In this document: positions 1-40,258 of the stretch, in pieces
Layout of the letters: the number at the start of each line of letters is the position of its first letter
Position numbering within the stretch: the stretch's first letter is position 1
Virus record (IMG/VR): IMGVR_UViG_2651869695_000011
Strand: one strand, 5' to 3'
DNA from: a virus
Lineage: Duplodnaviria; Heunggongvirae; Uroviricota; Caudoviricetes
DNA: 40,258 nt
The notes under the pieces: model-generated
Told to the model about the DNA's origin: nothing
The model's database searches: none
Seen by the model: the letters and a program-made list of their open reading frames with translations, nothing else
Made by a program: the position numbers and the translations under genes

Positions 1-516
1 ATGAAATTTAAAAAATGTCTTCTGCCTGTGGCAATGTTAGCGTCATTCACTCTGGCAGGATGCCAGTCAAATGCTGATGATCATGCCGCCGATGTTTATC
101 AAACCGATCAACTGAATACCAAACAAGAAACTAAAACCGTTAATATTATTTCCATTCTTCCCGCAAAAGTTGCCGTAGACAACGCCCAAAATAAACGGAA
201 CGCACAAGCCTTCGGCGCGCTTATTGGCGCTGTCGCTGGCGGTGTTATCGGCCACAACGTCGGGTCTGGCAGCAATTCCGGAACGACAGCAGGTGCAGTT
301 GGCGGCGGAGCTGTTGGCGCAGCAGCGGGTTCTATGGTGAATGATAAAACCTTAGTGGAAGGTGTTTCTTTAACATATCAGGAAGGCACCAAAGTGTATA
401 CCTCCACCCAGGTGGGTAAAGAGTGCCAGTTTACGACAGGTTTAGCCGTTGTTATTACCACGACGTATAACGAAACGCGTATTCAGCCAAATACCAAATG
501 TCCTGAAAAGAGCTAA
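1..516 (+). CDS. Outer-membrane lipoprotein with glycine-zipper segment (SlyB/PCP-like); host flank
   Basis: ATG at window position 1; signal peptide MKFKKCLLPVAMLASFTLAG followed by lipobox Cys (LAGC); Gly/Ala-rich zipper GALIGAVAGGVIGHNVG...GGGAVGAAAG. Family assignment from recalled motifs only. Confidence 0.6.
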   Translation: MKFKKCLLPVAMLASFTLAGCQSNADDHAADVYQTDQLNTKQETKTVNIISILPAKVAVDNAQNKRNAQAFGALIGAVAGGVIGHNVGSGSNSGTTAGAVGGGAVGAAAGSMVNDKTLVEGVSLTYQEGTKVYTSTQVGKECQFTTGLAVVITTTYNETRIQPNTKCPEKS

Positions 517-531
517 TAATCAGGAGGAGTC

Positions 532-1071
532 ATGAAGAAAGTTTTTCTTTGCGCCATCTTAGCCTCCTTAAGCTATCCGGCTATCGCCTCATCATTGCAG
601 GATCAACTCTCGGCTGTCGCAGAAGCGGAACAGCAAGGTAAAAATGAAGAGCAAAGGCAGCATGACGAATGGGTCGCGGAGCGCAACAGGGAAATCCAGC
701 AAGAGAAGCAACGTCGCGCAAACGCCCAGGCCGCGGCTAATAAAAGAGCGGCAACGGCAGCAGCGAATAAGAAAGCTCGTCAGGATAAACTGGACGCCGA
801 AGCCACTGCGGACAAAAAACGCGATCAAAGTTATGAAGATGAGCTACGCAGCTTAGAGATTCAGAAACAAAAACTGGCGCTGGCGAAAGAAGAAGCCCGC
901 GTTAAGCGCGAAAACGAATTTATCGATCAGGAACTGAAGCACAAAGCTGCGCAAACCGATGTGGTGCAATCTGAAGCTGACGCAAACAGGAATATGACTG
1001 AAGGCGGTCGCGATCTGATGAAAAGCGTGGGCAAAGCAGAAGAGAATAAATCAGATAGCTGGTTTAACTAA
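532..1071 (+). CDS. Exported coiled-coil/low-complexity protein (signal peptide); host flank
   Basis: SD AGGAGG 6 nt upstream of ATG; N-terminal signal peptide MKKVFLCAILASLSYPAIA; K/E/Q/A-rich body; followed by a terminator. Confidence 0.5.
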   Translation: MKKVFLCAILASLSYPAIASSLQDQLSAVAEAEQQGKNEEQRQHDEWVAERNREIQQEKQRRANAQAAANKRAATAAANKKARQDKLDAEATADKKRDQSYEDELRSLEIQKQKLALAKEEARVKRENEFIDQELKHKAAQTDVVQSEADANRNMTEGGRDLMKSVGKAEENKSDSWFN

Positions 1072-1115
1072 ACGATGTTAGTAACTTCAAGTCTATAATT
1101 CTTTAGGATAAAAAA

Positions 1116-1141
1116 CCCTCTGTAGTAACAGAGGGTTTTGT
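1116..1141 (+). terminator. Rho-independent terminator ending the host-like operon
   Basis: CCCTCTGT-AGTA-ACAGAGGG perfect 8-bp stem followed by TTTTGTT. Confidence 0.6.
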
Positions 1142-1288
1142 TCATTCATAGTGCAGGGTCAAATCATTCCCACTCAATTATTTACGGCAGCCATAACCAA
1201 TTGAGTGATAACATTTTTCCAAAAACTAATTTTTTTAGTACCGTTTTATATACCGTCACCGGAAATCAGTACCATGAAAAATGCCATG

Positions 1289-1771
1289 CTATCTTGTCAG
1301 GGTGTCATACTGTTTTTCGCAGACTCTTCCGGCTTCGGCTGCCCGGTCAGCATACTCTGCCAGTTGTCTGTTTCTCTCGAGAGATTTGCTGAGCACGTCG
1401 GCAAGCAAAACTCCGGTATCTGCGGCTGACGCCCCAGCGCCGACAATGGCGTTATACTGCCTGAGCTGTTCACGGATGGCAACGAGCTGTTGCTGCAACC
1501 TGCCAGCGCGAGCGGCAGCATCAAGAGCATCATTGCGCGCCTGGTCGATCCTCTGCTGCGCTTCACGTTCATTGGTCACTTTCTCCTGTTCGTAGTACTG
1601 ACGAACTTTTTCTTCTTCGGCTTTGCGGTCTTCTTCCGCCTGCGCATACCCGGCATCGTACTGACGGCTGCCGTGTATATTCCAGGCAACAACTCCTGAT
1701 GTGGCAAGAACAGCAAGCATCGCCACGATAAGCAACTGTTTCCAGTATGCTTTTACGAATATCAGGATCAT
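1289..1771 (-). CDS. Rz-like i-spanin
   Basis: Last gene of lysis cassette; N-terminal TM segment ([18 protein letters not shown]) then coiled-coil periplasmic domain; start overlaps endolysin stop (ATGA). Confidence 0.6.
1297..1533 (-). CDS. Rz1-like o-spanin lipoprotein, embedded in Rz in another frame
   Basis: Internal ORF with start [12 protein letters not shown]|C (lipobox LAGC), Pro/Ser-rich mature part; fully nested in Rz as in lambda Rz/Rz1. Start chosen at internal ATG 1531-1533. Confidence 0.45.
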   Translation of the reverse strand: MMLLMLPLALAGCSNSSLPSVNSSGSITPLSALGRQPQIPEFCLPTCSANLSRETDNWQSMLTGQPKPEESAKNSMTP

Positions 1772-2397
1772 ACCGCCAGCACCTTACTGGCAGTTATGTA
1801 TCGCGCACGCCGGTCGTCGATGCCGTTCCGGCCACCATTGATAATCAGAGTTACACGTGCAATATCACCGGTATACTTCATGCAGCCTTTGCTGGCAAAA
1901 AACCACGCCGCACTACGAGCCGCATATTCATCCTGCGCCAGCAGTTCAGGACTCTCCAGCAGGTCAACTTTCAGACCGTTTCCACAGTCACGATAGTTAT
2001 TCAAACCGGTAATCTGGATAAGCCCGCGCCCACGGTAATTCCAGCCATCACCAGGGGCATTGTTACCCATGCGTTTGCTGTACACCAAATTTGCGATCGC
2101 TCTCTGGCGCTCAAGTGGCAATGGTGGTTCACCAGCACGGCGCCCCAATGCGTTGGCCTGCCCCTGAGTGAGACGCCCAGCCAGAACGAAGTTAGCCAGT
2201 CCGGTGACGCTGTAGTTGAAGTTCTCCTGCAGCCGGGTGAAGCCTCCAGACTCATGCCCGACCTGAGCAATAAACATTGCCTGATCTTCTGGTTTGCTGA
2301 TACCAAACTCTTTCATCGCAGAAGTTATATGCGAGAACCAGCGTGCGGCCAGCGCCTCGCTAATACCAGCAGCTCGCTGGAATTGTTTAATCTCCAT
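1768..2397 (-). CDS. Endolysin, glycoside hydrolase family 19 (chitinase-like)
   Basis: Motifs [26 protein letters not shown] typical of GH19 phage endolysins; lies between holin-like genes and Rz. Confidence 0.85.
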
Positions 2398-2695
2398 GTT
2401 TAGACCTCGTTATTTTGAAAATCTGAACGACGTTACCGCGAGTTTTAAGAACCGCAGCAAGCATGACAGCATTGATAATGACCTCAGATAAATCCACAGC
2501 CATTGGCGTGCGTAACCAGATTGCATAGACGACACGAACAGGAATACTGGCCGCAGCAACAATAAGGAAATAAGCAAGCCACCCTCCCCACCTTCGATGT
2601 TGTGAACCGTTACGCCGGAATGTGACAACACGAATTGCTATGCCAGTACAAATAAGTGCATTGGTGATAAGCAAAACAAGCTCATTAGTTACCAT
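2387..2695 (-). CDS. Holin/antiholin-like small membrane protein
   Basis: 102 aa, two to three hydrophobic segments, immediately upstream of endolysin with overlapping stop/start. Confidence 0.5.
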
Positions 2696-3086
2696 CGCCT
2701 TTTCTCCCCGGAATTAACTCGCGTGGATTATCGGAACGGTGATAGAGCCAGATGCCAATTCGAACTGCAACGATTGCTGACACGAATGCACCAGCAGAGA
2801 AAACAATCCCTTTCTCGAAAGAGTCCTGCGTGATGGTAGGGATCAGGCTGGCTACGCCGATAAGGATGGATGCAGTTGGTTTGTAGAAGAGAAGGCCGCA
2901 GAGAAAGCTGAGCATCGACAGGAGAACCCGGCGGCGGATCGGGTATTCGACAGCCGAGGTAACAAAGATTACCGCGCCTGCCAAAGACCCCAACGCCACT
3001 TCTGGCGGGACACCAGCGATTACCGCAGCGAGCGAACCCATACTAAGCCACTGATTTAAAGACTCACTTGTTAGCCCGGCTGACAT
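2685..3086 (-). CDS. Holin-like membrane protein
   Basis: About 133 aa with multiple TM segments; first gene of lysis cassette. Start set at ATG 3084-3086 (SD GGTGG); the ORF-track GTG at 3093 is less likely. Confidence 0.5.
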   Translation of the reverse strand: MSAGLTSESLNQWLSMGSLAAVIAGVPPEVALGSLAGAVIFVTSAVEYPIRRRVLLSMLSFLCGLLFYKPTASILIGVASLIPTITQDSFEKGIVFSAGAFVSAIVAVRIGIWLYHRSDNPRELIPGRKGDGN

Positions 3087-3175
3087 AATGACCACCGTTT
3101 ACTGTGCATAAAGAACCTCCTTAGTTGGTTCTCATATCATACACAATAAACCATATGTGTTTTAATTTGGTAACA

Positions 3176-3215
3176 AATGAAAAAGCCCTTTAGTGAAAAA
3201 CATTCATTAAAGGGC
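3176..3215 (-). terminator. Rho-independent terminator after tailspike (minus strand)
   Basis: On minus strand AGCCCTTTA...TAAAGGGCT hairpin followed by TTTTTCATTT, directly after the tailspike stop. Confidence 0.6.
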
Positions 3216-3226
3216 TAGATATTTAC

Positions 3227-5971
3227 TTAACCTTTAGAAAAAACAGACAGTAACGGAAGTGTAAAAGTCGACACACCAGTATTCATCATGCAGGTTTTAC
3301 CACCTGAGTATCCAGATATGGTTTGCGAAACTGGACTTCCTGTTGTTGGGAAAATGGTGATTTCATCCCCCCCCTTCAATACTCTAACTTTGCCTGTAAC
3401 ATCAACCGATGAACTTGAAACAGACGTGAGAGATCCGTTGGTCATTGTATAAAAGTTTATAGTTCCTGTTGCTGTTCTGCTTACACCACATCCTGATTTT
3501 TGCTTCTGTTTATAGTTAAACAATACCAGCAGGCCAACAGGCATTGACTCAAGCTCAACTGCTGTAGACTGGTAGGTCTTACTGCCGTTTCTCATGTCAG
3601 GAGCCTCATCATCTGGATCAGAAAAATTATACCCAAGAGTTAAATCATTAACCGTGGCATTATTCCCTGTTATTCCTTTGACTTGATTAACACTTAACGG
3701 TATGTAATTAAACCCTGCAAAAAGCGGTGTTAACTTTTCTCTAAATAAAAGGCCTGGTGGGTATACTAACGAAGGTGTACCATCATATGTCACTGAGATA
3801 ATATTAAGTCCCTTTTTAAGGGTTCCAATGCACGTTGTTTGTTTGCCTGTAAATGATGTTAGCCCATTGCTGGCAACTTTACCTGATAGATAAGAAGAGT
3901 TCCTGATGTCATTGAGAATGACATTGAACTGGTTAACACGATCTGATGAAGTATAAGTTGGGTTATATGGCTCAAATAATGTTACAGAGATATCGCTTGT
4001 ATCACTCCATACAAAATACCGACAAATAACATTTTCATTTGAAGGCGTAATCCTTCCCCATCCACCAAGTGCATCAAGATAATCACCTCCACTTAATATC
4101 GAAATTGATGGGTAGTATCTGGTATTTGAAGGGTATCCAATACCAATAAATGAAAGTTGAGTAGTAGGGATTAGGTTCTTATTTTTTACAGCTGTATAAA
4201 CGCGCTCTTTTAATACCTCTTTTGCAGCATAAGCACCGATGTATGCATGTCCTATCGTTGATGGATGGCTCTGGTCAAAGACAGTACCGCCGTCACGTTT
4301 GGCAACATCAGATATAGAGTACGCGCCTATATCTGCATAAGCGTCAGTCGTGGCAATGGACAAATCCAAAAACTCGACCTTTGGGAAAAGGCGTTCGATA
4401 CGCTTCTTAATGGCTGACTCCAGGAAAGCCTTTGGCGCATCGTTATTGTTTACAGTAACAAAGCATATCGGACAACCATATCCCCATGATTTTCTAATCA
4501 ACTTTTCAAACTCATGAAAATACGCTTCAAATCCTATTGTTGGAAGTATTCCATTGTCATTAAAACCAAGGCTTATAAAAAGAACATCAGGAGCTTTTTT
4601 TCCATACGCAGCATTCTGGAAAAATCCATAGTCGAAGTTTTCATAACCCCAACCTGTCGCAAGTGACTTGCCAGACGATCCGCAGTTATATGCTTTAAAA
4701 ATATTATCCGTGCTGTCGGATAGCATATTGAGGCAATCAGTAAAAATTCTGAACCATGAATGCTTACCGCCATTTAAATTATGATTGTAGTTGGTAGAGT
4801 TAAGATTTCCATCGCTACCAGTCGGGTTCGGGGTCCATCCTGAACTATAGGCTCCATCCGTTATAGAATCACCAATGATACCTACATGGCAATCTTCTAT
4901 AGTTGATTGGTAACTCTGCTTATTTGCAAATTTAGCAATTGTTCCAAGAGCAGTAAAATCAGGGCCATTGTTAGATAGCCCAACATCAAAAACATGCTCA
5001 TTACCCCATTTGTCTCTTGTGAGAATTTTACCTTCTCCAAGAAATTTAGTCACATCATCTGACGGTAAAAAATTACACCTGATGGTTACATCTTTTGGGA
5101 TGTAAATCTGACCAGGGAAAGCATAAATTGCACTTCTGTTGTCAGTTGTCGTGTTAATAACGACATTTGGAACATAAAATATTGACGTTGCGTCAGTTCT
5201 ATATTGTCCGTTAACAAGCTCAGATCTGAGAACCGCATCCCCAACACCTCTCCAAGCGCCAGGACCAACACCACCAGTAGTGGTAGGAGTTGATCCTGGA
5301 GGAACTACTTTGGGCAGTGGCCCGTCCCATCTGTAGTATTCGCCGTTGCTTTCCCAGAGAAGAACATCGTTAAGATAGATGATGGTATTACCCAACTCAA
5401 AAGATTTCTTCGTGTTATAGCCATACAATCCATTTTCTAAGGTTTCAATAATGGTGCTAAGTATGGTACTAAATTTTGCATAAAGATCATCAGTATATTT
5501 TTTTGTAGCAGCATCTTGGGGAAGAGATGGATCACGAAGATTTCTAATATAATTTGAAAGCGCGTCATAAAAAATTGCTACGTCATTTGGCTTTCTTAAA
5601 GCCAACTTATCATTTCTTAATGATTGTTGAATGAGCATAGTAAGTTTATCAAACGCATCCTCATGTACCTCAGCGAAGAACTTACCCTGATTACGTAAAT
5701 CCGTTTCCTGAGTAGCTGGTAGTTCTCGTGATATAGATATCTGATGACCGTTAGCCAACGCCTTCGAGAGAATTACATTACCGCCGTTATATCCTCCAGC
5801 CCCGGTAACTGTGTAATCAGTATCAAGAGCCAGCACAGCGATATTTTCGTCAAGGTCAACCACCTGTACTACCAGATCAGATTTATTGAAAACCCTAAAG
5901 GTGTACGGAAATGATGTCGTAACGCCGTTACCTGTGTATTCGTTGTGGTCAACTTCGGTTGAGACCGTCAT
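3227..5971 (-). CDS. Tailspike/tail fibre: T7 gp17-like N-terminal adaptor + SGNH (GDSL) esterase domain + C-terminal beta-rich domain
   Basis: N-terminus YTGNGVTTSFPYTF...DLVV...DYTVTG resembles podovirus fibre head-binding domain; SGNH blocks GIIGDSITDG (block I), ISLGFNDN (block III), DQSHPSTIGH (block V); SD GGAG 8 nt upstream; AT-rich body. Confidence 0.8.
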   Translation of the reverse strand: MTVSTEVDHNEYTGNGVTTSFPYTFRVFNKSDLVVQVVDLDENIAVLALDTDYTVTGAGGYNGGNVILSKALANGHQISISRELPATQETDLRNQGKFFAEVHEDAFDKLTMLIQQSLRNDKLALRKPNDVAIFYDALSNYIRNLRDPSLPQDAATKKYTDDLYAKFSTILSTIIETLENGLYGYNTKKSFELGNTIIYLNDVLLWESNGEYYRWDGPLPKVVPPGSTPTTTGGVGPGAWRGVGDAVLRSELVNGQYRTDATSIFYVPNVVINTTTDNRSAIYAFPGQIYIPKDVTIRCNFLPSDDVTKFLGEGKILTRDKWGNEHVFDVGLSNNGPDFTALGTIAKFANKQSYQSTIEDCHVGIIGDSITDGAYSSGWTPNPTGSDGNLNSTNYNHNLNGGKHSWFRIFTDCLNMLSDSTDNIFKAYNCGSSGKSLATGWGYENFDYGFFQNAAYGKKAPDVLFISLGFNDNGILPTIGFEAYFHEFEKLIRKSWGYGCPICFVTVNNNDAPKAFLESAIKKRIERLFPKVEFLDLSIATTDAYADIGAYSISDVAKRDGGTVFDQSHPSTIGHAYIGAYAAKEVLKERVYTAVKNKNLIPTTQLSFIGIGYPSNTRYYPSISILSGGDYLDALGGWGRITPSNENVICRYFVWSDTSDISVTLFEPYNPTYTSSDRVNQFNVILNDIRNSSYLSGKVASNGLTSFTGKQTTCIGTLKKGLNIISVTYDGTPSLVYPPGLLFREKLTPLFAGFNYIPLSVNQVKGITGNNATVNDLTLGYNFSDPDDEAPDMRNGSKTYQSTAVELESMPVGLLVLFNYKQKQKSGCGVSRTATGTINFYTMTNGSLTSVSSSSVDVTGKVRVLKGGDEITIFPTTGSPVSQTISGYSGGKTCMMNTGVSTFTLPLLSVFSKG

Positions 5972-6024
5972 GTTAAATCTCCAGATAGTCGCAGCACCCG
6001 TTGCGCCGCATATCCGATCATTCT

Positions 6025-6090
6025 ATTACCTAAAAAACCACATATGGATAGATAACCCATAAATACGAACAGATATTACCTTTCAGGTAA
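6025..6090. promoter_or_regulatory. Bipartite upstream element of the tailspike operon: ATTACC-TAAAAAACCACATATG plus palindrome TTACCTTTCAGGTAA
   Basis: Perfect 6+3+6 palindrome at 6076-6090; AACCACATATG at 6036-6046; same arrangement recurs upstream of portal and early-gene operons. Confidence 0.45.
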
Positions 6091-6129
6091 TTCGCAAAAC
6101 GTGCTGGATAGCAAACAAATTATTTGCTA

Positions 6130-6145
6130 CTGTATAAATATACAG
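6130..6145 (+). promoter_or_regulatory. LexA (SOS) box
   Basis: CTGTATAAATATACAG matches CTGT-N8-ACAG with AT-rich core (consensus TACTGTATATATATACAGTA); 8 nt upstream of SD GGAG and ATG at 6167. Confidence 0.7.
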
Positions 6146-6166
6146 TTATTACATGGAGAAGATAAG

Positions 6167-6424
6167 ATGCAGCAGTATCACTATCCACTGGAAGACGGAT
6201 TTACCGAAAGGATTCACACGCCGGGAGGCGTCAGGTCACTGGTGGAGGGATCGCACTTGATGAAATTACTCCGGGATCTCGATAAGGATGGATTTAATGT
6301 CGATGGCCCACTTGCCGAACTGACTGCACTGATTAACTACGTCACCAGCTCACAGATGTCTATGCGGGATCTGCAAACACATCTCGACTATTGTGCCGAA
6401 CAATTACGAAAACAAACCAGATAA
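6167..6424 (+). CDS. Small antirepressor-like protein (stand-alone paralogue of the Bro-N protein C-terminal domain), LexA-controlled
   Basis: 85 aa; SD GGAG at 6154-6157; aligns with last ~70 aa of the 6740-7450 product (shared IH.P.GV..L.E.S.LM.LL..L..DG..V.G..AELT...Y......RD.QTH..Y). Upstream GTG 6101 extension rejected. Confidence 0.5.
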   Translation: MQQYHYPLEDGFTERIHTPGGVRSLVEGSHLMKLLRDLDKDGFNVDGPLAELTALINYVTSSQMSMRDLQTHLDYCAEQLRKQTR

Positions 6425-6560
6425 GATTTGAAATTACCAAGAGGAGTGCTTATATTTACCTTTGCGGTAAATTTACATCGCACTCCTCTTGTGCCATAGT
6501 AATCGGGCACTGGCAAAATCCAGTGCCGGGATTGGCGTCCCGAGTTACTAAGTGGCGCAT

Positions 6561-6583
6561 ACCACGCCAGACGTGGTTTTTTT
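6561..6583 (+). terminator. Rho-independent terminator
   Basis: ACCACG-CCAGA-CGTGGT hairpin followed by TTTTTTT. Confidence 0.55.
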
Positions 6584-6739
6584 ATGCGTTAAGCACAGCC
6601 ATATCCGAATTATGGTGGGCTGGGCAGGGGTCCGAAAGGACGCCGGTACCACTTAGGCCGGTACGCCAACCTTGTCCAGTTCACCACCAGTAATTGGCGT
6701 TGCGGTGGTGATTAAAATCACTAAGTGGAGATAACCACC

Positions 6740-7450
6740 ATGGCTAATGCTCAAACTGCCATCTTCAAATTTGAATCTGTTAACCCTATCCGTTCCATCA
6801 TTATCGATGGCCAACCATGGTTTGTAGCCCAAGACGTTTGTAGTGCGCTGCGTATCCAAAACGTCACCCAAGCACTTGAAAAACTGGATGATGATGAAAG
6901 GTCTATGTTCAACATAGGGCATGAACATCGTGCAATTTTTGACAGCCGAGTAAAAGAGATCAACATCATCTCCGAGTCAGGCCTCTACACACTGATCCTC
7001 CGCTGCCGCGATGCGGTGACACCAGGCACTATCCCCTACCGCTTTCGTAAATGGGTTACAGGTGAGGTTCTTCCTCAGATCCGCCGCACCGGAAGTTACA
7101 TTAAAAACTCGCTCCCGCAGGAAGAACGCATAAAGATGGTTGCCGACCAGGTAGCCAACGCCACAGCATCAGCAGTGATGCAGGCAATGAAGATAGAGAA
7201 CAAAACCTACAGTGCCCCACTGAAGCCCGGCTACCGCAGTCTGATTCATTCTCCGTCTGGTGTTCTCGGCCTGACGGAGAACTCACTGCTGATGAATTTG
7301 CTGAACCAGTTGCAGGAAGACGGGCACGATGTATCGGGCGCGGCGGCGGAGCTGACCACCATGTTTTGCTACATCGTTGGTGTGAGCAAATGCCTGCGTG
7401 ATATCCAGACTCACGCGGAGTACATCAACGACAAGGCTGGGTTCTTCTGA
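6740..7450 (+). CDS. Bro-N domain antirepressor-family protein
   Basis: Classical Bro-N signature (FKFESVNPIRSIIIDGQPWFVAQDVCSAL...LDDDE...ISESGLYTLIL...FRKWVTGEVLPQIRRTG); SD GGAG 9 nt upstream of ATG 6740; C-terminal domain paralogous to 6167-6424. Confidence 0.75.
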   Translation: MANAQTAIFKFESVNPIRSIIIDGQPWFVAQDVCSALRIQNVTQALEKLDDDERSMFNIGHEHRAIFDSRVKEINIISESGLYTLILRCRDAVTPGTIPYRFRKWVTGEVLPQIRRTGSYIKNSLPQEERIKMVADQVANATASAVMQAMKIENKTYSAPLKPGYRSLIHSPSGVLGLTENSLLMNLLNQLQEDGHDVSGAAAELTTMFCYIVGVSKCLRDIQTHAEYINDKAGFF

Positions 7451-7597
7451 CGGGCGGCGGCACAGGGATGTGCCTTTAAATAATTCTGTACAGATTGCAG
7501 ACTGTGGGTGAATAGCGTACTATTACCTCAAGGGTAAACGGATTGGTTTCATTTTTATTAATCCGTGTAATGAACTTATGAGATATGAGGTAATGTC

Positions 7598-7777
7598 ATG
7601 CGAAACGAAAAATTGCAGATGCGTAGAGCGCAAGCTGCCGCAAGACGTTCTTTCAATGGAAGCGTAGAGTACGTAAAAGTTACTATGACAAAAGATCACG
7701 CAAGTCGCGTATCCCGAGCTTTCTTTGATTCTCGTAACAATAAGGAAAATTATGAGTTCGTCTGCGTCGCAGAATGA
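7598..7777 (+). CDS. Small basic protein (59 aa), possible DNA-binding or antitoxin-like partner
   Basis: Not in ORF track (below size cutoff); good SD TGAGGTAA 6 nt upstream of ATG; Arg-rich N-terminus; 3' end overlaps start of next gene in a different frame. Confidence 0.3.
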   Translation: MRNEKLQMRRAQAAARRSFNGSVEYVKVTMTKDHASRVSRAFFDSRNNKENYEFVCVAE

Positions 7778-8297
7778 TAAAAATCAAATTGTCAGATATA
7801 AGGGTCGAGTATTGCATACGCAAAATTTCTCGGCCCTTTGTGCATCTGATCTTGAGCTGAAGAAAGTATCTGATGCCTTTACCCAGTATTGGAAAACGGG
7901 ATACCATCCATCTCTTGGTAAAGATGCTGCATTTGCTCGTCCGACAGAAATGCTTAAACTAAATGTCAGGCATACTCATGTCGATAACCAAGACTATATT
8001 CCAGAAGATAGTGATAAAAAACACACTGGTAAAAAATCATCTTGGGATGCATGGAAAAATATAGCGTCTGTGCAAGTAAAATGCATACCAACAAGTGATT
8101 GCTTTTTAGTTTATTCGGTAAATCACAATCGTGATGCGCTGGTTATGTTTTTTGTTGACGCAGATGCCCACAACATAACTGAGCAAGAAGAGTTTAAAGA
8201 GGAAGCAATCACTATCAGTTATCAATTCTTTGAGAAAACAAAAACAGAACCAATGCCTTTAGAAGAAGATCTTTTTTCTGATAAATGGAAGGAATAA
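7752..8297 (+). CDS. Hypothetical moron protein (181 aa), no family recognised
   Basis: SD AAGGA 7 nt upstream of ATG 7752; AT-rich codon usage unlike neighbouring virion genes; followed by a strong terminator. Confidence 0.5.
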   Translation: MSSSASQNDKNQIVRYKGRVLHTQNFSALCASDLELKKVSDAFTQYWKTGYHPSLGKDAAFARPTEMLKLNVRHTHVDNQDYIPEDSDKKHTGKKSSWDAWKNIASVQVKCIPTSDCFLVYSVNHNRDALVMFFVDADAHNITEQEEFKEEAITISYQFFEKTKTEPMPLEEDLFSDKWKE

Positions 8298-8319
8298 GCC
8301 CGCGTTGCGGGCTTTTTTG
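8296..8319 (+). terminator. Rho-independent terminator
   Basis: GCCCGC-GTT-GCGGGC then TTTTTTG immediately after the stop codon. Confidence 0.65.
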
Positions 8320-8356
8320 TGTCTGCGGATTCCCGCCCGGGCGGCGGTGGCATTCG

Positions 8357-8383
8357 TTAAAAACAAGGCCGCGAAAGCGGCCT
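8357..8383 (-). terminator. Rho-independent terminator of the virion operon (minus strand)
   Basis: On minus strand GGCCGC-TTTC-GCGGCC followed by TTGTTTTTAA. Confidence 0.55.
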
Positions 8384-8395
8384 GTGACATGTCAC
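8384..8395. repeat. 12-bp perfect palindrome GTGACATGTCAC (copy 1 of 3)
   Basis: Exact 12-mer between convergent terminators at the moron/virion boundary. Confidence 0.6.
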
Positions 8396-8396
8396 G

Positions 8397-8957
8397 CTAC
8401 ATTGATATATGATTCATAAAGTAGCTTAAAGATTTACTTCCCAGAAAAGAAATTTCTTTTCCTGGATATGTCGCAATAATTGAGCATGACTTATCCCCGT
8501 TAGAGGTAACAAATCCTGAATAACCTACTTGTTCTTTACCATTTTGTTGCTTGGCTAAAAAGTAGAGGTAGCTTATCTTTTTGCCCTCTGGGTAAAACTC
8601 TGCCAAACCAGTATCGGTGATTGAATATTTTATTCTCCCGCCTTGAGTAACGTTTTCCATCTCAAGTTTAGCTATGTCTTTTCTGTTGTATTCAGCATTG
8701 ATTTTCCTTTCGAAATCAATGTTGTTTTCAAATGAGTAGGAAGCAACAGTCTGAATAGATGGGAACACGTTTATCTGGATGCCTCCACAGTCGGCACAGG
8801 TATAAAGGTATGAATCAGATGGAATCCCCATAAAAGAAAACTGAGTTACCTTAAATTTATCGTTATCTCCAAAGTATTGAAGTTCGCATTTAACATTTTG
8901 CCCTGCAAAAGAAAATGCAGACATCAATATTGAAACAAAAAATATAATTGCCTTCAT
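8397..8957 (-). CDS. Secreted protein (cleavable signal peptide), function unknown; last gene of virion operon
   Basis: N-terminus MKAIIFFVSILMSAFSFA|GQ; start 2 nt after stop of upstream 850-aa virion gene; markedly AT-rich. Confidence 0.55.
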   Translation of the reverse strand: MKAIIFFVSILMSAFSFAGQNVKCELQYFGDNDKFKVTQFSFMGIPSDSYLYTCADCGGIQINVFPSIQTVASYSFENNIDFERKINAEYNRKDIAKLEMENVTQGGRIKYSITDTGLAEFYPEGKKISYLYFLAKQQNGKEQVGYSGFVTSNGDKSCSIIATYPGKEISFLGSKSLSYFMNHISM

Positions 8958-8959
8958 TA

Positions 8960-11512
8960 TTATTTACCTAGCATGAACTGCGATGGTGGGATCAGAAAGT
9001 CGTTACCCTGCTCACGCTCAACACGGCGCTGATAACGCTCAAGAGAGCCTGGGTCAAGGGCATCTTGTATCCGGTTCAATATTAAACCATTCATCGCCGT
9101 ACGAAGCCAGAACACGTTGAGGAATGGCGTATTGTCAAGTGCCGTGCGATACCAGTCACCCAAATCTGCATCCCCTCTCGTGGTCTGCTGGAGCAGCGTG
9201 ATAATGCTGTCAGCGTTCGATGCTGCTGGCCCCATTAGCGACGTAACCGGCCCGGCCCCCATGCGGTTGACCTCGCCAAACATGAAGTCACCCAAGATGC
9301 CAAGACCGCCCCCCTGAGATGCGGCTGCGAGAAACGTCTTGGCATCTGCCGGGCGTGGTGTTTGCCCTTTCAGCATGAGTTTTGACTGCATGGAGATATA
9401 ACCAAACATAGTCGCCCAGACAAAGAGGTTTGCAGCACCAAGGAAAGCCCCCTTCCCGTTACGTAGCAGCGCATTCGTCAGCGATCCGGTTTTCGACTCA
9501 CCAAGCCCAGCAGGAATATAACCACGCCCGAATACTTCGCGTCCTAGTACGTTCTGCATGAAGCTTGCAGTGAACGATTTGTACTGACCAGCGAATCGTA
9601 TTGCTTCCCCAGCCACCGTTCCTGGCACCGTGCCCATCTTCATAAACGCCTGCGTGCGATCGCCAGGCTCTGACATGGCGATATTCAGGCGGTCAAGGAT
9701 GTAGCCGCGCAACTGCCCTTCCAATTGATCGCGTGCGTCAGCGATAGCGCGCTGCGTTGGTTTGATCCCCTTACTCTCTACATAACCGGCAATCACTTCG
9801 TCAGGCACGCCGCGGATGCCGCTGGTCGTCATGAACTTACGACCTTCGCTATCGGCCATGTCCATGTTGCGAAAAATTTCCCACTCACGTTCGCCAATAC
9901 CGTGCAGATCCAGCACGCGTCGCAGGTCTTCCGGTAGCCGCGCATGAGACTGGTCAGCATTCTTTGCAAGCCAGTTGGTTATCATCATGGCGTTGCTGTT
10001 GCGACCGCTCTCGGTCCAGAAGTTCATGAGGTTGTACTTAAAGAAAAGCTGCTGCGCGCGACCAAGCTTTCCATTCAGCGTGTCATCACCAGATATGCGC
10101 CGGATGATTTCCTGCGTCATGGAGTCGGAATAAACTCCGATAGAGGAAAGGATCTCTTTCTGCTCCGCGCTGTTGTAACGCGTGAAGCGGCCTCTCATAG
10201 CACCAAGCAACGCCTGCATAAAATTCTGCCCTTGGTAGCGCATCTCGGTAGCGGCGATAGGCACGTCGTTAAACGATGAGATTACCGCACCACCAAGTTG
10301 GCTCATACGCAACCAGCCGCGTACAGCCGCCGACGCATTGGCCCAGCCTACGCTGCCAGGAATATTTAGCGAGCCGTCAACCTGCGGCATTACGGTACGG
10401 TTAATGCGACGCACCTTCGTCATGTAGTCAGCCAACGCTGCCGGTCTTCCGGATTTGCTGATATCTTCAGCAATGGCGTCCGTCAGGTACTTAAACATGT
10501 TCTGTGGGTTAGTGCCCAGTACGCGCATCATGCCCGTTGTGCGGGCAGCGCTGTTTAAGCCACCAAACAGCGCTTCTCGCAGGCTGCCGGTGCCGAATTG
10601 CTGGTTGTACTCGTGCCACGAGATACCATCTTTGAAGTGCAAAATTCGCTCTTGGCTGGCGCGTTTAGCTGCGTTCGCCGATCCCTTAAAGCCATTCATC
10701 CAATCGGGCTTTTCAGATGTAAGATGCACGCCGGAAGCCAGCCCGTTATAAATGTTACGCATGAACTGCTCGCGGTCAGCCACGCCGTCAAAAGTGCGCT
10801 CATCAAGGCGCGGGAGAATAGCATTTCGCCATGCTTCATAACCTGCGGCGCGGATCTTCATGATGTCGTGTGACTGGCGAACTATATAGCCCGGCTCTTT
10901 GCGTATCCATGCCCCGGCGCGGTTCTCATCAATGCGCGCAGTTTCCTGCCATTTCATGATGATTTGTGCAGCGCTTACGGATTGCTTTGTCATACCGTCA
11001 GTTGACTGCCCGCGCCCTATGCGCCACATTGCATCGGCAATTTCCCGGTCATTGCTGCCGCTGGCGATGAATTGCACCAGTCCGGCACGGTCAAAATCGT
11101 AGTTGATACCGGAATGATACTTGCCGCGCAGTTGCGCCACCTCCGAAGATACCGACCGGCGGGCGCCGGTACGCGCATCGTTGCGGCCAACCAGCATTGC
11201 TTCAAGCCCGATATCCGGGCGGTCTTTCCAGATAGTACGAAGCTCTCTAAGTCGTTGTGCGGCAATACGGGCGTTGATTGCCTTATTGCGAGCCTCAATC
11301 TGTTTTGCCAGCATATCGGCATTGCTCAGTTCTTCCGCTGCGCGCATCGCGGCCTCTTCCAGAGACAGCGCCTCATTGGTCGCCAGAATTCGCCTAGTGG
11401 TGTCGTTCATGTCACGCACCAGCGACTCCATCTCATCGGAAGAAAGCTCGCGACCAGCGGCAGCATTTACACTGCGCTCGCACTGCGTCAAAAATTCGTT
11501 TGCTGCCATCAC
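8960..11512 (-). CDS. Large internal virion (ejection/core) protein
   Basis: 850 aa, in block of large proteins between tail tube and tailspike as in T7 gp15/gp16 region; call by position and size. Confidence 0.5.
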   Translation of the reverse strand: MMAANEFLTQCERSVNAAAGRELSSDEMESLVRDMNDTTRRILATNEALSLEEAAMRAAEELSNADMLAKQIEARNKAINARIAAQRLRELRTIWKDRPDIGLEAMLVGRNDARTGARRSVSSEVAQLRGKYHSGINYDFDRAGLVQFIASGSNDREIADAMWRIGRGQSTDGMTKQSVSAAQIIMKWQETARIDENRAGAWIRKEPGYIVRQSHDIMKIRAAGYEAWRNAILPRLDERTFDGVADREQFMRNIYNGLASGVHLTSEKPDWMNGFKGSANAAKRASQERILHFKDGISWHEYNQQFGTGSLREALFGGLNSAARTTGMMRVLGTNPQNMFKYLTDAIAEDISKSGRPAALADYMTKVRRINRTVMPQVDGSLNIPGSVGWANASAAVRGWLRMSQLGGAVISSFNDVPIAATEMRYQGQNFMQALLGAMRGRFTRYNSAEQKEILSSIGVYSDSMTQEIIRRISGDDTLNGKLGRAQQLFFKYNLMNFWTESGRNSNAMMITNWLAKNADQSHARLPEDLRRVLDLHGIGEREWEIFRNMDMADSEGRKFMTTSGIRGVPDEVIAGYVESKGIKPTQRAIADARDQLEGQLRGYILDRLNIAMSEPGDRTQAFMKMGTVPGTVAGEAIRFAGQYKSFTASFMQNVLGREVFGRGYIPAGLGESKTGSLTNALLRNGKGAFLGAANLFVWATMFGYISMQSKLMLKGQTPRPADAKTFLAAASQGGGLGILGDFMFGEVNRMGAGPVTSLMGPAASNADSIITLLQQTTRGDADLGDWYRTALDNTPFLNVFWLRTAMNGLILNRIQDALDPGSLERYQRRVEREQGNDFLIPPSQFMLGK

Positions 11513-13206
11513 ATCCCCCGGTTAATCATACAGGCGGCAAATGCCCGGAAAGCGTTGCTCATGCTATTGTCGCTGGCGTCGGCACGAATATCATTGAGTT
11601 TCTGGCGCAACGTGGTCGCAAGATCAGGGTTATCGACAGCGATATCGTCAAGCAGGGCGTTACTCAGGTTGAGCTCGTTATCAAGGTCTGCAGCGGCAGC
11701 GGTAATTTCATGATCTGCCTTTTGCGTTTCTTGATAAACCCGATCGGCTGTTTCGCTTGCTGGGCGAGCCGTTTCATCAACCTGCCGTGCCGGGTTCTGT
11801 ATGCGATGGATGGCGCGTTCACGCAGTGCCGGTTTGTGCAGTTCATAGAAGGGCTCAACATCTGGGCTACGTCCTTCCATCATGTGTGCCAGCGCAGCGC
11901 GATACGCCTGCTGGTTCACGTTCCAGTCAGCATCCCTGATGGCGCTTGCGGCAGTGCGAACTGCGCCAGCGACCGGCGACATCTGCATGCCGTCCAGGAT
12001 CTGCTGCGCACGCTCGGAAATGGTGACTTTCAGATCGTCGGGGATATCGCCGCGGGAAATCTGAGACTGGCGCCAGCGCGCCTGCTCTGCTGTCGCGTTC
12101 TGCTCCAGCGATGTGTTGATCTCCTGATTGCGTGCAGCGATGGCGTCTTTCTCGGCCTGAATCTCTTTCAGTGCCCTAGAGCGCGCATCCTTAAACTTCA
12201 TCCGCTGCCCCTGATACTTTTTGGTGCGCTGCTGCAGCGTCGCATCAAGCGAGTCAGCATGACGTTGATTAGCCGCAAGCTCGGCACGCAGGTCGGCAAC
12301 GTTACCGATCTGCCCGCTCTGTAACTCCTGCTGGCGCGCCATATAGTCAGGAACCACGTCGTCATAAGCCCGGCTGTATGCGTAGCTCTCCGCTTCACTG
12401 GAAATGGCCGCCGCCAGATCTGCGTTAGCGCCAACCTCAGGGATATTCACGCCCGCCGGAATGTTGTCAGGCGTTATCACCGGGGTTGGCTGCGCATCGC
12501 CAGAAAACGCCGGGGACTCTCCCGTTGCAGCATCGGGAACGCGACGCGGTCGCACGATATCGGCGATAAGGCCGCCGCCGGCATGCATTAGACCGCCAGC
12601 CATCGTGTTAAAGAAAGTACTTTCCAACGCGTTGCTATAGGTGAAGTCGTCACCTTCCGCCGCCGCTGCCAGCCCGGTAAGCGGCACGGTCACCACCGCC
12701 TGCGCTGCCCCCATGCGTGCACCAGCAACAAATCGCTCGCCAAATCGGCCAAGCACAGAAGCCGCCTTTGCTTCTCCAGCGAACGGAACCAGCGCCAGCG
12801 CCACGTTACCAGGATCTGCCATTGAACCAGCTAGGCTGGCTGCGAAATTAAGCGGCGTGGCTACCCACCCGCTCGGTGCCGACATCGCGATCTGCTGGCG
12901 TGCCAGAGAATCTTTGCGTTCGGCAATAACATGATCGAGAAAAGCCTGCGTAACGCCAGAATCTGGCACGTTTATGCTCTTTACGCCGTACTGCTTCAGG
13001 AGCTCATCCGCTTCCTGCTTACTGATAACTGTAGAGTTTGGGTCATTCGCCAGCGAGTCGGCCTGCGCAAAGCGGTAGCCGGACATGACCGGCCCCTCTT
13101 CAAATCCCTGCTTAAGGGAAGAAAGCAGCGATTCGCCAAGCCCTGCTGGCGCGTTGCCAATTGGCTGGTTAATTCCCTGTCCCGGATCATCTGTGTAAAT
13201 TGGCAT
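11509..13206 (-). CDS. Internal virion protein (coiled-coil rich)
   Basis: 565 aa, overlapping stop/start with neighbours, long Ala/Gln/Glu-rich helical segments; position-based call. Confidence 0.5.
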   Translation of the reverse strand: MPIYTDDPGQGINQPIGNAPAGLGESLLSSLKQGFEEGPVMSGYRFAQADSLANDPNSTVISKQEADELLKQYGVKSINVPDSGVTQAFLDHVIAERKDSLARQQIAMSAPSGWVATPLNFAASLAGSMADPGNVALALVPFAGEAKAASVLGRFGERFVAGARMGAAQAVVTVPLTGLAAAAEGDDFTYSNALESTFFNTMAGGLMHAGGGLIADIVRPRRVPDAATGESPAFSGDAQPTPVITPDNIPAGVNIPEVGANADLAAAISSEAESYAYSRAYDDVVPDYMARQQELQSGQIGNVADLRAELAANQRHADSLDATLQQRTKKYQGQRMKFKDARSRALKEIQAEKDAIAARNQEINTSLEQNATAEQARWRQSQISRGDIPDDLKVTISERAQQILDGMQMSPVAGAVRTAASAIRDADWNVNQQAYRAALAHMMEGRSPDVEPFYELHKPALRERAIHRIQNPARQVDETARPASETADRVYQETQKADHEITAAAADLDNELNLSNALLDDIAVDNPDLATTLRQKLNDIRADASDNSMSNAFRAFAACMINRGM

Positions 13207-13207
13207 G

Positions 13208-15829
13208 TTATCGTCCTGATTGCTGGCCGTTCTGGAAAATGTTAATCAGGTTGTCGCGCTGACTTTCTGCGCTGTATTCCTTAGACTGTCCGGGAGTATA
13301 TTTCACCGGAGTATCAATGAACTTGGTAATGCTGTTCCATACTGATCGGTTGGTTGTTCCCAGTTTCGCCAGATCGTTGAACGGCACCGTAATCGGGTTG
13401 CCGTCGGCACCGTTGACGATCAGCCCGTTGAGCATCAGGGTAAGTCCTGTTTCGTCGCTGTTGGTAACCCACTGCGCATTATCACGAATGCGGGAGATAC
13501 TCTGCTCACGGTTGACCTCATCAGGTAGCCTTGGGTCACCAATAAGCGGCATAATCTGATCTGCTGACAGGTTTTTCAGATACGCATTGGCACCATCGTT
13601 AACGTCACGAATATCTATCCCTGCACGCTTAGGTAGCCGCCAAGTGCCATTGGTCTGGTACTGCTCGCCGAGGATGTCCTGATACGCCTGTTTTGCTGCA
13701 TCAGACGCCGACATTCCGCGCTGCATGTTGATGTAAGTAAGTCGTTTTCCCTGCTCGTTGAAGTTATTCCACACGGCAGTGCCACCAGGCTGAACAACCA
13801 TCGTGCCAGCAAAATCTTTCGATTGGTCATTCCATGACGAGTCGGCGCTATCCGCGTCGGTTTTCTCAAGACTGCCGCGTAAGTCAGCAGTTTTAACGCT
13901 ACGGTTTTGCCAGAGCGCATTTGCCGCGCGCGGGTTCTCGGTAGCCATGACAACCTGCAACGCAGGATAAGCGCTCTTCTGAACCTGCTGCATCACCTGA
14001 TCCGAGTATTTGCCGAACGACTGCGCCACCGACTGAATGGCCTTTACGCTAGATTCCTGCGTGTTGTCAATACGCTGCAGTACATCATTGACCATGGACT
14101 CCGGTAAAACTTTTTTGCTCATTATCCCCAGGCGGTCTTTTTCAGACTGTATTCGGGAAACTAGGTATTCACCAGATGAAGGGTCATTCAGGTACTGCTG
14201 GAATGCAGCCTGCACAACCGGAGAGTTTTGTTGCAGCCATGCCCCCGGATCCGCTTCCCGCGCCTTCAGTACCTGCCCAAGCTTGACCTTTGCCGATGCA
14301 TAAAGCTCTGCTTTGTATTTAAAGTCAGGGTCGTTTTCCTGCGGTGCCATTGCCTGCACGGCGGCGGTACCCTGCTGGACGTTGCCCTGCATAATGGTCT
14401 GATAAACAGGTTGTAGCGTCATTGCCTGCTGGTATTGCTGGAAGGTTTTTTCCATCTGCAGGCGCTCGGCAGGCGCTGCCTGAAGCGGCATAACGGCGGC
14501 CCATTCGTGCGCTGAAATAGGCGTCACCTGCTTACCGGCCTCAATTTTGGATAGGTCGTCCTGCATTCGACTCTGTAGCGCAACGCGACCGGCTGAAGCC
14601 TGCATGTCGTACATGCCAGCAACCTTGCTCATCATCTGCGACTTTTTGTCCGGACTCATGGCGTTCCAGAATGGCTGTGCGATGAGGTTTTCCATCGTCG
14701 CAGATCCAGGAATAGCTCCAGCACTGCCAGTTACTTTTGCCACATAATTGCGCGTCTCGTCGTATGGGATAGCTGCGGCAAACTGGGCGTTACTGACTTC
14801 GCCTGTGCGCGGGTCGCCAATCTGTTTAATCCAGCCGTCAACCTTTCCTGGGCCAGCGTTATAGGCAGCTACTGCCAGAACCGGGTTATTGTCGTATTTC
14901 TTCATCTGCGCGCCGAAATAAGCTTGCCCCAAGCGGGCATTATAGCGCGGGTCATTCAACCATTTATCGCGGTCCCACGGCACGCCAGCAAGGCGGGCAG
15001 CTTCGGGGCCAGTATCTTCCGTCACCTGCGCTACGCCAACAGCGCCTTTTGGCGACACCAGAGGTGTTCCGTCCTTTCCGTACTGATTTCCGCCACTCTC
15101 CTGCCAGATTATTGCAGAGAATAACTGCGCCTCACTCGGTGTATCGGTTACCTCAATCTTGCCGTTCGGACCCATCATCTGTTGATACATCGGCACATAC
15201 CACGCCTCCGCCGCACCGTTCGCGGCATTCTCGCGCCACGAAACCCAGTTCTGTTCGATCTCTTCCTGACTCTGGCCGTGGGCTTCGCCGTAAGCGATGA
15301 TGCTATGATATGCCTTCAATCCTGCCTGGTTTGCCATTGTCGGGTTACGGAACTGCATCGATAGGTTTTTTAGTGTCGCATCCTGCATATCCGCCTCATA
15401 CTGGCGAACCTGTCCTATTTCGTACCTCCCGGCCTGCGTAGTGAACTGAATGCGCTGCTGCTGCGCCTGCTGCATGAAAGCATTACGAGCCTGTTCATCC
15501 GGCAGCGACATAGCCAGTTGCTCGACCTGGGCATCAAACTGCTGCGTATACTCCTGACCTTTTCCAATAGCATTTTTCCCTTTCAGGTTAAGCAATCCTG
15601 TTTCAGGATTATTCAGCAGATCGCTGCTTATCTGACTGAGGTTAAGAGATGCCTCCTGAGCCAGAGCGATATTGGCACGCTGTTTTGCCTGCCCCAAAAC
15701 ATCAATTGCCTCTGTCCCTGCCCGAACAAAAGCATCACCAATACCTTGCTGAGAAAACGTCTGCAAGCCTGCTGACTGAACTCCACGACTCTCAACCTGA
15801 CGTCCGGATACTGTTGGTACGACTGGCAT
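13208..15829 (-). CDS. Internal virion protein with lytic transglycosylase (SLT) domain
   Basis: Motifs IIWQESGGNQ...AVGVAQV...AAYNAGPGKV characteristic of family-1 lytic transglycosylases; start set at internal ATG 15827-15829 (SD GGAGG, TAATG overlap with upstream gene). Confidence 0.8.
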   Translation of the reverse strand: MPVVPTVSGRQVESRGVQSAGLQTFSQQGIGDAFVRAGTEAIDVLGQAKQRANIALAQEASLNLSQISSDLLNNPETGLLNLKGKNAIGKGQEYTQQFDAQVEQLAMSLPDEQARNAFMQQAQQQRIQFTTQAGRYEIGQVRQYEADMQDATLKNLSMQFRNPTMANQAGLKAYHSIIAYGEAHGQSQEEIEQNWVSWRENAANGAAEAWYVPMYQQMMGPNGKIEVTDTPSEAQLFSAIIWQESGGNQYGKDGTPLVSPKGAVGVAQVTEDTGPEAARLAGVPWDRDKWLNDPRYNARLGQAYFGAQMKKYDNNPVLAVAAYNAGPGKVDGWIKQIGDPRTGEVSNAQFAAAIPYDETRNYVAKVTGSAGAIPGSATMENLIAQPFWNAMSPDKKSQMMSKVAGMYDMQASAGRVALQSRMQDDLSKIEAGKQVTPISAHEWAAVMPLQAAPAERLQMEKTFQQYQQAMTLQPVYQTIMQGNVQQGTAAVQAMAPQENDPDFKYKAELYASAKVKLGQVLKAREADPGAWLQQNSPVVQAAFQQYLNDPSSGEYLVSRIQSEKDRLGIMSKKVLPESMVNDVLQRIDNTQESSVKAIQSVAQSFGKYSDQVMQQVQKSAYPALQVVMATENPRAANALWQNRSVKTADLRGSLEKTDADSADSSWNDQSKDFAGTMVVQPGGTAVWNNFNEQGKRLTYINMQRGMSASDAAKQAYQDILGEQYQTNGTWRLPKRAGIDIRDVNDGANAYLKNLSADQIMPLIGDPRLPDEVNREQSISRIRDNAQWVTNSDETGLTLMLNGLIVNGADGNPITVPFNDLAKLGTTNRSVWNSITKFIDTPVKYTPGQSKEYSAESQRDNLINIFQNGQQSGR

Positions 15830-16374
15830 TATAATCCTCCGGGTAATCTGGTTCCTGCTGCTGCCCCGATTGGCGCAGGAGTGCTTTGAGTAAACGGACT
15901 CCACGTCCCACCAAACATCTGGTACGCACCGTATGCCTTCAGAGGCGCAGTGAGCAATGTTGTTGCTGCTCCCACATTCCCCTGTTTACGGGCTGAACTG
16001 GCTTCTGCTTTATAGTTGGCAGCCTGAACCTGATAACCGTAAGCCTCGCGTTGCGCGTTATTCACCGTCGTCAGCGAATCAAGAGCGCCAAACTGGGCAG
16101 TGTCGCCAAATATATCCAGCGCGTTACCTGTAGATAAATCAGAGCCGGTAGCCCCCATTGTCGCCGCCTGTGTACCAAGCCGCTGTCGGGTCTCTCTGCG
16201 CCGTTGCTCAGCTTCAGCGTTACCCCTGTTTATTGCATCATTTGCCTGAGCTGTGGCTATATCTGCGTTCGCTTCTGCAACCTTCGAGGCATACTTTCCC
16301 TGTTGGTACTGGGTGTATGCCTGAATGCCACTCATGGCGAGCATTGCGCCACCAGCAATAACCGGATCGCACAT
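15829..16374 (-). CDS. Small internal virion protein (T7 gp14-like by size/position)
   Basis: 181 aa, Ala/Gly/Gln-rich, between gp13-position gene and large internal proteins. Confidence 0.4.
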   Translation of the reverse strand: MCDPVIAGGAMLAMSGIQAYTQYQQGKYASKVAEANADIATAQANDAINRGNAEAEQRRRETRQRLGTQAATMGATGSDLSTGNALDIFGDTAQFGALDSLTTVNNAQREAYGYQVQAANYKAEASSARKQGNVGAATTLLTAPLKAYGAYQMFGGTWSPFTQSTPAPIGAAAGTRLPGGL

Positions 16375-16838
16375 TATTTTCTCTCCATGTGAAATCTGTG
16401 GAAATTAAGACCAAGTGCACCATAAGGCGCGGCTTCTTCAAGCCTGAATCCAAGCCAGTGCAGCCATGCTTTGGCAACATGGTTTCGCTCATCGACATAG
16501 TTTTCCAGGCGCGGATAAACTGCCAGCATCTGCTGCAATACAGGGCGGCAGTGGCGCAGAAATGTCTTCTGATATTTTTCAATACGGCTGGTCCCGACCA
16601 GCCAGGGCGTACCATTGCCACCGATCATTGACGCCGGAGATACACCAAACATGGTTACCAGTTCTCCGTTTGCGAACCCTGACCAGGCCATAGTCGCAGT
16701 GCGAAGACCAACACGCAGCGCATCTTCGGTAGTCATCAGCGATACCGCATACAGTTCGTCAATATCAGCCTGACGAACATCCGGCAAAATCATCTGAAGA
16801 TGCTCTTCGGTGGCGGGAATAATTCGAACATCGATCAT
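16374..16838 (-). CDS. Virion assembly/internal protein (T7 gp13-like by position)
   Basis: 154 aa directly downstream of the gp12-like gene with 1-nt stop/start overlap. Confidence 0.35.
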   Translation of the reverse strand: MIDVRIIPATEEHLQMILPDVRQADIDELYAVSLMTTEDALRVGLRTATMAWSGFANGELVTMFGVSPASMIGGNGTPWLVGTSRIEKYQKTFLRHCRPVLQQMLAVYPRLENYVDERNHVAKAWLHWLGFRLEEAAPYGALGLNFHRFHMERK

Positions 16839-19303
16839 CAGAATCCCCCAACAGTAAGACGAGGAGTAACGGCAAGAACAGACAGCGGCAACGGGTCAAG
16901 CTGACGGATTCTTACACGTCCGTTTTTGCCCCAGTTACTGTCCAGTTTCACTTCTACTTTTCCGGTAGCGTCATCAACAGGATCATCGTAGAACTCGAAT
17001 TCACGCTGTGGATATTCGTACCATTTACCGCCGGGCGTAGTCGCCCAGATGCCGCGACTGGCATTCACAACCAGAGTAACGGACGGGATCACCTGTTTTT
17101 TGTCCAGCAGCGTTTCCTGTCCGTTAATGTTGATATCCAGTGTTTCGAATTCAGCAGTTATTGGCAGGCCGATGTGCACTACAGCCCCCGGAGATTCCAG
17201 CGTGACGGCACCTCCGGAAACAACTTTCTGTGGTTCCACGTTCGCATCAGAGAGAATGTTTACGGTCTGGCCTTCAAGATGAGACAGTCCTCCAAATGTC
17301 CGGCGCGCCATCTGCCAGTTCGTGGTGGCCACATTCCTGAGGGATGATGGGACGTTCCTGTTAGGGCGAACCACTACAGCGGTATTGCTGGTTACAGAAA
17401 TAATGTCGCAACGTAATTCTTTTGACACTTCATCGCCAGGATCAGTTCCGGTATAAGGGAACTGTAGTTGAGCACCGACATCACTACTGGTGAAGTACGC
17501 ACCACCAGAAACACTGATTGTATATTCCGCGCGGTAATCCCATTCGCCAGAACCACCAGTGATGATCATCGTTCTGTCAGACGTATTTCTTCCATCATAG
17601 CTAAGGCCAGAATCAACAAAGAAAGCATCTTCATCGCTGGTAAATAAACGGCTGGACAGTCGCTCGATGTATCTCACTGTTTGCCCGTTAACGGTTCGGT
17701 TAACGACGAAATACACCGCATCTTCATTGCCTTCGCTGATACTGCATGTGCTTTCATATTTTCCGGTACTGGATTGTGGTGCCCATGCAAAAACCTGCTG
17801 ATCACGCAAATAGGTCATCACCAGTAATTTACCGTCATCACGAATGCAGAAGGCGCTGGAGTAAGGGACAATCGAGAAGCACCAGTCAACAATGCTGTGC
17901 TTCTGAAAAAGATGATTGGCAAGGATGGTCAGGTCGTTCCCCTGATAGCCGTCAACATCGAATGAGTAGGCCAGATCACGGACAACGCTGCCTTTCTCCT
18001 GGACGAACAAAGCAATATTCGCCACGGCAATTGGCGGGACGTTGCTTGAGCCATTTGATCCCTGAGAGCTGAATGCAAATGATGATGGGGTTAACACTTT
18101 GTTCTGGTCGCCGGTGATGACGTACTCACCTCCGGAAGTCAGCGCCACCAGCGAACCAACATCAATCAGGTGACGGATCTCATTAACCTGACGCCCGGCA
18201 TAGGTGTAGATAATTCTGTCATCATCCTGCGTAGGATTGCTTTTGCCAAAATCCTTATAATCCCCAGTACGGCTGGCCCAGATAGTCTGAGGGAACGCAG
18301 TCGATGCGGCGAAGTAAAGACGTTGTTGATAATAAACAACAGTGCCAGGATAACCATTAACACTGTTCCAGGCATATTTAGCCCATTTATAGCTGGCATT
18401 ATCCTCGCCAACTACCTGCGAAGGGATATAGGAAATCACCTCGGCAGTTGCAGTAGTTCCATTTGCAGCAGTGATACGGGCAATGCCAAAACCACTGTGC
18501 AGATATTCCCACTCAATGCCAGTATCATCATCACCGGATCCGCCCCAGCCATCCCATGATGTGCCTTCTGTATGCGAAGGGCGCAAAGTACCTGTTTTGC
18601 CTGCTGTAACGGCGCGATAGTAGTTACTGTCTGCACGGCGAATATCGCCAATCGACGTACTCTTACTGGTTTCCCATACCGGCACAGAATCCACTGCAGG
18701 CTGTTCCAGATAGAACAATTTGCCTACCTGCTCCGCGCCAAAAATAGAGGCGCTTGCCGTTAACGTAATTGTCCCGGTGCTGGCGCTGGCATAAACCGTC
18801 ACTGACTCGTCAATATTGATATCTTCAAATGGCCCGTTCTTCGTTACCACATCAACCAGTTGCCAGTTGTCATGCGCATAGCGGCGCAACTCTTTCGGCG
18901 GGTATGCCGGGTGAACCAGCGTAAGCACGTCTGCGCTTTGCGTGAATTTAATTCGGAACAGATCGGCTTCAGTATATGGCGTGGCAATTTCATAAATAAC
19001 ATTGCTGCTGTTCAGCACCAACGCACCATCTTTGATAACGCGCATGTACTGGTGTCCGAACTCCAGAGCATAAGTCTGAACCGTCGAGAATTGGAACGGG
19101 ATCAGGCGGCATTTCCGATTTGGGTATTTGGCGGCACCGACAAAACGCGTACCAGGTCGATTCTCAACGCCGCCATACTGCCGCACGATAAAGTTATCGC
19201 ACTTGCGCAATGCCACCTGGTACTTCGCCATGTCGATACGACCGTACAACGACGGTCCAATCTCACCACCGGCAAAGCTGGGCTGGATCCAACTGATAGC
19301 CAT
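16838..19303 (-). CDS. Tail tubular protein B (T7 gp12-like nozzle)
   Basis: 821 aa; N-terminus MAISWIQPSFAGGEIGPSLYGRID resembles T7 gp12 N-terminus; immediately follows the gp11-like gene. Confidence 0.65.
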   Translation of the reverse strand: MAISWIQPSFAGGEIGPSLYGRIDMAKYQVALRKCDNFIVRQYGGVENRPGTRFVGAAKYPNRKCRLIPFQFSTVQTYALEFGHQYMRVIKDGALVLNSSNVIYEIATPYTEADLFRIKFTQSADVLTLVHPAYPPKELRRYAHDNWQLVDVVTKNGPFEDINIDESVTVYASASTGTITLTASASIFGAEQVGKLFYLEQPAVDSVPVWETSKSTSIGDIRRADSNYYRAVTAGKTGTLRPSHTEGTSWDGWGGSGDDDTGIEWEYLHSGFGIARITAANGTTATAEVISYIPSQVVGEDNASYKWAKYAWNSVNGYPGTVVYYQQRLYFAASTAFPQTIWASRTGDYKDFGKSNPTQDDDRIIYTYAGRQVNEIRHLIDVGSLVALTSGGEYVITGDQNKVLTPSSFAFSSQGSNGSSNVPPIAVANIALFVQEKGSVVRDLAYSFDVDGYQGNDLTILANHLFQKHSIVDWCFSIVPYSSAFCIRDDGKLLVMTYLRDQQVFAWAPQSSTGKYESTCSISEGNEDAVYFVVNRTVNGQTVRYIERLSSRLFTSDEDAFFVDSGLSYDGRNTSDRTMIITGGSGEWDYRAEYTISVSGGAYFTSSDVGAQLQFPYTGTDPGDEVSKELRCDIISVTSNTAVVVRPNRNVPSSLRNVATTNWQMARRTFGGLSHLEGQTVNILSDANVEPQKVVSGGAVTLESPGAVVHIGLPITAEFETLDININGQETLLDKKQVIPSVTLVVNASRGIWATTPGGKWYEYPQREFEFYDDPVDDATGKVEVKLDSNWGKNGRVRIRQLDPLPLSVLAVTPRLTVGGF

Positions 19304-19908
19304 CAGGACAACCTCGCAATGGTAAACTCGTCAACCGGTGGCTGTGGTTCCTGTGATTCATTCTGGCTATGCGAGCCAGCACTAAGAATCACGCGATTGT
19401 ACATATTGAGGGCAAACGTACCGAGGTCTGCATTCCCAGTCAGCGCCATGTTAATAGCTGCCGCAAGACGCCAGGCTAACGCCTCCATAAAAATGGCATC
19501 AAACATGTTCACATCTGTAACGCGAGAGACATACTTGAGCCATGCCTGAGGCTGGTCTGTGTAGATCAACTTTCCTGTTCCGTTGGTGTCTGCACCAACT
19601 TCGTACTGAACGCGCATTGGTGCTGCTGGATTGCGTACACCAGGAAGCATAATTTCAGTAATGCGCAGACAATCGGACGGGTACTGGTACGCATATTCCC
19701 AGTCAGGCGGTGGATTGCTCGTATCTGCAAGCGCCACGCGTTTGGTAGCAAAGTTCCAGTCAAAATCAGAAAGCACAGCATCACGGCAGGCCTCAAAGTG
19801 CAGCGAACATTCCCCCGCTTCCTTGCTGGCTTCCGTCAGGCTGTTAATGCTGCGGCTATTGCCAATATTGGACAGCGCGCGATTGCAGATCTCTACTACA
19901 GAGGCCAT
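19303..19908 (-). CDS. Tail tubular protein A (T7 gp11-like gatekeeper)
   Basis: 201 aa; N-terminal EICNRALSNIG...WNF pattern as in T7 gp11; canonical position before gp12-like gene. Confidence 0.65.
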   Translation of the reverse strand: MASVVEICNRALSNIGNSRSINSLTEASKEAGECSLHFEACRDAVLSDFDWNFATKRVALADTSNPPPDWEYAYQYPSDCLRITEIMLPGVRNPAAPMRVQYEVGADTNGTGKLIYTDQPQAWLKYVSRVTDVNMFDAIFMEALAWRLAAAINMALTGNADLGTFALNMYNRVILSAGSHSQNESQEPQPPVDEFTIARLS

Positions 19909-20231
19909 TACTCCCCCCCATTGCCGTACAGAGTTTCAGCCGCTGATTTTCCTACATCACCGGAAACAGGAGCGATAGCCATATCAGTGATCTGCAGATC
20001 GGCGCTGCGATTAACACCATCGTCAGTTTCTCTGGCAGACAGGCCTCGAATAACAGCCTTTGCAGTTATCATCACTTCTGTTCCGACGCCCTGAGGTTGC
20101 GCCTTCAGCTTATTCAATGTGTCGTTATTCAGCGTGATGCACAGCCCCCACGGGTATTCATCGCGAGTTCTGGTTTCTCCGCTCTCATCCTGGTAGCTGT
20201 CAGTGCCTGTTTTGAGGTTTACGAGTTCCAT
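19908..20231 (-). CDS. Hypothetical virion-module protein
   Basis: SD AGGAG 5 nt upstream of ATG at 20229-20231; overlaps gp11-like start. Confidence 0.4.
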   Translation of the reverse strand: MELVNLKTGTDSYQDESGETRTRDEYPWGLCITLNNDTLNKLKAQPQGVGTEVMITAKAVIRGLSARETDDGVNRSADLQITDMAIAPVSGDVGKSAAETLYGNGGE

Positions 20232-20281
20232 ATACACTCCTGCAATAAAGGGGCCGAAGCCCCTTGTCTGATTCGCGAGGC

Positions 20282-20617
20282 TTACACGCCCAGTTCTTTA
20301 CGCTTATCTGCGATCTTCTCGCGGAGCGTTTCGGCTTTGGCGTTATGGTGTGGCTTCTCGTTAAAGAGCAATTCGTACTCTTCACGGAGCTTATCCAGTT
20401 CACCATCATCTGACACATCGTTGATGATTTTGGTGCTGGTTGCTGCCATTGACACCTTTCCTGCAACTTTTGCTTTTGCCTGTCTGGCTGCATCGTTAAC
20501 AGGTTCCAGTGCGCTACCAGGCTCACCTTCGTATTCGATTTCTGCCCCCTCCGGCCACAGAGTGTTATGGATATGAGAGAGGCGCAGAACGCGGTATCTT
20601 GGTTTCTCACCTGACAT
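20282..20617 (-). CDS. Hypothetical virion-module protein
   Basis: SD AAGGTGA upstream of ATG 20615-20617; followed on minus strand by GGGGCTTCGGCCCC hairpin (possible attenuator). Confidence 0.4.
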   Translation of the reverse strand: MSGEKPRYRVLRLSHIHNTLWPEGAEIEYEGEPGSALEPVNDAARQAKAKVAGKVSMAATSTKIINDVSDDGELDKLREEYELLFNEKPHHNAKAETLREKIADKRKELGV

Positions 20618-20627
20618 CGATATCACC

Positions 20628-21065
20628 TTAACCAGTTACTTTTGAGCGGATCGGATACGGCGTATTGGCATCAACATCAAGACTGATACCAGCAGTGAAT
20701 TCGCCAGCCGTTAGTGGGCCAGTTGCGACGGAGTAGTTAACACGCAGATATCGCTGAACACCGGCAGGCACCTTTGCAGAAACAACTCGTTTACCTGCTG
20801 TCAGGGCGGTCTTTGCCAGTGCGCCACTATCATAAATAGTGGTCCATGAGCTGTTATTCTCACTCGTCTGCAACTGGATGTTTACAGTTGCATCACCGCT
20901 TGCCGCGGCGGCTGTGTTAACCAGCGCCCAAAACTCAAGCGGGTAACCCACGCCGATATCACGATGTTTTCCGTCAATTGGACCGAGATCGATTACGTCA
21001 GTAGAAGCCGCGGTATTCGTAACCGCCTGAGCTTCGGAGAACATCAACAGTTTGTCGGTGATCAT
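20628..21065 (-). CDS. Putative capsid decoration/minor capsid protein
   Basis: 145 aa beta-rich protein immediately after major capsid gene; SD GGAGAAAG upstream; positional inference only. Confidence 0.4.
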   Translation of the reverse strand: MITDKLLMFSEAQAVTNTAASTDVIDLGPIDGKHRDIGVGYPLEFWALVNTAAAASGDATVNIQLQTSENNSSWTTIYDSGALAKTALTAGKRVVSAKVPAGVQRYLRVNYSVATGPLTAGEFTAGISLDVDANTPYPIRSKVTG

Positions 21066-21116
21066 CTTCTTTCTCCATTAGTGGGTCTGTTACGACCCAC
21101 AGGTTAATAACAGGCG

Positions 21117-22109
21117 TTACACCACGCGGGCTTCTGTTTCCAGAAGCGCATCAGTCTCACGGATTGGTACACCACGGAATGAAGTCCACCACTCGCCTTC
21201 TGTCTCTTTTACGCTGATCGCCAGAGATGTTTTCTCCAGAGATTGCAGATCAAGAGCCTGGCCTACAGTGCGGTTCATGTAGAACACCGGGCGGCCCATG
21301 CCACGGTTTGGAATGCGATGCAGTGCTTTAACCATCAACTTCGCAATATTTGCTGCAGAGGAAGGTTCTGAAAGATTGCTGACATCAATGTTTGCAATGC
21401 GAACAACATAACGCCAGTCACGCAGAGCAAGCCCGTTGTCCCATTTGTAATGGGTACGGTAGCCTTCGTACTTGCCGCCATTCGCATCTTCCAGTGTCAC
21501 CTGGCCTTTATCTTCCATCTGGATGCCAGCCTTCTTCCCTTTCGGGAAGATGCCATGCACGGTGTTTTCGCCCCACACTACTAACCAGATTGAGGTGTTA
21601 TCTGTACCCGTACCACCAGCATCAATGATGTTCTGAGCATTACCCGCAGACAGGCTGGAATAGCGGGAGGACAGTCCCATAAACTGCTGAGGGTTAACGC
21701 TGGAATCACCATAAAACAGTGTCTGCGCCATCTGCTGATTCATCGCTTCAATAAATGCGCGGTCTTCAGACAGGCGGAATTCGGCGGTATTACCGTTCAG
21801 ATCAGCCAGTGACTTATCGACTTCAGCATAGGTTTCCAGCATGCCAACGGAATCGGTTACCTGCACTGTGGTTGATTTGCTTGGCTGTACGCCATAGTTC
21901 AGCAAACGCCAGGTAGCTGAAGGTAAACCAGAACGAATGGTGGTTCGGTGTCCGGTAGGAAGGTTCCCTTCGACAAAAGGCATATCCTGAAGGATCGGGT
22001 TAGTTTGACCGAGAAGCTCGATAATCTTATCGACTTTCCCGTTTGGATCGACGCGCTTACCCCAGTCAGCCAGCGTTAGCGCAGTTAAGCCTTTAACAGC
22101 CATTGTCAT
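21117..22109 (-). CDS. Major capsid protein
   Basis: 330 aa between scaffold and tail-tube genes; size and composition of an HK97-fold podovirus coat protein; positional plus compositional call. Confidence 0.75.
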   Translation of the reverse strand: MTMAVKGLTALTLADWGKRVDPNGKVDKIIELLGQTNPILQDMPFVEGNLPTGHRTTIRSGLPSATWRLLNYGVQPSKSTTVQVTDSVGMLETYAEVDKSLADLNGNTAEFRLSEDRAFIEAMNQQMAQTLFYGDSSVNPQQFMGLSSRYSSLSAGNAQNIIDAGGTGTDNTSIWLVVWGENTVHGIFPKGKKAGIQMEDKGQVTLEDANGGKYEGYRTHYKWDNGLALRDWRYVVRIANIDVSNLSEPSSAANIAKLMVKALHRIPNRGMGRPVFYMNRTVGQALDLQSLEKTSLAISVKETEGEWWTSFRGVPIRETDALLETEARVV

Positions 22110-22117
22110 TTCCTCTC

Positions 22118-22813
22118 TTATTTGCCATAGAGCACTTCGGCCGCACTACGCTGGCCTTCATTACCACCGGTGACCATGCCATCTTCAGACATCGCCTTTC
22201 CGATTTTCACGAACGTTTTGACCAGATCAGGGTGATTACCCAGCCCGGTGGTGTTCAGATATTCTTTGAGTTCAGGTGTCCCGAACTGGTCAAGCGCACG
22301 CTGTGCGGCGCTAAGGTTAGAAATCAACTTGTCGCCACCGATTTCTTTATCAGCTTTTACATCCGCAGCCCACTGCTCGGTTGTTTTCTGCCAGGCTTCT
22401 GCCTGGCGCTGCTGAACACCTGCCAGAATCTTCGGATAAGCATCAACCAGCTTTTGCGCTTGCTCGTTGGTCAGGTTTAGTTCTCGCGCCACCGGCTCGA
22501 ATTCCTTCAACGCTTCTGTATCCAGCTCTACGCCTTCGGCAGCCTGAAACTCGTACTTCTCCGGCGCACCATCCGGTTTATCGCCGTCCTTTTTTTCACC
22601 CTGCTTATCGCTTTCAGGCTTTTTGTCATCAGCAGGTTTATCGCCATCAGCAACAGGTTGCGGCTTATCACCTTCTTGTTGTGATGGATCACCAACTGGA
22701 GCATGGTTATCACCTGCAGGCGCTGATGGTTCTGACGCAGCCGGAGCTGCTCCACCATCGACTGGTTGCTCATTGCAAAGACGGCGATACAGCAAACGCT
22801 CAAATAAATTCAT
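22118..22813 (-). CDS. Scaffolding protein
   Basis: Acidic, Pro/Ala/Asp/Lys-rich low-complexity N-half and helical C-half, between portal and capsid; start set at ATG 22811-22813 with SD AGGAG. Confidence 0.6.
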   Translation of the reverse strand: MNLFERLLYRRLCNEQPVDGGAAPAASEPSAPAGDNHAPVGDPSQQEGDKPQPVADGDKPADDKKPESDKQGEKKDGDKPDGAPEKYEFQAAEGVELDTEALKEFEPVARELNLTNEQAQKLVDAYPKILAGVQQRQAEAWQKTTEQWAADVKADKEIGGDKLISNLSAAQRALDQFGTPELKEYLNTTGLGNHPDLVKTFVKIGKAMSEDGMVTGGNEGQRSAAEVLYGK

Positions 22814-22815
22814 GA

Positions 22816-23112
22816 TCACTCCTGTTCACTGGCCTCTTTGGCCATCTTCAAATACTGTTCAGGGCAATGCGCCATAACGCGCTGAAACAGCTCCAGCGCC
22901 AGATTGCGTTGCCCCTCATTAAATGCCATTGCCATAGCATCCATCGGAGAGATAGCGGAAAACACCCGGCCTTTCTCCAGCACAGACCAGACAACGCGAC
23001 GCCCCTGTTCACTGCTCATGACAAAGCGAATGTCATCAATTTCACGCTGTGCCATGTCACGTTGCTTACGGGCGTTTTCTTCTTTCAGTTGATCGTCTTC
23101 GTAATCTGTCAT
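22816..23112 (-). CDS. Hypothetical head-module protein
   Basis: 98 aa, overlapping stop/start with portal and scaffold genes. Confidence 0.45.
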   Translation of the reverse strand: MTDYEDDQLKEENARKQRDMAQREIDDIRFVMSSEQGRRVVWSVLEKGRVFSAISPMDAMAMAFNEGQRNLALELFQRVMAHCPEQYLKMAKEASEQE

Positions 23113-24788
23113 TGTGATTGCCCACCCTGACCACTAACTGCATTCGCCATAGCTGACAAAACACTCGGATCCGAAGTTTTAGCTTCGCTTAGCGTCTTGG
23201 CACCCTGTGCCGCCGCCATCCCCATCGCCATCATTTGTTGCTGCTGTTGTTGCTGTGCCCGTTGCTGGCGAGCCTGCTCAACCTGTTCCTGCGGAACAAT
23301 GACGGTTGGAGACACTCCAGACATATCAGCGAATGCATCGATCGCCTGATCAACGTTGAGTTTGTCGAGAGCTTCTGGTTTCGCTTGCGCAAGTTGACCA
23401 ATGAAGTTAACCGTGGACGCCAGACTGGACAGGCCGATAGACTTCTGCGCCTGAGCCATGACGGAAATGTATTCGACCTTCAGGGGCATGCCTTCCATCG
23501 CGTCAGGCGGTGGCGGCAACATGTTTTTACGCACCATCATCGAGAAAGCGCGGTCAATGAGAGGATTAAGACATTCGTCGTTCAGACGCTCCAGAACCGG
23601 CCCCAACATCAGAAGTTTTTCTTCTTTCATTTCGATCACCGCTTCAACAGGCATCGAGCGGGTATTGATGTTCTGCAACATCATGAACAGATCGACAAAG
23701 TAGGCGCTGTTAATGATTTGACGAGTGTCCTGAATGTCTGCCACCAAATCTGCTGTACTGGGGTTAACCAGATAAGCAGGCCTGAAGCCATCCTGACCAG
23801 TAATCTGATCGATATACGTGATGTCGCCAGGAAGAAGGGAGGCGCGCTGATTCTTGAGGGAAGTCGGAGCAACCATCGGAGGATTGGTGGCTTTATCAAT
23901 CAACTGCGACTTGCGCTTCTGGAGAAGCTGCAATGCCTTAACAGGTCCAAGCGCCAGCATACCCGGGCATGATGATCCATAAACATCTTCGCCGTTAACT
24001 TCCCAGCGCGGAGCCATAATTGGAAACTCATCGAATCCGGACTCACGCAACAACTTGTCGTTATCGCCACCAACCTCGTAATAAACCGATTTGAATGGCT
24101 TGTTCTTGCTATCCAGCTTCGATGTATCGCGGTCAATGTTCGGATAAACCGAATGCATCACTTCAATCCACTTCTCGTAGGTGCCGCTTTCCCACATGCT
24201 TTTTACGGATTCGCTGACGTTATTTAGTCCGAATTCCTGAACAAGCTGACGAACAGTCATAGAGAACTTGCGAAAACAGGTGTCCACACTGCCACGAGGT
24301 GAGTTAGCCAGGTAGTAACTTCCTATCGGGAATGGCATTGTACGAATGATGTCCTCGTCATCCTCCAGCACCGCCATTGCACCGGTGCTGTATGTGCCGA
24401 GGCTTCCGTATAACTGCGGCAGCGACTGATAGAGATTCGACTTATTGAACATATCGTTCATGCGGTTCTGCACTGCCTCAAGCCACAACTTAACAGGGCC
24501 ATAATCCATCATTTCAGGATCTGGCGTAGCCAGGCGAAACCACGGACGCACGGGGCTTGTGATGCCTGACATCATGCCGCTGGCGAGAGTGCGCGCCGCC
24601 ATAGTCCCAGTCGAATCAATAATGCGTGTATTGCGTCGATCGTTACGGTTGACCTCAGAAGTCAGAAAGCGGGAACCACGCGGGTTGATGTAATCACTCA
24701 ACTCGCGCCAGTGCGGCTCGAACGACTGACGCTCGCTTTCAAGTTGTGCGAACTGTTTGTTCAATCGCTCTTTAGTTGTTTCCGCCAT
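23109..24788 (-). CDS. Portal (head-to-tail connector) protein
   Basis: 559 aa; canonical position after terminase; Gln-rich C-terminal tail as in podovirus connectors; SD GGAG upstream. Confidence 0.8.
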   Translation of the reverse strand: MAETTKERLNKQFAQLESERQSFEPHWRELSDYINPRGSRFLTSEVNRNDRRNTRIIDSTGTMAARTLASGMMSGITSPVRPWFRLATPDPEMMDYGPVKLWLEAVQNRMNDMFNKSNLYQSLPQLYGSLGTYSTGAMAVLEDDEDIIRTMPFPIGSYYLANSPRGSVDTCFRKFSMTVRQLVQEFGLNNVSESVKSMWESGTYEKWIEVMHSVYPNIDRDTSKLDSKNKPFKSVYYEVGGDNDKLLRESGFDEFPIMAPRWEVNGEDVYGSSCPGMLALGPVKALQLLQKRKSQLIDKATNPPMVAPTSLKNQRASLLPGDITYIDQITGQDGFRPAYLVNPSTADLVADIQDTRQIINSAYFVDLFMMLQNINTRSMPVEAVIEMKEEKLLMLGPVLERLNDECLNPLIDRAFSMMVRKNMLPPPPDAMEGMPLKVEYISVMAQAQKSIGLSSLASTVNFIGQLAQAKPEALDKLNVDQAIDAFADMSGVSPTVIVPQEQVEQARQQRAQQQQQQQMMAMGMAAAQGAKTLSEAKTSDPSVLSAMANAVSGQGGQSQ

Positions 24789-24802
24789 TTCAATGACTCC
24801 GG

Positions 24803-25009
24803 TTACTGGCCAAGCAGCGTTTTACCGCTGGTATTAGCGGTTGATGTGTCGCCCTGAGAACCGGTAAGCAGCGTAGAACTACGACCAGCAGCAGCGCGAC
24901 GGCGACGAGTTTCTTCGTCGCGGGCATCAACAACGGCGGCATCCTGCTCCTGTGGTGCTGCCTGAACTTCTGGTGTTGCAGGCACTGACGGTGAGCTACC
25001 CATGCACAT
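24803..25009 (-). CDS. Small acidic protein preceding portal
   Basis: 68 aa; translation-initiation region GGAGTCATTGATATG nearly identical to portal TIR GGAGTCATTGAAATG. Confidence 0.4.
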   Translation of the reverse strand: MCMGSSPSVPATPEVQAAPQEQDAAVVDARDEETRRRRAAAGRSSTLLTGSQGDTSTANTSGKTLLGQ

Positions 25010-25033
25010 ATCAATGACTCCGTACGCAATTAA

Positions 25034-25113
25034 ATTATTACCAATTTAACCACATATGATTTATTTATCGTAGATAGTTGACATTTAACGCATGAATTAT
25101 TACCTTTAAGGTA
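25034..25113. promoter_or_regulatory. Bipartite upstream element of the head operon / tRNA promoter region: ATTACC-AATTTAACCACATATG, TTGACA, palindrome TTACCTTTAAGGTAA
   Basis: AACCACATATG at 25047-25057; TTGACA at 25077-25082; palindrome at 25099-25113. Confidence 0.45.
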
Positions 25114-25436
25114 AGCAAAGAGTTCATTCCGGTTACTAACCTGACTGGCTTGTCGTTAAATTGAACAGGTGGAGTGAGCTTTTATTTTGAGCAGTACGGC
25201 GTATGGCACATGCGCCGATAGCGGTCTGGATACGTTTAAGGGGCACCCTCCCTTGCTCGGGCAAACGAACCAGCTAGCCGGAATGTGCAAGTCGAGCGGT
25301 TTTATTCCGCGCACGGGGATTCACCATCCCGGCGATTCGGTGTGACGCCTCGGAAGAGACGAGGGTACAACGATGAGAGCATTTATGGAGCCGCGACAAA
25401 GTGTGGCGCCTTAACAGGCTAAGTGCTCTCAGCGTT

Positions 25437-25513
25437 GTGGCATTAGCTCAGTTGGACAGAGCAACCGCCTTCTAAGCGGTTGGTCGCAGGTTCGAATCCT
25501 GCATGCCGCGCCA
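25437..25513 (+). tRNA. tRNA-Arg (anticodon UCU)
   Basis: Cloverleaf by hand: acceptor GTGGCAT/ATGCCGC (one U-G pair), D-arm GCTC-AGTTGGACA-GAGC, anticodon arm ACCGC-CTTCTAA-GCGGT, T-arm GCAGG-TTCGAAT-CCTGC, discriminator G, encoded CCA; close to enterobacterial argU. Confidence 0.85.
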
Positions 25514-25556
25514 GAATCACGCCTAAGGACCGTGATGCCAGAAGTTCCAGGGGCTT

Positions 25557-25598
25557 GGCGGTGATGGTTTCCCTTGAAGGACTATCACCGCCCTTTTT
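25557..25598 (+). terminator. Rho-independent terminator after tRNA
   Basis: GGCGGTGAT...ATCACCGCC 9-bp stem followed by CTTTTT. Confidence 0.6.
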
Positions 25599-25676
25599 AC
25601 AGCAGGACGCCATTGCGATGACTTCATGCTGTAAACCCGTACAGCCACGGAAGGCATAACTCATTGCTTCCAGTTC

Positions 25677-25700
25677 GCCCGGTTCGCCGGGCATTTTTTT
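25677..25700 (+). terminator. Second hairpin/terminator immediately before the SD of the moron gene
   Basis: GCCCGG-TTCG-CCGGGC followed by ATTTTTTT, ending 1 nt before SD AAGGTGAG. Confidence 0.55.
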
Positions 25701-25711
25701 AAGGTGAGATT

Positions 25712-26068
25712 ATGAGCGACCAGCAAATCGAAAAAGAAATCGTTGAGAAAGGCAAAACCGCTCCGCGAGTTACGCCTCAATATATCGAAAGCATCATTCT
25801 TGAAGAGCATTTCTTTACTGCTTATGACGGCATTCGTGCTGCCAATATGGGCGTTGGCGATTCATGGACAGCGCATAAATCTACAGACCTCCTGACTTTC
25901 TGCGTATTGGTACTGAAGAATGGCTTCACCGTCACCGGAGAGAGTGCCTGTGCAAGTCCGGAAAACTTTGATGCGGAAATTGGTCGGAAGATTGCCCGGC
26001 AGAATGCTGTAAACAAAATCTGGATGCTCGAAGGTTACTTGCTGAAGCAGAAGTTAAGCGAGCAATAA
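25712..26068 (+). CDS. Hypothetical moron protein (118 aa) between tRNA and terminase
   Basis: SD AAGGTGAG 3 nt upstream of ATG; opposite strand to flanking late genes; bracketed by terminators. Confidence 0.55.
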   Translation: MSDQQIEKEIVEKGKTAPRVTPQYIESIILEEHFFTAYDGIRAANMGVGDSWTAHKSTDLLTFCVLVLKNGFTVTGESACASPENFDAEIGRKIARQNAVNKIWMLEGYLLKQKLSEQ

Positions 26069-26072
26069 CACC

Positions 26073-26084
26073 GTGACATGTCAC
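26073..26084. repeat. 12-bp perfect palindrome GTGACATGTCAC (copy 2 of 3)
   Basis: Exact 12-mer 5 nt after the moron gene stop, preceded by ATAACACC as in copy 3. Confidence 0.6.
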
Positions 26085-26088
26085 AAAC

Positions 26089-26116
26089 AGCCAGCCTATG
26101 AGCTGGCTTTGTTTTA
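26089..26116 (+). terminator. Rho-independent terminator of the moron gene
   Basis: AGCCAGC-CTATGA-GCTGGCT followed by TTGTTTT. Confidence 0.6.
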
Positions 26117-26158
26117 TCCTCACCAGAGGATATCAACGACATTATCCCCACCAGCGGA

Positions 26159-27634
26159 TTAAGCATAGGGATCGTAATCTGTGATGGCCTTGCCTTGCTG
26201 GTTCTGCTGACCGGGAATTCGCAGACGCTTCGACACAGGGAACGCAAACGTCAGCAGTAGCGCATCGCCTTTACCAGGAGAACGCCCAAGTCGCTCTTTG
26301 ATATCTTCCTTCGGTTCGATAACGATTTTACCGTCCACTCGAACTTTGTACTCTGCTGCCGACAGGTCGTCCGCTGTTTCCTGGTCATCAAGCATGCCGC
26401 CCAGCCTCAGCCATGTCTTGCATGAGTTGAACATCTCCCCACGCTTGTTGAGCATCTGCGGGTCAGTAGACGCGCCACCGAACGGAACAAGTTGCCATGT
26501 ACGACCCCAGCCGTCACCGATTGACTTCAGACCAGTTCCGTAACCGAAGTCGATGAACACTGCGTCAGCCTGGTACTGGTCTTCAAAGTCAGCGATACGC
26601 TTCGCCATAATCAGATCGTCAGTGGTCTTGTTGCCGGTCCACAGCACCTTACTATGCAGCCCCTGCCGCAGGTATATCACAGCGTCATCAACACCGGAGT
26701 ATGCCGGGTCAACGCCGATTATCACCGGAGCATGTGCCACCTGCGCAGCGGTTATCACCCGTTTCATTGCCTCGTCAGTAAGTCCGGTAGGGATAAACTG
26801 CAATTCAGATGCATCAGGGAATATTCCGCGCACACGGATTTTAACGAAGTCACTGTCTTCCCCGTAGTCATCAACCCATTTCTGCAACTGCTGTTTGTTG
26901 GTGCCTTCCACCGTCCGGCTGTCAATCTGCGCAGTTTTCCAGCGGTGTTTATACTTGCGGAAACATTCACGGAATCGCCCGGTATTACGCGTCGGGTTTC
27001 CGAACGCCACCCAAATAATCTCAGTGTCTTCGTCCGTAAGCGCACCCTCGGCAACTTCCCACACCAGATCCGCAATGTTCGACGCTTCATCGAATACCAC
27101 GATGATGCGTTTGCGCTCGTTGTGTAGTCCTGCGAATGCCTCAGTGTTGTGCTCAGACCAGGGGATTGCGTCAGCTCGCCACCGCTTGTCGTGTCCAGGA
27201 TCATTGCTGTACATCGCGGTAGCGGTGCAGGTGAACCAGTCTTTCGTGATAGCAAGGTTCGACCACTTGATAATTTCAGGCCAGGTCTTCGTTCGTAGCT
27301 GGTTGTCGGTGTTGGCGGTCACCACGACCTTACAATCCTCGCAAGTGGACATGCCCCAGTTGATCAGCATTGAGATGAATGCGGATTTACCAATACCGTG
27401 ACCCGAAGCACGTGCCAGCATAAGCGGCTGATAGCGCGTCTCTGGATTCTGCAGGTGATCACGTATCTCTCGGAACGCATCAGCCTGCCACTGACGTGGA
27501 CCTGTGGCATGTGCTAATTCAGTCCCCTCTTCCCCCCACGGGAACGCATAGAGGGCATAGCCAAGCGGATCGTGAGTGAACCCTGCAATATCCTCGATCA
27601 ACTGCTCTTCAGGAGATAACGCTGTATCTGTCAC
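26159..27634 (-). CDS. Terminase large subunit
   Basis: Walker A ARASGHGIGKS and Walker B IIVVFDEAS in N-terminal ATPase; acidic nuclease-domain residues in C-half; overlaps small-subunit stop. Confidence 0.9.
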   Translation of the reverse strand: MTDTALSPEEQLIEDIAGFTHDPLGYALYAFPWGEEGTELAHATGPRQWQADAFREIRDHLQNPETRYQPLMLARASGHGIGKSAFISMLINWGMSTCEDCKVVVTANTDNQLRTKTWPEIIKWSNLAITKDWFTCTATAMYSNDPGHDKRWRADAIPWSEHNTEAFAGLHNERKRIIVVFDEASNIADLVWEVAEGALTDEDTEIIWVAFGNPTRNTGRFRECFRKYKHRWKTAQIDSRTVEGTNKQQLQKWVDDYGEDSDFVKIRVRGIFPDASELQFIPTGLTDEAMKRVITAAQVAHAPVIIGVDPAYSGVDDAVIYLRQGLHSKVLWTGNKTTDDLIMAKRIADFEDQYQADAVFIDFGYGTGLKSIGDGWGRTWQLVPFGGASTDPQMLNKRGEMFNSCKTWLRLGGMLDDQETADDLSAAEYKVRVDGKIVIEPKEDIKERLGRSPGKGDALLLTFAFPVSKRLRIPGQQNQQGKAITDYDPYA

Positions 27635-28224
27635 TGATTACCATCCTGACGTTCTTTGAGTCGCTTCCTGGCTGCCGCTATGCGATCAGCAATTGTCACA
27701 TTCACATTAACATCCAGGCGTTCTTTGAATGCGTTGACGTCGACGTGCTTACCAATCAGTTCGAGGTTCTTCACCTTGTCAGGCCATTTAATTTTTTTGA
27801 GGATTGTCTCTATCGAATCCTCGTTCATGTTCATGATGGTCGATGACAGATCAAAGCCACTAAGCGTAGTGCGCCAGATTTTCGGCCACTCACGGATTGG
27901 TTTAAGGCTCCCATCGTCGTTGAGGATATCGATCACGTCCATCTGGTCGATCTCCACTAGGCGCATGAGAACGTAATCAGCACTGACGCGCATTCGTTTG
28001 TTGCGCTCCTCCATCAACTCGGCAATCCGTTTTTGAATGCGTTCATCGCGCATCATGACACAGGCTTTAACTGCCGCTGTATTTGGGGAGAATCCTGCGT
28101 TAATCGCTGCCTGAGTCTGGTTTTCAGGCGTTTTGATGTATGACTGGCAATAAGCCTCCTGCATTGCTGTTAGTGGCTTAAATTGCGTTGATTTGCGTTT
28201 ATAGGTTTTAGGTTCAGCAGGCAT
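27631..28224 (-). CDS. Terminase small subunit
   Basis: Terminase-small-like segment LTAMQEAYCQSYIKTPENQTQAAINAGFSPNTA; start uncertain: ATG pair 28222-28227 after SD GGTGG preferred; ORF-track TTG at 28305 (overlapping upstream stop) possible. Confidence 0.65.
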   Translation of the reverse strand: MPAEPKTYKRKSTQFKPLTAMQEAYCQSYIKTPENQTQAAINAGFSPNTAAVKACVMMRDERIQKRIAELMEERNKRMRVSADYVLMRLVEIDQMDVIDILNDDGSLKPIREWPKIWRTTLSGFDLSSTIMNMNEDSIETILKKIKWPDKVKNLELIGKHVDVNAFKERLDVNVNVTIADRIAAARKRLKERQDGNQ

Positions 28225-28301
28225 CATAACCACCGTGGTAATAGTTACCGTTGTGGTAATAGTACCATGCAAAATAAAGCCGCCATAGTTGGCGGCAGTA
28301 T

Positions 28302-28514
28302 TCAAAGTCCATCAAATTCATCGTAAAAACTCTCGTCAAGATACCCTTCCCATTTACCGCGAATGAAAATTACATCCTCGCCGCAAGGGTGCTGACTGTC
28401 GATAACTATATCCCTCCTGGCGCAACCATACTTATGCATGAGAAATTTAACCTCTTTCGGAAAATTTGCTGAGTTATCTCTCATATCTTCAAGGTCGTAG
28501 CGTATTTTTGGCAT
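28302..28514 (-). CDS. Hypothetical small protein (70 aa)
   Basis: ATG 28512-28514 with SD GAAGGTG; the GTGACATGTCAC palindrome lies immediately upstream of this SD. Confidence 0.4.
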   Translation of the reverse strand: MPKIRYDLEDMRDNSANFPKEVKFLMHKYGCARRDIVIDSQHPCGEDVIFIRGKWEGYLDESFYDEFDGL

Positions 28515-28523
28515 AACACCTTC

Positions 28524-28535
28524 GTGACATGTCAC
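28524..28535. repeat. 12-bp perfect palindrome GTGACATGTCAC (copy 3 of 3)
   Basis: Exact 12-mer in short gap between two minus-strand genes; shares upstream ATAACACC and downstream GCCAGCCT with copy 2. Confidence 0.6.
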
Positions 28536-28870
28536 ACTATTAATTTCGTTTCATGCCAGCCTTTGGTCACCCAGCATTGCGAGTCACCATTACACGGGCA
28601 TGAATTCACAGGAACTCTCTCGCCGCACTTACCGCAACGTTTTCTGCTGATCGATTTTATACGCCCGCGCACGCGTGCATCATCCTGGCGGATCAGTAAC
28701 GCTATATACTCACCAAATTCGTAAGGCGCGCGCCCGGGGCGACGCGTGGCACAGTTACGCTCCAGCATTTCAATTTCCTGAGCATCAAGCACAATTTCCA
28801 GCTTACGCACACCGGATTCAGCTTGTCTGGCTCTCTGAGCGGCTTTGCGCTCTGCTGCTGATTTAGCCAT
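28532..28870 (-). CDS. Putative DNA-binding protein with C-terminal Cys-rich zinc-ribbon (possible late regulator)
   Basis: Basic N-terminus (KAAQRARQ...), C-terminal CGKCGERVPVNSCPCNGDSQC; last gene before terminase; SD AAGGTGA upstream of ATG 28868-28870. Confidence 0.4.
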   Translation of the reverse strand: MAKSAAERKAAQRARQAESGVRKLEIVLDAQEIEMLERNCATRRPGRAPYEFGEYIALLIRQDDARVRGRIKSISRKRCGKCGERVPVNSCPCNGDSQCWVTKGWHETKLIV

Positions 28871-29144
28871 CAATATTCACCTTTATCGCGAACACCTTTA
28901 CCGGTTTATCGCCGAAGTGGGGATGTGTGATTGTCTTGATTTCATATCCGTCATACGGAACATCAATTCTGCGGCTGGAATCGTCGCGCTTCGGATATCC
29001 CTTTGTGATAATCAGGCGGTCATACTTACGGTTAACGAGGCGCTTATTCCAGTAGTCATTACACAGGCGATACTCTTCCGTTTTCTCCCCGCGAATCATG
29101 GCATCGAAGTATTCACCTTTAACGGCAAGTTGCAGGTTAGCCAT
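28863..29144 (-). CDS. ASCH/DUF3850-like (PUA-fold) domain protein
   Basis: Motif YFDAMIRGEKTEEYRLCND resembling ASCH-like proteins (recalled, unverified); strong SD GGAGGTGAGG before ATG 29142-29144. Confidence 0.4.
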   Translation of the reverse strand: MANLQLAVKGEYFDAMIRGEKTEEYRLCNDYWNKRLVNRKYDRLIITKGYPKRDDSSRRIDVPYDGYEIKTITHPHFGDKPVKVFAIKVNIDG

Positions 29145-29404
29145 TACCTCACCTCCAGTCTCCATACAGCCTGACCAATCCGGCTGGCATGGGTATCTTT
29201 GGATACTGTTCCGTCTTTAGCCAGCTCCATAAGAATTTTGCGCAAATCTGCCGAACGCCATTCTTCATCAGGAAATTCCTTCTCCATTGCCAACCGCAGA
29301 TTCCAGGTTGCCATCCTGAATGGATATTTCCCGCCGAGAGCTTTATCTTGCAGGGCAGCCCGGGAACGCATCACCTGCAAAACCTTCTCTTTTACATCCA
29401 TCAT
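29144..29404 (-). CDS. Hypothetical early protein
   Basis: SD AGGAGG 4 nt upstream of ATG pair near 29399-29404; ORF-track start at 29461 lacks SD. Confidence 0.35.
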   Translation of the reverse strand: MMDVKEKVLQVMRSRAALQDKALGGKYPFRMATWNLRLAMEKEFPDEEWRSADLRKILMELAKDGTVSKDTHASRIGQAVWRLEVR

Positions 29405-29739
29405 TTCGCCTCCTGCGGCGGTTCTGGTAGCAGCATCCAGTACAAGGCGTTCCCTAACCACGATAAAGTGCCGTCGCTCAACTCCACGTATTCCTCTTGT
29501 ACCTGTCCTGCCATATACTCACCGTGCTTTGAATAAATTAAAATCCAATCATCTTGAGCGGGCATTCGCTCACTACAGCTTATCCAACCACCCGGACTTA
29601 CCGGAGAGTTGCCAGTCTTACGCATGGCAATCTCCACGATTTCAACCATATCTCCTGGCAGAATTTTACAAAGCTGGCCAAAGCGCCTCTGCTGCCTGGC
29701 ATACTCGAGGATGTGCTTCAGTTTGGTTCGATTAATCAT
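29401..29739 (-). CDS. DUF551-like early protein
   Basis: C-terminal WMLLPEPP-type ending and CSERMP motif recalled from DUF551 lambdoid proteins (unverified). Confidence 0.45.
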   Translation of the reverse strand: MINRTKLKHILEYARQQRRFGQLCKILPGDMVEIVEIAMRKTGNSPVSPGGWISCSERMPAQDDWILIYSKHGEYMAGQVQEEYVELSDGTLSWLGNALYWMLLPEPPQEAK

Positions 29740-30122
29740 GATTTATCTCCCTTAAGCATGGCTGCACGGCAGGCGTTCCAGCCTCTCACCTCTGCAATAG
29801 CTGCAACAGCATCAACTGTGTACATGCTAAGAGGGTTAGGCATTGGTTTTTCTTCCGGTACTACTGGAACGGGTGGAGCGGCGTAGACCTCAATAATTCC
29901 ATTATCAACAGGCCATTCTCCATCCTTGAGGTAGTCACTTGTGCCGTCAACTTGCTGTTCTGCAATGTGGAATGCACCTATTGGTTTTGCTTCCAGTGAT
30001 GCCAGCGCAATCCGTGCCAGCTCTTCCGCTTCTTCTGCTGGCAGTACAACGTTGCTACCAGGTCCGTATGTTTCGCGCCACTCCTTGATTGTCAGCAGTC
30101 GCTCTTTGGTAATAGTGATCAT
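29736..30122 (-). CDS. Hypothetical early protein
   Basis: 128 aa, ATGA overlap with upstream gene; no family recognised. Confidence 0.4.
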   Translation of the reverse strand: MITITKERLLTIKEWRETYGPGSNVVLPAEEAEELARIALASLEAKPIGAFHIAEQQVDGTSDYLKDGEWPVDNGIIEVYAAPPVPVVPEEKPMPNPLSMYTVDAVAAIAEVRGWNACRAAMLKGDKS

Positions 30123-30634
30123 GCCGCGTTTCCTTCTTTCTTATTAACAATTACACCGTCATATATTTCATTAAGGTGCCCTCTCAACTCCATGCGCCTT
30201 AATGCAGATAACATGTAATCGCATTCAACCTGCTTATTCCCAATAAAAGGTTTATCTTCAGGGTTACCCCAACAGCAATTCCCCTTGGGCCATCCATGTA
30301 CTTTCCGTACTCTTCCGTTAACAACGTGAAGTAATCCCCAGCCAGGAGGTAAATCCTCAATTGAAATAATTCCCGGCTCACTAATAAAGAATCGCCAGTC
30401 GCCCATGCCAAGTGAGGGATTTTTACGGAAACGCTTTTTTCTATCTGCCAACAAGTCAGCACGAGAACACTTCGCCTCTATCAGGCATGATGCTGAATTT
30501 CTGAATCCCATAGCATCTGGCTGTTCTCCGGTACTGGTTACAGCAACAAAGCGGTCATGAAAGCAAACCTTGAACCCGTTGCGCTTAAGGAACTTGTACG
30601 CAATCTGACAGAGTTCGTGGTGTGTTAACGCCAT
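30119..30634 (-). CDS. Putative PD-(D/E)xK-fold nuclease
   Basis: D...E.K arrangement (PDAMGF...CLIEAKCSRAD) in N-terminal half; strong SD AAGGAG 6 nt upstream of ATG 30632-30634. Confidence 0.4.
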   Translation of the reverse strand: MALTHHELCQIAYKFLKRNGFKVCFHDRFVAVTSTGEQPDAMGFRNSASCLIEAKCSRADLLADRKKRFRKNPSLGMGDWRFFISEPGIISIEDLPPGWGLLHVVNGRVRKVHGWPKGNCCWGNPEDKPFIGNKQVECDYMLSALRRMELRGHLNEIYDGVIVNKKEGNAA

Positions 30635-30635
30635 A

Positions 30636-31121
30636 TCACTCTCCTTTGATGCGAATGCCTGTTGCAATGCTGTTTATGATGCTGTCAGTGCATGGGGTAG
30701 AAAGCTGGGCATCTCCAGCAATTTTCATGACCTCAACATCTGCATATCGAATACCGAGGTGTATCAGACCGGCTATGCCTGACTTAAGCCGAGCATTTTC
30801 CATAAATAGAACTTTTGCCCGCTGTTTTTCTGCTTCAAGCTCAACGCGCAGCTTCCCTACCGTTAGCGCAATATCCTCGTTCTCCTGGTCACGGCGTTTG
30901 ATGTATTGCTGGTTTCTTTCCCGTTCATCCAGTAGTGCCAGCACGGTTTCTGGTCCGGCCAGAAATTTGAAGGCGTTGAGCGCATCAATATCCACACCGT
31001 AATCTTTAAGTTCCTGTTCACTTAACAAATCATCATCAGCTGGCAACATTAACAGGCGTTCCATTGCTGGAATTGCACGTTTCGCCGCCTCACGCAGTGC
31101 CTGATAGTCAATCTTGCTCAC
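30636..31121 (-). CDS. Coiled-coil early protein (Ead/Ea22-like by composition)
   Basis: 161 aa, helical/coiled-coil, in early accessory block; family recalled not verified. Confidence 0.35.
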   Translation of the reverse strand: MSKIDYQALREAAKRAIPAMERLLMLPADDDLLSEQELKDYGVDIDALNAFKFLAGPETVLALLDERERNQQYIKRRDQENEDIALTVGKLRVELEAEKQRAKVLFMENARLKSGIAGLIHLGIRYADVEVMKIAGDAQLSTPCTDSIINSIATGIRIKGE

Positions 31122-31666
31122 TGGTTGCCTCCTTTGCGAAGCTTCGCCGCAAAATCAGCCGCAACCTCTTTGACCATATTGGATAGCGGAGTGCCACCTC
31201 CGAATTTTTCTGAGAACATCTCCACACCCTGTGCCCTCACTTCAGCCAGGAAAGCATCGGTGGCTGGGGTGTCTGATTGCAGAGACTTTGCGCGATAGTC
31301 ATTCCACCCTCTTGCATACATGGGATTAACTTGCACTCCATCTTTTACGCAATATGCCTGCCCTCCACGGTTGATAACCTTGATTTCGTCCATAGCGCCA
31401 GACTTCAGCCCCGCATTCTCCGCCGCAAGCGCCGAAAACTTCTCGTGTGCCAACTTAACAGCCGCATCAGCCTGCTTAATTGACTCAATCGCTTTCTGGT
31501 GCTCTTCGGCCAGCTCATTAGCACGCACCAACTGAACTTCCAGTTGCGTTGCCAAATCGCTGATCAGCTTTGCCACACTGCGCATATCAACGGCACCACA
31601 TTCTGCTTTCAGTTCCGAAGCCATCTCATGCCCGGCAGCAACTAACCCTTTGATATTACGTTCCAT
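31118..31666 (-). CDS. Coiled-coil early protein (Ead/Ea22-like by composition)
   Basis: 182 aa, coiled-coil N-half; ATGA overlap with downstream gene. Confidence 0.35.
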   Translation of the reverse strand: MERNIKGLVAAGHEMASELKAECGAVDMRSVAKLISDLATQLEVQLVRANELAEEHQKAIESIKQADAAVKLAHEKFSALAAENAGLKSGAMDEIKVINRGGQAYCVKDGVQVNPMYARGWNDYRAKSLQSDTPATDAFLAEVRAQGVEMFSEKFGGGTPLSNMVKEVAADFAAKLRKGGNQ

Positions 31667-31727
31667 CTTTACCCTCGCTTATCCACATAACTTATTGATT
31701 ACATTGATAACTAAAAAGATCGTCGAT

Positions 31728-32072
31728 TCAGAACTCTTCGATGTTCCAGCCACCACCTGCTTTCTTTGGTTTAACCGTTACCCCGATGATTCGGAACGGA
31801 TACTGATCTGCGGCGACTTTGGTTTTCACCCTGGCGTCGTCGGTCCAGAAACCTTTCACTTCGTGCAGTTCCATCTCGCCGGTGGCGAGCATCACAGCAA
31901 AATCGGGCGTATAGAACGTGTTGTCAGCTAACCGCAGCTTGATACCCTCAAATCGATACCAGACGATTTCTCCTGCACGTTTACGCAGCTCAAGGTGCTG
32001 GCAATACGCAGATTCTGTTTTGTTCATCTGGCCTGTTTTGAGTCGACCAAGAGCCTGTATCTGTTTTCTCAT
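31728..32072 (-). CDS. Small PD-(D/E)xK-like protein (DUF1064-like)
   Basis: Motif YTPDFAV...ELHEVKG (D...E.K); SD GAGGTAA upstream of ATG 32070-32072 that is part of palindrome TTACCTCTGAGGTAA. Confidence 0.4.
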   Translation of the reverse strand: MRKQIQALGRLKTGQMNKTESAYCQHLELRKRAGEIVWYRFEGIKLRLADNTFYTPDFAVMLATGEMELHEVKGFWTDDARVKTKVAADQYPFRIIGVTVKPKKAGGGWNIEEF

Positions 32073-32075
32073 GAT

Positions 32076-32152
32076 TTACCTCTGAGGTAATTAAAAACCA
32101 CATAAGACACGAAATCAATAGATTTTAGAATATTTTATTACCCATAAGGTAA
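32076..32152. promoter_or_regulatory. Intergenic regulatory region with two TTACC-N5-GGTAA palindromes and AACCACATAAG
   Basis: TTACCTCTGAGGTAA 32076-32090, AACCACATAAG 32096-32106, TTACCCATAAGGTAA 32138-32152; only sizeable gap in the early minus-strand operon. Confidence 0.45.
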
Positions 32153-32189
32153 TTATCGAGACGTAAAAAAATGCGCTATCGCGCTGGTA

Positions 32190-32990
32190 TTACTTGATAA
32201 ATCCTGACGCCTTTCCCCGCCTGTATTCCTCCATCAGCCACTGCGCCGGTGTTATTCCCCCCAGGGTGGCGGCGTTAGGCATGCACCCGAAACTTCGCCC
32301 TGGTGGATGGTAAACGTCTCTCCCTGTGTCCGGAGGTGTACTCATAGGCTCTGGCTTTGCCTGTATGCTGATCACCGGATCGGGTATCTGCTGTCCGGAA
32401 GCCACCTTTTTCGCCCAATCATCGAGCAGCCTGCGCGCGTGTTTCTCAACCTCAATCTCGCTAAGCTGGCGCTGATACATTGCACGGCGGGTATCACATA
32501 CGACCCAGTACATAACCGGATGCCGCCACGGGAATCTTTCGGGACCACCAGGATATAAACTTTTTTCCTTGCTGTACCGGTGAAACTCCGCCATCACATC
32601 GTCAATGGTGACGCCAAGAACCATCTTGCTGTCTTTACACCACTTGATAAATTGCCCTGGCGACGGCCAGAACGGAGATTCACTGGAGCGGGCGTGGCGC
32701 ATACCAGCAGAAACCTGTTCACGGGTTCGGATCCCCCCTTCGGCAAACGCAGCAATCCACTGCTGTTTTGCAGCGACTTCCTGCTCTGGCGTCTTCAGGT
32801 TGGTTACCACTGCCGCCGGAAACAGTTGTTTCAACTGTTTGAAAAGGGCATCAACAAGCCTCTCTGCTGACATGTTCACTACGTTGTCATTGTTGGTGTA
32901 CTGATGCTCATAACCTGACATGCGAGAAAGGGCTTCTCCGTCACGGTTTTGTATTGCGGTAAAAACGTTGTTCACAAGAAATCCTCCCAT
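32190..32990 (-). CDS. Replication protein, lambda P-like (helicase loader)
   Basis: Segment QWIAAFAEGGIRTREQVSAGMRHARSSESPFWPSPGQFIKWCK closely parallels lambda P (QWVLAFRENGITTMEQVNAGMRVARRQNRPFLPSPGQFVAWCR). Confidence 0.7.
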   Translation of the reverse strand: MGGFLVNNVFTAIQNRDGEALSRMSGYEHQYTNNDNVVNMSAERLVDALFKQLKQLFPAAVVTNLKTPEQEVAAKQQWIAAFAEGGIRTREQVSAGMRHARSSESPFWPSPGQFIKWCKDSKMVLGVTIDDVMAEFHRYSKEKSLYPGGPERFPWRHPVMYWVVCDTRRAMYQRQLSEIEVEKHARRLLDDWAKKVASGQQIPDPVISIQAKPEPMSTPPDTGRDVYHPPGRSFGCMPNAATLGGITPAQWLMEEYRRGKASGFIK

Positions 32991-33763
32991 GCTTCAGGGC
33001 TGTTCCAGTGCGGAACGTTGTTATCAGGTAATGTTGATTGCTTCTGTCTGCTAATCTGCAGCCGCCTTGCCAGCTTCTGCTCCCACTGTGCCTGATGGTA
33101 TGCCTTACCCTCAGCCATCCAGTAAATTCTGAATTCTGCAAGTTCCTGTGCCGTTGGCAGACTGTCCAGGTAGATCCCCTGCAATGAGCTTTTCCGAAGA
33201 AAGTCATCTGATGGCTGCCATTGTTCATGCATGACAAATTTGCCTAATTGCCCTGGCCCACCAGGAGGAACAAAGTTATTCATCACGGCGTTGTTTGCGC
33301 CGGGGTCATGAGGCACAGAATCCCCGCTTTTTGTCCTGCTCTCCCTCTCTTGGTTAAATGACTGGTTATATGACTGGTTCTGGATCCCGTTTTTGGGATC
33401 ATTCAACATCCCGTTTTTGGGTATATTCCCGTTTTCGGTAACATTACCGTTTTCGGGTTCATTACCCCCTTCCCGGTTGCCTTTAATGTTCCCGTTTTTG
33501 GTTATATTAAGAGAGAAAACCCGCACTCTTTTCGTCGCTCCCTTTCTCTCACCGGTATCTGAAATAAGCCCCATTTTCATGAGCGATATAAGCCCGGCCT
33601 GCACGGTTTTTTTATTCAGACAAGTGTCTTTAACGAGGCGTTCTATGCTGGGATAGCAGAGGTTATATTCATCGGCTCTGTCAGCCATCGAGAGCAGTAT
33701 GAGCTTTAATGACGAGCTACCTGGATCTGTCTCCCAGGCCCAATCTGTTGCATGTCTGCTCAT
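32972..33763 (-). CDS. Replication initiator, lambda O-like (N-terminal winged-helix, ori iterons in linker, C-terminal DnaT-like region)
   Basis: N-terminal DNA-binding region; Asn/Gly-rich repetitive linker encoded by iterons; C-terminal region recalled as DnaT-like; upstream of P-like gene; SD GGAG. Confidence 0.6.
   Translation of the reverse strand: MSRHATDWAWETDPGSSSLKLILLSMADRADEYNLCYPSIERLVKDTCLNKKTVQAGLISLMKMGLISDTGERKGATKRVRVFSLNITKNGNIKGNREGGNEPENGNVTENGNIPKNGMLNDPKNGIQNQSYNQSFNQERESRTKSGDSVPHDPGANNAVMNNFVPPGGPGQLGKFVMHEQWQPSDDFLRKSSLQGIYLDSLPTAQELAEFRIYWMAEGKAYHQAQWEQKLARRLQISRQKQSTLPDNNVPHWNSPEAWEDFL
33384..33503. repeat. Origin-like iteron array (CCCGTTTT[T/C]GG direct repeats) inside the O-like gene
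   Basis: Copies at 33386, 33410, 33428, 33446 (variant), 33491 spaced 18-24 bp (one gap with a degenerate copy), followed by AT-rich GGTTATATTAAGAGAGAAAA. Confidence 0.6.
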
Positions 33764-33778
33764 GATTAATCTCCGCTA

Positions 33779-33979
33779 TCAGCTTGAATGTTGTGGGGAG
33801 GAATTAATCATGATCTGCTTAATCTCTGCCCTGATGCGACGGTTTGATTCCATGGTGCACTCAACACAGTGTCCGTTGTAAACCCAGCGTTCACTGTCAT
33901 GTCCGTGCTTACATGTTTTTCCGGTGTAGTAGCGTTTAAGTCCGCGCTTTGCGGCATCAATACGTGTAATGATTTCCAT
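33779..33979 (-). CDS. Small zinc-finger protein (regulator candidate)
   Basis: CKHGH...(x)...CVEC metal-binding arrangement; start at ATG 33977-33979 tentative (weak SD); upstream in-frame ATG at 34015 possible. Confidence 0.35.
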   Translation of the reverse strand: MEIITRIDAAKRGLKRYYTGKTCKHGHDSERWVYNGHCVECTMESNRRIRAEIKQIMINSSPQHSS

Positions 33980-34082
33980 GGTAAGCCCTGTTATTAGTAT
34001 TGGGATTACGGTCATTTTGTGCTGACACAAAAAAAAGATCAACCAGATTTGGTTTTTTATTACCTTTGAGGTACGAATAGAT

Positions 34083-34108
34083 ATGAAAAGACCGCCGGGT
34101 GGCGGTCT
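34083..34108 (-). terminator. Terminator after cro-like gene (tR1-like position)
   Basis: On minus strand GACCGCC-ACCC-GGCGGTC followed by TTTTCAT. Confidence 0.5.
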
Positions 34109-34129
34109 ACAGAGGGTTGTAGCTGGATA

Positions 34130-34360
34130 TCATGAGTAGAAGAAGTATGCCAGTTCTGCTTTTGAGCGCAGCCATTGTCTTGTTTTACAGGCTTTAAAAA
34201 GCCCATCCATCAATACCTTACCTGGCATTTTGCGCTTACCTGTTAAGTGAGTCTGGATATAGTGACTCGTCGTTCCGGCTTCCTGTGCGAAGGCTTCACG
34301 CTCATCCGGAGTAAGTGCAAGCCAGTGCTTTTTGAAATCGAAATGTCCGTTATCGCTCAT
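34130..34360 (-). CDS. Cro-like HTH regulator
   Basis: 76 aa with HTH-like segment (EAFAQEAGTTSHYIQTHLTGKR); divergent from repressor across the operator cluster; candidate promoter TTGTTA-N17-TATTAT upstream. Confidence 0.5.
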   Translation of the reverse strand: MSDNGHFDFKKHWLALTPDEREAFAQEAGTTSHYIQTHLTGKRKMPGKVLMDGLFKACKTRQWLRSKAELAYFFYS

Positions 34361-34396
34361 AGCTATTGCCTGATATTTATTTCAGATAATAAATAT

Positions 34397-34459
34397 TCAC
34401 CCATAAGGTAACAAAAATCAAGGATAGTTACCTATGGGGTGCATTTACCTGTTGGGTAA
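34397..34459. promoter_or_regulatory. O_R-like tripartite operator between cro-like and repressor genes
   Basis: TCACCCATAAGGTAA (34397-34411), TTACCTATGGGGTGC (34428-34442), TTACCTGTTGGGTAA (34445-34459); one overlaps the candidate cro promoter. Confidence 0.6.
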
Positions 34460-34514
34460 TATTGCTTTAAATTGAATCATCTACTGATTCATATATGAGG
34501 CGATTTTCCAGAAA

Positions 34515-35099
34515 ATGAAAAGTATCCAGGACGTCCGCAGGCAAAATCTCAACGACTTGATCGACCGTGAATTCAATGGTGTTCAGACGCGGATGGCAGA
34601 AAAACTTGGAACTCAGGCAAATCTGGTAAACCGCTGGGCTCTTGGCAAGAAGGTTATCGGCGACCAGGTTGCGCGAAAAATTGAAGCTGCCGCCAATAAG
34701 CCCCGTAACTGGCTTGATATCGATCGCTCGCTTTCTCAGGAAGGTTTTCAGCCTGTCGGCCCAAGCGACATTGGTCAGCTGGCGGCCCACAACCTGGAAC
34801 GCTGGATGAGCGAAAGCCGCGACCTTTCAACACAGGGAAAACTTCACCGCGCATCCGGAGTCGCCCAGGTGACAATCAGCCGCCTGTTAAACAATGAGGT
34901 CAGCGTTTCCATTTCCACCCTGGAGAATGTTGCATCTGCATTCGGGCGTCACGGATATGAACTACTGATTCACCCGCACGACCCTGCAACTATCAACTAT
35001 GACCGCTCGCGCTACGCATTGTTACCTGAAACCGAGAAAGCAAAGATCGAAAGTTACATTGAATTTGTCATCAACCAGAACGAAAAAAACAAACAATAA
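34515..35099 (+). CDS. Prophage repressor, two HTH-like segments, no recognisable S24 peptidase/autocleavage domain
   Basis: HTH-like segments at about residues 20-65 and 110-155; no Ala-Gly/Ser-Lys LexA-like C-domain; no SD within 12 nt of ATG (possibly leaderless). Confidence 0.6.
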   Translation: MKSIQDVRRQNLNDLIDREFNGVQTRMAEKLGTQANLVNRWALGKKVIGDQVARKIEAAANKPRNWLDIDRSLSQEGFQPVGPSDIGQLAAHNLERWMSESRDLSTQGKLHRASGVAQVTISRLLNNEVSVSISTLENVASAFGRHGYELLIHPHDPATINYDRSRYALLPETEKAKIESYIEFVINQNEKNKQ

Positions 35100-35120
35100 A
35101 ATCATATTTTTCAGTAAGTA

Positions 35121-35146
35121 AGCCGCCAAATGGCGGCTTTTTTATT
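35121..35146 (+). terminator. Rho-independent terminator after repressor gene
   Basis: AGCCGCC-AAAT-GGCGGCT followed by TTTTTTATT. Confidence 0.65.
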
Positions 35147-35156
35147 GCCAGATAGA

Positions 35157-35233
35157 TTACCTGTTGGGTGATTTTTTTAACTCATATCTATTGACATCAA
35201 ACCAGATACGAATAATTATTACCTCAACGGTAG
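35157..35233 (+). promoter_or_regulatory. O_L/P_L-like operator-promoter driving the recombination/xis/methylase operon
   Basis: TTACCTGTTGGGTGA (35157-35171); -35 TTGACA (35191-35196), 17-bp spacer, -10 AATTAT (35214-35219); TTACCTCAACGGTAG (35219-35233) over the start site. Confidence 0.55.
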
Positions 35234-35252
35234 CAGACCGAGGTAACAAGTT

Positions 35253-35405
35253 ATGCAGTGGAAAATCATCAACGGTTGGTACTGCGTTACTGCATGCGGA
35301 TTCATGAGCTGGAAGTTCCGCACCTTACAGGAAGGCATTAAGTGGGCTTTCGTCAGCAAAGAAGCTCGCGATGTGGCCAACGATAACGAGATATGGGAGG
35401 GCTGA
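35253..35405 (+). CDS. Small ORF (50 aa), first gene of the P_L-like operon
   Basis: SD GAGGTAA 6 nt upstream of ATG; stop TGA 2 nt before next ATG (TGATAATG coupling); below ORF-track cutoff. Confidence 0.3.
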   Translation: MQWKIINGWYCVTACGFMSWKFRTLQEGIKWAFVSKEARDVANDNEIWEG

Positions 35406-35407
35406 TA

Positions 35408-35707
35408 ATGAACGTTAATCAGCAGAAAAATCTTCAAAAAATCATGCTGGCATTCGACAAGGACTACCGCCTGTCAGAACAGCTATATGACCGACAAGTT
35501 GAACTGATTGAGAGCATCCGACTTCATCAACTGTCCTCAACTTTCGACGTTGTAACAGGCAAAGGCGTTCGTCAGGAAGTACTGGAGGCTGCTAAAGACA
35601 GCCCTGAGTTCGAAGAACTGATGGATGCCTACCGGCGCGAGGCAATGGCAATTATCGCCCGCTGGGATCTGGCGGATCAGCTTGATGGACAGAGGGACGC
35701 GGCATGA
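35408..35707 (+). CDS. Hypothetical protein preceding exonuclease (possible recombination accessory factor)
   Basis: SD GGGAGGG upstream of ATG 35408; ATGA overlap with exonuclease gene. Confidence 0.4.
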   Translation: MNVNQQKNLQKIMLAFDKDYRLSEQLYDRQVELIESIRLHQLSSTFDVVTGKGVRQEVLEAAKDSPEFEELMDAYRREAMAIIARWDLADQLDGQRDAA

Positions 35708-36525
35708 AAGCGGGAATTTATTTCGACATCAGCAACGAAGACTACCACGCCGGTGACGGCGTGAGTAAATCGCAACTGGACATGGTTGCCAAGAATCCGG
35801 CGCTTCTTAAATGGGTTCAGGCAGCACCAGAAGACGAAGAGAAAAAGTCTGCACTGGATATGGGAACCGCATTGCACTGTCTGCTTCTGGAGCCTGGAGA
35901 GTTCGACAAACGCTTCATTGTTTCACCGAAATTCGAACGTCGGACGAAACAAGGTAAAGCTGACGAAGAGGCATTTCTTCGTGATATGGCGGATATGGGG
36001 ATTACGGTACTTGATGCCGAGCAGTGGCGGAAACTGGAGCTGATGCGTGATAGCGCAATGGCTCACCCGGCGGCACGCTGGATGCTGGAAGCACCTGGTT
36101 ACTGCGAAGCATCAATGTACTGGAACGATGAAGATACTGGTGAGTTGTGCCGCATTCGTCCAGACAAATGGCTGAACGAGCACAACGTGATCGTCGACGT
36201 GAAAAAGGTTGCAGATATGGACCGTTTTGCACGCCACATCGAGGAATTCCGCTACCACGTGCAGGACGCAATGTACCGCGAAGGCGCAATGAGGGTTACT
36301 GGTCAGCCGCATGGTTTTTTCTTTCTTGCCGTGAGCGAAAGCATTGATTGTGGTCGATATCCGGTACGCGTGTTCGAGCTGGATGCGCCGGATGTCGATG
36401 CCGGGCACGCTCTGTTCCGCCGGGATCTGAATACCTATCACGAATGCCGCATCAACGATGAGTGGGGCGGAGTGGAAATTATTAAACGCCCTGACTGGGC
36501 ACGCAAACAGGATATGTACATATGA
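35704..36525 (+). CDS. PD-(D/E)xK-type exonuclease partner of the annealase (RecE/YqaJ-like)
   Basis: Position immediately upstream of the annealase with ATGA overlap; motif IRPDKW...VIVDVKKVAD (D...D.K). Confidence 0.55.
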   Translation: MKAGIYFDISNEDYHAGDGVSKSQLDMVAKNPALLKWVQAAPEDEEKKSALDMGTALHCLLLEPGEFDKRFIVSPKFERRTKQGKADEEAFLRDMADMGITVLDAEQWRKLELMRDSAMAHPAARWMLEAPGYCEASMYWNDEDTGELCRIRPDKWLNEHNVIVDVKKVADMDRFARHIEEFRYHVQDAMYREGAMRVTGQPHGFFFLAVSESIDCGRYPVRVFELDAPDVDAGHALFRRDLNTYHECRINDEWGGVEIIKRPDWARKQDMYI

Positions 36526-37463
36526 GCAACGACATCGCAAACATCAACGCACCAGTAGACACAGCAATCGCTGGAACTGCTGCAACTATTTTCAGCCCAG
36601 ACGGCTTGAACCAACTGATGAAATTCGCCGAGGTAATGGCGCAAAGCCGCGTAACGGTACCGGCGCACCTCGCCGGGAAACCAGCTGATTGCATGGCCGT
36701 GGCAATGCAGGCTGCGCAGTGGGGAATGAACCCGTTTGCCGTTGCTCAGAAAACCCATGTTGTGAACGGCACGCTAGGTTATGAAGCCCAATTAGTAAAC
36801 GCAGTTATCTCAACGATGTCGCCAACAAAAGATCGCATCAACTACGAGTGGTTCGGGCCGTGGGAACGCGTGATCGGTAAGTTTGTTGAGAAAACATCCA
36901 AAAACGGCAATCCATATATCGCACCAGGCTGGACTCTAAAAGACGAAGAAGGCTGCGGTGTTCGCGTATGGGCAACCATGAAGGGCGAGGATCAACCTCG
37001 AGTGCTTGAGTTAATGCTGTCTCAAGCACAGGTAAGAAACTCCACACTTTGGGCCAGTGATCCGAAACAACAACTCGCATACCTTGCGACAAAACGCTGG
37101 TCTCGCTTGCACTGTCCTGACGTAATCATGGGCGTCTACACACCAGACGAATTACAGGAAACGGCACCGCGCGTTGAGCGAGACATTACTCCGCAAATGA
37201 CCACTGCTGCGGGAATGAACAGTCTGATCAACGCTAAACAAGTGAAAAAGCCTGATGAGCAAACGCGTAAAGCGGATAGCCGTGATCCAGAAGAAATGCT
37301 GATGGCCTTTACCAGCGCAGCGATGAATTACAGCACTGTCTCCGAACTGGATAAAGCTTACAAATACATTGCACAAAAACTTTCAGATGATGACGAACTG
37401 CTGGCAAAAGCCACCGACGTTTACAGCGTTCGTCGGGAAGAATTAAACGAAACATCTATGTAA
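36522..37463 (+). CDS. Single-strand annealing protein, RecT/Red-beta family
   Basis: GMNPFAV and VERDITPQ segments parallel lambda Bet (GLNPW, ERDITPV); classic exo-annealase gene pair. Confidence 0.75.
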   Translation: MSNDIANINAPVDTAIAGTAATIFSPDGLNQLMKFAEVMAQSRVTVPAHLAGKPADCMAVAMQAAQWGMNPFAVAQKTHVVNGTLGYEAQLVNAVISTMSPTKDRINYEWFGPWERVIGKFVEKTSKNGNPYIAPGWTLKDEEGCGVRVWATMKGEDQPRVLELMLSQAQVRNSTLWASDPKQQLAYLATKRWSRLHCPDVIMGVYTPDELQETAPRVERDITPQMTTAAGMNSLINAKQVKKPDEQTRKADSRDPEEMLMAFTSAAMNYSTVSELDKAYKYIAQKLSDDDELLAKATDVYSVRREELNETSM

Positions 37464-37512
37464 CCACCACCGCGGCGCCACGCGCGCCGCACTGCAACCA
37501 AGAGAGGTATTT

Positions 37513-37761
37513 ATGAAAGGTGCATTAGGTAAGAAGGAACTCCTGGCGGTGGTGCCACTGTCATGGAGCACTATCGACCGCATGGAGCGCGCAGGGGAAT
37601 TTCCTAAACGCTGGTATATCACTGACAAACGCTGCGCATGGAACCGTGATGAAGTTGAGCGTTGGCTTGATGAACGTCAGGCAGCAAGCCCGGCAGAGTT
37701 CCAGGGTAAAAAGCCTCCTGTTCAGCAACGTGTATATCGTCCTGTGAGCAACGCTGCATGA
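37513..37761 (+). CDS. AlpA-family HTH protein (excisionase/regulator-like)
   Basis: 82 aa with AlpA-like pattern LLAVVPLSWSTIDRMERAGEFPKRWYITDKRCAWNRDEVERWL. Confidence 0.6.
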   Translation: MKGALGKKELLAVVPLSWSTIDRMERAGEFPKRWYITDKRCAWNRDEVERWLDERQAASPAEFQGKKPPVQQRVYRPVSNAA

Positions 37762-37870
37762 GTGTGCTGCTAAGGCACTGGAGCAAATGGTCAGGATGGT
37801 ACTTATTCCTAGCCTCTGTTTCAGCATGGCTTTATCTGCTGGCATTAATTTTCAGAGAGGGTTGGATTAA

Positions 37871-38170
37871 GTGAAAAAGTTAAGCCGACTTGAAAAATAT
37901 CACATGAACAAGGTTTCAATGCGCAGCCCTTCAAAGGTTGTTGCCGTTACTCCTGCGGCGATAGAGATCGAAAAACGCGCGATTGAAAGAGAGAAAAAAG
38001 GGCAGTTCCGCATTGCCGCCCACCTTTGGCTTCAGTGTATGGATGTTGCTTCTGGTGATGTTGAGCGTGCAAGGATCGCGGTTCGCAGGGACCAATGTAT
38101 CACAAAAGGTAACGGCCTTCGCCGTGGCGACTATAGCGGCATAGGATGTTGTGGGGTGGTTTATGACTAA
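37871..38170 (+). CDS. Hypothetical protein
   Basis: GTG start with SD GAGGG upstream; no family recognised. Confidence 0.3.
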   Translation: MKKLSRLEKYHMNKVSMRSPSKVVAVTPAAIEIEKRAIEREKKGQFRIAAHLWLQCMDVASGDVERARIAVRRDQCITKGNGLRRGDYSGIGCCGVVYD

Positions 38171-38813
38171 GAAATACACACTAATCTATGCAGATCCACC
38201 TTGGGTATACCGGGACAAAGCCGCAGATGGTAATCGCGGTGCCGGTTTTAAATATCCGGTTATGAGTGTGCTGGATATCTGCCGCCTTCCTGTGTGGGAT
38301 TTGGCCGATGAAAACTGTCTGTTGGCCATGTGGTGGGTGCCAACACAACCACTCGAAGCACTAAAAGTTGTTGAAGCCTGGGGATTCCGTCTGATGACCA
38401 TGAAGGGCTTCACGTGGATAAAATGTGGTAGTCGACAACCAGATAAACTGGTTATGGGTATGGGTCACATGACTCGCGCCAATAGTGAAGATTGCCTGTT
38501 TGCAGTAAAGGGAAAACTACCTCCGCGCATTAATGCAGGGATCGTTCAGTCATTTACCGCACCGCGGCTTGAGCATTCAAGAAAACCAGATGTCGTTCGT
38601 GAAAAACTTGTGCAATTGTTAGGCGATGTTTCTCGCATTGAACTGTTCGCCCGCCAGACGTCTCATGGTTTCGATGTTTGGGGTAATCAGTGTGAAGACC
38701 CGGCAGTGCAACTACACCCCGGATACGCGTTGGATATTGGCGGATTAACAAATGTATTCAGCAATGCTCCGCTGTCACCAACAGACAACCAGGGGCGGGA
38801 GCGTGCAGCATGA
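38163..38813 (+). CDS. MT-A70 family N6-adenine DNA methyltransferase
   Basis: Catalytic DPPW motif (LIYADPPWVY) near N-terminus; start set at internal ATG 38163 (SD GGGGTGG). Confidence 0.8.
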   Translation: MTKKYTLIYADPPWVYRDKAADGNRGAGFKYPVMSVLDICRLPVWDLADENCLLAMWWVPTQPLEALKVVEAWGFRLMTMKGFTWIKCGSRQPDKLVMGMGHMTRANSEDCLFAVKGKLPPRINAGIVQSFTAPRLEHSRKPDVVREKLVQLLGDVSRIELFARQTSHGFDVWGNQCEDPAVQLHPGYALDIGGLTNVFSNAPLSPTDNQGRERAA

Positions 38814-39004
38814 ACCGGGCATCACCAGCAGATTTAAGGAAATGCCTTGAAACTGCAAACATGCTTGCACACAGCGGGATCAGGTTTGTTCCAATTCCCG
38901 CTGTCACTGATGCTGAATTTGCAACGCTGTCAGCAATATTCGCAGACAAAATTGAATCACTGGCAGCAGAAGCCGAGAGGGAAGAAAATCAGCAGAATAA
39001 TTAA
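38810..39004 (+). CDS. Hypothetical small protein adjacent to integrase
   Basis: 64 aa, ATGA overlap with methyltransferase gene; convergent with int. Confidence 0.35.
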   Translation: MNRASPADLRKCLETANMLAHSGIRFVPIPAVTDAEFATLSAIFADKIESLAAEAEREENQQNN

Positions 39005-39007
39005 ACG

Positions 39008-40258
39008 TTATTCCCCCGCCATCCACTTCTCAAACTTCGACGGGGAGAACGGAATCAGATCCGTATGCTCCCCGTTAATCCAGGAATCAATCATATCGGC
39101 CCACTGCTGCAACATGTAGGCGCGCTGTCTGGCGTATTCCGCTTTGTTATATACGGCGCGTACACCTTTCTGCTCATGTGCCAGAGCCTTTTCAATCCAG
39201 TCTGAAGGATAACCAGCCTCATGCAACAACGTACTGGCTGTACGGCGCATATCATGTACAGTGAAGTCCTGAATATGCTCACCATCTTCATTTATTATTT
39301 TCACCGTTCTGTCGATCAGAGAGTTCAGAGCGGCATTAGATAATGGCTTCCGGAAGTTGTAACGACCAGGAACCAGATATTCACTTCCACCAGCGCACAT
39401 CTGTAACCCGACCAATATATCCTGTGCCTGTTTAGGCAGGTAAATAACGTGCGCCCGGCTTCCCTTCATGCGGTCTGAAGGAATTGTCCATGTCCATTTT
39501 TTAAAATCTATTTCATCCCACGTTGCATTGGTGAACTCGCCTTTACGAACCATAGTGATAAGCACCAGCTTTAAAGCCATTTTCATAGTGCCCATAGCAC
39601 CAATGGCATCCAGCGTACGGAAGAACAGGCCAATTTCTTCTGGTGTCAGTGTTCGCTCTCGTGGTTTAAATATGGCGATAGACGAAGGTTTAATGTCAGC
39701 CGCAGGATTAAACAAACCATGACCACGGTCATTGGCGTGACGGTATACGCTGCTGATAATCTCCCTGGCCTGTACTGCTGTTGCCCGGCCACCGCGTTCG
39801 ACAATCCGGTCACACAAATCACGAACCATCGATGTGGTAATTTCAGTCATCATTTTGTTGCCAAGAACCGGAAGTATGTCACGGTCGATCACCGCCTGCT
39901 TCATTGCGCGGGTACTTTCAGCCAGGATGACGTGTTTCATATAACTGTCGGTATGTACCGCAAACGTCTCGGCACCACGAATCTTTTTGATACCGTCACG
40001 TTTAGCCGCAGCCGGCGACTGGCCTGCTTTAAGCAGCTTCTTTGCAGCAATCAGTTCTTCTCGCGCTTCTGCCAAGCTGATACCGTCACGCCCATACTGC
40101 CCGATTACCAGTGTTTCGCGGCGACCGTTGATACGGTAGTCATAGCGAAACGAGACCGTACCTGACGTAAGCACAGCTACATACAGCCCGTCACGATCGG
40201 AAACTTTGTACAGTTTGTCCTGTGGCTTGAGGTTTTTTAATTTTGTATCGGTAAGCAC
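39008..40258 (-). CDS. int: Tyrosine integrase (P4-type); 5' end at window edge
   Basis: N-terminus LTDTKLKNLKPQDKLYKVSDRDGLYVAVLTSG (arm-binding domain typical of P4-like integrases); C-terminal HDMRRT (HxxR) and catalytic Tyr region; first codon in window is GTG, true start may lie 1-2 codons beyond the window. Confidence 0.85.
   Translation of the reverse strand: MLTDTKLKNLKPQDKLYKVSDRDGLYVAVLTSGTVSFRYDYRINGRRETLVIGQYGRDGISLAEAREELIAAKKLLKAGQSPAAAKRDGIKKIRGAETFAVHTDSYMKHVILAESTRAMKQAVIDRDILPVLGNKMMTEITTSMVRDLCDRIVERGGRATAVQAREIISSVYRHANDRGHGLFNPAADIKPSSIAIFKPRERTLTPEEIGLFFRTLDAIGAMGTMKMALKLVLITMVRKGEFTNATWDEIDFKKWTWTIPSDRMKGSRAHVIYLPKQAQDILVGLQMCAGGSEYLVPGRYNFRKPLSNAALNSLIDRTVKIINEDGEHIQDFTVHDMRRTASTLLHEAGYPSDWIEKALAHEQKGVRAVYNKAEYARQRAYMLQQWADMIDSWINGEHTDLIPFSPSKFEKWMAGE

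Follow-up and report, generated by a model that had tools for sequence, protein, structure and literature searches.

The phiV10/epsilon15 group comprises well-known short-tailed phages of E. coli and Salmonella. In the SPC32H Rep-Ant switch, the antirepressor Ant reportedly strips the repressor Rep from DNA, as shown structurally. The closest known systems to the DNA analyzed here (the whole stretch of 40,258 nucleotides, hereafter the window) are phiV10 (Uetakevirus phiV10, NC_007804), ZX5, PAS61, phiv142-3, and HEMP4. They have in common with it the gene order, integrase, Rep/Ant, operators, tRNA-Arg, and the guaA att core (the core being that reported for ZX5), and the head and tail genes are identical or near-identical. 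ZX5 is a podovirus by electron microscopy and is inducible by mitomycin C (PMC9782041); it is 97% identical to the window over the shared parts. Salmonella phage epsilon15 (AY150271) has the same architecture, although its one-way identity × coverage is 0.35 and it carries serotype-conversion genes that the window does not. Escherichia phage TL-2011b (NC_019445) has the ant-isrK-C4-bro-yafO accessory block in common with the window, as well as the flank on the yfgI side, but it carries a third version of the ejection proteins (905 and 1004 aa) and an extra Arc/Ant module. By comparison, positions 1162-40258 of the window very probably represent an integrated, apparently intact prophage of a phiV10/epsilon15-type temperate podovirus (Uetakevirus, or a sister species). 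This prophage is ordinary except in that its DNA-ejection proteins are swapped, its tailspike is new, and it contains a conserved, undescribed palindrome of 12 bases.

The prophage is inserted at the 3′ end of host guaA, adjoining yfgI. The att core ATTGAGTGGGAATGATT at the boundary (1162-1178, minus strand) is the 3′ end of guaA and matches exactly the ZX5 attP/attB core, a 17-bp sequence reported for vB_EcoP_ZX5 (PMC9782041). Homology to phiV10 also begins at 1162, 20 bp further right than the start at 1142 in the preliminary description. Outside this boundary, host yfgH and yfgI (1-1071, plus strand; PGAP annotation) match the E. coli chromosome region, and a query with this flank was matched in 5422 of 5426 E. 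coli genomes. At its other end, the window stops right at the start codon of the integrase gene; it holds one att site only, so the second att site lies outside it. This position of the second site, and of anything past the integrase start, would be compatible with a defective or cryptic phiV10-like remnant unable to form particles, and a foreign ejection-protein cassette could in principle clash with the rest of the virion. We nevertheless consider such a remnant very unlikely: no truncated or frameshifted gene was seen across the prophage, every protein shared with phiV10 could be aligned from end to end, and at least 45 complete E. coli genomes combine this cassette with the same head and tail genes (~98% identity). 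The presence of the cassette in prophages of other genera, too, speaks for a functional combination. The prophage appears intact as far as the window covers it, up to the integrase start codon.

Whole-genome comparison against temperate podoviruses, as had been proposed beforehand, bore out the suggested likeness to epsilon15-like temperate phages, since phiV10 proteins were 93-100% identical and colinear. At the nucleotide level, phiV10, ZX5, PAS61, TL-2011b, and others showed 96-98% identity over about two-thirds of the element, and epsilon15 ~77% over the shared head and terminase genes. Among 55 queried phiV10 proteins, 45 matched over their full length in the same order at identities of 71-100%; only four of these fell below 93%. 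Because one-way BLASTN identity × coverage to phiV10 was only 0.65, near or below the usual 70% genus line, formal membership in the same genus is borderline. In contrast to phiV10, the window has other ejection proteins in place of p18 (from about codon 139), p19, and p20; it lacks p21 and the O-acetyltransferase gene, its tailspike has a different receptor-binding part, RecE and RecT are encoded separately, 200 bp with a 70-aa ORF are inserted ahead of terS, and its nin-like accessory genes differ. These differences are ordinary mosaicism.

The swapped cassette spans 7 kb (8399-15413) and mostly consists of GC-rich (0.55-0.60) ejection-protein genes. Its minus-strand genes encode ejection or internal-core proteins of 849 aa (8960-11509) and 565 aa (11509-13206) and an 873-aa ejection protein with an SLT lytic transglycosylase domain (13208-15829; Pfam SLT), which match PHROGs 684, 3003, and 1044. 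When compared with phiV10, p19 had no match, p20 was 24% identical, and p18 matched at its N-terminus only. The nearest relatives of the cassette were found in other Enterobacterales prophages, with 81% identity in Pseudescherichia and Leclercia and 72% in Klebsiella. Among isolated phages, Pseudomonas phage Ab31 and Stenotrophomonas phage BUCT708 have the closest, though distant, relatives of the 565-aa and 849-aa proteins (31-49% aa identity); those of BUCT708 were 39-49% identical. The last gene of the structural operon (8397-8957, minus strand) encodes a 186-aa protein of unknown function (phrog_11983) with a signal peptide and has a GC content of 38%.

The 914-aa tailspike (3227-5971, minus strand; Pfam Tail_spike_N, Gp63_3rd_G7C, Lipase_GDSL_2, and G7C_GBD) has an N-terminal 233-aa part of phiV10/epsilon15 type with 63% identity, and its remainder is a G7C gp63.1-like SGNH esterase with a galactose-binding-like domain. 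Its best phage relatives showed 51% aa identity, and the receptor-binding part had no near DNA match among the 5426 E. coli genomes. The lysis cassette (1289-3095, minus strand) is 82-98% identical to phiV10 p27-p30a and contains two holins (2685-3095 and 2387-2695; Pfam Phage_holin_8 and Phage_holin_3_7), a GH19 endolysin (1768-2397; Pfam Glyco_hydro_19), and Rz/Rz1 spanins (1289-1771 and 1297-1572).

The gene order given in the preliminary description was recovered on the minus strand as terS, terL, portal, scaffold-like protein, capsid, adaptor, nozzle, internal proteins, and tailspike, followed by the lysis genes; a 2.4-kb plus-strand accessory and immunity block (6167-8297) splits the tailspike from the internal proteins. 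The first gene of the head-tail operon encodes 68 aa (24803-25009) and is followed by the portal (23109-24788; Pfam Head-tail_con, 5e-187; PDB 8ck0_A, 2e-178), a Bbp19-like protein (22816-23112; Pfam Phage_Bbp19), a 231-aa scaffold-like protein labelled “protease” (22118-22813), the capsid protein gp7 (21117-22103; Pfam GP7, 2.7e-149), the Bbp16 cement protein (20628-21065; Pfam Bbp16), and the gp10 staple (19908-20231; Pfam Gp10-like), with a 111-aa protein also encoded among these head genes (19908-24788). Next are a 201-aa adaptor of T7 gp11 type (19303-19908; PDB 8ck1_E, 7e-26; LME-1 9efk) and an 821-aa tail nozzle of T7 gp12 type (16838-19303; PDB 8ck1_A “Tail nozzle”, 7e-217; LME-1 9efk). 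The AF2 model of the adaptor (pLDDT 87.7) matched T7 gp11 by Foldseek (7box_M, E 1.7e-6, TM 0.58). Two small proteins of 181 and 154 aa (15829-16838) correspond to PHROGs 418 and 308 “internal virion protein”, and the 181-aa one matched Pfam PF24072 T7_gp14 at 1.8e-7, above the curated cut-off. All these genes are on the minus strand, as are terL (26159-27634; Pfam Terminase_2, PHROG 2) and terS (27631-28224, or to 28305). The start of terS is probably 28224, the short form used in epsilon15 and TL-2011b; the longer 224-aa annotation encloses two Rep operators (28227-28241 and 28245-28259) and a terminator (28279-28296). On the plus strand, antisense to the late genes, lies a tRNA-Arg(TCT) (25437-25513; ARAGORN; Rfam tRNA, 69.4 bits), and a 118-aa plus-strand ORF (25712-26068) is followed by a terminator at 26089-26108.

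The virion had been described as T7-like, which holds for the portal, adaptor, nozzle, and gp14-like protein, but not for the terminase or for the capsid, staple, and cement proteins, which are the epsilon15/BPP-1 set. As predicted from these genes, the capsid is of epsilon15 type (gp7 with the gp10 staple and Bbp16-like cement) on a T7-type portal-adaptor-nozzle tail, which bears tailspikes and internal ejection proteins, one of them with a lytic transglycosylase domain. With the T7 virion (gp8, gp11, gp12, gp14-16), it has in common the portal Pfam family, the adaptor fold, the adaptor-nozzle tail, the gp14-family internal protein, a lytic transglycosylase among the ejection proteins, and the order of these genes. 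However, unlike T7, this phage is temperate, has neither an RNA polymerase nor T7-type replication genes, bears tailspikes instead of fibres, and differs in the capsid accessory proteins and terminase. Its transglycosylase domain also lies in a different protein from the one weakly similar to the T7 gp16-type PHROG. The nearest solved structures for portal, adaptor, and nozzle are those of Carin-1 (PDB 8CK0/8CK1) and Legionella phage LME-1 (9EFK), which are comparable in virion genes only, as they have other hosts and unrelated regulatory modules. Such tails are described as closely resembling T7 in the LME-1 paper (PMC12407071). The portal family, the adaptor fold, the gp14-family protein, and a portal-to-fibre-to-holin gene order as in T7 could suggest a recent hybrid between a lambdoid prophage, as the backbone, and the virion module of a lytic T7-family phage (Autographiviridae) from which the RNA polymerase had been lost. 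We regard this origin as exceedingly improbable: similarity to T7 was detectable only by profile or fold, Carin-1 and LME-1 are nearer than T7 among solved relatives, and the capsid, staple, and cement proteins and the terminase are of other types. Furthermore, the whole polymerase-free arrangement is common to epsilon15, phiV10, and many prophages, which points to an old lineage and not to a recent graft.

The early genes of the prophage are in two operons. The early-right operon (31728-34360, minus strand) encodes a cro-like protein (34130-34360), p42, an O-like initiator (32972-33763; Pfam HTH_36 and DnaT), a lambda P-family loader (32190-32975; Pfam Phage_lambda_P, 2e-56), and DUF1064. The proposed O/P replication held for the lambda P-family protein and for iterons within the “O” gene (33384-33509; repeat families D2 and D3), but the “O” protein, with HTH_36 and DnaT domains, is not of the Phage_rep_O/lambda O family. 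Replication uses this initiator, whose own gene contains the iterons, together with a lambda P-family helicase loader. The early-left operon (35157-39004, plus strand) encodes p39, p38, a RecE-like nuclease (35704-36525; Pfam DUF3799), RecT (36522-37463; Pfam RecT), an AlpA-like protein (37513-37761; Pfam Phage_AlpA), and PerC-like, MT-A70 methyltransferase, and DUF1382 proteins (Pfam PerC, MT-A70, and DUF1382). The RecET-like recombination and P4-type integrase described earlier were both confirmed by domain searches. Recombination proceeds via the RecE-like and RecT proteins, and integration via the P4-type tyrosine integrase (39008-40258, minus strand; Pfam Arm-DNA-bind_3, Phage_int_M, and Phage_integrase), which is 99.3% identical to phiV10 Int (annotated cd00801 INT_P4); the AlpA-like protein is the likely excision factor.

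No RNA polymerase was found in the window, as had been stated: every ORF of at least 400 aa (914, 873, 849, 821, 565, 559, 491, and 416 aa) belongs to a structural, terminase, or integrase family, and no unassigned ORF is longer than a 274-aa shadow frame. Because of this, host RNA polymerase would have to transcribe all phage genes. The immunity region is lambdoid in layout only, with divergent rep and cro genes and flanking operators; the system is of the SPC32H Rep/Ant type with a LexA box before ant. The prophage repressor gene rep (34515-35099, plus strand) encodes an SPC32H Rep family protein (PDB 5d50_A, 4e-42) that is 100% identical to phiV10 p40, in which Pfam HTH_3 alone matched and no S24 autocleavage/peptidase domain was found. 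The operator motif ATTACC-N5-GGTAAT was matched 15 times with one mismatch allowed, where 0.67 matches were expected; 13, all intergenic, were taken as operators, and the in-gene one-mismatch matches (3879 and 8581) were treated as chance. The operators flank rep, their positions match “protein_bind: repressor” sites in the epsilon15 GenBank record, and those at early promoters overlap promoter-like hexamers. They lie at the early-right operon (34397, 34445, 34060, 32138, and 32076), the early-left operon (35157-35171 and 35219-35233), the bro module (6456-6470), the yafO genes (7523-7537), and upstream of the head-tail operon (25100-25114), where the homologous epsilon15 site (2931-2947) is annotated “repressor”. 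Dispersed repressor operators are likewise annotated in epsilon15 upstream of terS, the portal operon, the tailspike, and the early operons. The same 17-bp operator precedes at least seven transcription units (early-left, early-right, DUF1064 and downstream, terminase, head-tail, tailspike-lysis, and the ant/bro/yafO accessory genes), located 10-112 bp upstream of the first gene, with bro as the sole exception (262 bp). Therefore, all of the phage genome is probably kept silent in the lysogen by the direct action of one repressor. In ZX5, repressor overexpression reduced the transcripts of endolysin and holin by over 99.9% (PMC9782041). The repeated upstream elements cited in the preliminary description for late activation are thus these operators, which act in negative control and are not evidence for a late activator. 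Still, since the operator promoters of the terminase and head-tail units fit the sigma-70 consensus poorly, a positive factor may also be needed for late promoters.

In several phage lineages that are unrelated to each other, the perfect 12-base palindrome GTGACATGTCAC overlaps the stop codon of p55, a small conserved protein. It recurs at operon ends, and we found no description of it. The window has three copies against 0.01 expected, and epsilon15 has boxes at the same three places. Copy 1 (8384-8395) separates the stop of the 186-aa gene from the terminator of the late operon (8366-8383), copy 2 (26073-26084) lies just downstream of terL, between the stop of the 118-aa plus-strand ORF and its terminator, and copy 3 (28524-28535) overlaps the p55 stop immediately before the ribosome-binding site of the 70-aa ORF (28302-28514), which follows it. 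The 112-aa p55 (28532-28870, minus strand; epsilon15 gp49 family; phrog_536 “transcriptional regulator”) has a basic N-terminus and four C-terminal Cys residues (C79, C82, C91, and C93) that were invariant in the alignment, and no Pfam or NCBIfam match was obtained. Late genes might be turned on at these boxes by a dedicated factor of the phage, for which p55 is the candidate, loss of Rep alone being insufficient. Its gene is the last conserved one of the early-right operon, directly upstream of terS, and the boxes end the early-right operon, the terminase region, and the structural operon beside terminators. Gene and box also travel together in at least six phage lineages, and in N15 the box centre changes along with the protein. 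However, we find this role doubtful, because lambdoid prophages with their own Q antiterminator also carry p55 and the box, N15 has its own late activator (gp40), two ZF40 boxes lie inside annotated genes and not at terminators, the terminator at the terL copy serves the opposite strand, and the p55 structure model was too poor for classification.

We favor control through Rep, for which the accessory block encodes a likely release switch. The control region between the tailspike and ant (6076-6145, plus strand) contains a Rep operator (6076-6090) and a consensus LexA box CTGTATAAATATACAG (6130-6145) 22 bp upstream of ant. The ant gene (6167-6424, plus strand) encodes an 85-aa SPC32H-type antirepressor (PDB 5d50_E “Anti-repressor protein”, 1.4e-46) with 98.8% identity to phiV10 p24. 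The likeness to the SPC32H switch (PDB 5D50/5D4Z) comprises the homologous repressor and antirepressor, a repressor without an autocleavage domain, and the LexA box before ant. To judge from these homologues, cleavage of LexA in the SOS response would release the ant promoter, and Ant would then strip Rep from DNA as in SPC32H. In contrast to SPC32H, the window adds a C4-RNA/Bro-N module beside ant. This second anti-immunity module (6507-7450, plus strand) consists of an isrK-like sRNA (6507-6583; Rfam RF01394, 67.2 bits), a P1-like C4 antisense RNA (6608-6691; RF01695, 66 bits), both above gathering scores, and the downstream gene of a Bro-N protein (6725-7450; Pfam Bro-N). The C4 RNA and isrK-like leader before the Bro-N protein would form a second layer, probably modulating the switch; in ZX5, the homologue of the Bro-N protein served as an anti-repressor (PMC9782041). 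Further accessory genes (7598-8297, plus strand) encode a 59-aa ORF and a YafO-like toxin (Pfam YafO_toxin; PGAP label).

Late genes fill a long minus-strand block of the window; the remainder comprises a plus-strand accessory block and an early region whose operons diverge, with the integrase gene at the right end. DNA searches covering 50,697 phage records showed that ~2/3 of the element was 96-98% identical to Escherichia phages phiV10, vB_EcoP_ZX5, PAS61, phiv142-3, HEMP4, and TL-2011b and to the O157 typing phages 9 and 10, and that Salmonella phage epsilon15 was ~77% identical over the shared head and terminase genes. When the annotated phiV10 proteins were compared with the window by tblastn, 45 of the 55 were found at full length and in colinear order; identity was 93-100% for all except four of these. 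Taken together, these results indicated that the preliminary description, which had tentatively likened the element to epsilon15-like temperate podoviruses, was real as a finding and correct as an identification; the prophage (1162-40258) belongs to a known phage type and shows mosaic variation of an ordinary sort. Pfam analysis showed the hallmark virion proteins of Uetakevirus, namely the GP7 capsid protein (2.7e-149), a Gp10-like staple (4.6e-51), and a Head-tail_con portal (5e-187). The usual ICTV criterion for a genus is ~70% or more nucleotide similarity over the whole genome. One-way BLASTN identity multiplied by coverage, which is not the full VIRIDIC calculation, was 0.65 for phiV10, 0.63 for TL-2011b, and 0.35 for epsilon15, and by the value for phiV10 the prophage would be a new member at species level, on the border of Uetakevirus. 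The adaptor and nozzle homologues, together with relatives such as ZX5, a podovirus by electron microscopy (PMC9782041), predict a short-tailed virion. For general phage biology, the identification carries little weight: work since 2006-2016 has already sequenced, imaged, and in part dissected this type of phage, and many E. coli genomes contain a near-identical prophage. Megablast matches of the structural region included 64 Synechococcus phage records, none of which was top-ranked.

Host yfgH and yfgI (1-1071) form the left flank. The 17-bp att core ATTGAGTGGGAATGATT at 1162-1178 adjoins yfgI and exactly matches the attP/attB core of ZX5, located at the 3' end of guaA (PMC9782041). Homology to phiV10 begins at the same place (1162), and the element shares with the group the use of this core to integrate at the guaA 3' end. 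One att core lies within the window; since the last base of the window is that of the integrase start codon, the other att site is not visible. The integrase contained Arm-DNA-bind_3 (PF13356, 3.9e-20), Phage_int_M (PF22022), and Phage_integrase (PF00589, 1.3e-19) domains and was 99.3% identical to phiV10 Int, which is annotated as cd00801 INT_P4. The Arm-DNA-bind_3 and tyrosine recombinase domains agreed with the P4-type integrase proposed from the sequence alone. RecET-like recombination was likewise confirmed, with a RecT annealase gene (PF03837, 2.8e-44) adjacent to and overlapping a gene for a RecE-type PD-(D/E)XK exonuclease (DUF3799, PF12684, 4.8e-22). The two genes were separate and overlapping in the window (35704-37463) and in TL-2011b. 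In the phiV10 record they are annotated as one 586-aa fusion, perhaps because of a frameshift there. The proposed O/P replication was half right. The gene after the initiator gene encodes a member of the lambda P family (PF06992, 2e-56), but the 263-aa initiator contained HTH_36 and DnaT domains in Pfam instead of a Phage_rep_O match, although four to six iterons lie inside its gene (33384-33509).

The T7-like character ascribed to the virion held for the portal, adaptor, nozzle, and gp14 family. T7-type portal, adaptor (gp11), and nozzle (gp12) are common to the window and the T7-like phages (Autographiviridae); the portal strongly matched the Pfam family of T7 gp8 (PF12236, 5e-187), and a 181-aa protein passed the cut-off of PF24072 (T7_gp14; 1.8e-7). 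The nearest solved portal, adaptor, and nozzle were those of the marine podovirus Carin-1 (8CK0/8CK1; E values of 2e-178, 7e-26, and 7e-217, respectively), followed by those of Legionella phage LME-1 (9EFK), whose portal-adaptor-nozzle complex is closest to Carin-1 and bears a close likeness to T7 (PMC12407071). The nozzle was homologous to those of Carin-1 and LME-1 and would be T7-type, its link to T7 coming through the published LME-1 comparison (PMC12407071). For the 201-aa adaptor, neither sequence nor profile searches of PDB sequences got as far as T7, stopping at Carin-1 and LME-1, and fold comparison alone reached T7: its AlphaFold model (pLDDT 87.7) matched T7 gp11 (7BOX_M, E 1.7e-6, TM 0.58) as well as KP32 tail tubular protein A in Foldseek. 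Among the ejection proteins, the 873-aa one (13208-15829) contained an SLT domain (Pfam), the 565-aa one (11509-13206) weakly matched the gp16-type phrog_342 (1e-8), and no solved relatives were found for the 849-aa (8960-11509) and 565-aa proteins. In contrast, the capsid (PF20911, GP7), gp10 staple, Bbp16, and Bbp19 proteins belong to the epsilon15/BPP-1 set, and the terminase is not T7-type (Terminase_2 for terS; Sf6-like according to the epsilon15 record).

Between portal and capsid, where a scaffold had been suggested, lies the gene for a 231-aa protein (22118-22813) with the database label "protease" in phiV10 and epsilon15. Its lack of a peptidase domain, its acidic, Pro/Ala-rich N-terminal half, and its gene position make a scaffolding protein plausible. 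A tRNA-Arg(TCT) in the 25437-25694 region lies on the strand opposite the late genes and overlaps an 83-aa ORF corresponding to the hypothetical phiV10 product p04, so that either the tRNA or the ORF may be a spurious annotation. As the preliminary description had stated, no phage RNA polymerase was found: every ORF of at least 400 aa was assigned to another family, and the longest unassigned frame was 274 aa. A search of NCBIfam with ten unassigned proteins gave no match.

Repeated upstream elements had been taken as consistent with phage factors for late transcription. The motif TTACC-N5-GGTAA (ATTACC-N5-GGTAAT in its full form) showed 15 matches with at most one mismatch, compared with 0.67 expected. 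Two one-mismatch intragenic matches (3879 and 8581) probably arose by chance; the remaining 13 sites were all intergenic, 12 of them 10-112 bp upstream of a first gene and the bro site 262 bp upstream. Two pairs flank the repressor gene rep (34515-35099, plus strand), and the others precede p42 (a phiV10 gene product), DUF1064, terS (two sites), the head-tail operon, the tailspike/ant pair, bro, and a 59-aa ORF with yafO. Operators at the early promoters share bases with promoter-like hexamers. The motif falls exactly on seven epsilon15 GenBank features annotated "protein_bind: repressor," which argues that these elements are the known repressor operators and not late-activator sites, so the suggested role with late factors was not borne out. 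The 224-aa form of terS annotated in phiV10 would hold an intrinsic terminator and two of these operators within its first 27 codons (28224-28305); epsilon15 and TL-2011b use a shorter terS start, equivalent to 28224, and this start appears more plausible here.

The immunity system also departed from the lambdoid type that had been proposed. Lambdoid phages have a CI-type repressor with S24 autocleavage, whereas Pfam detected HTH domains only, and no S24 peptidase domain, in the window repressor. This repressor was homologous to SPC32H Rep (5D50_A, 4e-42), and an 85-aa protein (6167-6424, plus strand) was homologous to the SPC32H antirepressor Ant (5D50_E, 1.4e-46). A consensus LexA box is located just upstream of ant (6130-6145, CTGTATAAATATACAG; 6129-6147, TACTGTATAAATATACAGT). 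In SPC32H, Ant is reportedly controlled by LexA and strips Rep off DNA without repressor cleavage. The homologous pair is present in the window, and ant is predicted to be under LexA control, as in an SPC32H-type Rep/Ant system. Among the proteins scanned, which covered part of the small ORFs, no family match to the N and Q antiterminators was obtained.

A further module surrounds the Bro-N gene. Rfam analysis showed an isrK-like, Hfq-binding sRNA above the gathering score directly upstream of this gene (6507-6583), and a C4 antisense RNA (RF01695; 66 bits against a gathering score of 45) 34 nt upstream of it (6608-6691). A Rep operator with a promoter-like site (6428-6470) is located upstream of the module. 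This isrK-C4-Bro-N order resembles P1 immI, where C4 RNA lies upstream of the antirepressor gene under control. In ZX5, the Bro-N homologue acted as an anti-repressor (PMC9782041). Downstream, a YafO-like toxin gene and its preceding 59-aa ORF (7598-8297), possibly the antitoxin, would form a toxin-antitoxin-like pair under prophage repressor control, given the Rep operator at 7523-7537.

Homology with phiV10 stopped at 8398 and resumed at ~15411-15414, the intervening 7-kb cassette of the window being swapped relative to phiV10. Within the cassette (8399-15413) are a low-GC gene encoding a secreted 186-aa protein, the genes for the 849- and 565-aa ejection proteins, and most of the gene for the SLT protein, inside which the junction lies (~codon 139). 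GC content was 55-60% across the large cassette genes versus ~50% elsewhere. The closest kin among isolated phages were Stenotrophomonas BUCT708 (39-49% aa) and Pseudomonas Ab31 (31-45% aa), and much closer copies were found in prophages of Pseudescherichia and Leclercia (81%) and of Klebsiella (72%). The left-hand 25 kb of the window spans the host flank, lysis genes, cassette, and head-tail genes; at least 45 complete E. coli genomes covered 80% or more of this stretch with ~98% identity. This presence in E. coli genomes and in prophages of other genera points to a cassette swap of the routine kind, with related prophages exchanging modules. The three large ejection proteins move between phages as a single unit, and the junction at ~codon 139 of the first gene tells which part must match the conserved tail. 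The 186-aa protein (8397-8957; 38% GC), encoded by the last gene of the structural operon, has a clear signal peptide and no family assignment; it is possibly a secreted or periplasmic accessory product, for example with an exclusion function.

The tailspike (3227-5971) combined the N-terminal domain of the phiV10/epsilon15 group with a distal part resembling the SGNH esterase G7C gp63.1 (Pfam) and is a probable O-antigen deacetylase. Its receptor-binding part had no near DNA match in the phage records or in 5426 complete E. coli genomes. phiV10 has an O-acetyltransferase gene beside the tailspike, which is absent from the window. The tailspike is a new allele of O-antigen esterase type, and the host range is therefore probably a different O serogroup.

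We also analyzed p55 (28532-28870, minus strand; 112 aa), a phiV10 gene product of the epsilon15 gp49/N15 gp46 family with a basic N-terminus and four invariant C-terminal cysteines. It matched no curated family in Pfam or NCBIfam, and an AlphaFold model of it, built with 28 close homologues, was of low quality (pLDDT 56). The perfect 12-bp palindrome GTGACATGTCAC occurs in three copies in the window (8384-8395, 26073-26084, and 28524-28535), compared with 0.01 expected for GTGAC-N2-GTCAC. All three come after a stop codon, with an intrinsic terminator downstream; they mark the end of the structural operon, a plus-strand ORF downstream of terL, and the stop of p55, where the early-right operon ends. 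Two boxes are within 4 nt of the terminator, and the third, at p55, is parted from it by an inserted 70-aa ORF. This arrangement, with three copies per genome, was conserved 12/12 in epsilon15, phiV10, TL-2011b, and prophages of three other genera, despite differing neighbor genes. The box overlapping the p55 stop codon was present in 76 of 80 IMG/VR relatives and also in myovirus ZF40, the lambda-like phage Chlobot, and lambdoid prophages of Edwardsiella and Salmonella, thus spanning podo-, myo-, and siphovirus genomes. The stop of N15 gp46, which is 35% identical to p55, carries the TG-centre variant GTGACTGGTCAC, of which N15 has three copies; in the unannotated record of Klebsiella phage 020009, the same variant directly follows the aligned part of the p55 homologue. 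The palindrome is unannotated in the reference records, and no description of it was found in the literature.

A CRP site was rejected, as the box reads TGTGA-N4-TCACA and CRP sites have the spacing TGTGA-N6-TCACA. Likewise, the N15 copies are not SopB centromere sites, which read GTGCGACCnnGGTCGCAC (PMC7205306). The simplest reading of these patterns is that p55 and GTGAC-N2-GTCAC form a protein-site pair. The presence of p55 and the box in N15, which has gp40, and in lambdoid prophages that encode a Q of their own weakens the case for p55 as a general late activator; the pair need not be a late switch. As a speculative and rather improbable proposal, p55 and the palindrome could be an undescribed pair controlling read-through or termination and thereby late-gene timing; alternatively, the boxes may be hot spots for module exchange, because all three window copies coincide with mosaic breakpoints. 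In the phiV10/epsilon15 phages, which have neither polymerase nor Q, extra boxes are located at the terminator-closed ends of the early-right, terminase, and structural regions. The palindrome tied to p55 offers a lead on operon-end handling in polymerase-less podoviruses and several lambdoid phages.

A 200-bp insert (28323-28521) separates p55 from terS in the window, whereas phiV10, ZX5, and PAS61 lack it. The 70-aa ORF in this insert (28302-28514) had a homologue in 27 of the 80 IMG/VR relatives, and TL-2011b retained only an 8-codon remnant of it.

Follow-up and report, generated by a model that had tools for sequence, protein, structure and literature searches.

The locus at positions 3227..5971 raises the question of how a temperate phage puts an esterase-bearing tailspike to use on its host: does the spike cut the surface polysaccharide, or does it remove acetyl groups and leave the chain whole? 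The first-pass annotation of the window, the whole stretch of 40,258 nucleotides that was analyzed, proposed a tailspike carrying an SGNH esterase domain on a T7-type adaptor, comparable to gp63.1 of phage G7C. The gene very probably encodes the single tailspike of a phiV10/epsilon15-like prophage, with a gp63.1-type body that deacetylates an O-acetylated host surface polysaccharide whose backbone stays uncut.

The gene is a single minus-strand ORF that fills exactly the interval claimed for it, 3227..5971. The ORF list gives a complete coding sequence of 914 aa, stop codon included, with an ATG start. Direct reading of the sequence reveals a Shine–Dalgarno element (GGAG) 7 nt 5′ of the ATG (5979..5982, minus strand). 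In public databases the protein has an exact match, WP_052905316.1, in a 90% cluster with 113 members. It is already in NCBI as an SGNH/GDSL hydrolase, and public pipelines label the exact protein an SGNH hydrolase tailspike. An NCBIfam model search with the protein matched no family. The gene is intact and maintained, since the identical protein is encoded on 12 contigs examined, in prophages whose neighboring genes vary. These copies, together with the open frame and a start placed as in relatives, rule out a pseudogene or remnant.

The gene had also been described as AT-rich, with a terminator and a promoter region of its own. Its GC content in 150-nt windows is 0.33–0.48, compared to ∼0.50–0.59 for most of the prophage, and the terminator is likewise borne out. 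A hairpin and U-run resembling an intrinsic terminator (3180..3216, minus strand; sequence and RNA fold) begins 11 nt 3′ of the tailspike stop. Its 9-bp stem pairs AGCCCTTTA (3216-3208) with TAAAGGGCT (3192-3184) and is followed by TTTT, whereas the 15-nt loop holds an inner 4-bp stem. The computed free energy of the hairpin is −16.5 kcal/mol (z = −3.0 relative to shuffles), and 3 of 200 shuffles fold equally well. The promoter claim did not hold up, as a sigma-70 scan of the minus strand found no site in 5972-6200 and a regional count of 11 against a shuffle mean of 15. A TAGAAT −10 box recognized by eye ∼40 nt upstream of the tailspike has a poor −35 element and is unconvincing as a promoter. 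The one argument for a separate promoter is the gene layout, in which paired terminators (8296-8383) and 2.4 kb of genes on the opposite strand lie between the tailspike and the upstream virion genes.

This DNA belongs to a temperate E. coli podovirus of the phiV10/epsilon15-like (Uetakevirus) type that is integrated as a prophage. Over much of its length, the backbone shares 97% identity with phiV10-like phages. Genes are ordered as in phiV10, with a virion protein, a Bro-N antirepressor, a gp19-like gene, the spike, holins, a GH19 endolysin and Rz, and with the integrase at the other end. In this phiV10-like genome, the tailspike is flanked on one side by the divergent Bro-N/gp19-like genes and on the other by the holin–endolysin–Rz cassette. 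No gene for an O-antigen-modifying acetyltransferase or glucosyltransferase was found among the 20 prophage ORFs scanned against Pfam.

The N terminus of the spike is a virion-binding anchor of the epsilon15/phiV10 type (aa 1-165; 5477..5971, minus strand) and is distantly related to the N-terminal domain of T7 gp17, as identified by tblastn, PHROG, PDB and Foldseek searches. A fibre head-binding domain of ∼120 aa had been proposed for this end. The domain is real but longer than that, as the PHROG tail families cover residues 1-163/168; aa 1-128 match the fibre N termini of PDB 28lx/8ck1 (E = 2.4e-25). By tblastn, the anchor is 69% identical to epsilon15 gp20 and 64% identical to phiV10 gp25 over aa 1-200/220, and it is 86% identical to that of phage PAS61. 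The phiV10 anchor has been set at 205 aa (PMC10408124). The adaptor is therefore specifically an epsilon15/phiV10 (Uetakevirus) anchor.

The adaptor is T7-type at most as a distant relation, with a possible similarity of fold and a sequence match below threshold. Foldseek matches the anchor to a T7 tail-complex entry (7ey9_a; E = 2.3e-4, target TM 0.50) and to PhiM1 8vbx_S, Kp7 7y22_e and 8ck1_B. However, the Pfam model PF03906 scores below its gathering threshold (15.7 bits versus 25.2, E = 0.012), although the match is colinear over positions 9-149/157, and BLASTP of the anchor against T7 gp17 residues 1-172 gives no significant alignment. An hhalign comparison with a T7-like fibre N terminus is also colinear (12-162 with 11-156), with E = 0.018 and a low probability. 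Because BLASTP is negative, the T7 link is carried by the sub-threshold Pfam score, the weak hhalign alignment and the fold matches. At the position equivalent to the anchor, one relative (P0006) has a true PF03906 domain (41.5 bits).

Beyond the anchor, the protein is composed of a series of domains. A helical linker (aa ∼158-179 in the AF2 model, low confidence) precedes a Tail_spike_N domain, PF18668, of the CBA120 TSP1/G7C gp66 type (aa 185-245; 5237..5419, minus strand; Pfam 65.3 bits versus a cut-off of 25). PDB entries 9vvr, 4oj5 and 5w6f match this same stretch. The structure was predicted as a monomer only, and the helical stretch of aa 85-179 has low confidence in it, as can be anticipated when a segment depends on partners. 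Next is “domain 3” of gp63.1, PF21562 (aa 267-330; 4982..5173, minus strand), which scores 108 bits versus a cut-off of 27 over positions 1-65 of 66. The SGNH esterase domain, defined by alignment and fold, occupies aa 360-590 (4202..4894, minus strand). It is followed by a galactose-binding-domain-like beta-sandwich, PF21988 or G7C_GBD (aa 611-743; 3743..4141, minus strand; Pfam 34.9 bits versus 27), which aligns with gp63.1 as far as residue 664. The structure model ends in a concanavalin-A-like beta-sandwich of the lectin/CBM type (aa 746-914; 3230..3736, minus strand), which varies more between close relatives than any other domain. Thus the C terminus is beta-rich, as was claimed, and consists of two beta-sandwich domains, but it measures ∼315 aa (aa ∼600-914) and not the ∼350 aa first estimated.

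The comparison with gp63.1 drawn in the first-pass annotation proved to be apt. This protein (PDB 4qnl) is the top sequence match (E = 5.9e-104, aa 190-744) and also the best match in the fold search (E = 1.6e-65, 781 columns). Both the C-terminal beta-sandwich and the overall fold of the tailspike are the same as in 4qnl.

The SGNH blocks noted at the outset are all present, as GDSITDG (aa 367-373), GFNDN (469-473), DQSHP (566-570) and GH (574-575), and an additional block II, NCGSSGK, is found at aa 429-435. Ser369 (4865-4867), Gly434 (4670-4672), Asn471 (4559-4561), Asp566 (4274-4276) and His569 (4265-4267), all encoded on the minus strand, align with S276, G345, N382, D470 and H473 of gp63.1, where we take Ser276 to be the published catalytic serine. 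Ser369, Asp566 and His569 likely form the catalytic triad, and the oxyanion hole is likely made by Ser369, Gly434 and Asn471. The alpha/beta model of this domain superposes on known SGNH esterases in Foldseek searches (target TM 0.79 for 4rsh, 0.78 for TesA 9ge8_T and 0.71 for 9otv). Homology suggests that the spike acts as an esterase/deacetylase with O-antigen as its substrate. A database label on one relative (P0014) raises the option of a lipase or lysophospholipase that would attack the lipids of the membrane. This reading is less likely because the spike matches a polysaccharide deacetylase end to end and has two flanking domains of carbohydrate-binding type.

If the esterase reading is true, then infection would proceed as follows. 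As in epsilon15 gp20, the N-terminal ∼165 residues would fix the spike, presumably a trimer, to the hub of the tail. Past the flexible helical linker and Tail_spike_N, the full-length counterpart of gp63.1 would bind an O-acetylated host surface polysaccharide, most probably the O-antigen, and strip its acetyl groups while the sugar backbone stays uncut. Repeated cycles of binding, deacetylation and release could carry the short tail to the outer membrane. The esterase groove and both beta-sandwich domains would determine specificity.

Two other accounts of what the spike does to the polysaccharide are very improbable, to about the same degree. One holds that the SGNH domain is catalytically inactive, a carbohydrate-binding scaffold that recognizes the host purely by binding. 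The Pfam GDSL models, which cover aa 364-579, lend this some support, as they score below their curated cut-offs (24.6 versus 32.9 and 21.3 versus 23.6). However, neither the catalytic Ser nor the His, whose absence on alignment would count against an esterase, is missing. Together with the Asp and the oxyanion Gly and Asn (blocks I, II, III and V), they are invariant in all 14 aligned sequences, which range from 97% down to 30% identity and include the active gp63.1. A dead enzyme is not expected given this invariance, and the activity of the G7C protein is reported to be essential for infection (PMC10743462). The other account is a dual-activity spike, in which the C-terminal jelly-roll also cleaves polysaccharide as a lyase or glycanase; epsilon15 gp20, which combines glycosidase and esterase, is a precedent.

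It is also possible, though unlikely, that the same architecture and chemistry serve a different substrate, namely an acetylated capsular polysaccharide (K-antigen) or another exopolysaccharide instead of the O-antigen. In temperate Klebsiella phages, receptor-binding proteins of the SGNH kind are associated with capsule types, and two of them have esterase activity (PMC13123978). Moreover, the epsilon15-type anchor bears other types of esterase in E. coli, including spikes of the sialate O-acetylesterase type (PF03629; P0107 and P0108). In contrast, O-polysaccharide is the substrate of those experimentally characterized relatives that the consulted papers name, G7C gp63.1 and the spikes of Pectobacterium phages (PMC10743462; PMC9569702), and both E. 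coli backbones that bear this body, the epsilon15/phiV10-like and the P22-like, are known to use the O-antigen. In the phiV10 record, acetylation of the O-antigen is annotated as a means of superinfection immunity, and a preprint on epsilon15 describes O-antigen binding (bioRxiv 10.64898/2026.07.31.742079). Deacetylation of the O-antigen is the reading we prefer.

The receptor-binding part of the gene was suspected to be a recently exchanged module, and sharp DNA breakpoints as well as its presence behind six or more other types of N terminus agree with this view. A comparison of adaptor and catalytic domains with related prophages had been suggested, and it divides the protein cleanly. Up to codon 247 the gene is shared with L006, a sister prophage integrated at the same site, and from there on the two are unrelated, whereas the body is shared with a P22-like E. 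coli prophage (L005). A blastn comparison of the window with L006 gives 97.1% identity over 8321..5234 and the next match only at 3167, which places the upstream recombination breakpoint at 5234, near codon ∼247. Similarly, blastn identifies a stretch in common with the L005 tailspike at 93.8% DNA identity (codons 290-904; 3261..5104, minus strand). There, in E. coli, the same body is joined to a head-binding domain of the P22 type (P0010/L005; PF09008 N terminus), in a setting with homologs of P22 gp7, gp20 and gp16. These data support the conclusion that the body, starting at codon ∼247/290, is a cassette that moves by horizontal exchange and is used by P22-like prophages as well. A search for the body in complete E. 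coli genomes found only an 80-nt match in 4 of 5,426 genomes in distant mode, and megablast gave no full-length match.

The family, structure and mechanism of this tailspike are already described, and it is a tidy, ordinary example that opens no new question. It nonetheless adds a clear E. coli case to growing evidence that temperate phages often recognize their hosts by deacetylating surface sugars rather than cutting them; SGNH spikes are reported to be common in prophages. The breakpoints are unusually clean, and they delimit a whole esterase body that epsilon15-like and P22-like prophages have swapped. With its substrate identified, the spike could become a serotype-specific probe or a reagent for removing O-acetyl groups. 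A more speculative proposal, to which we give only a slim chance, sees O-antigen acetylation as contested among members of one phage genus, with the esterase-only spike as a counter-move. The prophage, which lacks oac, would take such an acetyl mark for its receptor and remove it. If this were true, acetylation-based lysogenic conversion would be a vulnerability and not a protection.

Among known systems, the anchor points to Salmonella phage epsilon15, whose gp20 has an N-terminal phage-binding region 69% identical to that of the tailspike (aa 1-200) and occupies the same genome position. The SGNH esterase of gp20 has been shown to deacetylate O-antigen galactose (bioRxiv 10.64898/2026.07.31.742079). 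However, gp20 is mainly a beta-helix endorhamnosidase that carries its esterase as a C-terminal “petal,” whereas the tailspike is built without a beta-helix around a central esterase of the gp63.1 type. In the tailspike, the Pfam scan found no beta-helix/pectate-lyase family, and the AF2 model contains alpha/beta and sandwich domains only. The beta-helix depolymerase body is characteristic of epsilon15 gp20 and not of the Uetakevirus genus as a whole. In the phiV10 tail fibre gp25, the anchor is 64% identical (aa 1-220) but the receptor-binding body differs. phiV10 also has an O-acetyltransferase gene, oac, between its spike and lysis genes, where the prophage has a 131-nt interval without a gene. 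Through oac, phiV10 adds O-acetyl groups and excludes rivals.

The closest relatives of the body among isolated phages are the spikes of the Kagunavirus siphoviruses Schulenburg, Snoke, Sciku and Shashou (51% identity over aa 212-909, C-terminal domain included). In contrast to the tailspike, these are encoded in a siphovirus setting behind a lambda J-like tip protein, and their N terminus is unlike that of the tailspike. More distant are the tail fibre proteins of Cbunavirus phages such as CB1, CB4 and Nepra (Pectobacterium, N4-like; ∼33% identity over aa 190-897), which have a virulent Schitoviridae background. In this genus, gp66 of phage Possum has a central SGNH domain that is homologous to that of G7C and is a proven O-polysaccharide deacetylase (PMC9569702).

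G7C gp63.1 is nevertheless the protein that the tailspike most fully resembles, as it shares the whole of aa 190-914: a Tail_spike_N-like region, “domain 3,” the SGNH esterase, the galactose-binding-like domain and the lectin-like C-terminal domain. It deacetylates O-antigen, leaves the backbone intact and is needed for infection (PMC10743462; PMC13123978), and in G7C it is described as being built, together with gp66, into a branched fibre (PMC9569702). Residues 1-102 of gp63.1 have no counterpart in the tailspike, as the phmmer alignment starts at chain residue 103, and the epsilon15/phiV10 anchor is found instead. Furthermore, G7C is a virulent N4-like phage, whereas the tailspike comes from a prophage. 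Because identity between the two proteins is only 30–37%, the sugar specificity of the tailspike would certainly differ from that of gp63.1.

The tailspike (spike) is encoded by a single minus-strand ORF that fills 3227..5971, begins with ATG and specifies 914 aa. Three Pfam models exceed their curated cut-offs on this protein: Tail_spike_N (PF18668; aa 185-245, 65.3 bits, cut-off 25), 'G7C tail fiber protein domain 3' (PF21562; aa 267-330, 108, cut-off 27) and 'Podovirus tailspike galactose-binding domain-like' (PF21988; aa 611-743, 34.9, cut-off 27). Two Pfam GDSL esterase models span aa 364-579 with scores slightly under their cut-offs. The top sequence match among solved structures is G7C gp63.1 (PDB 4qnl; E=5.9e-104, aa 190-744). 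An AlphaFold2 model made with 55 homologues as input has a mean pLDDT of 83.4, with low confidence only in a helical stretch (aa 85-179), and its top Foldseek match in the PDB is also 4qnl (E=1.6e-65, 781 aligned columns, TM 0.65/0.69). The esterase part superposes on classical SGNH enzymes (Foldseek; TesA, target TM 0.78; 4rsh, 0.79). Because these domains are present and 4qnl is best by both sequence and fold, aa 190-914 is a domain-for-domain counterpart of gp63.1. The first-pass annotation was correct in reading the gene as an SGNH-esterase tailspike, which belongs to a family that already has its own Pfam models and a solved crystal structure.

The SGNH motifs quoted in that annotation are all found: GDSITDG (aa 367-373), GFNDN (aa 469-473) and DQSHP (aa 566-570), then GH at 574-575. 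Block II is NCGSSGK (aa 429-435). We aligned 14 sequences with 30-97% identity to the query, taking in gp63.1, a Kagunavirus spike, and Providencia, Proteus and Vibrio relatives. Ser369, Gly434, Asn471, Asp566 and His569, equivalent to gp63.1 S276, G345, N382, D470 and H473, are invariant in 14/14. Loss of the catalytic Ser or His, named earlier as evidence against an SGNH esterase, is therefore not seen.

Homology and the intact catalytic residues suggest that the spike is active as an enzyme; that the SGNH domain is inert and serves for binding only is improbable. The nature of the substrate goes beyond activity itself, and here the analogy with characterized spikes points to O-antigen. According to a review (PMC10743462), gp63.1 deacetylates the O-polysaccharide and does not cut its backbone; it is required for infection and probably processive, and host mutants deficient in acetylation resist G7C. 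The epsilon15 spike, which has its anchor (the N-terminal virion-binding part) in common with this spike and also bears an SGNH esterase, deacetylates O-antigen galactose (bioRxiv 10.64898/2026.07.31.742079). SGNH receptor-binding proteins are reported to rank with the most frequent enzymatic domains of Klebsiella prophages; two were shown to be active (PMC13123978). By homology, the spike would bind O-acetylated O-antigen, Ser369/His569/Asp566 would take off the acetyl groups, and deacetylation would carry the virion towards the membrane while the chain is not depolymerised. We give only a slight chance to capsule as the substrate in place of O-antigen, and it is similarly unlikely that the jelly-roll domain holds a hidden second activity.

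The anchor had been described as a T7-type adaptor. Many phage tail proteins (PHROGs) have N-termini that match residues 1-~165, and the same N-terminus, MTVSTEVDHNEYTGNG..., occurs in dozens of homologues. Identity with the anchor is 86% for phage PAS61, 69% for epsilon15 gp20 and 64% for phiV10 gp25, and the N-terminus of a solved fibre (8ck1/28lx) is a match with E=2.4e-25. BLASTP gives no match between the anchor and T7 gp17. The PF03906 match is colinear but sub-threshold (15.7 bits, cut-off 25.2, E=0.012). An hhalign comparison of a ten-sequence anchor profile with T7 gp17 1-172 is also colinear (E=0.018). Foldseek hits include the fibre N-termini of the PhiM1 (8vbx_S) and Kp7 (7y22_e) tail complexes and a T7 tail-complex entry (7ey9_a), and in the relative P0006 the same body (the part after the anchor and Tail_spike_N) follows a bona fide PF03906 domain (41.5 bits). 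Thus 'T7-type adaptor' is acceptable as a distant structural class, but the part is more precisely the anchor of epsilon15/phiV10, with only remote similarity to T7 gp17.

Segment-wise comparison reveals that spike homologues are mosaic. In P0011 and P0071-79, the anchor and Tail_spike_N are 94-98% identical to the spike, whereas downstream regions are unrelated or only 38-57% identical. P0010 and P0014 begin with a P22 head-binding domain (PF09008), yet their esterase (95-99%) and galactose-binding-like domain (98-99%) are nearly those of the spike; the C-terminal domain is 99% identical in P0010 and has no match in P0014. At the DNA level, L006, a sister prophage integrated at the same place in the chromosome, matches the window at 97.1% identity from 8321 to 5234, through codon 247. 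No similarity is detectable from 5234 to 3167, where it resumes in the lysis genes at only 76%. A P22-like prophage (L005; gp7, gp20 and gp16 homologues upstream, integrase downstream) shares 5104-3261 (codons 290-904) at 93.8% identity. These boundaries support the proposal of an exchanged receptor-binding module. The body is also found after N-termini of the Enterobacter, Kagunavirus, T7 and Vibrio tail-collar types. The domain with the fastest divergence among close relatives is the lectin-like one at the C-terminus (in P0007, esterase 92%, galactose-binding-like domain 81%, C-terminal domain 62% identical); this fits a role in specificity.

In E. coli, the epsilon15/phiV10 anchor bears at least three other unrelated bodies (P0107, P0108, P0071-P0079, P0097): a GDSL esterase type of 750 aa, a sialate O-acetylesterase (PF03629) type of 673 aa and a beta-helix type resembling pectate lyase. 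The anchor seems often to be paired with an esterase body, although the match list is biased by the query's own esterase. The holin-endolysin-Rz cassette (1638-3167, minus) is only 76% identical to L006 8405-9916, whereas its flanks are nearly identical (spike anchor and upstream 97%, bacterial flank 95%). The cassette therefore appears to have been exchanged, either together with the spike body or separately.

As noted earlier, the gene is AT-rich (GC 0.33-0.48 in 150-nt windows, versus roughly 0.50-0.59 across most of the prophage). GGAG lies 7 nt before the ATG. The predicted terminator was also found: a hairpin with arms AGCCCTTTA (3216-3208) and TAAAGGGCT (3192-3184), followed by a U-run, starts 11 nt past the stop (-16.5 kcal/mol, z=-3.0 versus shuffles). 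The proposed promoter was not recovered, as a sigma-70 scan placed no site on the minus strand between 5972 and 6200, and promoter-like sites in the region are no commoner than in shuffles. Since ~2.4 kb of opposite-strand genes and a facing terminator pair (8296-8314 and 8383-8366) separate the spike from upstream virion genes, gene layout suggests that it is transcribed separately. The layout in phiV10 is alike.

The opposite-strand genes are a YafO-like ORF, a Bro-N antirepressor and an epsilon15 gp19-like ORF. Some carriers of the identical spike have the first of these (7725-8297, plus, 190 aa; Pfam YafO toxin family, 26.1 bits, cut-off 25; phrog_1651); others lack it. On the minus strand, virion proteins precede a 186-aa ORF (8397-8957) that lies between an 850-aa structural protein and the facing terminators. 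This ORF has a signal-peptide-like N-terminus, is situated in a low-GC stretch (0.38), matches phrog_11983 (function unknown) over its full length, has no Pfam match and is missing from L006. Three large virion/ejection genes occupy 8960-15400 (minus; 850 aa, phrog_684; 565 aa, phrog_3003; 898 aa, phrog_1044, partly lytic transglycosylase-like). Megablast does not match them to any phiV10-like phage record, matches to those records starting only at ~15400; some E. coli prophages have them at ~98% identity. A tRNA-Arg gene (anticodon TCT; 25437-25513, plus) lies inside the prophage, on the other strand from the flanking structural genes. Past the spike are two holins, a GH19 endolysin, Rz and the attachment junction, then bacterial genes for a DUF5384 protein and a glycine-zipper lipoprotein; the integrase (39008-40258) is at the other end.

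A protein identical over all 914 aa is encoded on 12 contigs that were read; their prophages have different cargo genes nearby and either an 849-aa or an 824-aa version of the upstream virion protein, the first of the three large ones above. In NCBI the spike is WP_052905316.1, within a 113-member cluster, under the names 'SGNH/GDSL hydrolase family protein' or 'tail fiber/spike domain-containing protein'. Finished genomes rarely have the body: among 5,426 complete E. coli genomes, 4 hold a match, of 80 nt only. Anchor and body together are absent from the 50,697 phage records searched, none of which covers ≥80% of the protein. Because the combination turns up often enough in E. coli draft assemblies, it is new for isolated phages only.

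The window is a phiV10-like prophage of E. coli, with large parts ~97% identical to phiV10, PAS61, phiv142-3 and many E. coli chromosomes. No acyltransferase gene was found among 20 prophage ORFs scanned. Gene order is as in phiV10, except that phiV10 has an additional O-acetyltransferase gene (oac, for superinfection immunity) between spike and lysis genes, where the window has a 131-nt spacer (3096-3226, compared with 9641-10657 in the phiV10 record, L004). There is a curious contrast here, in that phiV10 adds O-acetyl groups whereas this relative is predicted to remove them.

Follow-up and report, generated by a model that had tools for sequence, protein, structure and literature searches.

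The locus described here lies in a 40,258-nt stretch of viral DNA (the window; IMG/VR record IMGVR_UViG_2651869695_000011). Judged by its sequence, the window derives from an epsilon15-like (Uetakevirus) phage of E. coli, a temperate podovirus, and the region shares 92–98% DNA identity with phiV10, TL-2011b, HEMP4, and ZX5, all of them Uetakevirus. Two protein-coding genes, ant and a Bro-N gene, are separated by a 315-nt gap that holds, in order, a promoter-like site with an overlapping operator palindrome, an IsrK-like a1/b1 RNA with its terminator, and a C4 antisense RNA (Table 1). From these predicted elements, the gap and the Bro-N gene together represent a cassette of the P1 immI/Gifsy-1 isrK type. 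Re-reading the sequence returned the LexA box, Shine-Dalgarno sequence (SD), ATG, and 85-aa open reading frame (ORF) exactly where the original prediction had placed them.

Table 1. Features of the ant/Bro-N locus and of the Rep gene, in window coordinates.
Feature	Position	Strand	Details
Putative Rep-operator-type palindrome TTACCTTTCAGGTAA	6076–6090	.	ATTACC-N5-GGTAAT; 54 bp upstream of LexA box
LexA box CTGTATAAATATACAG	6130–6145	.	CTGT-N8-ACAG; homologous SPC32H box bears the SPC32N point mutation
ant, 85-aa antirepressor	6167–6424	+	SPC32H Ant orthologue; SD GGAG 6155–6158, ATG 6167
Promoter-like site TTGAAA-17-TATATT (P_immI-like)	6428–6456	+	10/12 consensus positions
Inverted repeat, 12-bp arms, CAAGAGGAGTGC...GCACTCCTCTTG	6438–6491	+	Encloses -10 and operator
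Second putative Rep-operator palindrome TTACCTTTGCGGTAA	6456–6470	.	Abuts -10, spans expected transcription start
IsrK-like/c4-a1b1 RNA	6494–6584	+	a1 UUGGCGU 6532–6538; b1 CUAAGUGG 6548–6555
Terminator hairpin of IsrK-like RNA	6561–6577	+	Followed by T7
C4 antisense RNA	6608–6691	+	b' CCACUUAG 6649–6656, hairpin loop; a' ACGCCAA 6663–6669, single-stranded joint
Predicted C4 targets	6694–6730	+	a2 UUGGCGU 6694–6700; b2 CUAAGUGG 6721–6728
Bro-N::Ant-domain antirepressor, 236 aa	6740–7450	+	Bro-N aa 17–112 (nt 6788–7075); Ant-like aa 155–231 (nt 7202–7432)
Third putative Rep-operator palindrome	7523–7537	.	Abuts promoter-like TTGCAG-17-TACTAT (by eye)
Palindrome near Rep gene	34445–34459		Just upstream of Rep
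Rep repressor	34515–35099	+	SPC32H Rep orthologue; presumed non-cleavable target of both Ant-domain proteins

The 85-aa product is the orthologue of Ant from phage SPC32H. Using phmmer, residues 2–84 aligned with PDB 5D50 chain E, which is SPC32H Ant (E = 1.4e-46), and in a tblastn comparison the SPC32H ant gene was 86.7% identical. Searches of Pfam, NCBIfam, and PDB with Ant returned SPC32H Ant only and no named antirepressor family; 5D50_E was the sole solved-structure match, no Pfam or NCBIfam model was found for the protein, and the family-library matches above threshold were confined to PHROG families. Since PHROG 450, which Ant matches with E = 7e-48, is itself marked "unknown function", the gene carries the label "hypothetical protein" in the prophages of 534 of 5426 complete E. 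coli genomes (~10%) where it occurs together with the LexA box. A 107-aa ORF with a GTG start at 6101 was rejected, as it is without an SD and the PDB protein begins at the equivalent of the ATG. As in 186 Tum and N15 AntC, LexA would repress a small antirepressor gene whose product inactivates a repressor that cannot be cleaved, but Ant matches only 5D50_E and PHROG families in the Pfam, NCBIfam, PDB, and PHROG searches. The precedents first suggested for this gene, 186 Tum and the Gifsy antirepressors, hold as functional analogues only; no sequence similarity to them surfaced in the Pfam, NCBIfam, and PDB searches.

The box upstream of ant is close to ideal, with 18 of 20 positions of the 20-mer TACTGTATAAATATACAGTT agreeing with the E. 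coli LexA consensus TACTGTATATATATACAGTA. The motif CTGT-N8-ACAG occurs three times in the window against 0.52 expected, and this copy alone has an all-A/T core; base composition predicts 0.0025 occurrences of the stricter form CTGTAT-N4-ATACAG. Its position is unchanged in relatives from E. coli, Salmonella, and Enterobacter, and 69 of 71 related viral contigs have a perfect box, with fixed arms around cores of seven kinds. It also aligns column for column with the LexA box of SPC32H, where a single-base change (ACAG to AAAG) separates that phage from its constitutively lytic sibling SPC32N. A promoter scan found no -35/-10 pair for ant at threshold, and several options can be picked by eye; the putative overlap of the box with the ant promoter is proposed by homology with SPC32H.

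The presumed target, Rep, matches 5D50 chain A (SPC32H Rep) with E = 4e-42, and a domain search found HTH_3 and no Peptidase_S24 (S24 self-cleavage) domain. Whereas Ant is 87% identical between the two phages, Rep is 43% identical overall and 37% identical in the C-terminal domain contacted by Ant, so transfer of the Ant–Rep interaction from SPC32H appears plausible and, given this divergence, not guaranteed. Rep of the E. coli relatives is 98.5–100% identical. The palindrome ATTACC-N5-GGTAAT is present in eight copies in the window against 0.00 expected, and the same palindrome is annotated as repressor-binding at seven sites of epsilon15. The copy preceding ant has equal position and spacing in SPC32H and epsilon15, and the homologous site in the epsilon15 record AY150271.2 is annotated "protein_bind: repressor, lysogeny"; this putative operator falls outside the likely core promoter of ant. 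In all seven module-bearing sequences (the window and six relatives), ~51 nt separate the second copy from the IsrK-like element downstream. Downstream of the third copy are ORFs 7598–7777 and 7752–8297. A protein located there matches the YafO toxin family in Pfam (26.3 bits, cut-off 25).

Together, the near-consensus LexA box, the SPC32H Ant orthologue, and the Rep orthologue without Peptidase_S24 bear out the proposal of an SOS-wired antirepressor, which is already published for SPC32H. The circuit in which LexA represses ant and Ant counteracts Rep was reportedly described by Kim and Ryu in 2013 (J Virol 87:11775) and Kim et al. in 2016 (PNAS 113:E2480; PDB 5D50 and 5D4Z), and the core of the finding is hence already known. 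This part of the locus is the characterised LexA-controlled antirepressor Ant of epsilon15-like phages, a useful annotation and no new kind of system. The proposed antisense-gated second antirepressor is newly described here, from known parts.

That second protein carries a Bro-N domain at residues 17–112 (PF02498; E = 9.6e-20, 71.5 bits against a cut-off of 25.6) and matches PHROG 130 and 1760, both annotated "anti-repressor". Its last ~75 aa align with Ant by BLASTP without gaps, with 32 of 74 identities (43%) and E = 2e-16; the resemblance between the small protein and the C-terminus of its neighbor, noticed in the original prediction, is thus statistically significant. The same C-terminus matches 5D50_E directly (E = 1.2e-13). 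Because stand-alone Ant is the Rep-binding unit of the solved complex, these matches favor the earlier view of the shared C-domain as the repressor-targeting module, and we infer that the fused domain binds Rep as well. In an AlphaFold2 model of the 236-aa protein, the Bro-N domain is confident and the Ant-like domain has a pLDDT of 36–67. Foldseek of this model against PDB gave nothing at E ≤ 0.001, with weak SKI/DACH and Mbp1-like (APSES) matches to the N-domain only. The Ant-like assignment is carried by sequence homology to 5D50_E, not by predicted structure.

An exhaustive HMM search found the Ant domain always at the C-terminus in fusions to Bro-N, AntA, Rha, or ORF6N modules; word-indexed protein searches gave mostly near-identical orthologues or fragments. 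The domain constitutes a small family without a Pfam or NCBIfam model. Its members form two subfamilies with fifteen columns invariant across both, and one protein (P0139) is a natural chimera, which suggests that the subfamily halves may be interchangeable. A stand-alone 95-aa "type 2" Ant (P0133) comes from Klebsiella, where its gene lies in a small island with AlpA/HicAB that is probably a remnant.

We then considered the cassette between the two genes. The -35 and -10 elements of its promoter-like site stay in place in relatives though the sequence diverges, and the inverted repeat enclosing the -10 and operator forms a stable hairpin in the RNA fold of the read-through transcript; as an intrinsic terminator this repeat was rejected, no T-run following the hairpin. 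The IsrK-like element scores 67.2 bits with Rfam isrK (RF01394; gathering score 50). With c4-a1b1 (RF03163), it reaches 44.3 bits (E = 2.5e-9), slightly under the gathering score of 46.7, and the a1 and b1 complements are exact. The C4 element scores 66 bits with RF01695 (gathering score 45) over model positions 1–87 of 87, relatives score 68–78 bits, and its minimum-free-energy fold (-43.6 kcal/mol) matches the family structure. Exact 7-nt and 8-nt complements to C4 a' and b' occur at 6532, 6548, 6694, and 6721, with CTAAGTGG present in the 40-kb window at positions 6548 and 6721 only, and b2 overlaps the SD GGAG (6727–6730) of the Bro-N gene. A second and possibly different input for the Bro-N paralogue had been anticipated in the original prediction, which contained neither the RNA elements nor the operators; the operator-overlapped promoter and the predicted IsrK/C4 control of translation now provide one. 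A 100-aa ORF at 6391–6693 was rejected as translation through the RNA genes.

For pairing of C4 with its targets, RNAduplex gave -35.4 and -46.0 kcal/mol, values equalled by 42–55 of 500 shuffles and non-discriminating because the program unfolds the C4 stem. Pairing was judged instead by exact complements and by a/b covariation in 81 related modules, 66 of them unique. Complementarity of a' with a1 and a2, and of b' with b2, was kept throughout three a-variants and three b-variants in six combinations, with no exception in the 81 modules. The b type of phiV10 is AAAGG, and ZX5 and TL-2011b differ in b type from the window phage and HEMP4 with identical Rep. Across this set, such perfect covariation shows what we read as ongoing selection on RNA–RNA pairing. 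The order operator–IsrK–C4–Bro-N was found in 6/6 relatives with a Bro-N gene and was absent in 4/4 without it.

The closest relative of the first tier is SPC32H. It belongs to the same genus, its ant likewise lies between the tailspike and ejection-protein genes, the distance from LexA box to ant is equal, an operator palindrome is likewise 54 bp upstream of the box, and its homologous Rep is also without an S24 domain. Unlike the window phage, it has ant alone, without IsrK/C4 RNAs or a Bro-N::Ant gene, and its Rep is the 43% identical protein noted above. In the literature, SPC32H Ant is a tetrameric protein to which two dimers of Rep bind, with break-up of the Rep tetramer (PMC9638917), and LexA self-cleavage leads to Ant synthesis (PMC7380047, citing Kim and Ryu 2013).

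For the cassette, the parallels are P1/P7 immI (c4, icd, ant1/2; Citron and Schuster 1990) and Gifsy-1. As in immI, an RNA of the C4 family in the window carries a'/b', preceded by a1/b1 and followed by a2/b2 over a ribosome-binding site; an antirepressor gene comes next, the promoter would likewise be under the main repressor, and operators of the main repressor are scattered round the genome. In both systems, relatives have a common repressor and differing C4 specificity. The window differs in having no icd-like coupled ORF, b2 lying directly over the antirepressor's own SD; in the other C-terminal domain of its antirepressor, with Rep rather than C1 as the presumed target; and in being a podovirus, whereas P1/P7 are myovirus plasmid-prophages. 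In Gifsy-1, isrK-orf45-anrP is transcribed, its translation awaits the action of IsrK, and the AnrP protein is an inducer of the prophage (Hershko-Shalev et al. 2016, PMC4825925). The window shares with Gifsy-1 an IsrK-family RNA with a terminator and a separate small LexA-controlled antirepressor in the same prophage (Lemire et al. 2011, PMC3121763), and would also share read-through into a translationally silent anti-repressor gene (PMC4825925) and a stable processed RNA downstream of IsrK. For the two antirepressor loci of Gifsy-1, however, neither adjacency nor a common homologous domain is reported, and Gifsy-1 requires orf45 coupling whereas the equivalent ORF is truncated in the window. 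No icd/orf45-type coupled ORF lies between C4 and the antirepressor in the window: an ATG at 6611 opens 14 codons and meets a stop within the b' loop. At this C4 ATG, an ORF of ~35 codons is retained in ZX5 and phiV10, annotated "ash family protein" in ZX5. The mechanism thus cannot be an exact copy of P1 or Gifsy-1.

We propose, with a probability of roughly 75%, that the locus is a two-tier antirepression unit in which an SOS-driven Ant and a C4/Rep-locked Bro-N::Ant both act on Rep. The first tier is established biology, carried over by orthology: host LexA would sit at 6130–6145 over the ant promoter until DNA damage clears it and Ant is produced; Ant, a tetramer in SPC32H, would then capture non-cleavable Rep off its ATTACC-N5-GGTAAT operators and induce the prophage. 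In the second tier, Rep would bind the operator over the -10 and start site of the 6428–6456 promoter. Transcripts from this promoter would mostly end at the IsrK-like terminator (6561–6584), yielding a short RNA with a1/b1, and read-through would produce C4. Pairing of C4 a'/b' with a2/b2 (6694–6728) over the Bro-N::Ant SD is predicted to block translation. In a lysogen, the second antirepressor would accordingly be under two locks, with Rep acting on its promoter and C4 on its ribosome-binding site, so that production of Bro-N::Ant may require either a Rep that is already failing or an incoming genome whose a/b elements are unmatched by the resident C4. Its C-terminal domain would then act on Rep, making it a commitment or anti-immunity factor. 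The viable temperate phage phiV10, however, has a Bro-N gene truncated inside the Ant domain, so the basic life cycle can do without this tier.

More tentatively, and with rather low odds, all of these elements may form one circuit. SOS-induced ant transcripts, meeting no terminator before 6561, would contain a1/b1 as a decoy within the 3' region and, along with the Rep-derepressed IsrK-like RNA, sponge C4 to permit Bro-N::Ant translation. In parallel, shuffling of a/b elements into six combinations could provide RNA-based heteroimmunity among E. coli Uetakeviruses that have nearly the same Rep (98.5–100% identity), and an incoming relative of another a/b type could break resident repression with its own Ant-domain protein.

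Other readings of the second antirepressor have to be weighed. There is an appreciable, if minority, chance that Bro-N::Ant is a feed-forward amplifier of SOS induction rather than an anti-immunity factor: once Ant has inactivated part of the Rep pool, the 6428 promoter would fire, the a1/b1 RNA (with possible ant read-through) would titrate C4, and the second antirepressor would lock the switch. This is consistent with the putative Rep operator covering the cassette promoter, with the complementarity of a1/b1 to C4 a'/b', and with Gifsy-1, whose short IsrK acts in trans to switch on translation of the anti-repressor downstream and whose locus has a share in induction (PMC4825925). A terminator scan and RNA fold also found no intrinsic terminator between the ant stop (6424) and 6561, and ant directly adjoins the cassette in 46 of the 67 related loci with a measurable gap. 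In the other 21, however, an insertion of ~1 kb lies in between, and read-through coupling is hence not conserved. Moreover, SPC32H and epsilon15 induce without any cassette, and the diversification of a/b among phages with identical Rep better fits selection for heteroimmunity. We consider it unlikely that Bro-N::Ant is directed at repressors other than its cognate one, in co-resident or resident prophages, or that its Ant-like domain only oligomerises a Bro-N DNA-binding protein, with its own Rep unaffected. Divergence of the C-domain tracks Rep type (identical in E. coli relatives with an intact gene, ~85% in Tyrion, ~55% in Klebsiella phages), and the invariant columns and the natural chimera span both subfamilies; these observations speak against such readings. 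In their favor are the 43% identity of the window's two Ant-type domains, which form two subfamilies, the four different N-terminal modules, and the weak likeness of the Bro-N model to DNA-binding SKI/DACH and APSES folds.

Still less probable is that the second cassette is a passenger, be it a moron or a mobile regulatory module in decay, that plays no part in the lysis–lysogeny switch. The cassette is missing from SPC32H, epsilon15, BUCT711, and BUCT554, similar IsrK/C4 DNA is scattered over 245 phage records (among them Stx phages, APSE-2, and SfV), and in phiV10 the Bro-N gene is truncated. A passenger would nevertheless hardly be expected to retain a full-length gene that is intact and 98–100% conserved in dozens of viral contigs and present in many E. 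coli genomes, perfect a/b covariation, and an operator of this very phage in a constant place. As for the first tier, the LexA-box-like palindrome could in principle be a chance A/T-rich inverted repeat devoid of SOS function, given the two further CTGT-N8-ACAG sites in the window. The consensus match, the rarity of the strict form, the constant position before ant in different genera, where cores vary and arms are fixed, and the base change that separates SPC32N from SPC32H leave this reading with hardly any credibility.

The immediate practical consequence is a structure-backed annotation that can be transferred at once to ant in ~10% of complete E. coli genomes, whose ant-bearing prophages should be SOS-inducible by antirepression and not by repressor cleavage. 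The SPC32H Ant fold emerges as a portable module found at the C-terminus of "antirepressor" proteins of the Bro-N, AntA, Rha, and ORF6N kinds, so that one of the many C-terminal domains lacking an assignment in that superfamily gains a specific function open to testing. Within the genus, the E. coli branch appears to have added a P1-like antisense immunity layer to the LexA/Ant/Rep switch. With a/b specificity elements that diversify while Rep stays constant, these phages would offer a tractable system for RNA-based heteroimmunity.

The 85-residue product of the small gene ant has a sole match among solved structures, chain E of PDB 5D50, 'Anti-repressor protein' (residues 2–84, E=1.4e-46), and is 86.7% identical by tblastn to the annotated ant gene of Salmonella phage SPC32H, which has a published Ant/Rep pair. 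Chain A of the same entry, 'Repressor', is matched (E=4e-42) by the protein encoded at 34515–35099, which bears out the choice of this protein (Rep) as the repressor in the original prediction. Domain searches of Rep returned HTH_3 and no Peptidase_S24 domain, so Rep cannot undergo inactivation by lambda-type self-cleavage. As stated in a passage of PMC7380047, citing Kim and Ryu 2013, Ant of SPC32H is made following LexA self-cleavage. A small LexA-controlled antirepressor facing a non-cleavable repressor is the orthologue of a system known both genetically and structurally. Between the E. coli and Salmonella phages, Ant is 87% identical, versus 43% for Rep (window versus SPC32H rep, L012 33739–34335; N-terminal domain 53%, C-terminal domain 37%), with the operator half-site unchanged. 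The effector is, in this comparison, much more conserved than its target.

With its flanks, the LexA box upstream of ant reads TACTGTATAAATATACAGTT and shares 18 of 20 positions with the LexA consensus of E. coli. CTGT-N8-ACAG has three copies in the window (0.52 expected), and only the copy upstream of ant has an all-A/T core; the strict form CTGTAT-N4-ATACAG has an expectation of 0.0025 in the window from base composition. Of 79 viral contigs with the Bro-N paralogue, ant lies upstream in 71, and a perfect CTGT-N8-ACAG is present in 69 of these 71, with seven core sequences between fixed arms. The SPC32H box aligns with that of the window column for column. In a 2013 study, a point mutation in the LexA site that overlaps the SPC32H ant promoter reportedly rendered the sibling phage SPC32N constitutively lytic; the two phages differ at two positions within the 5.2-kb stretch compared, one of which changes the right arm from ACAG to AAAG. 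The box, Shine–Dalgarno sequence, and start codon originally assigned to ant were all confirmed, and its predicted SOS control is well supported by box conservation, the SPC32N mutation, and orthology, having been published for the 87% identical orthologue. In three Klebsiella relatives (L007, L008, L009), the box is ATGTATATATATACAG, with left arm ATGT instead of CTGT, about 25–40 nt upstream of ant; LexA control may be looser there, or of another kind.

The 15-bp palindrome TTACC-N5-GGTAA (usual form ATTACC-N5-GGTAAT) has eight copies in the window versus 0.00 expected. The epsilon15 GenBank record labels this motif 'protein_bind: repressor, lysogeny' at seven sites, including the homologue of the 6076 site and a cluster adjoining the repressor gene. 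Not only in the window but also in SPC32H, epsilon15, and others, the 6076 site is exactly 54 bp upstream of the LexA box. Given its annotation, distribution, and over-representation, we treat the palindrome as the predicted Rep operator. The presumed operators are spread over the whole genome: besides those in the ant locus, sites front the packaging/late, early-left, and rep regions. This scatter is closer to that of the P1 C1 operators than to the single immunity region of lambda-type phages. Every relative also keeps a further half-site, ATTACC then ...ACC..TATATG.AT (6044–6065), some 30 bp upstream of the operator at 6076, and the epsilon15 annotation places an IHF site close by. This half-site may be part of the divergent tailspike promoter or of a looped complex of Rep.

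Features of the locus and predicted operators in the window
Feature	Position	Strand	Evidence or remark
Operator palindromes	6076, 6456, 7523, 25100, 28245, 32076, 32138, 34445		motif count
One-mismatch palindromes	28227, 34060, 34397, 35157, 35219		motif count
LexA box CTGTATAAATATACAG	6130–6145		upstream of ant; read from sequence
ant	6167–6424	+	85 codons; SD GGAG 6155–6158, ATG 6167
Promoter-like TTGAAA-17-TATATT	6428–6456	+	promoter scan, 10/12 positions
Second operator	6456–6470		starts at last base of promoter-like site
IsrK-family RNA	6507–6583	+	Rfam 67.2 bits (gathering score 50)
C4 antisense RNA	6608–6691	+	Rfam 66 bits (gathering score 45)
Exact complements of a'/b'	a1 6532, b1 6548; a2 6694, b2 6721	+	upstream; downstream of C4; sequence
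Promoter-like TTGCAG-17-TACTAT	abuts operator 7523–7537		precedes ORF pair; sequence
59-aa ORF	7598–7777		downstream of operator 7523–7537; PHROG 6685
181-aa ORF	7752–8297		overlaps 59-aa ORF; YafO toxin family, Pfam 26.3 bits (cut-off 25)
Terminator	8296–8314		end of 181-aa ORF
186-aa ORF	8397–8957	minus	PHROG 11983, unknown function; between cassette and ejection genes
tRNA gene	25437–25510		Rfam 69.4 bits; near packaging end

The proposed similarity between the ant product and the C-terminus of the neighboring Bro-N protein (6740–7450, 236 aa; Bro-N domain at residues 17–112, Pfam 71.5 bits) is statistically supported, with an ungapped alignment to residues 155–228 giving 32 of 74 identities (E=2e-16). 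Residues 155–231 also match the solved Ant directly (E=1.2e-13). The profile search suggested alongside the original prediction, run exhaustively against 1.84 billion representative proteins, found 67 Ant-domain proteins at E<=1e-3: stand-alone forms (82–95 aa) and fusions that invariably carry the domain at the C-terminus, behind AntA (PF08346), Bro-N (PF02498), Phage_pRha (PF09669), or ORF6N (PF10543). The domain has no model in Pfam or NCBIfam, and PHROG 450 carries the label 'unknown function'. The two subfamilies share fifteen invariant columns, and a metagenomic protein of 84 aa (P0139) is a natural chimera with a stand-alone-Ant-like N-half and a Bro-N-type C-half; recombination between the subfamilies therefore occurs. 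Stand-alone Ant makes up the entire Rep-binding unit of 5D50, so it is a reasonable inference that the domain common to both proteins serves to target the repressor. The AlphaFold model has low confidence in the C-domain of the Bro-N protein, and a fold search with it added nothing on that domain. The phiV10 copy of the Bro-N gene (L001 3787–4371) breaks off within the Ant-like domain (194 aa, frame change after ...LLMN), and since this temperate phage is viable, the second antirepressor is not needed for viability.

The 315-nt gap between ant and the Bro-N gene is filled with regulatory-type elements rather than spacer. Searched at curated Rfam thresholds, it contains an IsrK-family RNA, ending in a terminator hairpin followed by T7, and a C4 antisense RNA; the a1/b1-target family falls just under threshold (6494–6546, 44.3 versus 46.7 bits). 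In the C4 fold, b' CCACUUAG occupies a hairpin loop and a' ACGCCAA a single-stranded joint. The 8-mer CTAAGTGG is restricted to b1 and b2 in the 40-kb window, and b2 (6721–6728) overlaps the Shine–Dalgarno GGAG (6727–6730) of the Bro-N gene, 9 nt before its ATG. These elements, with the operator-overlapped promoter-like site, agree with the earlier suggestion that the paralogue may receive a second, different input. ATG 6611 opens 14 codons in the window (6611–6655) and about 35 in ZX5, where an 'ash family protein' CDS (L002 2672–2785) lies inside and just past the C4 RNA; certain 'Ash family' entries may represent translated C4 RNA genes.

The order operator, about 51 nt, IsrK-like RNA, C4, and Bro-N is kept in all six relatives having the Bro-N gene (phiV10, ZX5, TL-2011b, Tyrion, ST512-KPC3phi13.3, and Kp4865-1), and no cassette element was found in four relatives that lack it (SPC32H, epsilon15, BUCT711, and BUCT554). 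The −35 and −10 positions are constant among relatives, with divergent sequences. The recognition elements show three-way covariation, with a1/a'/a2 reading TTGGCGT/ACGCCAA/TTGGCGT, TTGGTCT/AGACCAA/TTGGTCT, or TTGAGAC/GTCTCAA/TTGAGAC, and b'/b2 reading CCACTTAG/CTAAGTGG, CCTTTTAG/CTAAAAGG, or CCTTTGTAG/CTACAAAGG. Six a-by-b combinations occur in 81 modules (66 unique), a2/b2 are complementary to a'/b' in 81/81, and b1 pairing is preserved in some by a G-U pair. Because complementarity is kept in all modules, there is strong evidence that the predicted RNA pairing is under selection.

Escherichia phages HEMP4, TL-2011b, ZX5, and phiV10, all epsilon15-like podoviruses of the genus Uetakevirus, share 92–98% DNA identity with this region. 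In the window, as in those four phages, the locus is flanked by the tailspike gene (3227–5971, minus) and the large ejection-protein genes (from 8960, minus). It is common in E. coli genomes, matching 534 of 5426 complete genomes with at least 80% of it present in 211, and is under-annotated there. Beyond the Bro-N gene, the ORF pair 7598–8297, which with its promoter-like site and terminator spans 7488–8314, may be a Rep-repressed toxin–antitoxin-like pair. The N-terminus of the 186-aa ORF is hydrophobic by eye, so a signal peptide is possible.

The antisense cassette falls within curated RNA families and follows the P1 and Gifsy-1 paradigms. In Gifsy-1, the isrK promoter transcribes an operon in which anrP is untranslated, and short IsrK turns translation on in trans; downstream of IsrK there is a stable processed RNA, and the prophage is induced by AnrP (PMC4825925). 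The isrK-orf45-anrP locus matches the window cassette, as does the P1/P7 immI operon, which has the same architecture. Unlike both, the window lacks an icd/orf45-type ORF, and its b2 directly covers the ribosome-binding site of the antirepressor gene itself. Gifsy-1 also provides a precedent for SOS-controlled and IsrK-controlled antirepressors within one prophage. A role as an amplifier within SOS induction is a live rival to an anti-immunity or commitment role. No terminator was found between the ant stop codon and 6561, so SOS-induced ant transcripts may include the a1/b1 decoy; against this, a ~1-kb insertion separates ant from the cassette in 21 of 67 related IMG/VR loci with a measurable gap. 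For the insert of TL-2011b (L004 3780–4868), the sole annotation, on the opposite strand, is 'similar to hypothetical protein'.

P1 and P7 have C1 specificity in common and are heteroimmune via c4. The E. coli Uetakeviruses offer a parallel, with Rep 98.5–100% identical and b types differing: AGTGG in the window and HEMP4, AAAGG in phiV10, ZX5, and TL-2011b, and CAAAGG in many contigs. To our knowledge, an Ant fold common to both antirepressors, a second antirepressor gated by the phage's own predicted operator plus C4, and C4 specificity shuffling under a constant Rep have no prior description. Because a constant Rep with differing b types mirrors P1/P7, we favor, by analogy, a role for the Bro-N::Ant antirepressor as an anti-immunity or commitment factor.

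Follow-up and report, generated by a model that had tools for sequence, protein, structure and literature searches.

Does a palindrome that marks the immunity region of a phage also act as an operator in front of operons many kilobases away? The question is raised by a 40,258-nt stretch of DNA (here, the whole stretch is called the window), which is a Uetakevirus (epsilon15/phiV10-like) prophage of E. coli. The initial annotation of the window proposed that the 15-bp palindrome TTACC-N5-GGTAA is the immunity operator, and that the phage may also silence its tailspike, head and moron promoters directly through repressor binding. Here, the palindrome is very probably the operator of the Uetakevirus-type repressor, Rep, used in a genome-wide repression network, an assignment that rests on annotation, synteny and co-occurrence.

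Frequency and form of the palindrome

A motif search finds eight perfect copies in the window (starting at 6076, 6456, 7523, 25100, 28245, 32076, 32138 and 34445), where dinucleotide shuffles predict 0.00. Allowing up to one mismatch gives 15 copies against 0.67 expected from shuffles, with the one-mismatch copies starting at 3879, 8581, 28227, 34060, 34397, 35157 and 35219. Such an excess might, of course, reflect only the composition of AT-rich intergenic DNA. Markov-1 simulations over the window's 3073 bp of such DNA, however, give 0.006 perfect copies (8 observed) and 0.15 copies with up to one mismatch (13 observed). Thus, the motif is commoner than either null allows.

The copies at 3879 and 8581 both lie within ORFs, where chance may account for them, and they are not counted as credible sites. 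The credible sites number 14, and every one is non-coding, in a window where non-coding DNA makes up 7.6% (P ~2e-16). The core A3-C4-C5 and G11-G12-T13 is unchanged in all 14. This gives a consensus of a-TTACC-(t/y)ww(a/r)... -GGTAA-t, with ACC-N5-GGT as its invariant core. The sites that were initially listed are real, except that the head-operon site is at 25100-25114 rather than 25099-25113, and the list overlooked a tandem pair (28227-28241 and 28245-28259).

Operators of the immunity region

The rep gene (34515..35099, + strand) encodes an immunity repressor of 194 aa, with a full-length match to SPC32H Rep (PDB 5D50_A, E 4e-42). Rep has an N-terminal HTH DNA-binding domain, which is its best-conserved part in the five phages compared, a dimerisation domain in the middle, and a tetramerisation domain at its C terminus; Pfam gives HTH families only, with no S24 peptidase domain. 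Palindromic sites are bound by Rep as a tetramer (PMC9638917), and its tetramerisation domain is of the looping type, with pairs of dimerisation domains ~100 Å apart (PMC9986798). In phage ZX5, over-expression of the identical repressor lowered the transcripts of endolysin and holin by over 99.9% (PMC9782041).

Divergent from rep is a cro-like gene (34130..34360, - strand), whose product is a 76-aa HTH protein (phrog_35 "transcriptional repressor", E 5.6e-13). Three operators stand in tandem between the two genes. The O_R1-like operator, TCACCCATAAGGTAA (34397..34411), falls within the spacer of P_R, the rightward promoter, which a promoter scan places on the - strand (TTGTTA-17-TATTAT, 34414-34386); its deviation (TCACC/GGTGA) recurs at the same position in nearly all relatives. 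The O_R2-like operator, TTACCTATGGGGTGC (34428..34442), is degenerate, with two mismatches, yet it keeps the invariant ACC/GGT core, and the site is perfect in epsilon15, SPC32H and BUCT711. Its distances to its neighbours, 17 and 30/31 bp, are kept in 13 of 13 genomes. The perfect O_R3-like operator, TTACCTGTTGGGTAA (34445..34459), is closest to rep. The spacings of 17 and 31 bp are out of helical phase, which counts against the operator reading.

A second set stands at the early-left promoter (TTGACA-17-AATTAT, 35191..35219, + strand), which drives p39/p38/recE/recT/alpA; a promoter scan found again, with 10 of 12 matches, what had been seen initially between two copies of the palindrome. 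The upstream operator (~-62; 35157..35171) and the core operator (35219..35233) each have at most one mismatch. The core operator and the -10 element share one T, the first of the operator and the last of the hexamer, and the operator spans the transcription start. The two are 62 bp apart, a spacing kept in 13 genomes. A single operator, again with at most one mismatch, follows the cro terminator (34108-34089) at 34060..34074, 17 nt upstream of a promoter-like site (TTGATC-17-CAAAAT) for p42 and the replication genes; it lies 337-341 bp from O_R1 in 11 genomes.

The tripartite rep/cro cluster, the early-left pair, the Rep homology and the annotation of repressor sites in epsilon15 all bear out the view of the palindrome as an immunity operator. 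This does not by itself name the binder. The Cro-like protein is a possible second binder of the same palindromes. It is 58-83% identical over five phages of the genus, with its HTH helix (AGTTSHYIQ.HLTG) invariant, and is conserved at least as well as the N-terminal domain of Rep. Its family is that of a "transcriptional repressor", and lambda-type Cro proteins use the same operators as their repressor. Further, it accompanies the motif everywhere, making Rep and the Cro-like protein inseparable by covariation or by sequence alone. The Cro-like protein, alone or with Rep, might then be the chief binder of the dispersed sites, shutting off early, antirepressor and cargo promoters in the lytic cycle. 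We regard this as possible but doubtful. A lytic repressor bound at terS would be counter-productive, the epsilon15 annotators and the SPC32H work assign operator binding to Rep, and the pairing of sites is what a tetramer with two heads for DNA would need.

Conservation and related phages

The motif, its positions and its spacings are the same in 13 Rep-carrying phages and prophages, although Rep itself drops to ~42% identity among them. These genomes span Escherichia, Salmonella, Enterobacter, Klebsiella, Citrobacter, Erwinia, Superficieibacter and Scandinavium. In six of six genomes, TTACC-N5-GGTAA is the top over-represented palindrome, and aligned relatives display a footprint-like signature, in which the half-sites stay constant and the spacers and flanks change. 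Sodalis phiSG1, whose portal protein is related (58% identity), has no perfect copy, and a phage-collection search gave no match to Rep there.

The epsilon15 genome was reportedly described by Kropinski et al. in 2007 (Virology 369:234). Its RefSeq record (NC_004775.2) carries the identical ATTACC-N5-GGTAAT, annotated as "repressor" binding sites, at equivalent positions: before terS and the head operon, next to the repressor gene, downstream of the replication genes, and in the interval that separates ant (gp19) from the tail fibre gene. It shares with the window the spacings of 62 bp, 17/30 bp and 18 bp, although the two Rep proteins are only ~42% identical overall. The record annotates 7 of the 15 epsilon15 sites that have at most one mismatch. 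Here, the phiV10-type lineage of the window differs, having extra operators at the isrK/C4/Bro and cargo-gene promoters and lacking the epsilon15 site beside the lysis operon.

Because the epsilon15 record marks identical sites as repressor sites, control of dispersed operons is real for this phage group. The suggestion that control is broader than in lambda is upheld by the epsilon15 sites annotated in front of terS, of the head operon and of the tail fibre gene. It is also already known from that annotation; the finding is correct, and ordinary.

The Rep-Ant-LexA switch of SPC32H (PDB 5D50/5D4Z) offers a second comparison. The window shares homologues of Rep and Ant and a LexA box on the ant promoter, and SPC32H carries the same set of palindromes. 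The ant gene (6167..6424, + strand) encodes 85 aa matching the SPC32H Ant chain (PDB 5D50_E, E 1.4e-46); by this homology, its product would be an antirepressor that takes apart the Rep tetramer. A perfect LexA box, CTGTATAAATATACAG (6130..6145), overlaps the ant promoter and is invariant in six genomes. Beyond SPC32H, the window has a second, P1-like antirepressor module (C4-like RNA and Bro-N protein) with an operator-bearing promoter. The SPC32H switch is said to have been described by Kim and Ryu (2013, J Virol) and by Kim et al. (2016, PNAS).

Operators at dispersed operons

Past the terminator of the replication genes, two perfect operators serve the DUF1064-to-p55 operon, one upstream (32138..32152) and one at the core (32076..32090) of a - strand promoter (TTGATT-17-TTTAAT, 9 of 12 matches). 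This pair also has the conserved 62-bp spacing. The right half-site at 32076 supplies GAGG as ribosome-binding site to the gene whose start is at 32072, and this overlap is kept in phiV10, epsilon15, Tyrion and BUCT711, even with a different downstream gene. The early remark that GGTAA halves double as SD sequences is thus right at 32076, genus-wide, and probably at 28227. The translational coupling attached to it falls away, because a compact promoter-operator-RBS layout accounts for the overlap, and a DNA-binding repressor is no evidence for coupling.

The tandem pair (28227..28259), 18 bp apart in eight genomes, lies past the p55 terminator and immediately ahead of what is probably the true start of terS (ATG near 28222), preceded by a TACTAT -10-like hexamer. 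Its epsilon15 counterpart (12-27) is annotated as a repressor site upstream of terS. A perfect core operator (7523..7537) stands on the cargo ("moron") promoter TTGCAG-17-TACTAT (+), whose genes here are a 59-aa ORF and one for a YafO-like toxin. In phiv142-3, AGGAGG and the ATG of another gene come directly after this operator, and homology stops at the operator edge.

The operator at 6456-6470 was initially placed in a hairpin loop. Arms of 12 bp do exist here (6438-6449 and 6480-6491), but these are not conserved in relatives, and a terminator-loop feature was rejected. The site instead abuts the -10 element of a strong promoter (TTGAAA-17-TATATT, 10 of 12 matches in a promoter scan; 6428..6470 with its core operator, + strand). 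This promoter drives an isrK-like RNA (6507-6583, Rfam), a C4-like antisense RNA (6608-6691, Rfam) and a Bro-N protein (6725-7450, Pfam), and phiV10, Tyrion and TL-2011b have kept both the promoter and the operator.

Might these sites belong to something other than a repressor? Another phage regulator, such as p55/gp49 ("transcriptional regulator"; conserved, phrog_536), could bind them, or they might have a role in packaging (the terS pair is located where pac sites sometimes occur) or at recombination boundaries (one mosaic junction falls exactly at the edge of the 7523 operator). However, the densest clusters flank rep itself, the operators overlap sigma-70-like promoters at the -10 element and start site, a better candidate for an activator site exists in a separate conserved box, and 14 sites are too many and too spread for pac function. 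These readings are accordingly very improbable.

Operators beside late genes

Direct silencing of late promoters by Rep is where the proposal weakens. By geometry, the operators near the tailspike and head genes fit the divergent promoters. Both are perfect single sites in divergent regions. That at 6076..6090, between ant and the tailspike gene, ends 16 nt upstream of the -35-like TGGATA of P_ant, a placement like that of the upstream operators at P_L and at the DUF1064 promoter, and is 380 bp from the 6456 site. Its distance to the LexA box is the same in five of six aligned genomes, with BUCT711 differing by a 2-nt deletion. That at 25100..25114, between the head operon (-) and tRNA-Arg/p03 (+), has invariant half-sites and a variable spacer in seven genomes, and is abutted by conserved TTGAC and an AATTAT hexamer on the + strand. 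Both have counterparts annotated as repressor sites in epsilon15 (19895-19911 and 2931-2947, respectively).

Late promoters here have a signature of their own. In 6-7 genomes, the head, tailspike and lysis operons are each preceded by the conserved box CATATrTGGTT and then a -10-like element, with no -35. The tailspike- and head-side operators are ~70-80 bp upstream of these conserved boxes, and the operator-to-box distance varies (37, 49, 40 bp). Both operators are in canonical register with promoters on the opposite strand, which are LexA-controlled P_ant in one case and a + strand promoter toward tRNA-Arg/p03 in the other. The third late promoter, that of lysis, has its box but no operator in the window, because the divergent oac gene is absent.

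It stands about an even chance that the late-side operators act on the divergent units (ant, tRNA-Arg/p03, and the O-antigen conversion genes of relatives) and not on late promoters, which would be silent in the lysogen for want of a phage activator that Rep in turn controls. Against this, IHF sites are annotated next to these operators in epsilon15, and a bend could carry Rep to the late promoter. Further, the + strand promoter at 25100 and the -35 of P_ant are consensus guesses only; the promoters at 6076, 25100, 34060 and 28245 are all weak consensus matches. Direct silencing by Rep of the tailspike and head promoters is the weaker claim.

A proposed repression network

From enrichment, positions, conservation, spacing, and the homologies of Rep, Ant and the LexA box, we infer physical binding and the promoter controlled by each single site. 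According to the literature, Rep is a non-cleavable tetramer, with each of its two pairs of N-terminal HTH domains reading one palindrome. The ~14 operators would form one genome-wide network with four arrangements. The first would be the tripartite cluster between rep and the cro-like gene. The second would be core operators that start at the last -10 base and cover the start site, at the early-left, DUF1064-p55, isrK/C4/Bro antirepressor, cargo-gene and terS promoters. The third would be upstream operators, ~60 bp upstream, two promoters having the fixed 62-bp pair (six helical turns). In the fourth, a LexA box takes the place of the core operator at P_ant. The 62-bp pair around two early promoters suits the tetrameric looping architecture of Rep, and a single tetramer might hold such a promoter clamped within a small loop. 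Following the SPC32H scheme, DNA damage would remove LexA, and the Ant then made would strip Rep tetramers from all operators together.

This resembles lambda CI/Cro in having divergent repressor and cro genes around three tandem palindromic operators, a second set at the early-left promoter, and repressor oligomers that probably bridge separate operators. Unlike CI, Rep lacks a RecA-cleavable peptidase domain, and it is an antirepressor that inactivates it; its operators also stand at five or more further transcription units, as far as 29 kb away, and a pair flanks a promoter at 62 bp where lambda operators are in adjacent tandem. Phage P1, with its C1 network and immI (c4-icd-ant), likewise has many operators spread over separate operons, and its antirepressor operon, which includes a C4-type antisense RNA, has a repressor-controlled promoter. 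P1 C1 operators, however, are asymmetric 17-mers bound by a monomer, whereas the sites here are symmetric, the repressor is an HTH tetramer, and the proteins are unrelated.

The tetramerisation fold of Rep is also that of pLS20 Rco and p53-type "TetDloop" repressors (PMC9986798). Rco loops two operators 75 bp apart, comparable to the pairs 62 bp apart around promoters here, and reads arrays of direct repeats (PMC9986798), whereas Rep reads single palindromes and would loop by analogy. It counts against such looping that 62 bp is tight, with ~211 Å of DNA between heads ~100 Å apart.

Distribution and form of the palindrome

The palindrome TTACC-N5-GGTAA occurs in the 40,258 bp of the window in eight perfect copies, and in 15 copies if one mismatch is allowed, where dinucleotide shuffles of the whole window lead one to expect 0.00 and 0.67. 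The excess does not arise because intergenic DNA is AT-rich. The non-coding DNA taken alone (3073 bp, AT-rich, with 43% GC) holds eight perfect copies and 13 with at most one mismatch, against 0.006 and 0.15 in first-order Markov simulations. The palindrome family proposed in the initial annotation is thus genuine.

All 14 credible sites lie in non-coding DNA, which makes up 7.6% of the window (P ~2e-16); set against the ORFs of the window, none falls inside a gene. They are spread over nine separate intergenic regions, from 6076 to 35233. Two further matches, at 3879 and 8581, lie within ORFs with one mismatch each, and were set aside as compatible with chance. The positions first reported were correct overall, save that the head-operon site is at 25100-25114, off by one base; a tandem pair at 28227 and 28245 had been overlooked. 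The sites are two-fold symmetric. A3-C4-C5 and G11-G12-T13 are constant in 14 of 14, with a preference for TT/AA at the outer positions, for an A/T flank and for A/T in the center. Even the degenerate O_R2-like site (34428) retains this core.

Conservation and prior annotation

The window is a Uetakevirus prophage of E. coli, of the epsilon15/phiV10 type, whose shared parts are 95-98% identical to phiV10, TL-2011b, phiv142-3, ZX5 and others. The genes in its left 1161 bp look like those of the host, encoding a glycine-zipper lipoprotein and a DUF5384 protein similar to yfgH/yfgI beside guaA, and a guaA-type att core, ATTGAGTGGGAATGATT, follows at 1162-1178; this indicates an integrated prophage. 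The integrase is at the right end, where the window is cut at the integrase start codon.

The RefSeq record of epsilon15 contains seven features labeled "protein_bind, repressor, lysogeny" with the sequence ATTACC-N5-GGTAAT. One precedes terS, one precedes the first gene of the head operon, one separates ant (gp19) from the tail fibre gene, three stand next to the repressor gene, and one follows the replication genes. The first reading of the window had flagged the corresponding places. Dispersed operators are therefore prior knowledge for this phage group. The epsilon15 genome paper reportedly gives the consensus ATTACCWDWWNGGTAAT, for which a full-text literature search returned no match.

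The same palindrome is the most over-represented of the 5-N-5 type in the window, phiV10, epsilon15, Tyrion, SPC32H and the Klebsiella phage BUCT711, with 8-11 perfect copies in each of these six genomes. It is also found in TL-2011b and in six prophages of other Enterobacterales genera, located via the repressor Rep. From phage to phage, the half-sites stay constant but the five bases of the spacer and the flanks vary, a pattern that marks a site of protein contact.

Distances between sites are conserved as well. A 62-bp spacing recurs in two separate modules, in 22 exact cases and three more at 61 or 63 bp over 13 genomes. The O_R cluster keeps spacings of 17 and 30/31 bp in 13 of 13 genomes, and the pair before terS is 18 bp apart in eight. 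Over longer distances, O_R1 and the site beyond the cro terminator are 337-341 bp apart in 11 genomes, and the sites around ant are 380-383 bp apart in phiV10-type phages.

Nearly all relatives keep the deviant TCACC at O_R1 (34397-34411), suggesting a site tuned to be weak. The early-left operators, at 35157-35171 and 35219-35233, are mismatched here (GGTGA and GGTAG); their phiV10 equivalents are perfect.

The repressor circuit and the binding protein

The immunity repressor gene, rep (34515-35099, + strand), is identical to that of phiV10 and of ZX5. Rep was aligned with four other Rep proteins, and it matches the crystallized SPC32H Rep (PDB 5D50_A) over its full length (E 4e-42). Homology to the SPC32H and epsilon15 proteins gives it an N-terminal HTH, a middle domain and a tetramerization domain; Pfam finds HTH families only, with no peptidase domain. 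The small antirepressor gene, ant (6167-6424, + strand), matches PDB 5D50_E (E 1.4e-46), and a perfect LexA box, CTGTATAAATATACAG, lies directly upstream at 6130-6145, invariant in six genomes. This circuit of LexA, Ant and Rep is the known induction scheme; SPC32H is listed among prophages induced via a LexA-controlled antirepressor (PMC7380047).

Rep is a tetramer whose DNA-binding pairs, formed in trans, read palindromic sites, and Ant disassembles that tetramer (PMC9638917). Its C-terminal domain has a looping tetramerization fold of the p53/Rco type, and its dimerization-domain pairs are ~100 A apart (PMC9986798). With the Uetakevirus operator set of epsilon15 and SPC32H, the window shares the over-represented 15-17 bp palindrome, (A)TTACC-N5-GGTAA(T), a cognate Rep homolog, an Ant behind a LexA-controlled promoter, and sites at the epsilon15-annotated positions with spacings of 62, 17 + 30/31 and 18 bp. 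The literature on Rep indirectly supports the view that Rep would bind these palindromes and repress the adjoining promoters. That the palindrome is an operator, as first proposed for the immunity region, is supported by the epsilon15 annotation, where it was already documented, by Rep homology and by conservation.

The motif travels with Rep. Every full-length Rep homolog found in the phage and bacterial genome collections belongs to the same phage type and comes with the same motif. The Sodalis phage phiSG1, with a portal 58% identical, has no perfect copy and one with a single mismatch, and a phage-collection search found no Rep match in it. Nor does the motif accompany five distant homologs of the Rep N-terminal domain only (in Paraburkholderia, Hydrogenovibrio and Thiomicrospira). 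The Cro-like protein (76 aa, 34130-34360, - strand) is another potential binder. It is 58-83% identical across the genus, its recognition helix is invariant, and it co-occurs with the motif equally. As no repressor-swapped phage was found, co-occurrence is established without separating the two; the binder may be Rep, the Cro-like protein or both, each of which fits the pattern.

The arrangement resembles lambda-type CI/Cro switches in its three tandem operators (34397, 34428 and 34445) between divergent rep (+) and cro-like (-) genes. CI-type repressors, however, carry an S24 peptidase and undergo RecA-stimulated self-cleavage, which Rep, where Pfam finds HTH families only, does not share, and lambda-type operators are restricted to the immunity region, whereas those here occupy nine intergenic regions. 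In the P1 C1 network, too, numerous operators are scattered over different operons of the genome, one of which encodes an antirepressor and a C4 RNA, but its 17-bp operator is asymmetric. The stoperators of mycobacteriophage L5 are asymmetric too, and lie inside transcription units oriented with transcription, whereas the sites here are palindromic and lie at operon starts.

Core and upstream operators

At three strong sigma-70 matches, the operator starts with the final T of the -10 and spans the start site. These are TTGACA-17-AATTAT with operator 35219, TTGAAA-17-TATATT with operator 6456, and, on the - strand, TTGATT-17-TTTAAT with operator 32076. The same junction is made by a TACTAT hexamer at 7523 and 28245. 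A single rule, that every -10 ends at the first T of an operator, was considered for all sites and rejected; 6456, 32076 and 35219 fit it strongly, 7523, 28245 and 25100 (+ strand) plausibly, and the other sites not at all. O_R1 (34397) lies between the two hexamers of TTGTTA-17-TATTAT, a promoter directed toward the cro-like gene. For the rep promoter, no convincing sigma-70 match is found within 34460-34514.

Upstream operators form a second class. Those at 35157, 32138, 34060 and 6076 (the last at the ant promoter, P_ant) stop 16-19 nt short of a -35. At P_ant, the LexA box fills the core position. A hairpin whose loop was said to hold the 6456 site has 12-bp arms that are conserved in neither phiV10 nor Tyrion, and was set aside as a functional feature.

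Some operators also overlap ribosome binding sites. The right half of the 32076 operator provides a GAGG that lies six bases ahead of the 32072 ATG, a consequence of the very short leader. phiV10, epsilon15, Tyrion and BUCT711 all retain this overlap, even with another downstream gene, and the 28227 operator probably does likewise for terS. The GAGGTAA ribosome sites at 35240 and 7585 are lone half-sites, not operators. Thus, the proposal that GGTAA halves serve as Shine-Dalgarno sequences holds, with conservation, at 32076; for its extension, that a DNA-binding repressor would thereby control translation, the overlap is no evidence.

The terS ORF annotated in phiV10 has 675 nt, against 594-597 nt in epsilon15, Tyrion and TL-2011b, and its start was probably placed ~81 nt too early. 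The extension (28224-28305) contains the operator pair and a terminator-like hairpin.

Late operons

The head, tailspike and lysis operons are preceded by a late box, CATATrTGGTT, followed after seven bases by a -10-like hexamer, without a -35. These lie on the - strand at 25037-25058, 6025-6046 and ~3137-3159, respectively, and the box is invariant in 6-7 genomes. The late promoters look activator-dependent, and the box may be where a late activator, for instance p55, acts. A one-mismatch copy of the box lies at 32096-32106 (-), in the spacer of the promoter of the DUF1064-p55 operon.

The initial annotation suggested that the repressor silences the tailspike and head promoters directly. The dispersed sites are real, and known in epsilon15, whose annotation places IHF sites beside the operators of these regions, which lends direct repression of late promoters some plausibility. 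The geometry, however, points elsewhere and makes direct repression doubtful. The head and tailspike operators are 49 and 37 bp upstream of their late boxes, which puts them at about -80 and -70 relative to the probable starts. No operator accompanies the lysis box in the window, and relatives carry one there only in the company of a divergent O-antigen conversion gene. This distance, together with the missing lysis operator, fits operators that serve the divergent promoters (P_ant, and a + strand promoter toward tRNA-Arg/p03) better than the late ones. In ZX5, endolysin and holin transcription is lost when the identical repressor is over-expressed (PMC9782041), which is consistent with direct and indirect late control alike. 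A Rep half-site within the late promoters was also considered and rejected; the head and tailspike boxes contain GGTAAT, the lysis box does not.

The tRNA-Arg(tct) gene (25437-25513, +) overlaps p04, an opposite-strand ORF of the phiV10 annotation (25443-25694, -), which may therefore be spurious.

A second antirepressor module and a cargo socket

The promoter at 6456 drives an isrK-like RNA, a C4-type antisense RNA and a Bro-N gene (6725-7450). Rfam places an isrK Hfq-binding sRNA at 6507-6583 (+, 67 bits) and a C4 antisense RNA at 6608-6691 (+, 66 bits). With the Bro-N gene they make up a second antirepressor module, akin to P1 immI or Gifsy-1 isrK-anrP. It stands beside the SPC32H-type Ant, and is kept in phiV10, Tyrion and TL-2011b.

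In comparison with phiv142-3 and the Phi05 phages, homology breaks off exactly where the 7523 operator ends on its 3' side (7537-7542), with different cargo behind it in each phage; this implies that the cargo is interchangeable. In phiv142-3, the operator is directly followed by AGGAGG and the start codon of another gene, which places the promoter on or upstream of the operator. The 7523 promoter-operator serves as a fixed socket for exchangeable cassettes. The cargo here, a 59-aa ORF (7598-7777, +) and a YafO-family toxin-like gene (7752-8297, +), is a probable toxin-antitoxin cassette; among phage records, TL-2011b alone shares it. Sitting behind a Rep operator, it may be silent in the lysogen.

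A possible mechanism and its implications

The 62-bp pairs would fit one tetramer clamping a promoter, and the longer distances could be larger loops. A tentative model, which we consider possible rather than probable, extends this to the whole prophage. One Rep tetramer, through its p53/Rco-like looping domain, would grip two palindromes 62 bp (six helical turns) apart that flank the -35 and -10, folding the promoter into a very small loop; the invariant 62-bp pairs at two promoters would reflect this. The single operators at 6076 and 6456, around ant, and at 34060 and O_R, around cro, would be bridged in loops of 340-380 bp, with the two switch genes inside them. Each non-late transcription unit, including swappable cargo cassettes behind a portable promoter-operator, would be wired to antirepressor-sensitive Rep, with the late promoters left to the separate activator box.

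Such an architecture may be undescribed, as the mechanism of repression by Rep "has not been extensively characterized" (PMC9986798). The operators themselves are already known for epsilon15, and the current picture of the epsilon15/SPC32H switch is unchanged; the core and upstream classes, the putative 62-bp clamp, the operator at the isrK/C4/Bro promoter and the portable cargo module are the new detail here. The main value lies in correct annotation. Public records of phiV10-type prophages, which are common in pathogenic E. coli and serve as reporter phages, list no operators. With ~14 Rep sites gating most units, one can predict which of the prophage genes are silent in a lysogen; the gated units include the second antirepressor module, the toxin-antitoxin cassette and the terminase genes, all of which would come on at the same time as soon as Ant is produced. 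The rigid 62-bp pair, in turn, offers a simple and testable way to ask how a looping repressor that is a tetramer closes down a promoter.

A second palindrome, the 12-bp GTGACATGTCAC, has three perfect copies (8384-8395, 26073-26084 and 28524-28535) and one single-mismatch copy (1.0 expected at one mismatch). Absent from Sodalis phiSG1, it is found at comparable places in the six relatives checked. Its copies sit at the 3' ends of operons: one follows the last late gene, just ahead of the terminator, another follows terL, and a third is at the p55 stop codon before terS.

Follow-up and report, generated by a model that had tools for sequence, protein, structure and literature searches.

Genome context and the repeated string

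The window, i.e. the whole stretch of 40,258 nucleotides analysed here, is a phiV10/epsilon15-like (Uetakevirus) prophage, whose Rep is clearly homologous to that of SPC32H (structure 5D50, E = 4e-42). It was compared with seven relatives (phiV10, epsilon15, SPC32H, 66FD, Tyrion, BUCT554 and Kp4865-1; eight genomes with the window), in which Rep identity to the window Rep is 42–78%. No transcription-start or binding data for Uetakevirus promoters were found in the literature reached. Three transcription units, identified by homology with the phiV10 annotation, lie downstream of copies of the string AACCACATA(T/A)G:

start 5971, minus strand: tailspike gene, downstream of the string at 6036
start 25009, minus strand: gp3/portal head operon, downstream of the string at 25048
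start 32072, minus strand: DUF1064...regulator operon, downstream of the string at 32096

This string, on which the original prediction was built, is real. AACCACATAWG occurs exactly at these three positions, always on the plus strand, against about 0.04 copies expected (own arithmetic; 80.5 kb, both strands), while up to one mismatch gives six matches (1.2 expected) and the relaxed form AACCASATWNG gives seven (0.28 expected), numbers reached in 0 of 100 shuffles in either case. The longer segments ATTACCTAAAAAACCACATATG (6025–6046) and GGTAATTAAAAACCACATAAG (32086–32106) are present exactly as described, and ATTACCAATTTAACCACATATG is also present but at 25037–25058, one base off the 25036–25057 first given. 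TTACC-N5-GGTAA palindromes lie near each string as claimed (6076–6090; 25100–25114; 32076–32090 and 32138–32152), and the distances to the gene starts, 65–75 nt (tailspike), 39–49 nt (head) and 24–34 nt (DUF1064), agree with the claim. The three-copy, 11-bp description is nevertheless incomplete, as the conserved unit is 14 bp long and has at least three further copies (3149–3162, 6415–6428 and 34041–34054). This unit, hereafter the dyad, is an imperfect inverted repeat whose centre and better-conserved arm make up the string; its gene-strand consensus is AWYC-ATATRT-GGTT, which with both arms exact reads AACC-N6-GGTT.

The six dyads and their surroundings

The dyads and adjoining features in the window are as follows:

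6036–6049, minus strand: dyad S1, gene strand ATCCATATGTGGTT, upstream of the tailspike gene, 21.8 bits (other-lineage matrix); includes the originally described AACCACATATG (6036–6046)
6048–6043, minus strand: -35-like TCCATA inside dyad S1
6020–6030, minus strand: GGTAAT half-operator (6030–6025), whose final T opens the -10-like TAGAAT (6025–6020)
6076–6090, no strand: full repressor-type palindrome TTACCTTTCAGGTAA upstream of S1; epsilon15 homologue annotated 'protein_bind: repressor'
25048–25061, minus strand: dyad S2, AATCATATGTGGTT, upstream of the gp3/portal head operon, 20.0 bits
25032–25042, minus strand: GGTAAT half-operator (25042–25037), then -10-like TAATTT (25037–25032)
25100–25114, no strand: full repressor-type palindrome TTACCTTTAAGGTAA upstream of S2; epsilon15 homologue annotated as a repressor site
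32096–32109, minus strand: dyad S3, the weakest copy, TGTCTTATGTGGTT, upstream of the DUF1064 gene
32118–32089, minus strand: -35-like TTGATT (32118–32113) and -10-like TTAATT (32094–32089), with S3 in the 18-bp spacer
32076–32090, no strand: full palindrome TTACCTCTGAGGTAA over the ribosome-binding region of the DUF1064 gene, spaced 4 bp from S3 (GGTT-TTTA-ATTACC)
32132–32159, minus strand: upstream promoter-like TCGATA-16-TAAAAT, whose spacer holds the palindrome 32138–32152
3149–3162, minus strand: dyad S4, AAACACATATGGTT, upstream of the lysis operon; -10 TATGAT (3141–3136) follows 7 nt later
34041–34054, no strand: dyad tR1, gene strand AACCAAATCTGGTT, both arms exact
34042–34014: -35-like TTGATC (34042–34037), starting with the final two bases of tR1, and -10-like CAAAAT (34019–34014)
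34060–34074, no strand: palindrome TTACCTTTGAGGTAC, 4 bp from tR1 (GGTAAT-AAAA-AACC, gene strand)
34108–34089: intrinsic terminator near tR1
6415–6428, plus strand: dyad Pbro, AACCAGATAAGATT, at the 3' end of the ant homologue
6428–6456, plus strand: promoter-like TTGAAA-17-TATATT, beginning at the final base of dyad Pbro
6433–6438, plus strand: ATTACC, 4 bp from Pbro; a full palindrome (6456–6470) overlaps the -10/+1 region

The tR1 site is located between the terminator behind the cro-like gene and the gp40/replication operon. Six units carry a dyad: the gp40/replication operon, the Bro/antirepressor unit, the DUF1064...regulator operon, the head operon, the tailspike gene and the lysis operon.

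Consensus and conservation

Where they were read, the five minus-strand dyads recur at homologous positions in the seven relatives. C4, G11, G12 and T14 are invariant over roughly 40 sites (tallied by eye, not computed), while the flanks and the two bases preceding GG vary. The homologue of S1 is CATAT-NN-GGTT in epsilon15, Tyrion, 66FD, BUCT554 and Kp4865-1. S2 is unchanged in 12 of 14 aligned sequences, the variants being ATGC.. (Tyrion) and ATCCGTATATGGTT (BUCT554), and its GGTT arm with the next 19 bases is exact in 80 of 89 loci; natural variants alter its half-site (GATAAT, GGTGAT and GGTAGT, in loci L010, L058 and L069) but never the dyad. The positional homologues of S3 are ACTCATTTGTGGTT (epsilon15 and 66FD), AACCGTATATGGAT (Tyrion), ACTCTAATGTGGAT (BUCT554) and ATCCGTTTATGGTT (Kp4865-1), that of epsilon15 scoring 14.1 bits. 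S4 has both arms exact in phiV10 and Tyrion (AACCATATATGGTT) and reads ATCCATATATGGTT in 66FD, TTCCATATGTGGTT in epsilon15 and ATCCACATATGGTT in BUCT554. At tR1 all seven relatives keep both arms but differ in the centre, and Pbro is AACCAGATAAGGTT in phiV10 and AACCACATAAGGTT in Tyrion, followed in both by N4-ATTACC.

Weight matrices built from other lineages return the dyads as the top genome-wide matches in phiV10, epsilon15 and SPC32H. With the window/phiV10 lineage excluded, S1, S4, S2 and tR1 are the four best phiV10 loci (19.2–21.8 bits), whereas 30 simulations of the window by Markov chain peaked at 18.0 bits; with the epsilon15 lineage excluded, the five best epsilon15 loci are tR1, S2, S4, S1 and then S3. 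In the window, S4 (15.3 bits) and tR1 (14.4 bits) fall within the simulation range and S3 scores below 10.5 bits. The exact-arm form AACC-N6-GGTT occurs only once per genome and is by itself not enriched, so the case for the dyad rests on conservation and the weight matrix.

Relation to the repressor operator

The GenBank record of epsilon15 (AY150271) annotates ATTACC-N5-GGTAAT sites as 'protein_bind: repressor'. The window holds eight exact and seven one-mismatch TTACC-N5-GGTAA palindromes against 0.67 expected, and TACC-Nx-GGTA is enriched at x = 5 only (10 and 13 copies against 0.1–0.2 expected), with no enrichment at x = 6. Five of the six dyads lie 4–5 bp from a half-site of ATTACC-N5-GGTAAT. 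In all lineages read at these sites, S3, tR1 and Pbro show the arrangement GGTT-N4-ATTACC, and S1 and S2 show GGTT-N5-GGTAAT.

The two elements share genomes, intergenic regions, an AT-rich inverted repeat and an ACC...GGT core. However, the Rep operator has N5 spacing, TTACC/GGTAA arms and a variable centre, whereas the dyad has N6 spacing, AACC/GGTT arms and a conserved ATAT centre; neither the N5 spacing nor the TTACC/GGTAA arms were found in any dyad copy in the eight genomes read, where the two classes never interconvert. The Rep operator is present in 10–15 copies per genome, including PR and PL, from which conserved dyads are absent, the sole PL match (35200–35210, in the spacer) not being kept in epsilon15. 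Judged from these features, the dyad is a second operator-like class in epsilon15/phiV10-type phages, distinct from the repressor palindrome.

Promoter context

Each dyad overlaps or abuts sigma70-like hexamers, its position ranging from about -41.5 to the -35/spacer region. The original prediction saw no convincing sigma70 -35, but the tailspike site in relatives reads TTCATA-17-TAGAAT (also found in epsilon15 by a consensus scan) and the lysis site is followed by TATGAT/TATAAT; the dyad thus appears to lie within host-type promoters and not to replace them. The S1 -10-like hexamer is TAGAAT, TACAAT or TAAACT in the relatives, a variation as in a true -10. At tR1 the hexamers are TTGATC-16/17-CAAAAT, which centre the dyad near -41.5; Pbro has TTGAAA-17-TATATT and S3 has TTGAWW-18-TAAATT, the consensus scan of epsilon15 finding TTGAAA-18-TAAATT at the latter site. 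Further upstream of S3, the GGTAA|TAAAAT junction of the promoter-like sequence at 32132–32159 is conserved in five lineages, and the stem GCGCGATAGCGC with T7 (by eye) preceding it matches a terminator annotated in phiV10.

The gap between GGTT and the best -10 is 1, 7, 10 or 20–21 nt, depending on the site. A single activator of fixed geometry does not fit a dyad position that varies by more than 20 bp relative to the -10, and this spread speaks against any one simple mode of activation. What stands of the proposed regulatory module is a conserved cis element, non-random and coupled to the palindrome, where operons start; four of its specifics were not supported. The dyad behaves like a protein-binding regulatory module within promoter regions.

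A proposed second regulator beside Rep

What the sequences demonstrate is the motif with its length, number of copies, conservation and position against palindromes and promoter-like hexamers; binding by a protein, the identity of that protein and the direction of its effect are our inference. The reading we favour, tentatively and at slightly under an even chance, is that the dyad is an operator for a separate regulator acting together with Rep: as it is conserved in or near six operon promoters beside repressor sites, it would most likely be the docking site of a second regulator. Each delayed-early, middle and late transcription unit has one dyad within or abutting its sigma70-type core promoter. 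A dedicated dimeric DNA-binding protein, most likely phage-encoded, may occupy this dyad and, jointly or in competition with the neighbouring Rep/Cro, decide the access of host RNA polymerase. The two exact-arm dyads centred near -41.5/-42.5 are placed like class-II activator sites, while at the imperfect dyads, which cover the -35/spacer, binding could either substitute for the -35 contact or occlude the promoter.

Several known systems offer partial parallels. Lambda CII and P22 C1 bind TTGC-N6-TTGC straddling the -35 of PRE, PI and PaQ; like the dyad, these sites have tetranucleotide arms 6 bp apart flanking a poor -35 of a host-RNA-polymerase promoter, and S1 and S2 (centre about -29.5) come near this geometry. 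The CII sites, however, are direct repeats of fixed geometry serving lysogeny-establishment transcripts, whereas the dyads are inverted, variable in geometry and attached to lytic operons, and no CII-like protein was found in this prophage. P1 late promoters combine a -10 with a conserved, Lpa-activated inverted repeat centred near -22, while C1 operators are scattered over the genome. Scattered repressor operators and a second inverted repeat between -35 and -10 of late promoters are also seen here, most clearly at S4 (centre about -26.5, good TATAAT, no conserved -35); but the P1 repeat has another sequence, the dyad-to--10 distance is variable, delayed-early promoters too have dyads, at about -41.5, and no Lpa homologue was detected in this prophage. 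CI bound at lambda OR2 has a dual function, stimulating PRM from about -42 while shutting off PR. The dyad, too, is centred at about -41.5 in some promoters but covers the core in others, so that a single protein could switch on one promoter set and repress the other; for the dyad, such a dual function would be a purely positional inference.

Alternative explanations

The main rival, considered unlikely but far from negligible, is that the dyad is an auxiliary, lower-affinity site of Rep itself, or of Cro/gp39. SPC32H Rep binds DNA as a tetramer, with DNA-binding pairs from different dimers (PMC9638917). The homologous window Rep could place one pair on the ATTACC-N5-GGTAAT palindrome or half-site and the other on the adjacent dyad, which, lying over the core promoter, would silence delayed-early and late promoters in the lysogen. 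The half-site adjacency of five of six dyads in all lineages is in line with this, as are the position of the palindrome outside the core promoter at tR1 and S4, where only the dyad overlaps the core, and the co-occurrence of the dyad with the Rep/gp39 cassette in the genomes scanned, Omnitron lacking both. Under this reading, a tetramer would meet two or more sites in every Rep-controlled region. The ACC...GGT core is common to both elements, and a TAACC half-site occurs in the double operator before terS (28227–28241). This core and the constant adjacency fit Rep tetramer binding equally well. Against it, the classes stay discrete (N5/N6, arms, ATAT centre in the dyad only) despite Rep divergence to 42%, whereas weak variants of a single operator should drift and not keep their own 15-bit consensus; moreover, Psychrobacter phage pOW20-A, with a related immunity cassette, has only TACC-N5-GGTA between CI and cro.

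It is improbable that the dyad is recognised by a conserved DNA-binding protein of the enterobacterial host, through which the phage would tie delayed-early and late transcription to host physiology, although phages of Escherichia, Salmonella, Enterobacter and Klebsiella share an identical motif and no phage regulator could be linked to it. The dyad does not fit the host consensus sites compared, those of DnaA (TTATNCACA), IHF (WATCAANNNNTTR), CRP, LexA and NtrC and the RcsAB box, and its strict 4–5 bp coupling to the half-sites of the phage repressor suggests a partner specific to the phage.

Somewhat less probable still is that no separate factor exists and the likeness reflects shared sigma70 sequence (-35 and spacer) from duplicated promoter cassettes. 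TTCATA inside the dyad can act as a -35, and the GGTAA|TAnnnT arrangement also occurs in Rep-controlled promoters such as PR. The invariant GG and C, however, occupy the spacer or positions upstream of the -35, regions in which sigma70 makes no base-specific contacts; the register of the dyad to the -10 differs among sites, and tR1, Pbro and S4 keep both arms while the centre varies, the signature of a dimer site.

The late activator encoded at 28532–28873, put forward as a candidate in the original prediction, has a marginally smaller chance again of being the dyad binder. This protein (phrog_536) has a cysteine-rich C-terminal tail, its family is labelled 'transcriptional regulator' by PHROGs, and its gene ends the middle operon directly before terS, where other phages keep late regulators. 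Citrobacter phage Omnitron, however, encodes a 77%-identical homologue and has no dyads (CATATNNGGTT, nine matches against 6.7 expected, none exact; AWYC-N6-GGTT, two against 4.7), and the variable dyad-to--10 distance is a poor match to one such activator. The family instead tracks GTGAC-N2-GTCAC, a palindrome at operon ends that differs from the dyad and occurs at the 3' end of the gene itself in the window, epsilon15, Omnitron and N15.

Finally, it is very unlikely that the dyad acts as RNA in 5' leaders (nut-like or a processing hairpin), as several dyads could be transcribed from upstream palindrome-containing promoter-like sequences but share no common fold (z-scores -0.43, -0.72, +0.45 and -0.94, only S2 reaching -2.2 owing to a site-specific AT hairpin), show no compensatory changes preserving a hairpin across lineages and, at tR1 and Pbro, lie upstream of the promoter-like hexamers they adjoin. 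That it is a DnaA box is just as unlikely: TTAACCACA at S2 matches 8 of 9 positions of TTATCCACA, but the originally noted likeness rests on CCACA, in place of which epsilon15 and Tyrion have CCTTA or CCGTA; the DnaA-like portion is not the conserved part of the dyad.

Identity of the prophage and of the genes below the sites

A megablast search with positions 5000-26000 of the window matches Escherichia phages TL-2011b, phiV10, HEMP4, ZX5 and others at 96-98% identity, and epsilon15, Tyrion and PAT1 at 75-81% identity; the window is thus a phiV10/epsilon15-like (Uetakevirus) prophage, in reversed orientation relative to the phiV10 record. Its repressor (34515-35099) matches the SPC32H Rep of solved structure (E=4e-42). 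The genes concerned are as follows.

Genes below dyad sites S1, S2 and S3, and the regulator gene of the DUF1064 operon
3227-5971, minus strand: tailspike gene, by homology; below S1
24803-25009, minus strand: small gene gp3/p06 before the portal gene, by homology; below S2
31728-32072, minus strand: DUF1064 gene, by homology; first gene of its operon, below S3
28532-28873, minus strand: phrog_536 'transcriptional regulator', last gene of the DUF1064 operon, directly before the terminase genes

Sequence and conservation of the dyad

The original prediction paired a conserved element with a TTACC-N5-GGTAA palindrome upstream of three operon starts. All three strings it named are present, the first and third exactly where it placed them and the second one base away, at 25037-25058. 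AACCACATAWG, the repeated string, is matched exactly three times, always on the plus strand, and six times with up to one mismatch (1.2 expected; 0 of 100 shuffles get to six), and the palindrome occurs in eight exact and seven one-mismatch copies in the window against 0.67 expected. The palindrome is an already known feature; the AACCACATA element reads CATATGTGGTT on the gene strand. The likeness to 'ATTACC ... AACCACATATG' that had been remarked upon is a composite of this element, a 14-bp dyad, and an N5 half-site (ATTACC or GGTAAT).

At S2, 5' of gp3, nearly every relative has CATATGTGGTT, with CGTATATGGTT in BUCT554. Diverged relatives have CATAT(GT/AA/AC/AT)GGTT at S1, 5' of the tailspike gene, and relatives have C(A/T)T(A/T)TGTGG(T/A)T at S3, 5' of the DUF1064 operon (TATATGGAT in Tyrion). 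A fourth copy, S4, lies 5' of the lysis operon, where both arms are exact in phiV10 and Tyrion (AACCATATATGGTT), the variants being TTCCATATGTGGTT in epsilon15 and AAACACATATGGTT in the window (3149-3162). The fifth, tR1 (34041-34054 in the window), is located 3' of the terminator after the cro-like gene; all seven relatives read have AACC-N6-GGTT there, the centre being variable. The sixth, Pbro, is found at the 3' terminus of the ant homologue (AACCAGATAAGATT, 6415-6428; phiV10 AACCAGATAAGGTT; Tyrion AACCACATAAGGTT).

Alignment of all sites read gives a 14-bp imperfect dyad, A-W-Y-C-A-T-A-T-R-T-G-G-T-T (~15.5 bits), where C4, G11, G12 and T14 are invariant. The S2 dyad is unchanged in 12 of 14 aligned sequences, and the adjoining GGTAAT has natural variants there. 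The GGTT arm of S2 and the next 19 bases recur exactly in 80 of the 89 loci collected, relatives collected via gp3 being 99-100% identical only and informative for micro-variation alone. The dyad, which apparently carries no annotation in the epsilon15, phiV10, Tyrion and SPC32H records, is a putative second class of operator in a temperate phage.

Specificity by weight matrix

With a matrix trained solely on the epsilon15, Tyrion, BUCT554, 66FD and Kp4865-1 sites, S1, S4, S2 and tR1 are the top four loci of the whole phiV10 genome (19.2-21.8 bits). In the window the same matrix scores S1 at 21.8, S2 at 20.0, S4 at 15.3, tR1 at 14.4 and Pbro at 12.7 bits, with S3 below 10.5; the maximum among 30 sequences simulated from the window by Markov chain was 18.0. 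When the epsilon15 lineage is left out of the training set, the matrix returns tR1, S2, S4, S1 and S3, in this order, as the top five loci of the epsilon15 genome, and S4, tR1, S2 and S1 as the top four of SPC32H. The exact-arm form AACC-N6-GGTT is present in one copy per genome, and its enrichment alone is not significant. An apparent excess of TACC-N8-GGTT was rejected, as the matches are unconserved coding sequence.

Several similar strings occur elsewhere. The dyad matrix gives ATCCAGATATGGTT, at 3310-3323 within the 3' end of the tailspike coding region, 18.0 bits, equal to the simulation maximum; this string could be a seventh dyad site or a chance match. AACCAGATACG (35200-35210) occupies the spacer of a PL-like TTGACA-17-AATTAT; it is kept in phiV10 and is lineage-specific or due to chance, as it is absent from epsilon15 and SPC32H. 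AACCAGATAAG (23766-23776) falls within the portal gene.

Relation to the repressor operator

In the epsilon15 GenBank record, the homologous palindromes 5' of gp3, the tailspike gene and gp43 and in the immunity region are annotated as 'protein_bind: repressor', and in the epsilon15 genome paper (Kropinski 2007) ATTACCWDWWNGGTAAT was reportedly proposed as the gp38 operator. The dyad differs from this operator in its arms, which are (A/T)(A/T)(C/T)C and GG(T/A)T, with TTACC/GGTAA arms at no site read in eight genomes, and in its centre of 6 bp, whereas the operator spacer is 5 bp. TACC-Nx-GGTA is enriched at x=5 only (10 copies in the window and 13 in epsilon15), with zero copies at x=6. Judged from sequence, the dyad is not a degenerate copy of the repressor operator.

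The two elements are fixed relative to each other. S3, tR1 and Pbro have the arrangement GGTT-N4-ATTACC, in which ATTACC forms the outer arm of a palindrome that is either full or partial, and S1 and S2 have GGTT-N5-GGTAAT; these spacings are constant in every lineage read at the five sites. S4 alone has its palindrome ~45 bp away, reduced in this prophage to a TTACC half-site. The half-sites beside the dyad would be parts of composite sites and not degenerate leftovers, which refines the published picture of the operator.

Elsewhere, two palindromes 18 bp apart, TAACCACCGTGGTAA (with a TAACC arm) and TTACCGTTGTGGTAA, lie between a terminator and terS (28227-28259), and the PR/PRM region (34427-34459) has a comparable pair 17-18 bp apart. 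TGAATCA-N5-TGATTCA, before rep, is conserved in neither epsilon15 nor Kp4865-1.

Promoter context

The original prediction saw no convincing sigma70 -35 near the element. This is not supported: hexamer pairs are found at all six dyad sites, although these are consensus matches, and the number of promoter-like hits in the scans does not exceed that in shuffled sequence.

Promoter-like hexamers at the dyad sites
S1: TTCATA-17-TAGAAT in relatives (scan match in epsilon15); dyad includes the -35-like hexamer
S2: ATCATA-17-TAATTT; layout as at S1
S3: dyad inside the 18-bp spacer of TTGAWW...TAAATT
S4: TTAAAA-18-TATGAT; TATGAT/TATAAT 7 nt after the dyad, -35 not conserved
tR1: TTGATC-16/17-CAAAAT, starting with the last two dyad bases; dyad centre at ~-41.5
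Pbro: TTGAAA-17-TATATT, geometry nearly as at tR1; full palindrome over -10/+1

In these consensus-based layouts, every dyad adjoins or overlaps a putative host-type core promoter, in differing registers. The -10-like hexamer of S1 is TAGAAT, TACAAT or TAAACT in relatives, with A2 and T6 retained, and upstream of S3 there is a promoter-like TCGATA-16-TAAAAT with a palindrome in its spacer. Between GGTT and the best -10 there are 1 nt at S3, 7 at S4, 10 at S1 and S2, 21 at tR1 (20 in some relatives) and 22 at Pbro. Because the distance from dyad to -10 is not constant, the dyad does not qualify as an activator site of fixed geometry (class II at -41.5, lambda CII, P1 Lpa or the T4 MotA box). 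No transcription-start data for Uetakevirus were found in the literature searched; the ZX5 paper predicts four promoters and describes neither an operator nor a late-promoter motif.

Two conserved stretches separate the S2 palindrome from its dyad, namely the block CTACG.TAAATAA (25062-25078), conserved in all 14 aligned sequences, and TGTCAA (25079-25084; TTGACA on the plus strand), invariant in the same number. No -10 match lies 16-18 bp from the latter on either strand.

Candidate binding proteins

Binding of the dyad by Rep itself is a serious alternative to a separate regulator. SPC32H Rep binds DNA as a tetramer with DNA-binding pairs (PMC9638917), and a tetramer with two such pairs would accommodate a second site; moreover, at tR1 and S4 it is the dyad alone that overlaps a core promoter which must stay silent in the lysogen. 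The remaining phage candidates, none favoured over the others, are gp40, a small protein encoded directly downstream of the tR1 dyad (33779-33979; 54% identity between lineages; the 'zinc finger' of the original prediction), and two proteins encoded in the leftward operon, one PerC-like (37871-38170) and one AlpA-like.

A broader and rather improbable reading is a two-code operator system in Uetakevirus, comprising the N5 palindrome and an N6 dyad whose distance from N5 half-sites is set at 4-5 bp. Either a single Rep tetramer in two binding modes or Rep and a partner regulator would recognise its composite sites. The protein reading the dyad would activate delayed-early promoters from ~-41.5 and occlude late promoters, and activation and occlusion together might give temporal control without antitermination.

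The protein at the cro position, gp39 (79% identity between lineages), is a weaker candidate for the dyad. A homologue is present in the marine Psychrobacter phage pOW20-A, opposite a CI with a Rep-like N-terminal domain. In this immunity cassette (3143-3209 of pOW20-A) the CI N-terminal domain is 38% identical to that of Rep, the Cro is 48% identical to gp39 across an aligned 40-residue N-terminal stretch, and the intergenic region contains three TACC-N5-GGTA sites and no dyad. The operator code is therefore shared well beyond the Enterobacteriaceae, and gp39-type proteins are marked as positional Cro analogues beside TACC-N5-GGTA operators. Because its homologue adjoins N5 sites and no dyad, gp39 is probably a true Cro reading the N5 palindrome. 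Neither gp39 nor gp40 has sequence relatives in the PDB.

The phrog_536 protein, put forward in the original prediction as a candidate regulator (28532-28870), is probably the wrong one and is disfavoured by Omnitron and N15. Citrobacter phage Omnitron encodes a 77%-identical homologue and is devoid of Rep, gp39, N5 palindromes and dyads, its structural module being unrelated. The protein has no sequence match in Pfam, NCBIfam or PDB.

The GTGAC-N2-GTCAC palindrome

The phrog_536 family co-occurs not with the dyad but with a third palindrome, GTGAC-N2-GTCAC (window, epsilon15, Omnitron and N15). Its perfect form GTGACATGTCAC has exactly three copies in the window, one each at the 3' ends of three minus-strand operons.

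Copies of GTGACATGTCAC in the window
8384-8395: after the last structural gene; predicted terminator adjoins (8383-8366, minus strand)
26073-26084: after terL; predicted terminator 4 nt off (26089-26108, plus strand)
28524-28535: on the stop codon of the phrog_536 gene; nearest terminator ~230 nt downstream (28296-28279)

All eight Uetakevirus relatives checked have two or three copies of the palindrome at homologous places, and GTGACATGTCAC is exactly at the stop codon of the phrog_536-family gene in the window, epsilon15 and Omnitron. In Omnitron one copy comes after the regulator homologue plus terminator, and in N15 GTGACTGGTCAC follows gp46. The palindrome may be the target of the phrog_536 protein itself, and a link with termination or read-through is possible.

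Rejected classes of site

The prediction is broadly right in seeing a phage-specific regulatory module in promoter regions, but not in likening AACCACA to a degenerate DnaA box: S2 matches the box (TTATNCACA) at 8 of 9 positions and S1 and S3 at 6 of 9, and the CCACA core is not conserved, changing at the homologous S1 to CCTTA in epsilon15, 66FD and BUCT554 and to CCGTA in Tyrion. As an IHF site (WATCAANNNNTTR), AATCATATGTGGT fails at three of nine specified positions, and the annotated epsilon15 IHF sites near gp3 and the tailspike gene (2918-2940 and 19910-19932) miss the dyads at 2985-2998 and 19937-19950. None of the other host consensus sites compared is known to match the dyad.

A structured RNA leader is also rejected (MFE z of -0.43, -2.22, -0.72, +0.45 and -0.94; no common fold). 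The z=-2.2 at S2 reflects a local AT-rich hairpin: an inverted repeat, GTTAAATT-GGTAAT-AATTTAAT (25029-25054), is centred on the S2 half-operator, would form a 15-bp hairpin as RNA, and is S2-specific and conserved without covariation. The tailspike 5' leader (5985-6010 and homologues) contains a GC-rich hairpin, such as GCGCGCCGGGCGC in epsilon15; by eye, its sequence varies by lineage and a stem seems to persist.

Significance and other features

Epsilon15, phiV10 and SPC32H serve as models for structural work and for repressor/antirepressor switching, and as reporter phages; no description of the timing of their delayed-early and late genes was found in the literature searched. A conserved and precisely delimited 14-bp site at every delayed-early or late promoter predicts mutation targets, pull-down fragments and the promoters of one regulon, and the dyad would be useful in building reporter phages whose late expression is under control.

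A perfect LexA-type box, CTGTATAAATATACAG (6130-6145), is located in the spacer of TTGCTA-17-TATTAC before the homologue of the SPC32H antirepressor gene ant (6168-6424, plus strand), and is conserved in epsilon15, Tyrion, 66FD and BUCT554. A tRNA-Arg(tct) gene (25437-25513, plus strand) lies on the strand opposite to the structural genes and overlaps the ORF 25443-25694, the counterpart of phiV10 hypothetical protein p04, which may be spurious because of this overlap.

Follow-up and report, generated by a model that had tools for sequence, protein, structure and literature searches.

The spacer at positions 6425-6739 of the window (the whole stretch of 40,258 nucleotides that was analysed, IMG/VR record IMGVR_UViG_2651869695_000011) is very probably the RNA control region of a P1-type immI antirepressor cassette in a phiV10/epsilon15-like prophage. 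An earlier note on this DNA suggested that the spacer may encode a small RNA; it carries two, IsrK and C4, each of which belongs to a curated Rfam family, and they precede the gene of a Bro-N antirepressor, ant. The family membership and anatomy of these RNAs, as well as the covariation of their pairings and stems, are observed directly in the sequences: the three-way complementarities of C4, IsrK and the ant leader co-vary, which is the specificity-loop pattern of P1/P7 at a large scale.

The spacer is a genuine, functional-looking and ordinary member of already known families. The regulatory principle dates from the P1/P7 work of 1990, and the study of IsrK in Gifsy-1 has extended it, so no new question is opened here; the value of the result lies in annotation rather than in discovery.

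Setting of the spacer and its RNA families

The window represents an E. coli prophage of the phiV10/epsilon15-like kind (Uetakevirus). Over the 1.5 kb around the spacer, its identity to the Escherichia phages HEMP4, TL-2011b, vB_EcoP_ZX5 and phiV10, of the genus Uetakevirus, is 92-98%. In the phiV10 record the spacer is annotated with a 'terminator' and a misc_feature only, and in the ZX5 record a 37-aa 'ash family protein' CDS is drawn over it. The features of the locus are the following.

3227-5971, minus strand: tailspike gene, at the flank of the locus
6130-6145, plus strand: LexA box CTGT-N8-ACAG (CTGTATAAATATACAG) in the promoter region of the 85-aa gene, the SOS input
6167-6424, plus strand: 85-aa ORF, stand-alone paralogue of the Ant C-terminal domain (phrog_450)
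6506-6513/6520-6527, plus strand: IsrK hairpin 1, with compensatory changes in 6 of 7 pairs
6507-6583, plus strand: IsrK small RNA (RF01394, 67.2 bits against a gathering threshold of 50, full length 1-77)
6532-6538, plus strand: a1 site UUGGCGU, in the loop of IsrK hairpin 2
6548-6555, plus strand: b1 site CUAAGUGG
6608-6691, plus strand: C4-type antisense RNA (RF01695, 66.0 bits against a gathering threshold of 45, E = 8.6e-11, full length 1-87)
6649-6656, plus strand: b' CCACUUAG, in the loop of C4 hairpin 2
6663-6669, plus strand: a' ACGCCAA, in the C4 junction strand
6681-6711, plus strand: alternative hairpin between the 3' strand of the C4 closing stem (6681-6688) and GGUGGUGA (6704-6711), with a2 in its loop
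6694-6700, plus strand: a2 target UUGGCGU in the ant leader, complementary to a'
6721-6728, plus strand: b2 target CUAAGUGG, overlapping the ant Shine-Dalgarno GGAG (6727-6730), 9 nt before the ATG at 6740
6740-7450, plus strand: ant, Bro-N antirepressor of 236 aa, the regulated gene (Pfam Bro-N, 9.6e-20; phrog_130 anti-repressor Ant, 8e-57)

The flanking genes had been described as two antirepressor genes. This is fair, with the qualification that the first gene holds just the C-terminal module of Ant: the 85-aa ORF is 43% identical, over 74 aa, to Ant residues 155-228, i.e. to the C-terminal ~80 aa of Ant. Both proteins hit phrog_450, and the anti-repressor phrog_1760 is matched weakly. The sole good LexA box (CTGTAT..ATACAG) within the window is that at 6130-6145, and the 85-aa product is presumed to be a small SOS-induced antirepressor. 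One effector domain is thereby seen in a short version (the SOS-box gene) and a long version (Ant), each under a different control. Overexpression of ZX5 ORF4, which is annotated as a Bro-N anti-repressor and is the positional counterpart of ant, lowers lysogeny (PMC9782041).

The spacer had also been called highly structured, and this is borne out. Its 321-nt RNA folds at -137.3 kcal/mol as compared with -97.1 +/- 6.2 kcal/mol for dinucleotide shuffles (z = -6.5), and none of 100 such shuffles folds as well. The second of the hairpins noted earlier is present, with 8 perfect pairs instead of 10 (GGCACTGG 6506-6513 / CCAGTGCC 6520-6527), G6505 and G6528 being unpaired. The terminator at 6561-6583, i.e. 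ACCACG-CCAGA-CGTGGT (stem 6561-6577) and a T7 run, was recovered by an independent scan. The two overlapping ORFs are likewise present, at 6391-6693 (100 aa) and 6552-6656 (34 aa), and have no family match in Pfam or NCBIfam. The largest structure in the spacer, the 84-nt C4 fold at 6608-6691, was absent from the earlier note, as were the complementarities that link the parts of the spacer.

The whole window was searched against Rfam at gathering thresholds, and a permissive search was added. Three hits in the window reach the gathering level, a tRNA-Arg, isrK (RF01394) and the C4 antisense RNA (RF01695). IsrK has the three hairpins of the isrK model, the last of which is the intrinsic terminator, and it is equivalent to a c4-a1b1 element plus a terminator. 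The c4-a1b1 motif, catalogued in 2010 together with c4 (Weinberg et al. 2010, PMC2864571), corresponds to the two 5' hairpins of IsrK including the a1 loop, but its model stops short of the terminator hairpin, which is part of the isrK model. In the permissive search c4-a1b1 (RF03163, 'a1, b1 targets of C4 antisense RNA') gave a full-length match (1-53) at 6494-6546, scoring 44.3 bits where the gathering score is 46.7 (E = 7.8e-10). This match overlies the 5' half of isrK, and VT2-Sakai (50.5) and P1 (51.0) exceed the gathering score.

The C4 fold consists of a long closing stem around two hairpins. Mature C4 is predicted to extend from ~6614 to 6688 (~75 nt) by analogy with P1, as its 5' GGUGGG and 3' CACC align with the annotated ends of P1 C4. 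In sequence a1 equals a2 and b1 equals b2, and the two pairs of sites are exactly complementary to a' and b', respectively. A search for other C4 targets found the 8-mer of the b site at b1 and b2 only within the prophage. In the minimum-energy fold of the whole spacer a1:a' and b1:b' are paired in cis, and this fold is the equivalent of 'structure A' of Gifsy-1. Prediction of whole-RNA duplexes between C4 and IsrK or the leader unfolds both RNAs and is uninformative; a segment-level analysis was used. No ORF was found between the end of C4 (6691) and the ATG of ant (6740).

Comparative evidence across homologous cassettes

A pattern derived from IsrK yielded 120 IMG/VR stretches, which together with the phage loci represent 103 distinct cassettes. 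The phage loci that were fetched are from Escherichia, Klebsiella, Enterobacter, Hafnia and Yersinia phages and from the Stx phage VT2-Sakai; isrK and C4 are found in tandem in all seven of them, each time with an antirepressor-like gene directly behind the pair. The variable triplet of the a site agrees between a1, a' and a2 in 99 of the 103 unique loci, and six alleles occur (CGT, TCT, AAC, AAG, CCT and CAT). The b' loop has 51 distinct sequences among the 103 cassettes. Its longest helix with its own b1 and b2 has a median length of 8 and 9 nt, respectively; against targets taken from loci whose loops are unrelated, the mean lengths are 4.5 and 5.8 nt. Overlap between b2 and the Shine-Dalgarno is seen in the window and in most homologues. 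The earlier note had proposed covariation in homologues as a check on the stems. IsrK hairpin 1 and the C4 stems do covary, with compensatory double changes in 21 of 24 pairs of C4 (89 distinct sequences), but the first stem of the spacer, a 12-bp inverted repeat, is not maintained as a helix. The 51 loop variants and 6 junction variants look like a large, mutually orthogonal RNA specificity set, and such orthogonal specificities might be of use in heteroimmunity studies or as synthetic-biology parts.

The alternative helix 6681-6688/6704-6711 has a median of 8 bp in 102 loci, and compensatory variants are found, e.g. TCGCCACC/GGTGGCGA and GCTACCACC/GGTGGTAGC. This helix and the C4 fold are mutually exclusive, i.e. 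it is a competitor of the C4 closing stem and not of the terminator.

There are a few deviating cassettes. In three IMG/VR loci (L085, L119 and L030) either a1 in IsrK or a2 in the leader is mismatched to the C4 allele. These mosaic cassettes look like recombinants between specificity types, in which the mimic or the target would be expected to lose its pairing with C4. In other loci (e.g. L025, L033, L034, L082, L087 and L110), ~50 nt containing GGTTATAATCC are inserted behind the IsrK terminator and ahead of C4. The insertion may be a separate C4 promoter; it is absent in the window.

Relatives of the spacer occur in 245 phage records, of which ~150 are Stx phages, and in 457 of 5426 complete E. 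coli genomes (~8%). Among the matches listed, only hypothetical or Bro-N proteins are named, and some phage records show an 'Ash family protein' or a lone terminator. The RNAs of the cassette are mostly unannotated and overlooked. The cassette is predicted to be a second immunity layer that sets prophage inducibility.

Promoter-like sites, candidate operator and inverted repeat

The part of the spacer that precedes IsrK contains the first stem of the earlier note. This stem had been given as a perfect one of 11 bp; it exists, and its length is 12 bp (CAAGAGGAGTGC 6438-6449 / GCACTCCTCTTG 6480-6491). Its loop does hold the sequence noted there, TTACCTTTGCGGTAA, at 6456-6470. A shuffled 40-kb window yields ~0.4 k-mer hits for perfect inverted repeats with arms of 11 bp or more and loops no longer than 40 nt. 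The relevant features are listed here.

6428-6456, plus strand: promoter-like site A, TTGAAA-17-TATATT, 10 of 12 matches, the -10 running into the operator
6438-6491, no strand assigned: 12-bp inverted repeat around the operator, with arms 6438-6449/6480-6491 in the spacers of sites A and B
6456-6470, no strand assigned: operator-like palindrome TTACC-N5-GGTAA, 8 in the window against 0.00 expected
6472-6500, plus strand: promoter-like site B, TTTACA-17-CATAGT with upstream TG, predicted start ~6507 (isrK model position 1)
6076, 6456, 7523, 25100, 28245, 32076, 32138 and 34445, no strand assigned: TTACC-N5-GGTAA sites, 15 nt each, dispersed over the prophage
34515-35099: 194-aa HTH repressor, 100% identical to the ZX5 repressor, with a TTACC-N5-GGTAA site 55 nt upstream

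The promoter-like sites come from consensus matching, in which 2 were called against 3.0 expected in shuffles. The palindrome is present upstream of isrK in 26 of the 103 unique cassettes (Uetakevirus-type), and its 5-nt centre varies. These operator-type loci have the order palindrome, aTTTACA, 17 nt, TGcCATAGT; the distance from the operator end to isrK +1 is 36 nt in 25 of 26 unique upstream sequences and 33 nt in phiV10, and cttgtgccatagt of site B is kept in all 26. As for site A, TTGnnn and TTATnT are found at a constant distance from the operator even in loci where the intervening sequence is unrelated.

From their distribution alone, the TTACC-N5-GGTAA sites are assigned to the 194-aa repressor, which probably binds them. 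Overexpression of the ZX5 repressor prevents lytic growth (PMC9782041). The operator site at 6076 precedes the LexA box by 54 nt, and LexA and the repressor may jointly control the 85-aa gene. The LexA box is kept at -377 to -380 relative to isrK +1 in 12 of 33 operator-type loci. The counterpart of the 6076 site lies at -431 to -434 from isrK +1 in most operator-type loci, including some that have no strict LexA box.

The pairing of the 12-bp repeat is kept in register (at least 10 of 12 pairs) in 8 of 25 distinct upstream regions, and in 5 loci the right arm is retained beside an unrelated left arm. In phiV10 the operator is the centre of a perfect 41-bp DNA palindrome, and this suggests symmetry at the level of DNA. 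The region of the first stem is a putative promoter/operator rather than a conserved RNA helix. The 12-bp hairpin was also considered as a terminator and rejected for either strand, as there is no U tract on the plus strand and no gene to terminate on the minus strand.

Regulation: related systems, mechanism and alternatives

In the curated record of P1 the immI order is Oc4 (the C1 operator), the tandem promoters P2c4/P1c4, a1, b1, C4, a2, b2, icd and ant1/ant2; for P1/P7 the locus is also written Oc4/Op51 - P51a/b - a1,b1 - c4 RNA - a2,b2 - icd - ant1/ant2. C4, of ~77 nt, is excised from the P1 operon transcript by RNase P. The order of the elements, putative operator and promoters included, is the same in the window, with the distal target at the ribosome binding site, and in both cases an antirepressor is regulated. 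The P1 immI stretch is matched by the same three Rfam families, and c4 of P1 itself scores 68.8 bits against RF01695, as compared with 66.0 here. Ant synthesis in P1 is repressed by c4 RNA, and the 8 candidate operator sites dispersed over the prophage here recall the 22 C1 operators of P1 (PMC8546580). The differences are also clear. Firstly, an icd-like ORF is missing here and b2 covers the Shine-Dalgarno of ant itself. Secondly, Ant is here a Bro-N protein, and an SOS-controlled paralogue of its C-terminal domain lies directly upstream. Finally, the host of the cassette is a small integrating podovirus as opposed to a plasmid prophage, and the symmetric TTACC-N5-GGTAA stands against the asymmetric 17-bp C1 operator.

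The isrK-orf45-anrP locus of Gifsy-1 in Salmonella (Hershko-Shalev et al. 2016, PMC4825925) is similar in having an RF01394 IsrK with its own promoter, a leaky terminator and an antirepressor downstream. A processed RNA complementary to IsrK lies in between, STnc1160 there and C4 here, and the central part of IsrK pairs with this region, in cis as well as in trans. A fraction of the Gifsy-1 isrK transcripts passes the terminator and gives a translationally silent ant mRNA, short IsrK activates the translation of this read-through mRNA in trans, and IsrK binds Hfq (PMC4825925). On the other hand, the region behind IsrK is read in Gifsy-1 as orf45, which is coupled to anrP, whereas no ORF spans C4 into ant here, and the AntQ consequences have no visible counterpart.

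From these features we infer promoter activity, an operator-binding protein, RNA processing and a direction of regulation. Transcription would start at one or two promoters (predicted starts ~6463 and ~6507) flanking the operator, which is presumably held by the repressor encoded at 34515-35099. The first 77 nt would be IsrK, ending at the intrinsic terminator, and the transcripts that read through the terminator would carry C4 and the ant mRNA. By analogy with P1, C4 would be cut out by RNase P. It would then pair with the ant leader, a' with a2 (6694-6700) and b' with b2 (6721-6728), and since b2 covers the Shine-Dalgarno, Ant would stay untranslated. As IsrK bears exact copies of a1/b1, it would compete in trans for C4 or, on the long transcript, in cis for the C4 segment, and a surplus of short IsrK would lift the block if the analogy with Gifsy-1 holds. 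Upon induction, DNA damage would strip LexA from the upstream promoter, and the 85-aa paralogue would be made and would inactivate the repressor. The IsrK promoter would then be derepressed, IsrK would exceed C4, and full-length Ant would be translated, reinforcing the induction. The covarying pairing of C4 to the ribosome binding site of ant and the IsrK mimic point to translational control by C4 and not to a terminator/antiterminator switch. The details may differ from P1 and Gifsy-1 because the coupling ORF of the icd/orf45 type is missing here. As a counterpoint, full repression of the promoter in lysogens would leave C4 without an evident source, and a simple sponge model fits poorly with Gifsy-1, where co-expression of the C4-like region did not counteract IsrK toxicity (PMC4825925).

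It is possible, though we hold this only tentatively, that the elements form a two-stage protein/RNA induction relay, undescribed for Uetakeviruses. LexA cleavage would yield an antirepressor consisting of the C-terminal domain only, the operator would be freed, IsrK would titrate C4, and Bro-N Ant would be made, the whole being a commitment switch with positive feedback. In the SOS read-through RNA, the operator-centred hairpin and the helix 6681-6688/6704-6711 would add gating at the RNA level.

The earlier note saw in the spacer a transcription attenuator, i.e. a terminator/antiterminator switch that decides on read-through from the LexA promoter into the Bro-N gene. One part of this stands, as an intrinsic terminator, that of IsrK (6561-6583), does lie between the two genes. 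Moreover, the stretch from the 85-aa ORF to isrK is free of terminators, as the 12-bp hairpin has no U tract, and only a fraction of transcripts passes the IsrK terminator in Gifsy-1 (PMC4825925). Gating from the LexA promoter is less well borne out: in the cassette, conserved promoter-like sites of its own (6428-6456 and 6472-6500) flank an operator, and the cassette is found in lambdoid and Stx phages without a LexA-controlled gene upstream. With the 12-bp stem unconserved, and the covarying feature being the intermolecular-type complementarity of C4 to the ant ribosome binding site rather than an antiterminator helix, we consider an attenuator distinctly unlikely. Another way in which transcription might be controlled is immunity of the P4 type, where the C4-like RNA would act on nascent a1/b1 and a2/b2 and cause premature transcription termination, the translation block being secondary. 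According to Biere et al. in 1992, C4 repression in P1 reportedly also lowers downstream transcription, which would count in favour of this reading, as would the position of a1/b1 directly upstream of the IsrK terminator. The analogy was raised by the Gifsy-1 authors, and the CI RNA of satellite phage P4 is indeed a small RNA processed from the leader of its own operon with sites up- and downstream (PMC4825925). In P4, however, seqA/seqC, premature transcription termination and replication genes are involved, whereas here the distal target overlaps the Shine-Dalgarno of an antirepressor. Such an overlap, which the window shares with most homologues, marks translational masking, and Rfam places the RNA in C4, so control of the P4 type appears rather improbable.

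The structures would be incidental if the spacer encoded small proteins of the 'Ash family' or of the orf45 kind. Homologous ORFs in ZX5 and in Hafnia phage yong2 are indeed annotated as 'Ash family protein', Pfam Phage_ASH (PF10554) matches ORFs over isrK-C4 in two loci (L005 and L006), and mutations in the orf45 start codon reduce anrP translation in Gifsy-1 (PMC4825925). However, the ORFs of the window have no family match, that of 34 aa ends within C4, and that of 100 aa crosses promoter, operator and terminator. A test for an ORF across C4 is non-discriminating in so short a region, and the spread over reading frames was used instead, together with the family searches: the spacings between the elements are evenly spread over the three frames, and substitutions track base-pairing and not codons. 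We regard a coding function as extremely unlikely. Finally, the 12-bp hairpin might itself be an RNA element, which could for instance stabilise the 3' end of the SOS-induced 85-aa mRNA or insulate IsrK so that it folds correctly in read-through transcripts. It folds at -23.4 kcal/mol, and unrelated lineages have other arms of 6-7 bp (ATGGGTT/AACCCAT, ATGCAAT/ATTGCAT and ATAGCT/AGCTAT), which by our estimate are commoner than the ~4% per lineage expected by chance. Against this, the pairing is missing in ~10 of 25 related loci, the phiV10 palindrome suggests symmetry of the DNA, and both arms would occur together only in transcripts from the LexA promoter, being excluded from the transcripts of the cassette's own promoters. 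We find such a role doubtful and prefer the promoter/operator reading of this region.

Several minor observations can be added. Phage_ASH ORFs were seen at L005 1288-1971 (Hafnia phage yong2), L006 1639-1926 (Yersinia phage vB_YpM_41) and L002 2122-2235, and the matches over isrK-C4 suggest that this protein family may partly consist of translated RNA genes. Downstream of ant and of the operator site at 7523, a 59-aa ORF (7598-7777, phrog_6685) overlaps a 181-aa ORF (7752-8297) that has a match to the Pfam YafO-toxin (8e-06); the pair may be toxin-antitoxin cargo. The prophage encodes a tRNA-Arg (anticodon UCU) at 25437-25513, the only tRNA of the window, and a tRNA is excluded as the identity of the spacer. 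In the Yersinia phage vB_YpM_41 locus (L006), a ryfA RNA (RF00126, 134.6 bits) is found at 163-461, on the opposite strand and ~1 kb upstream of the cassette.
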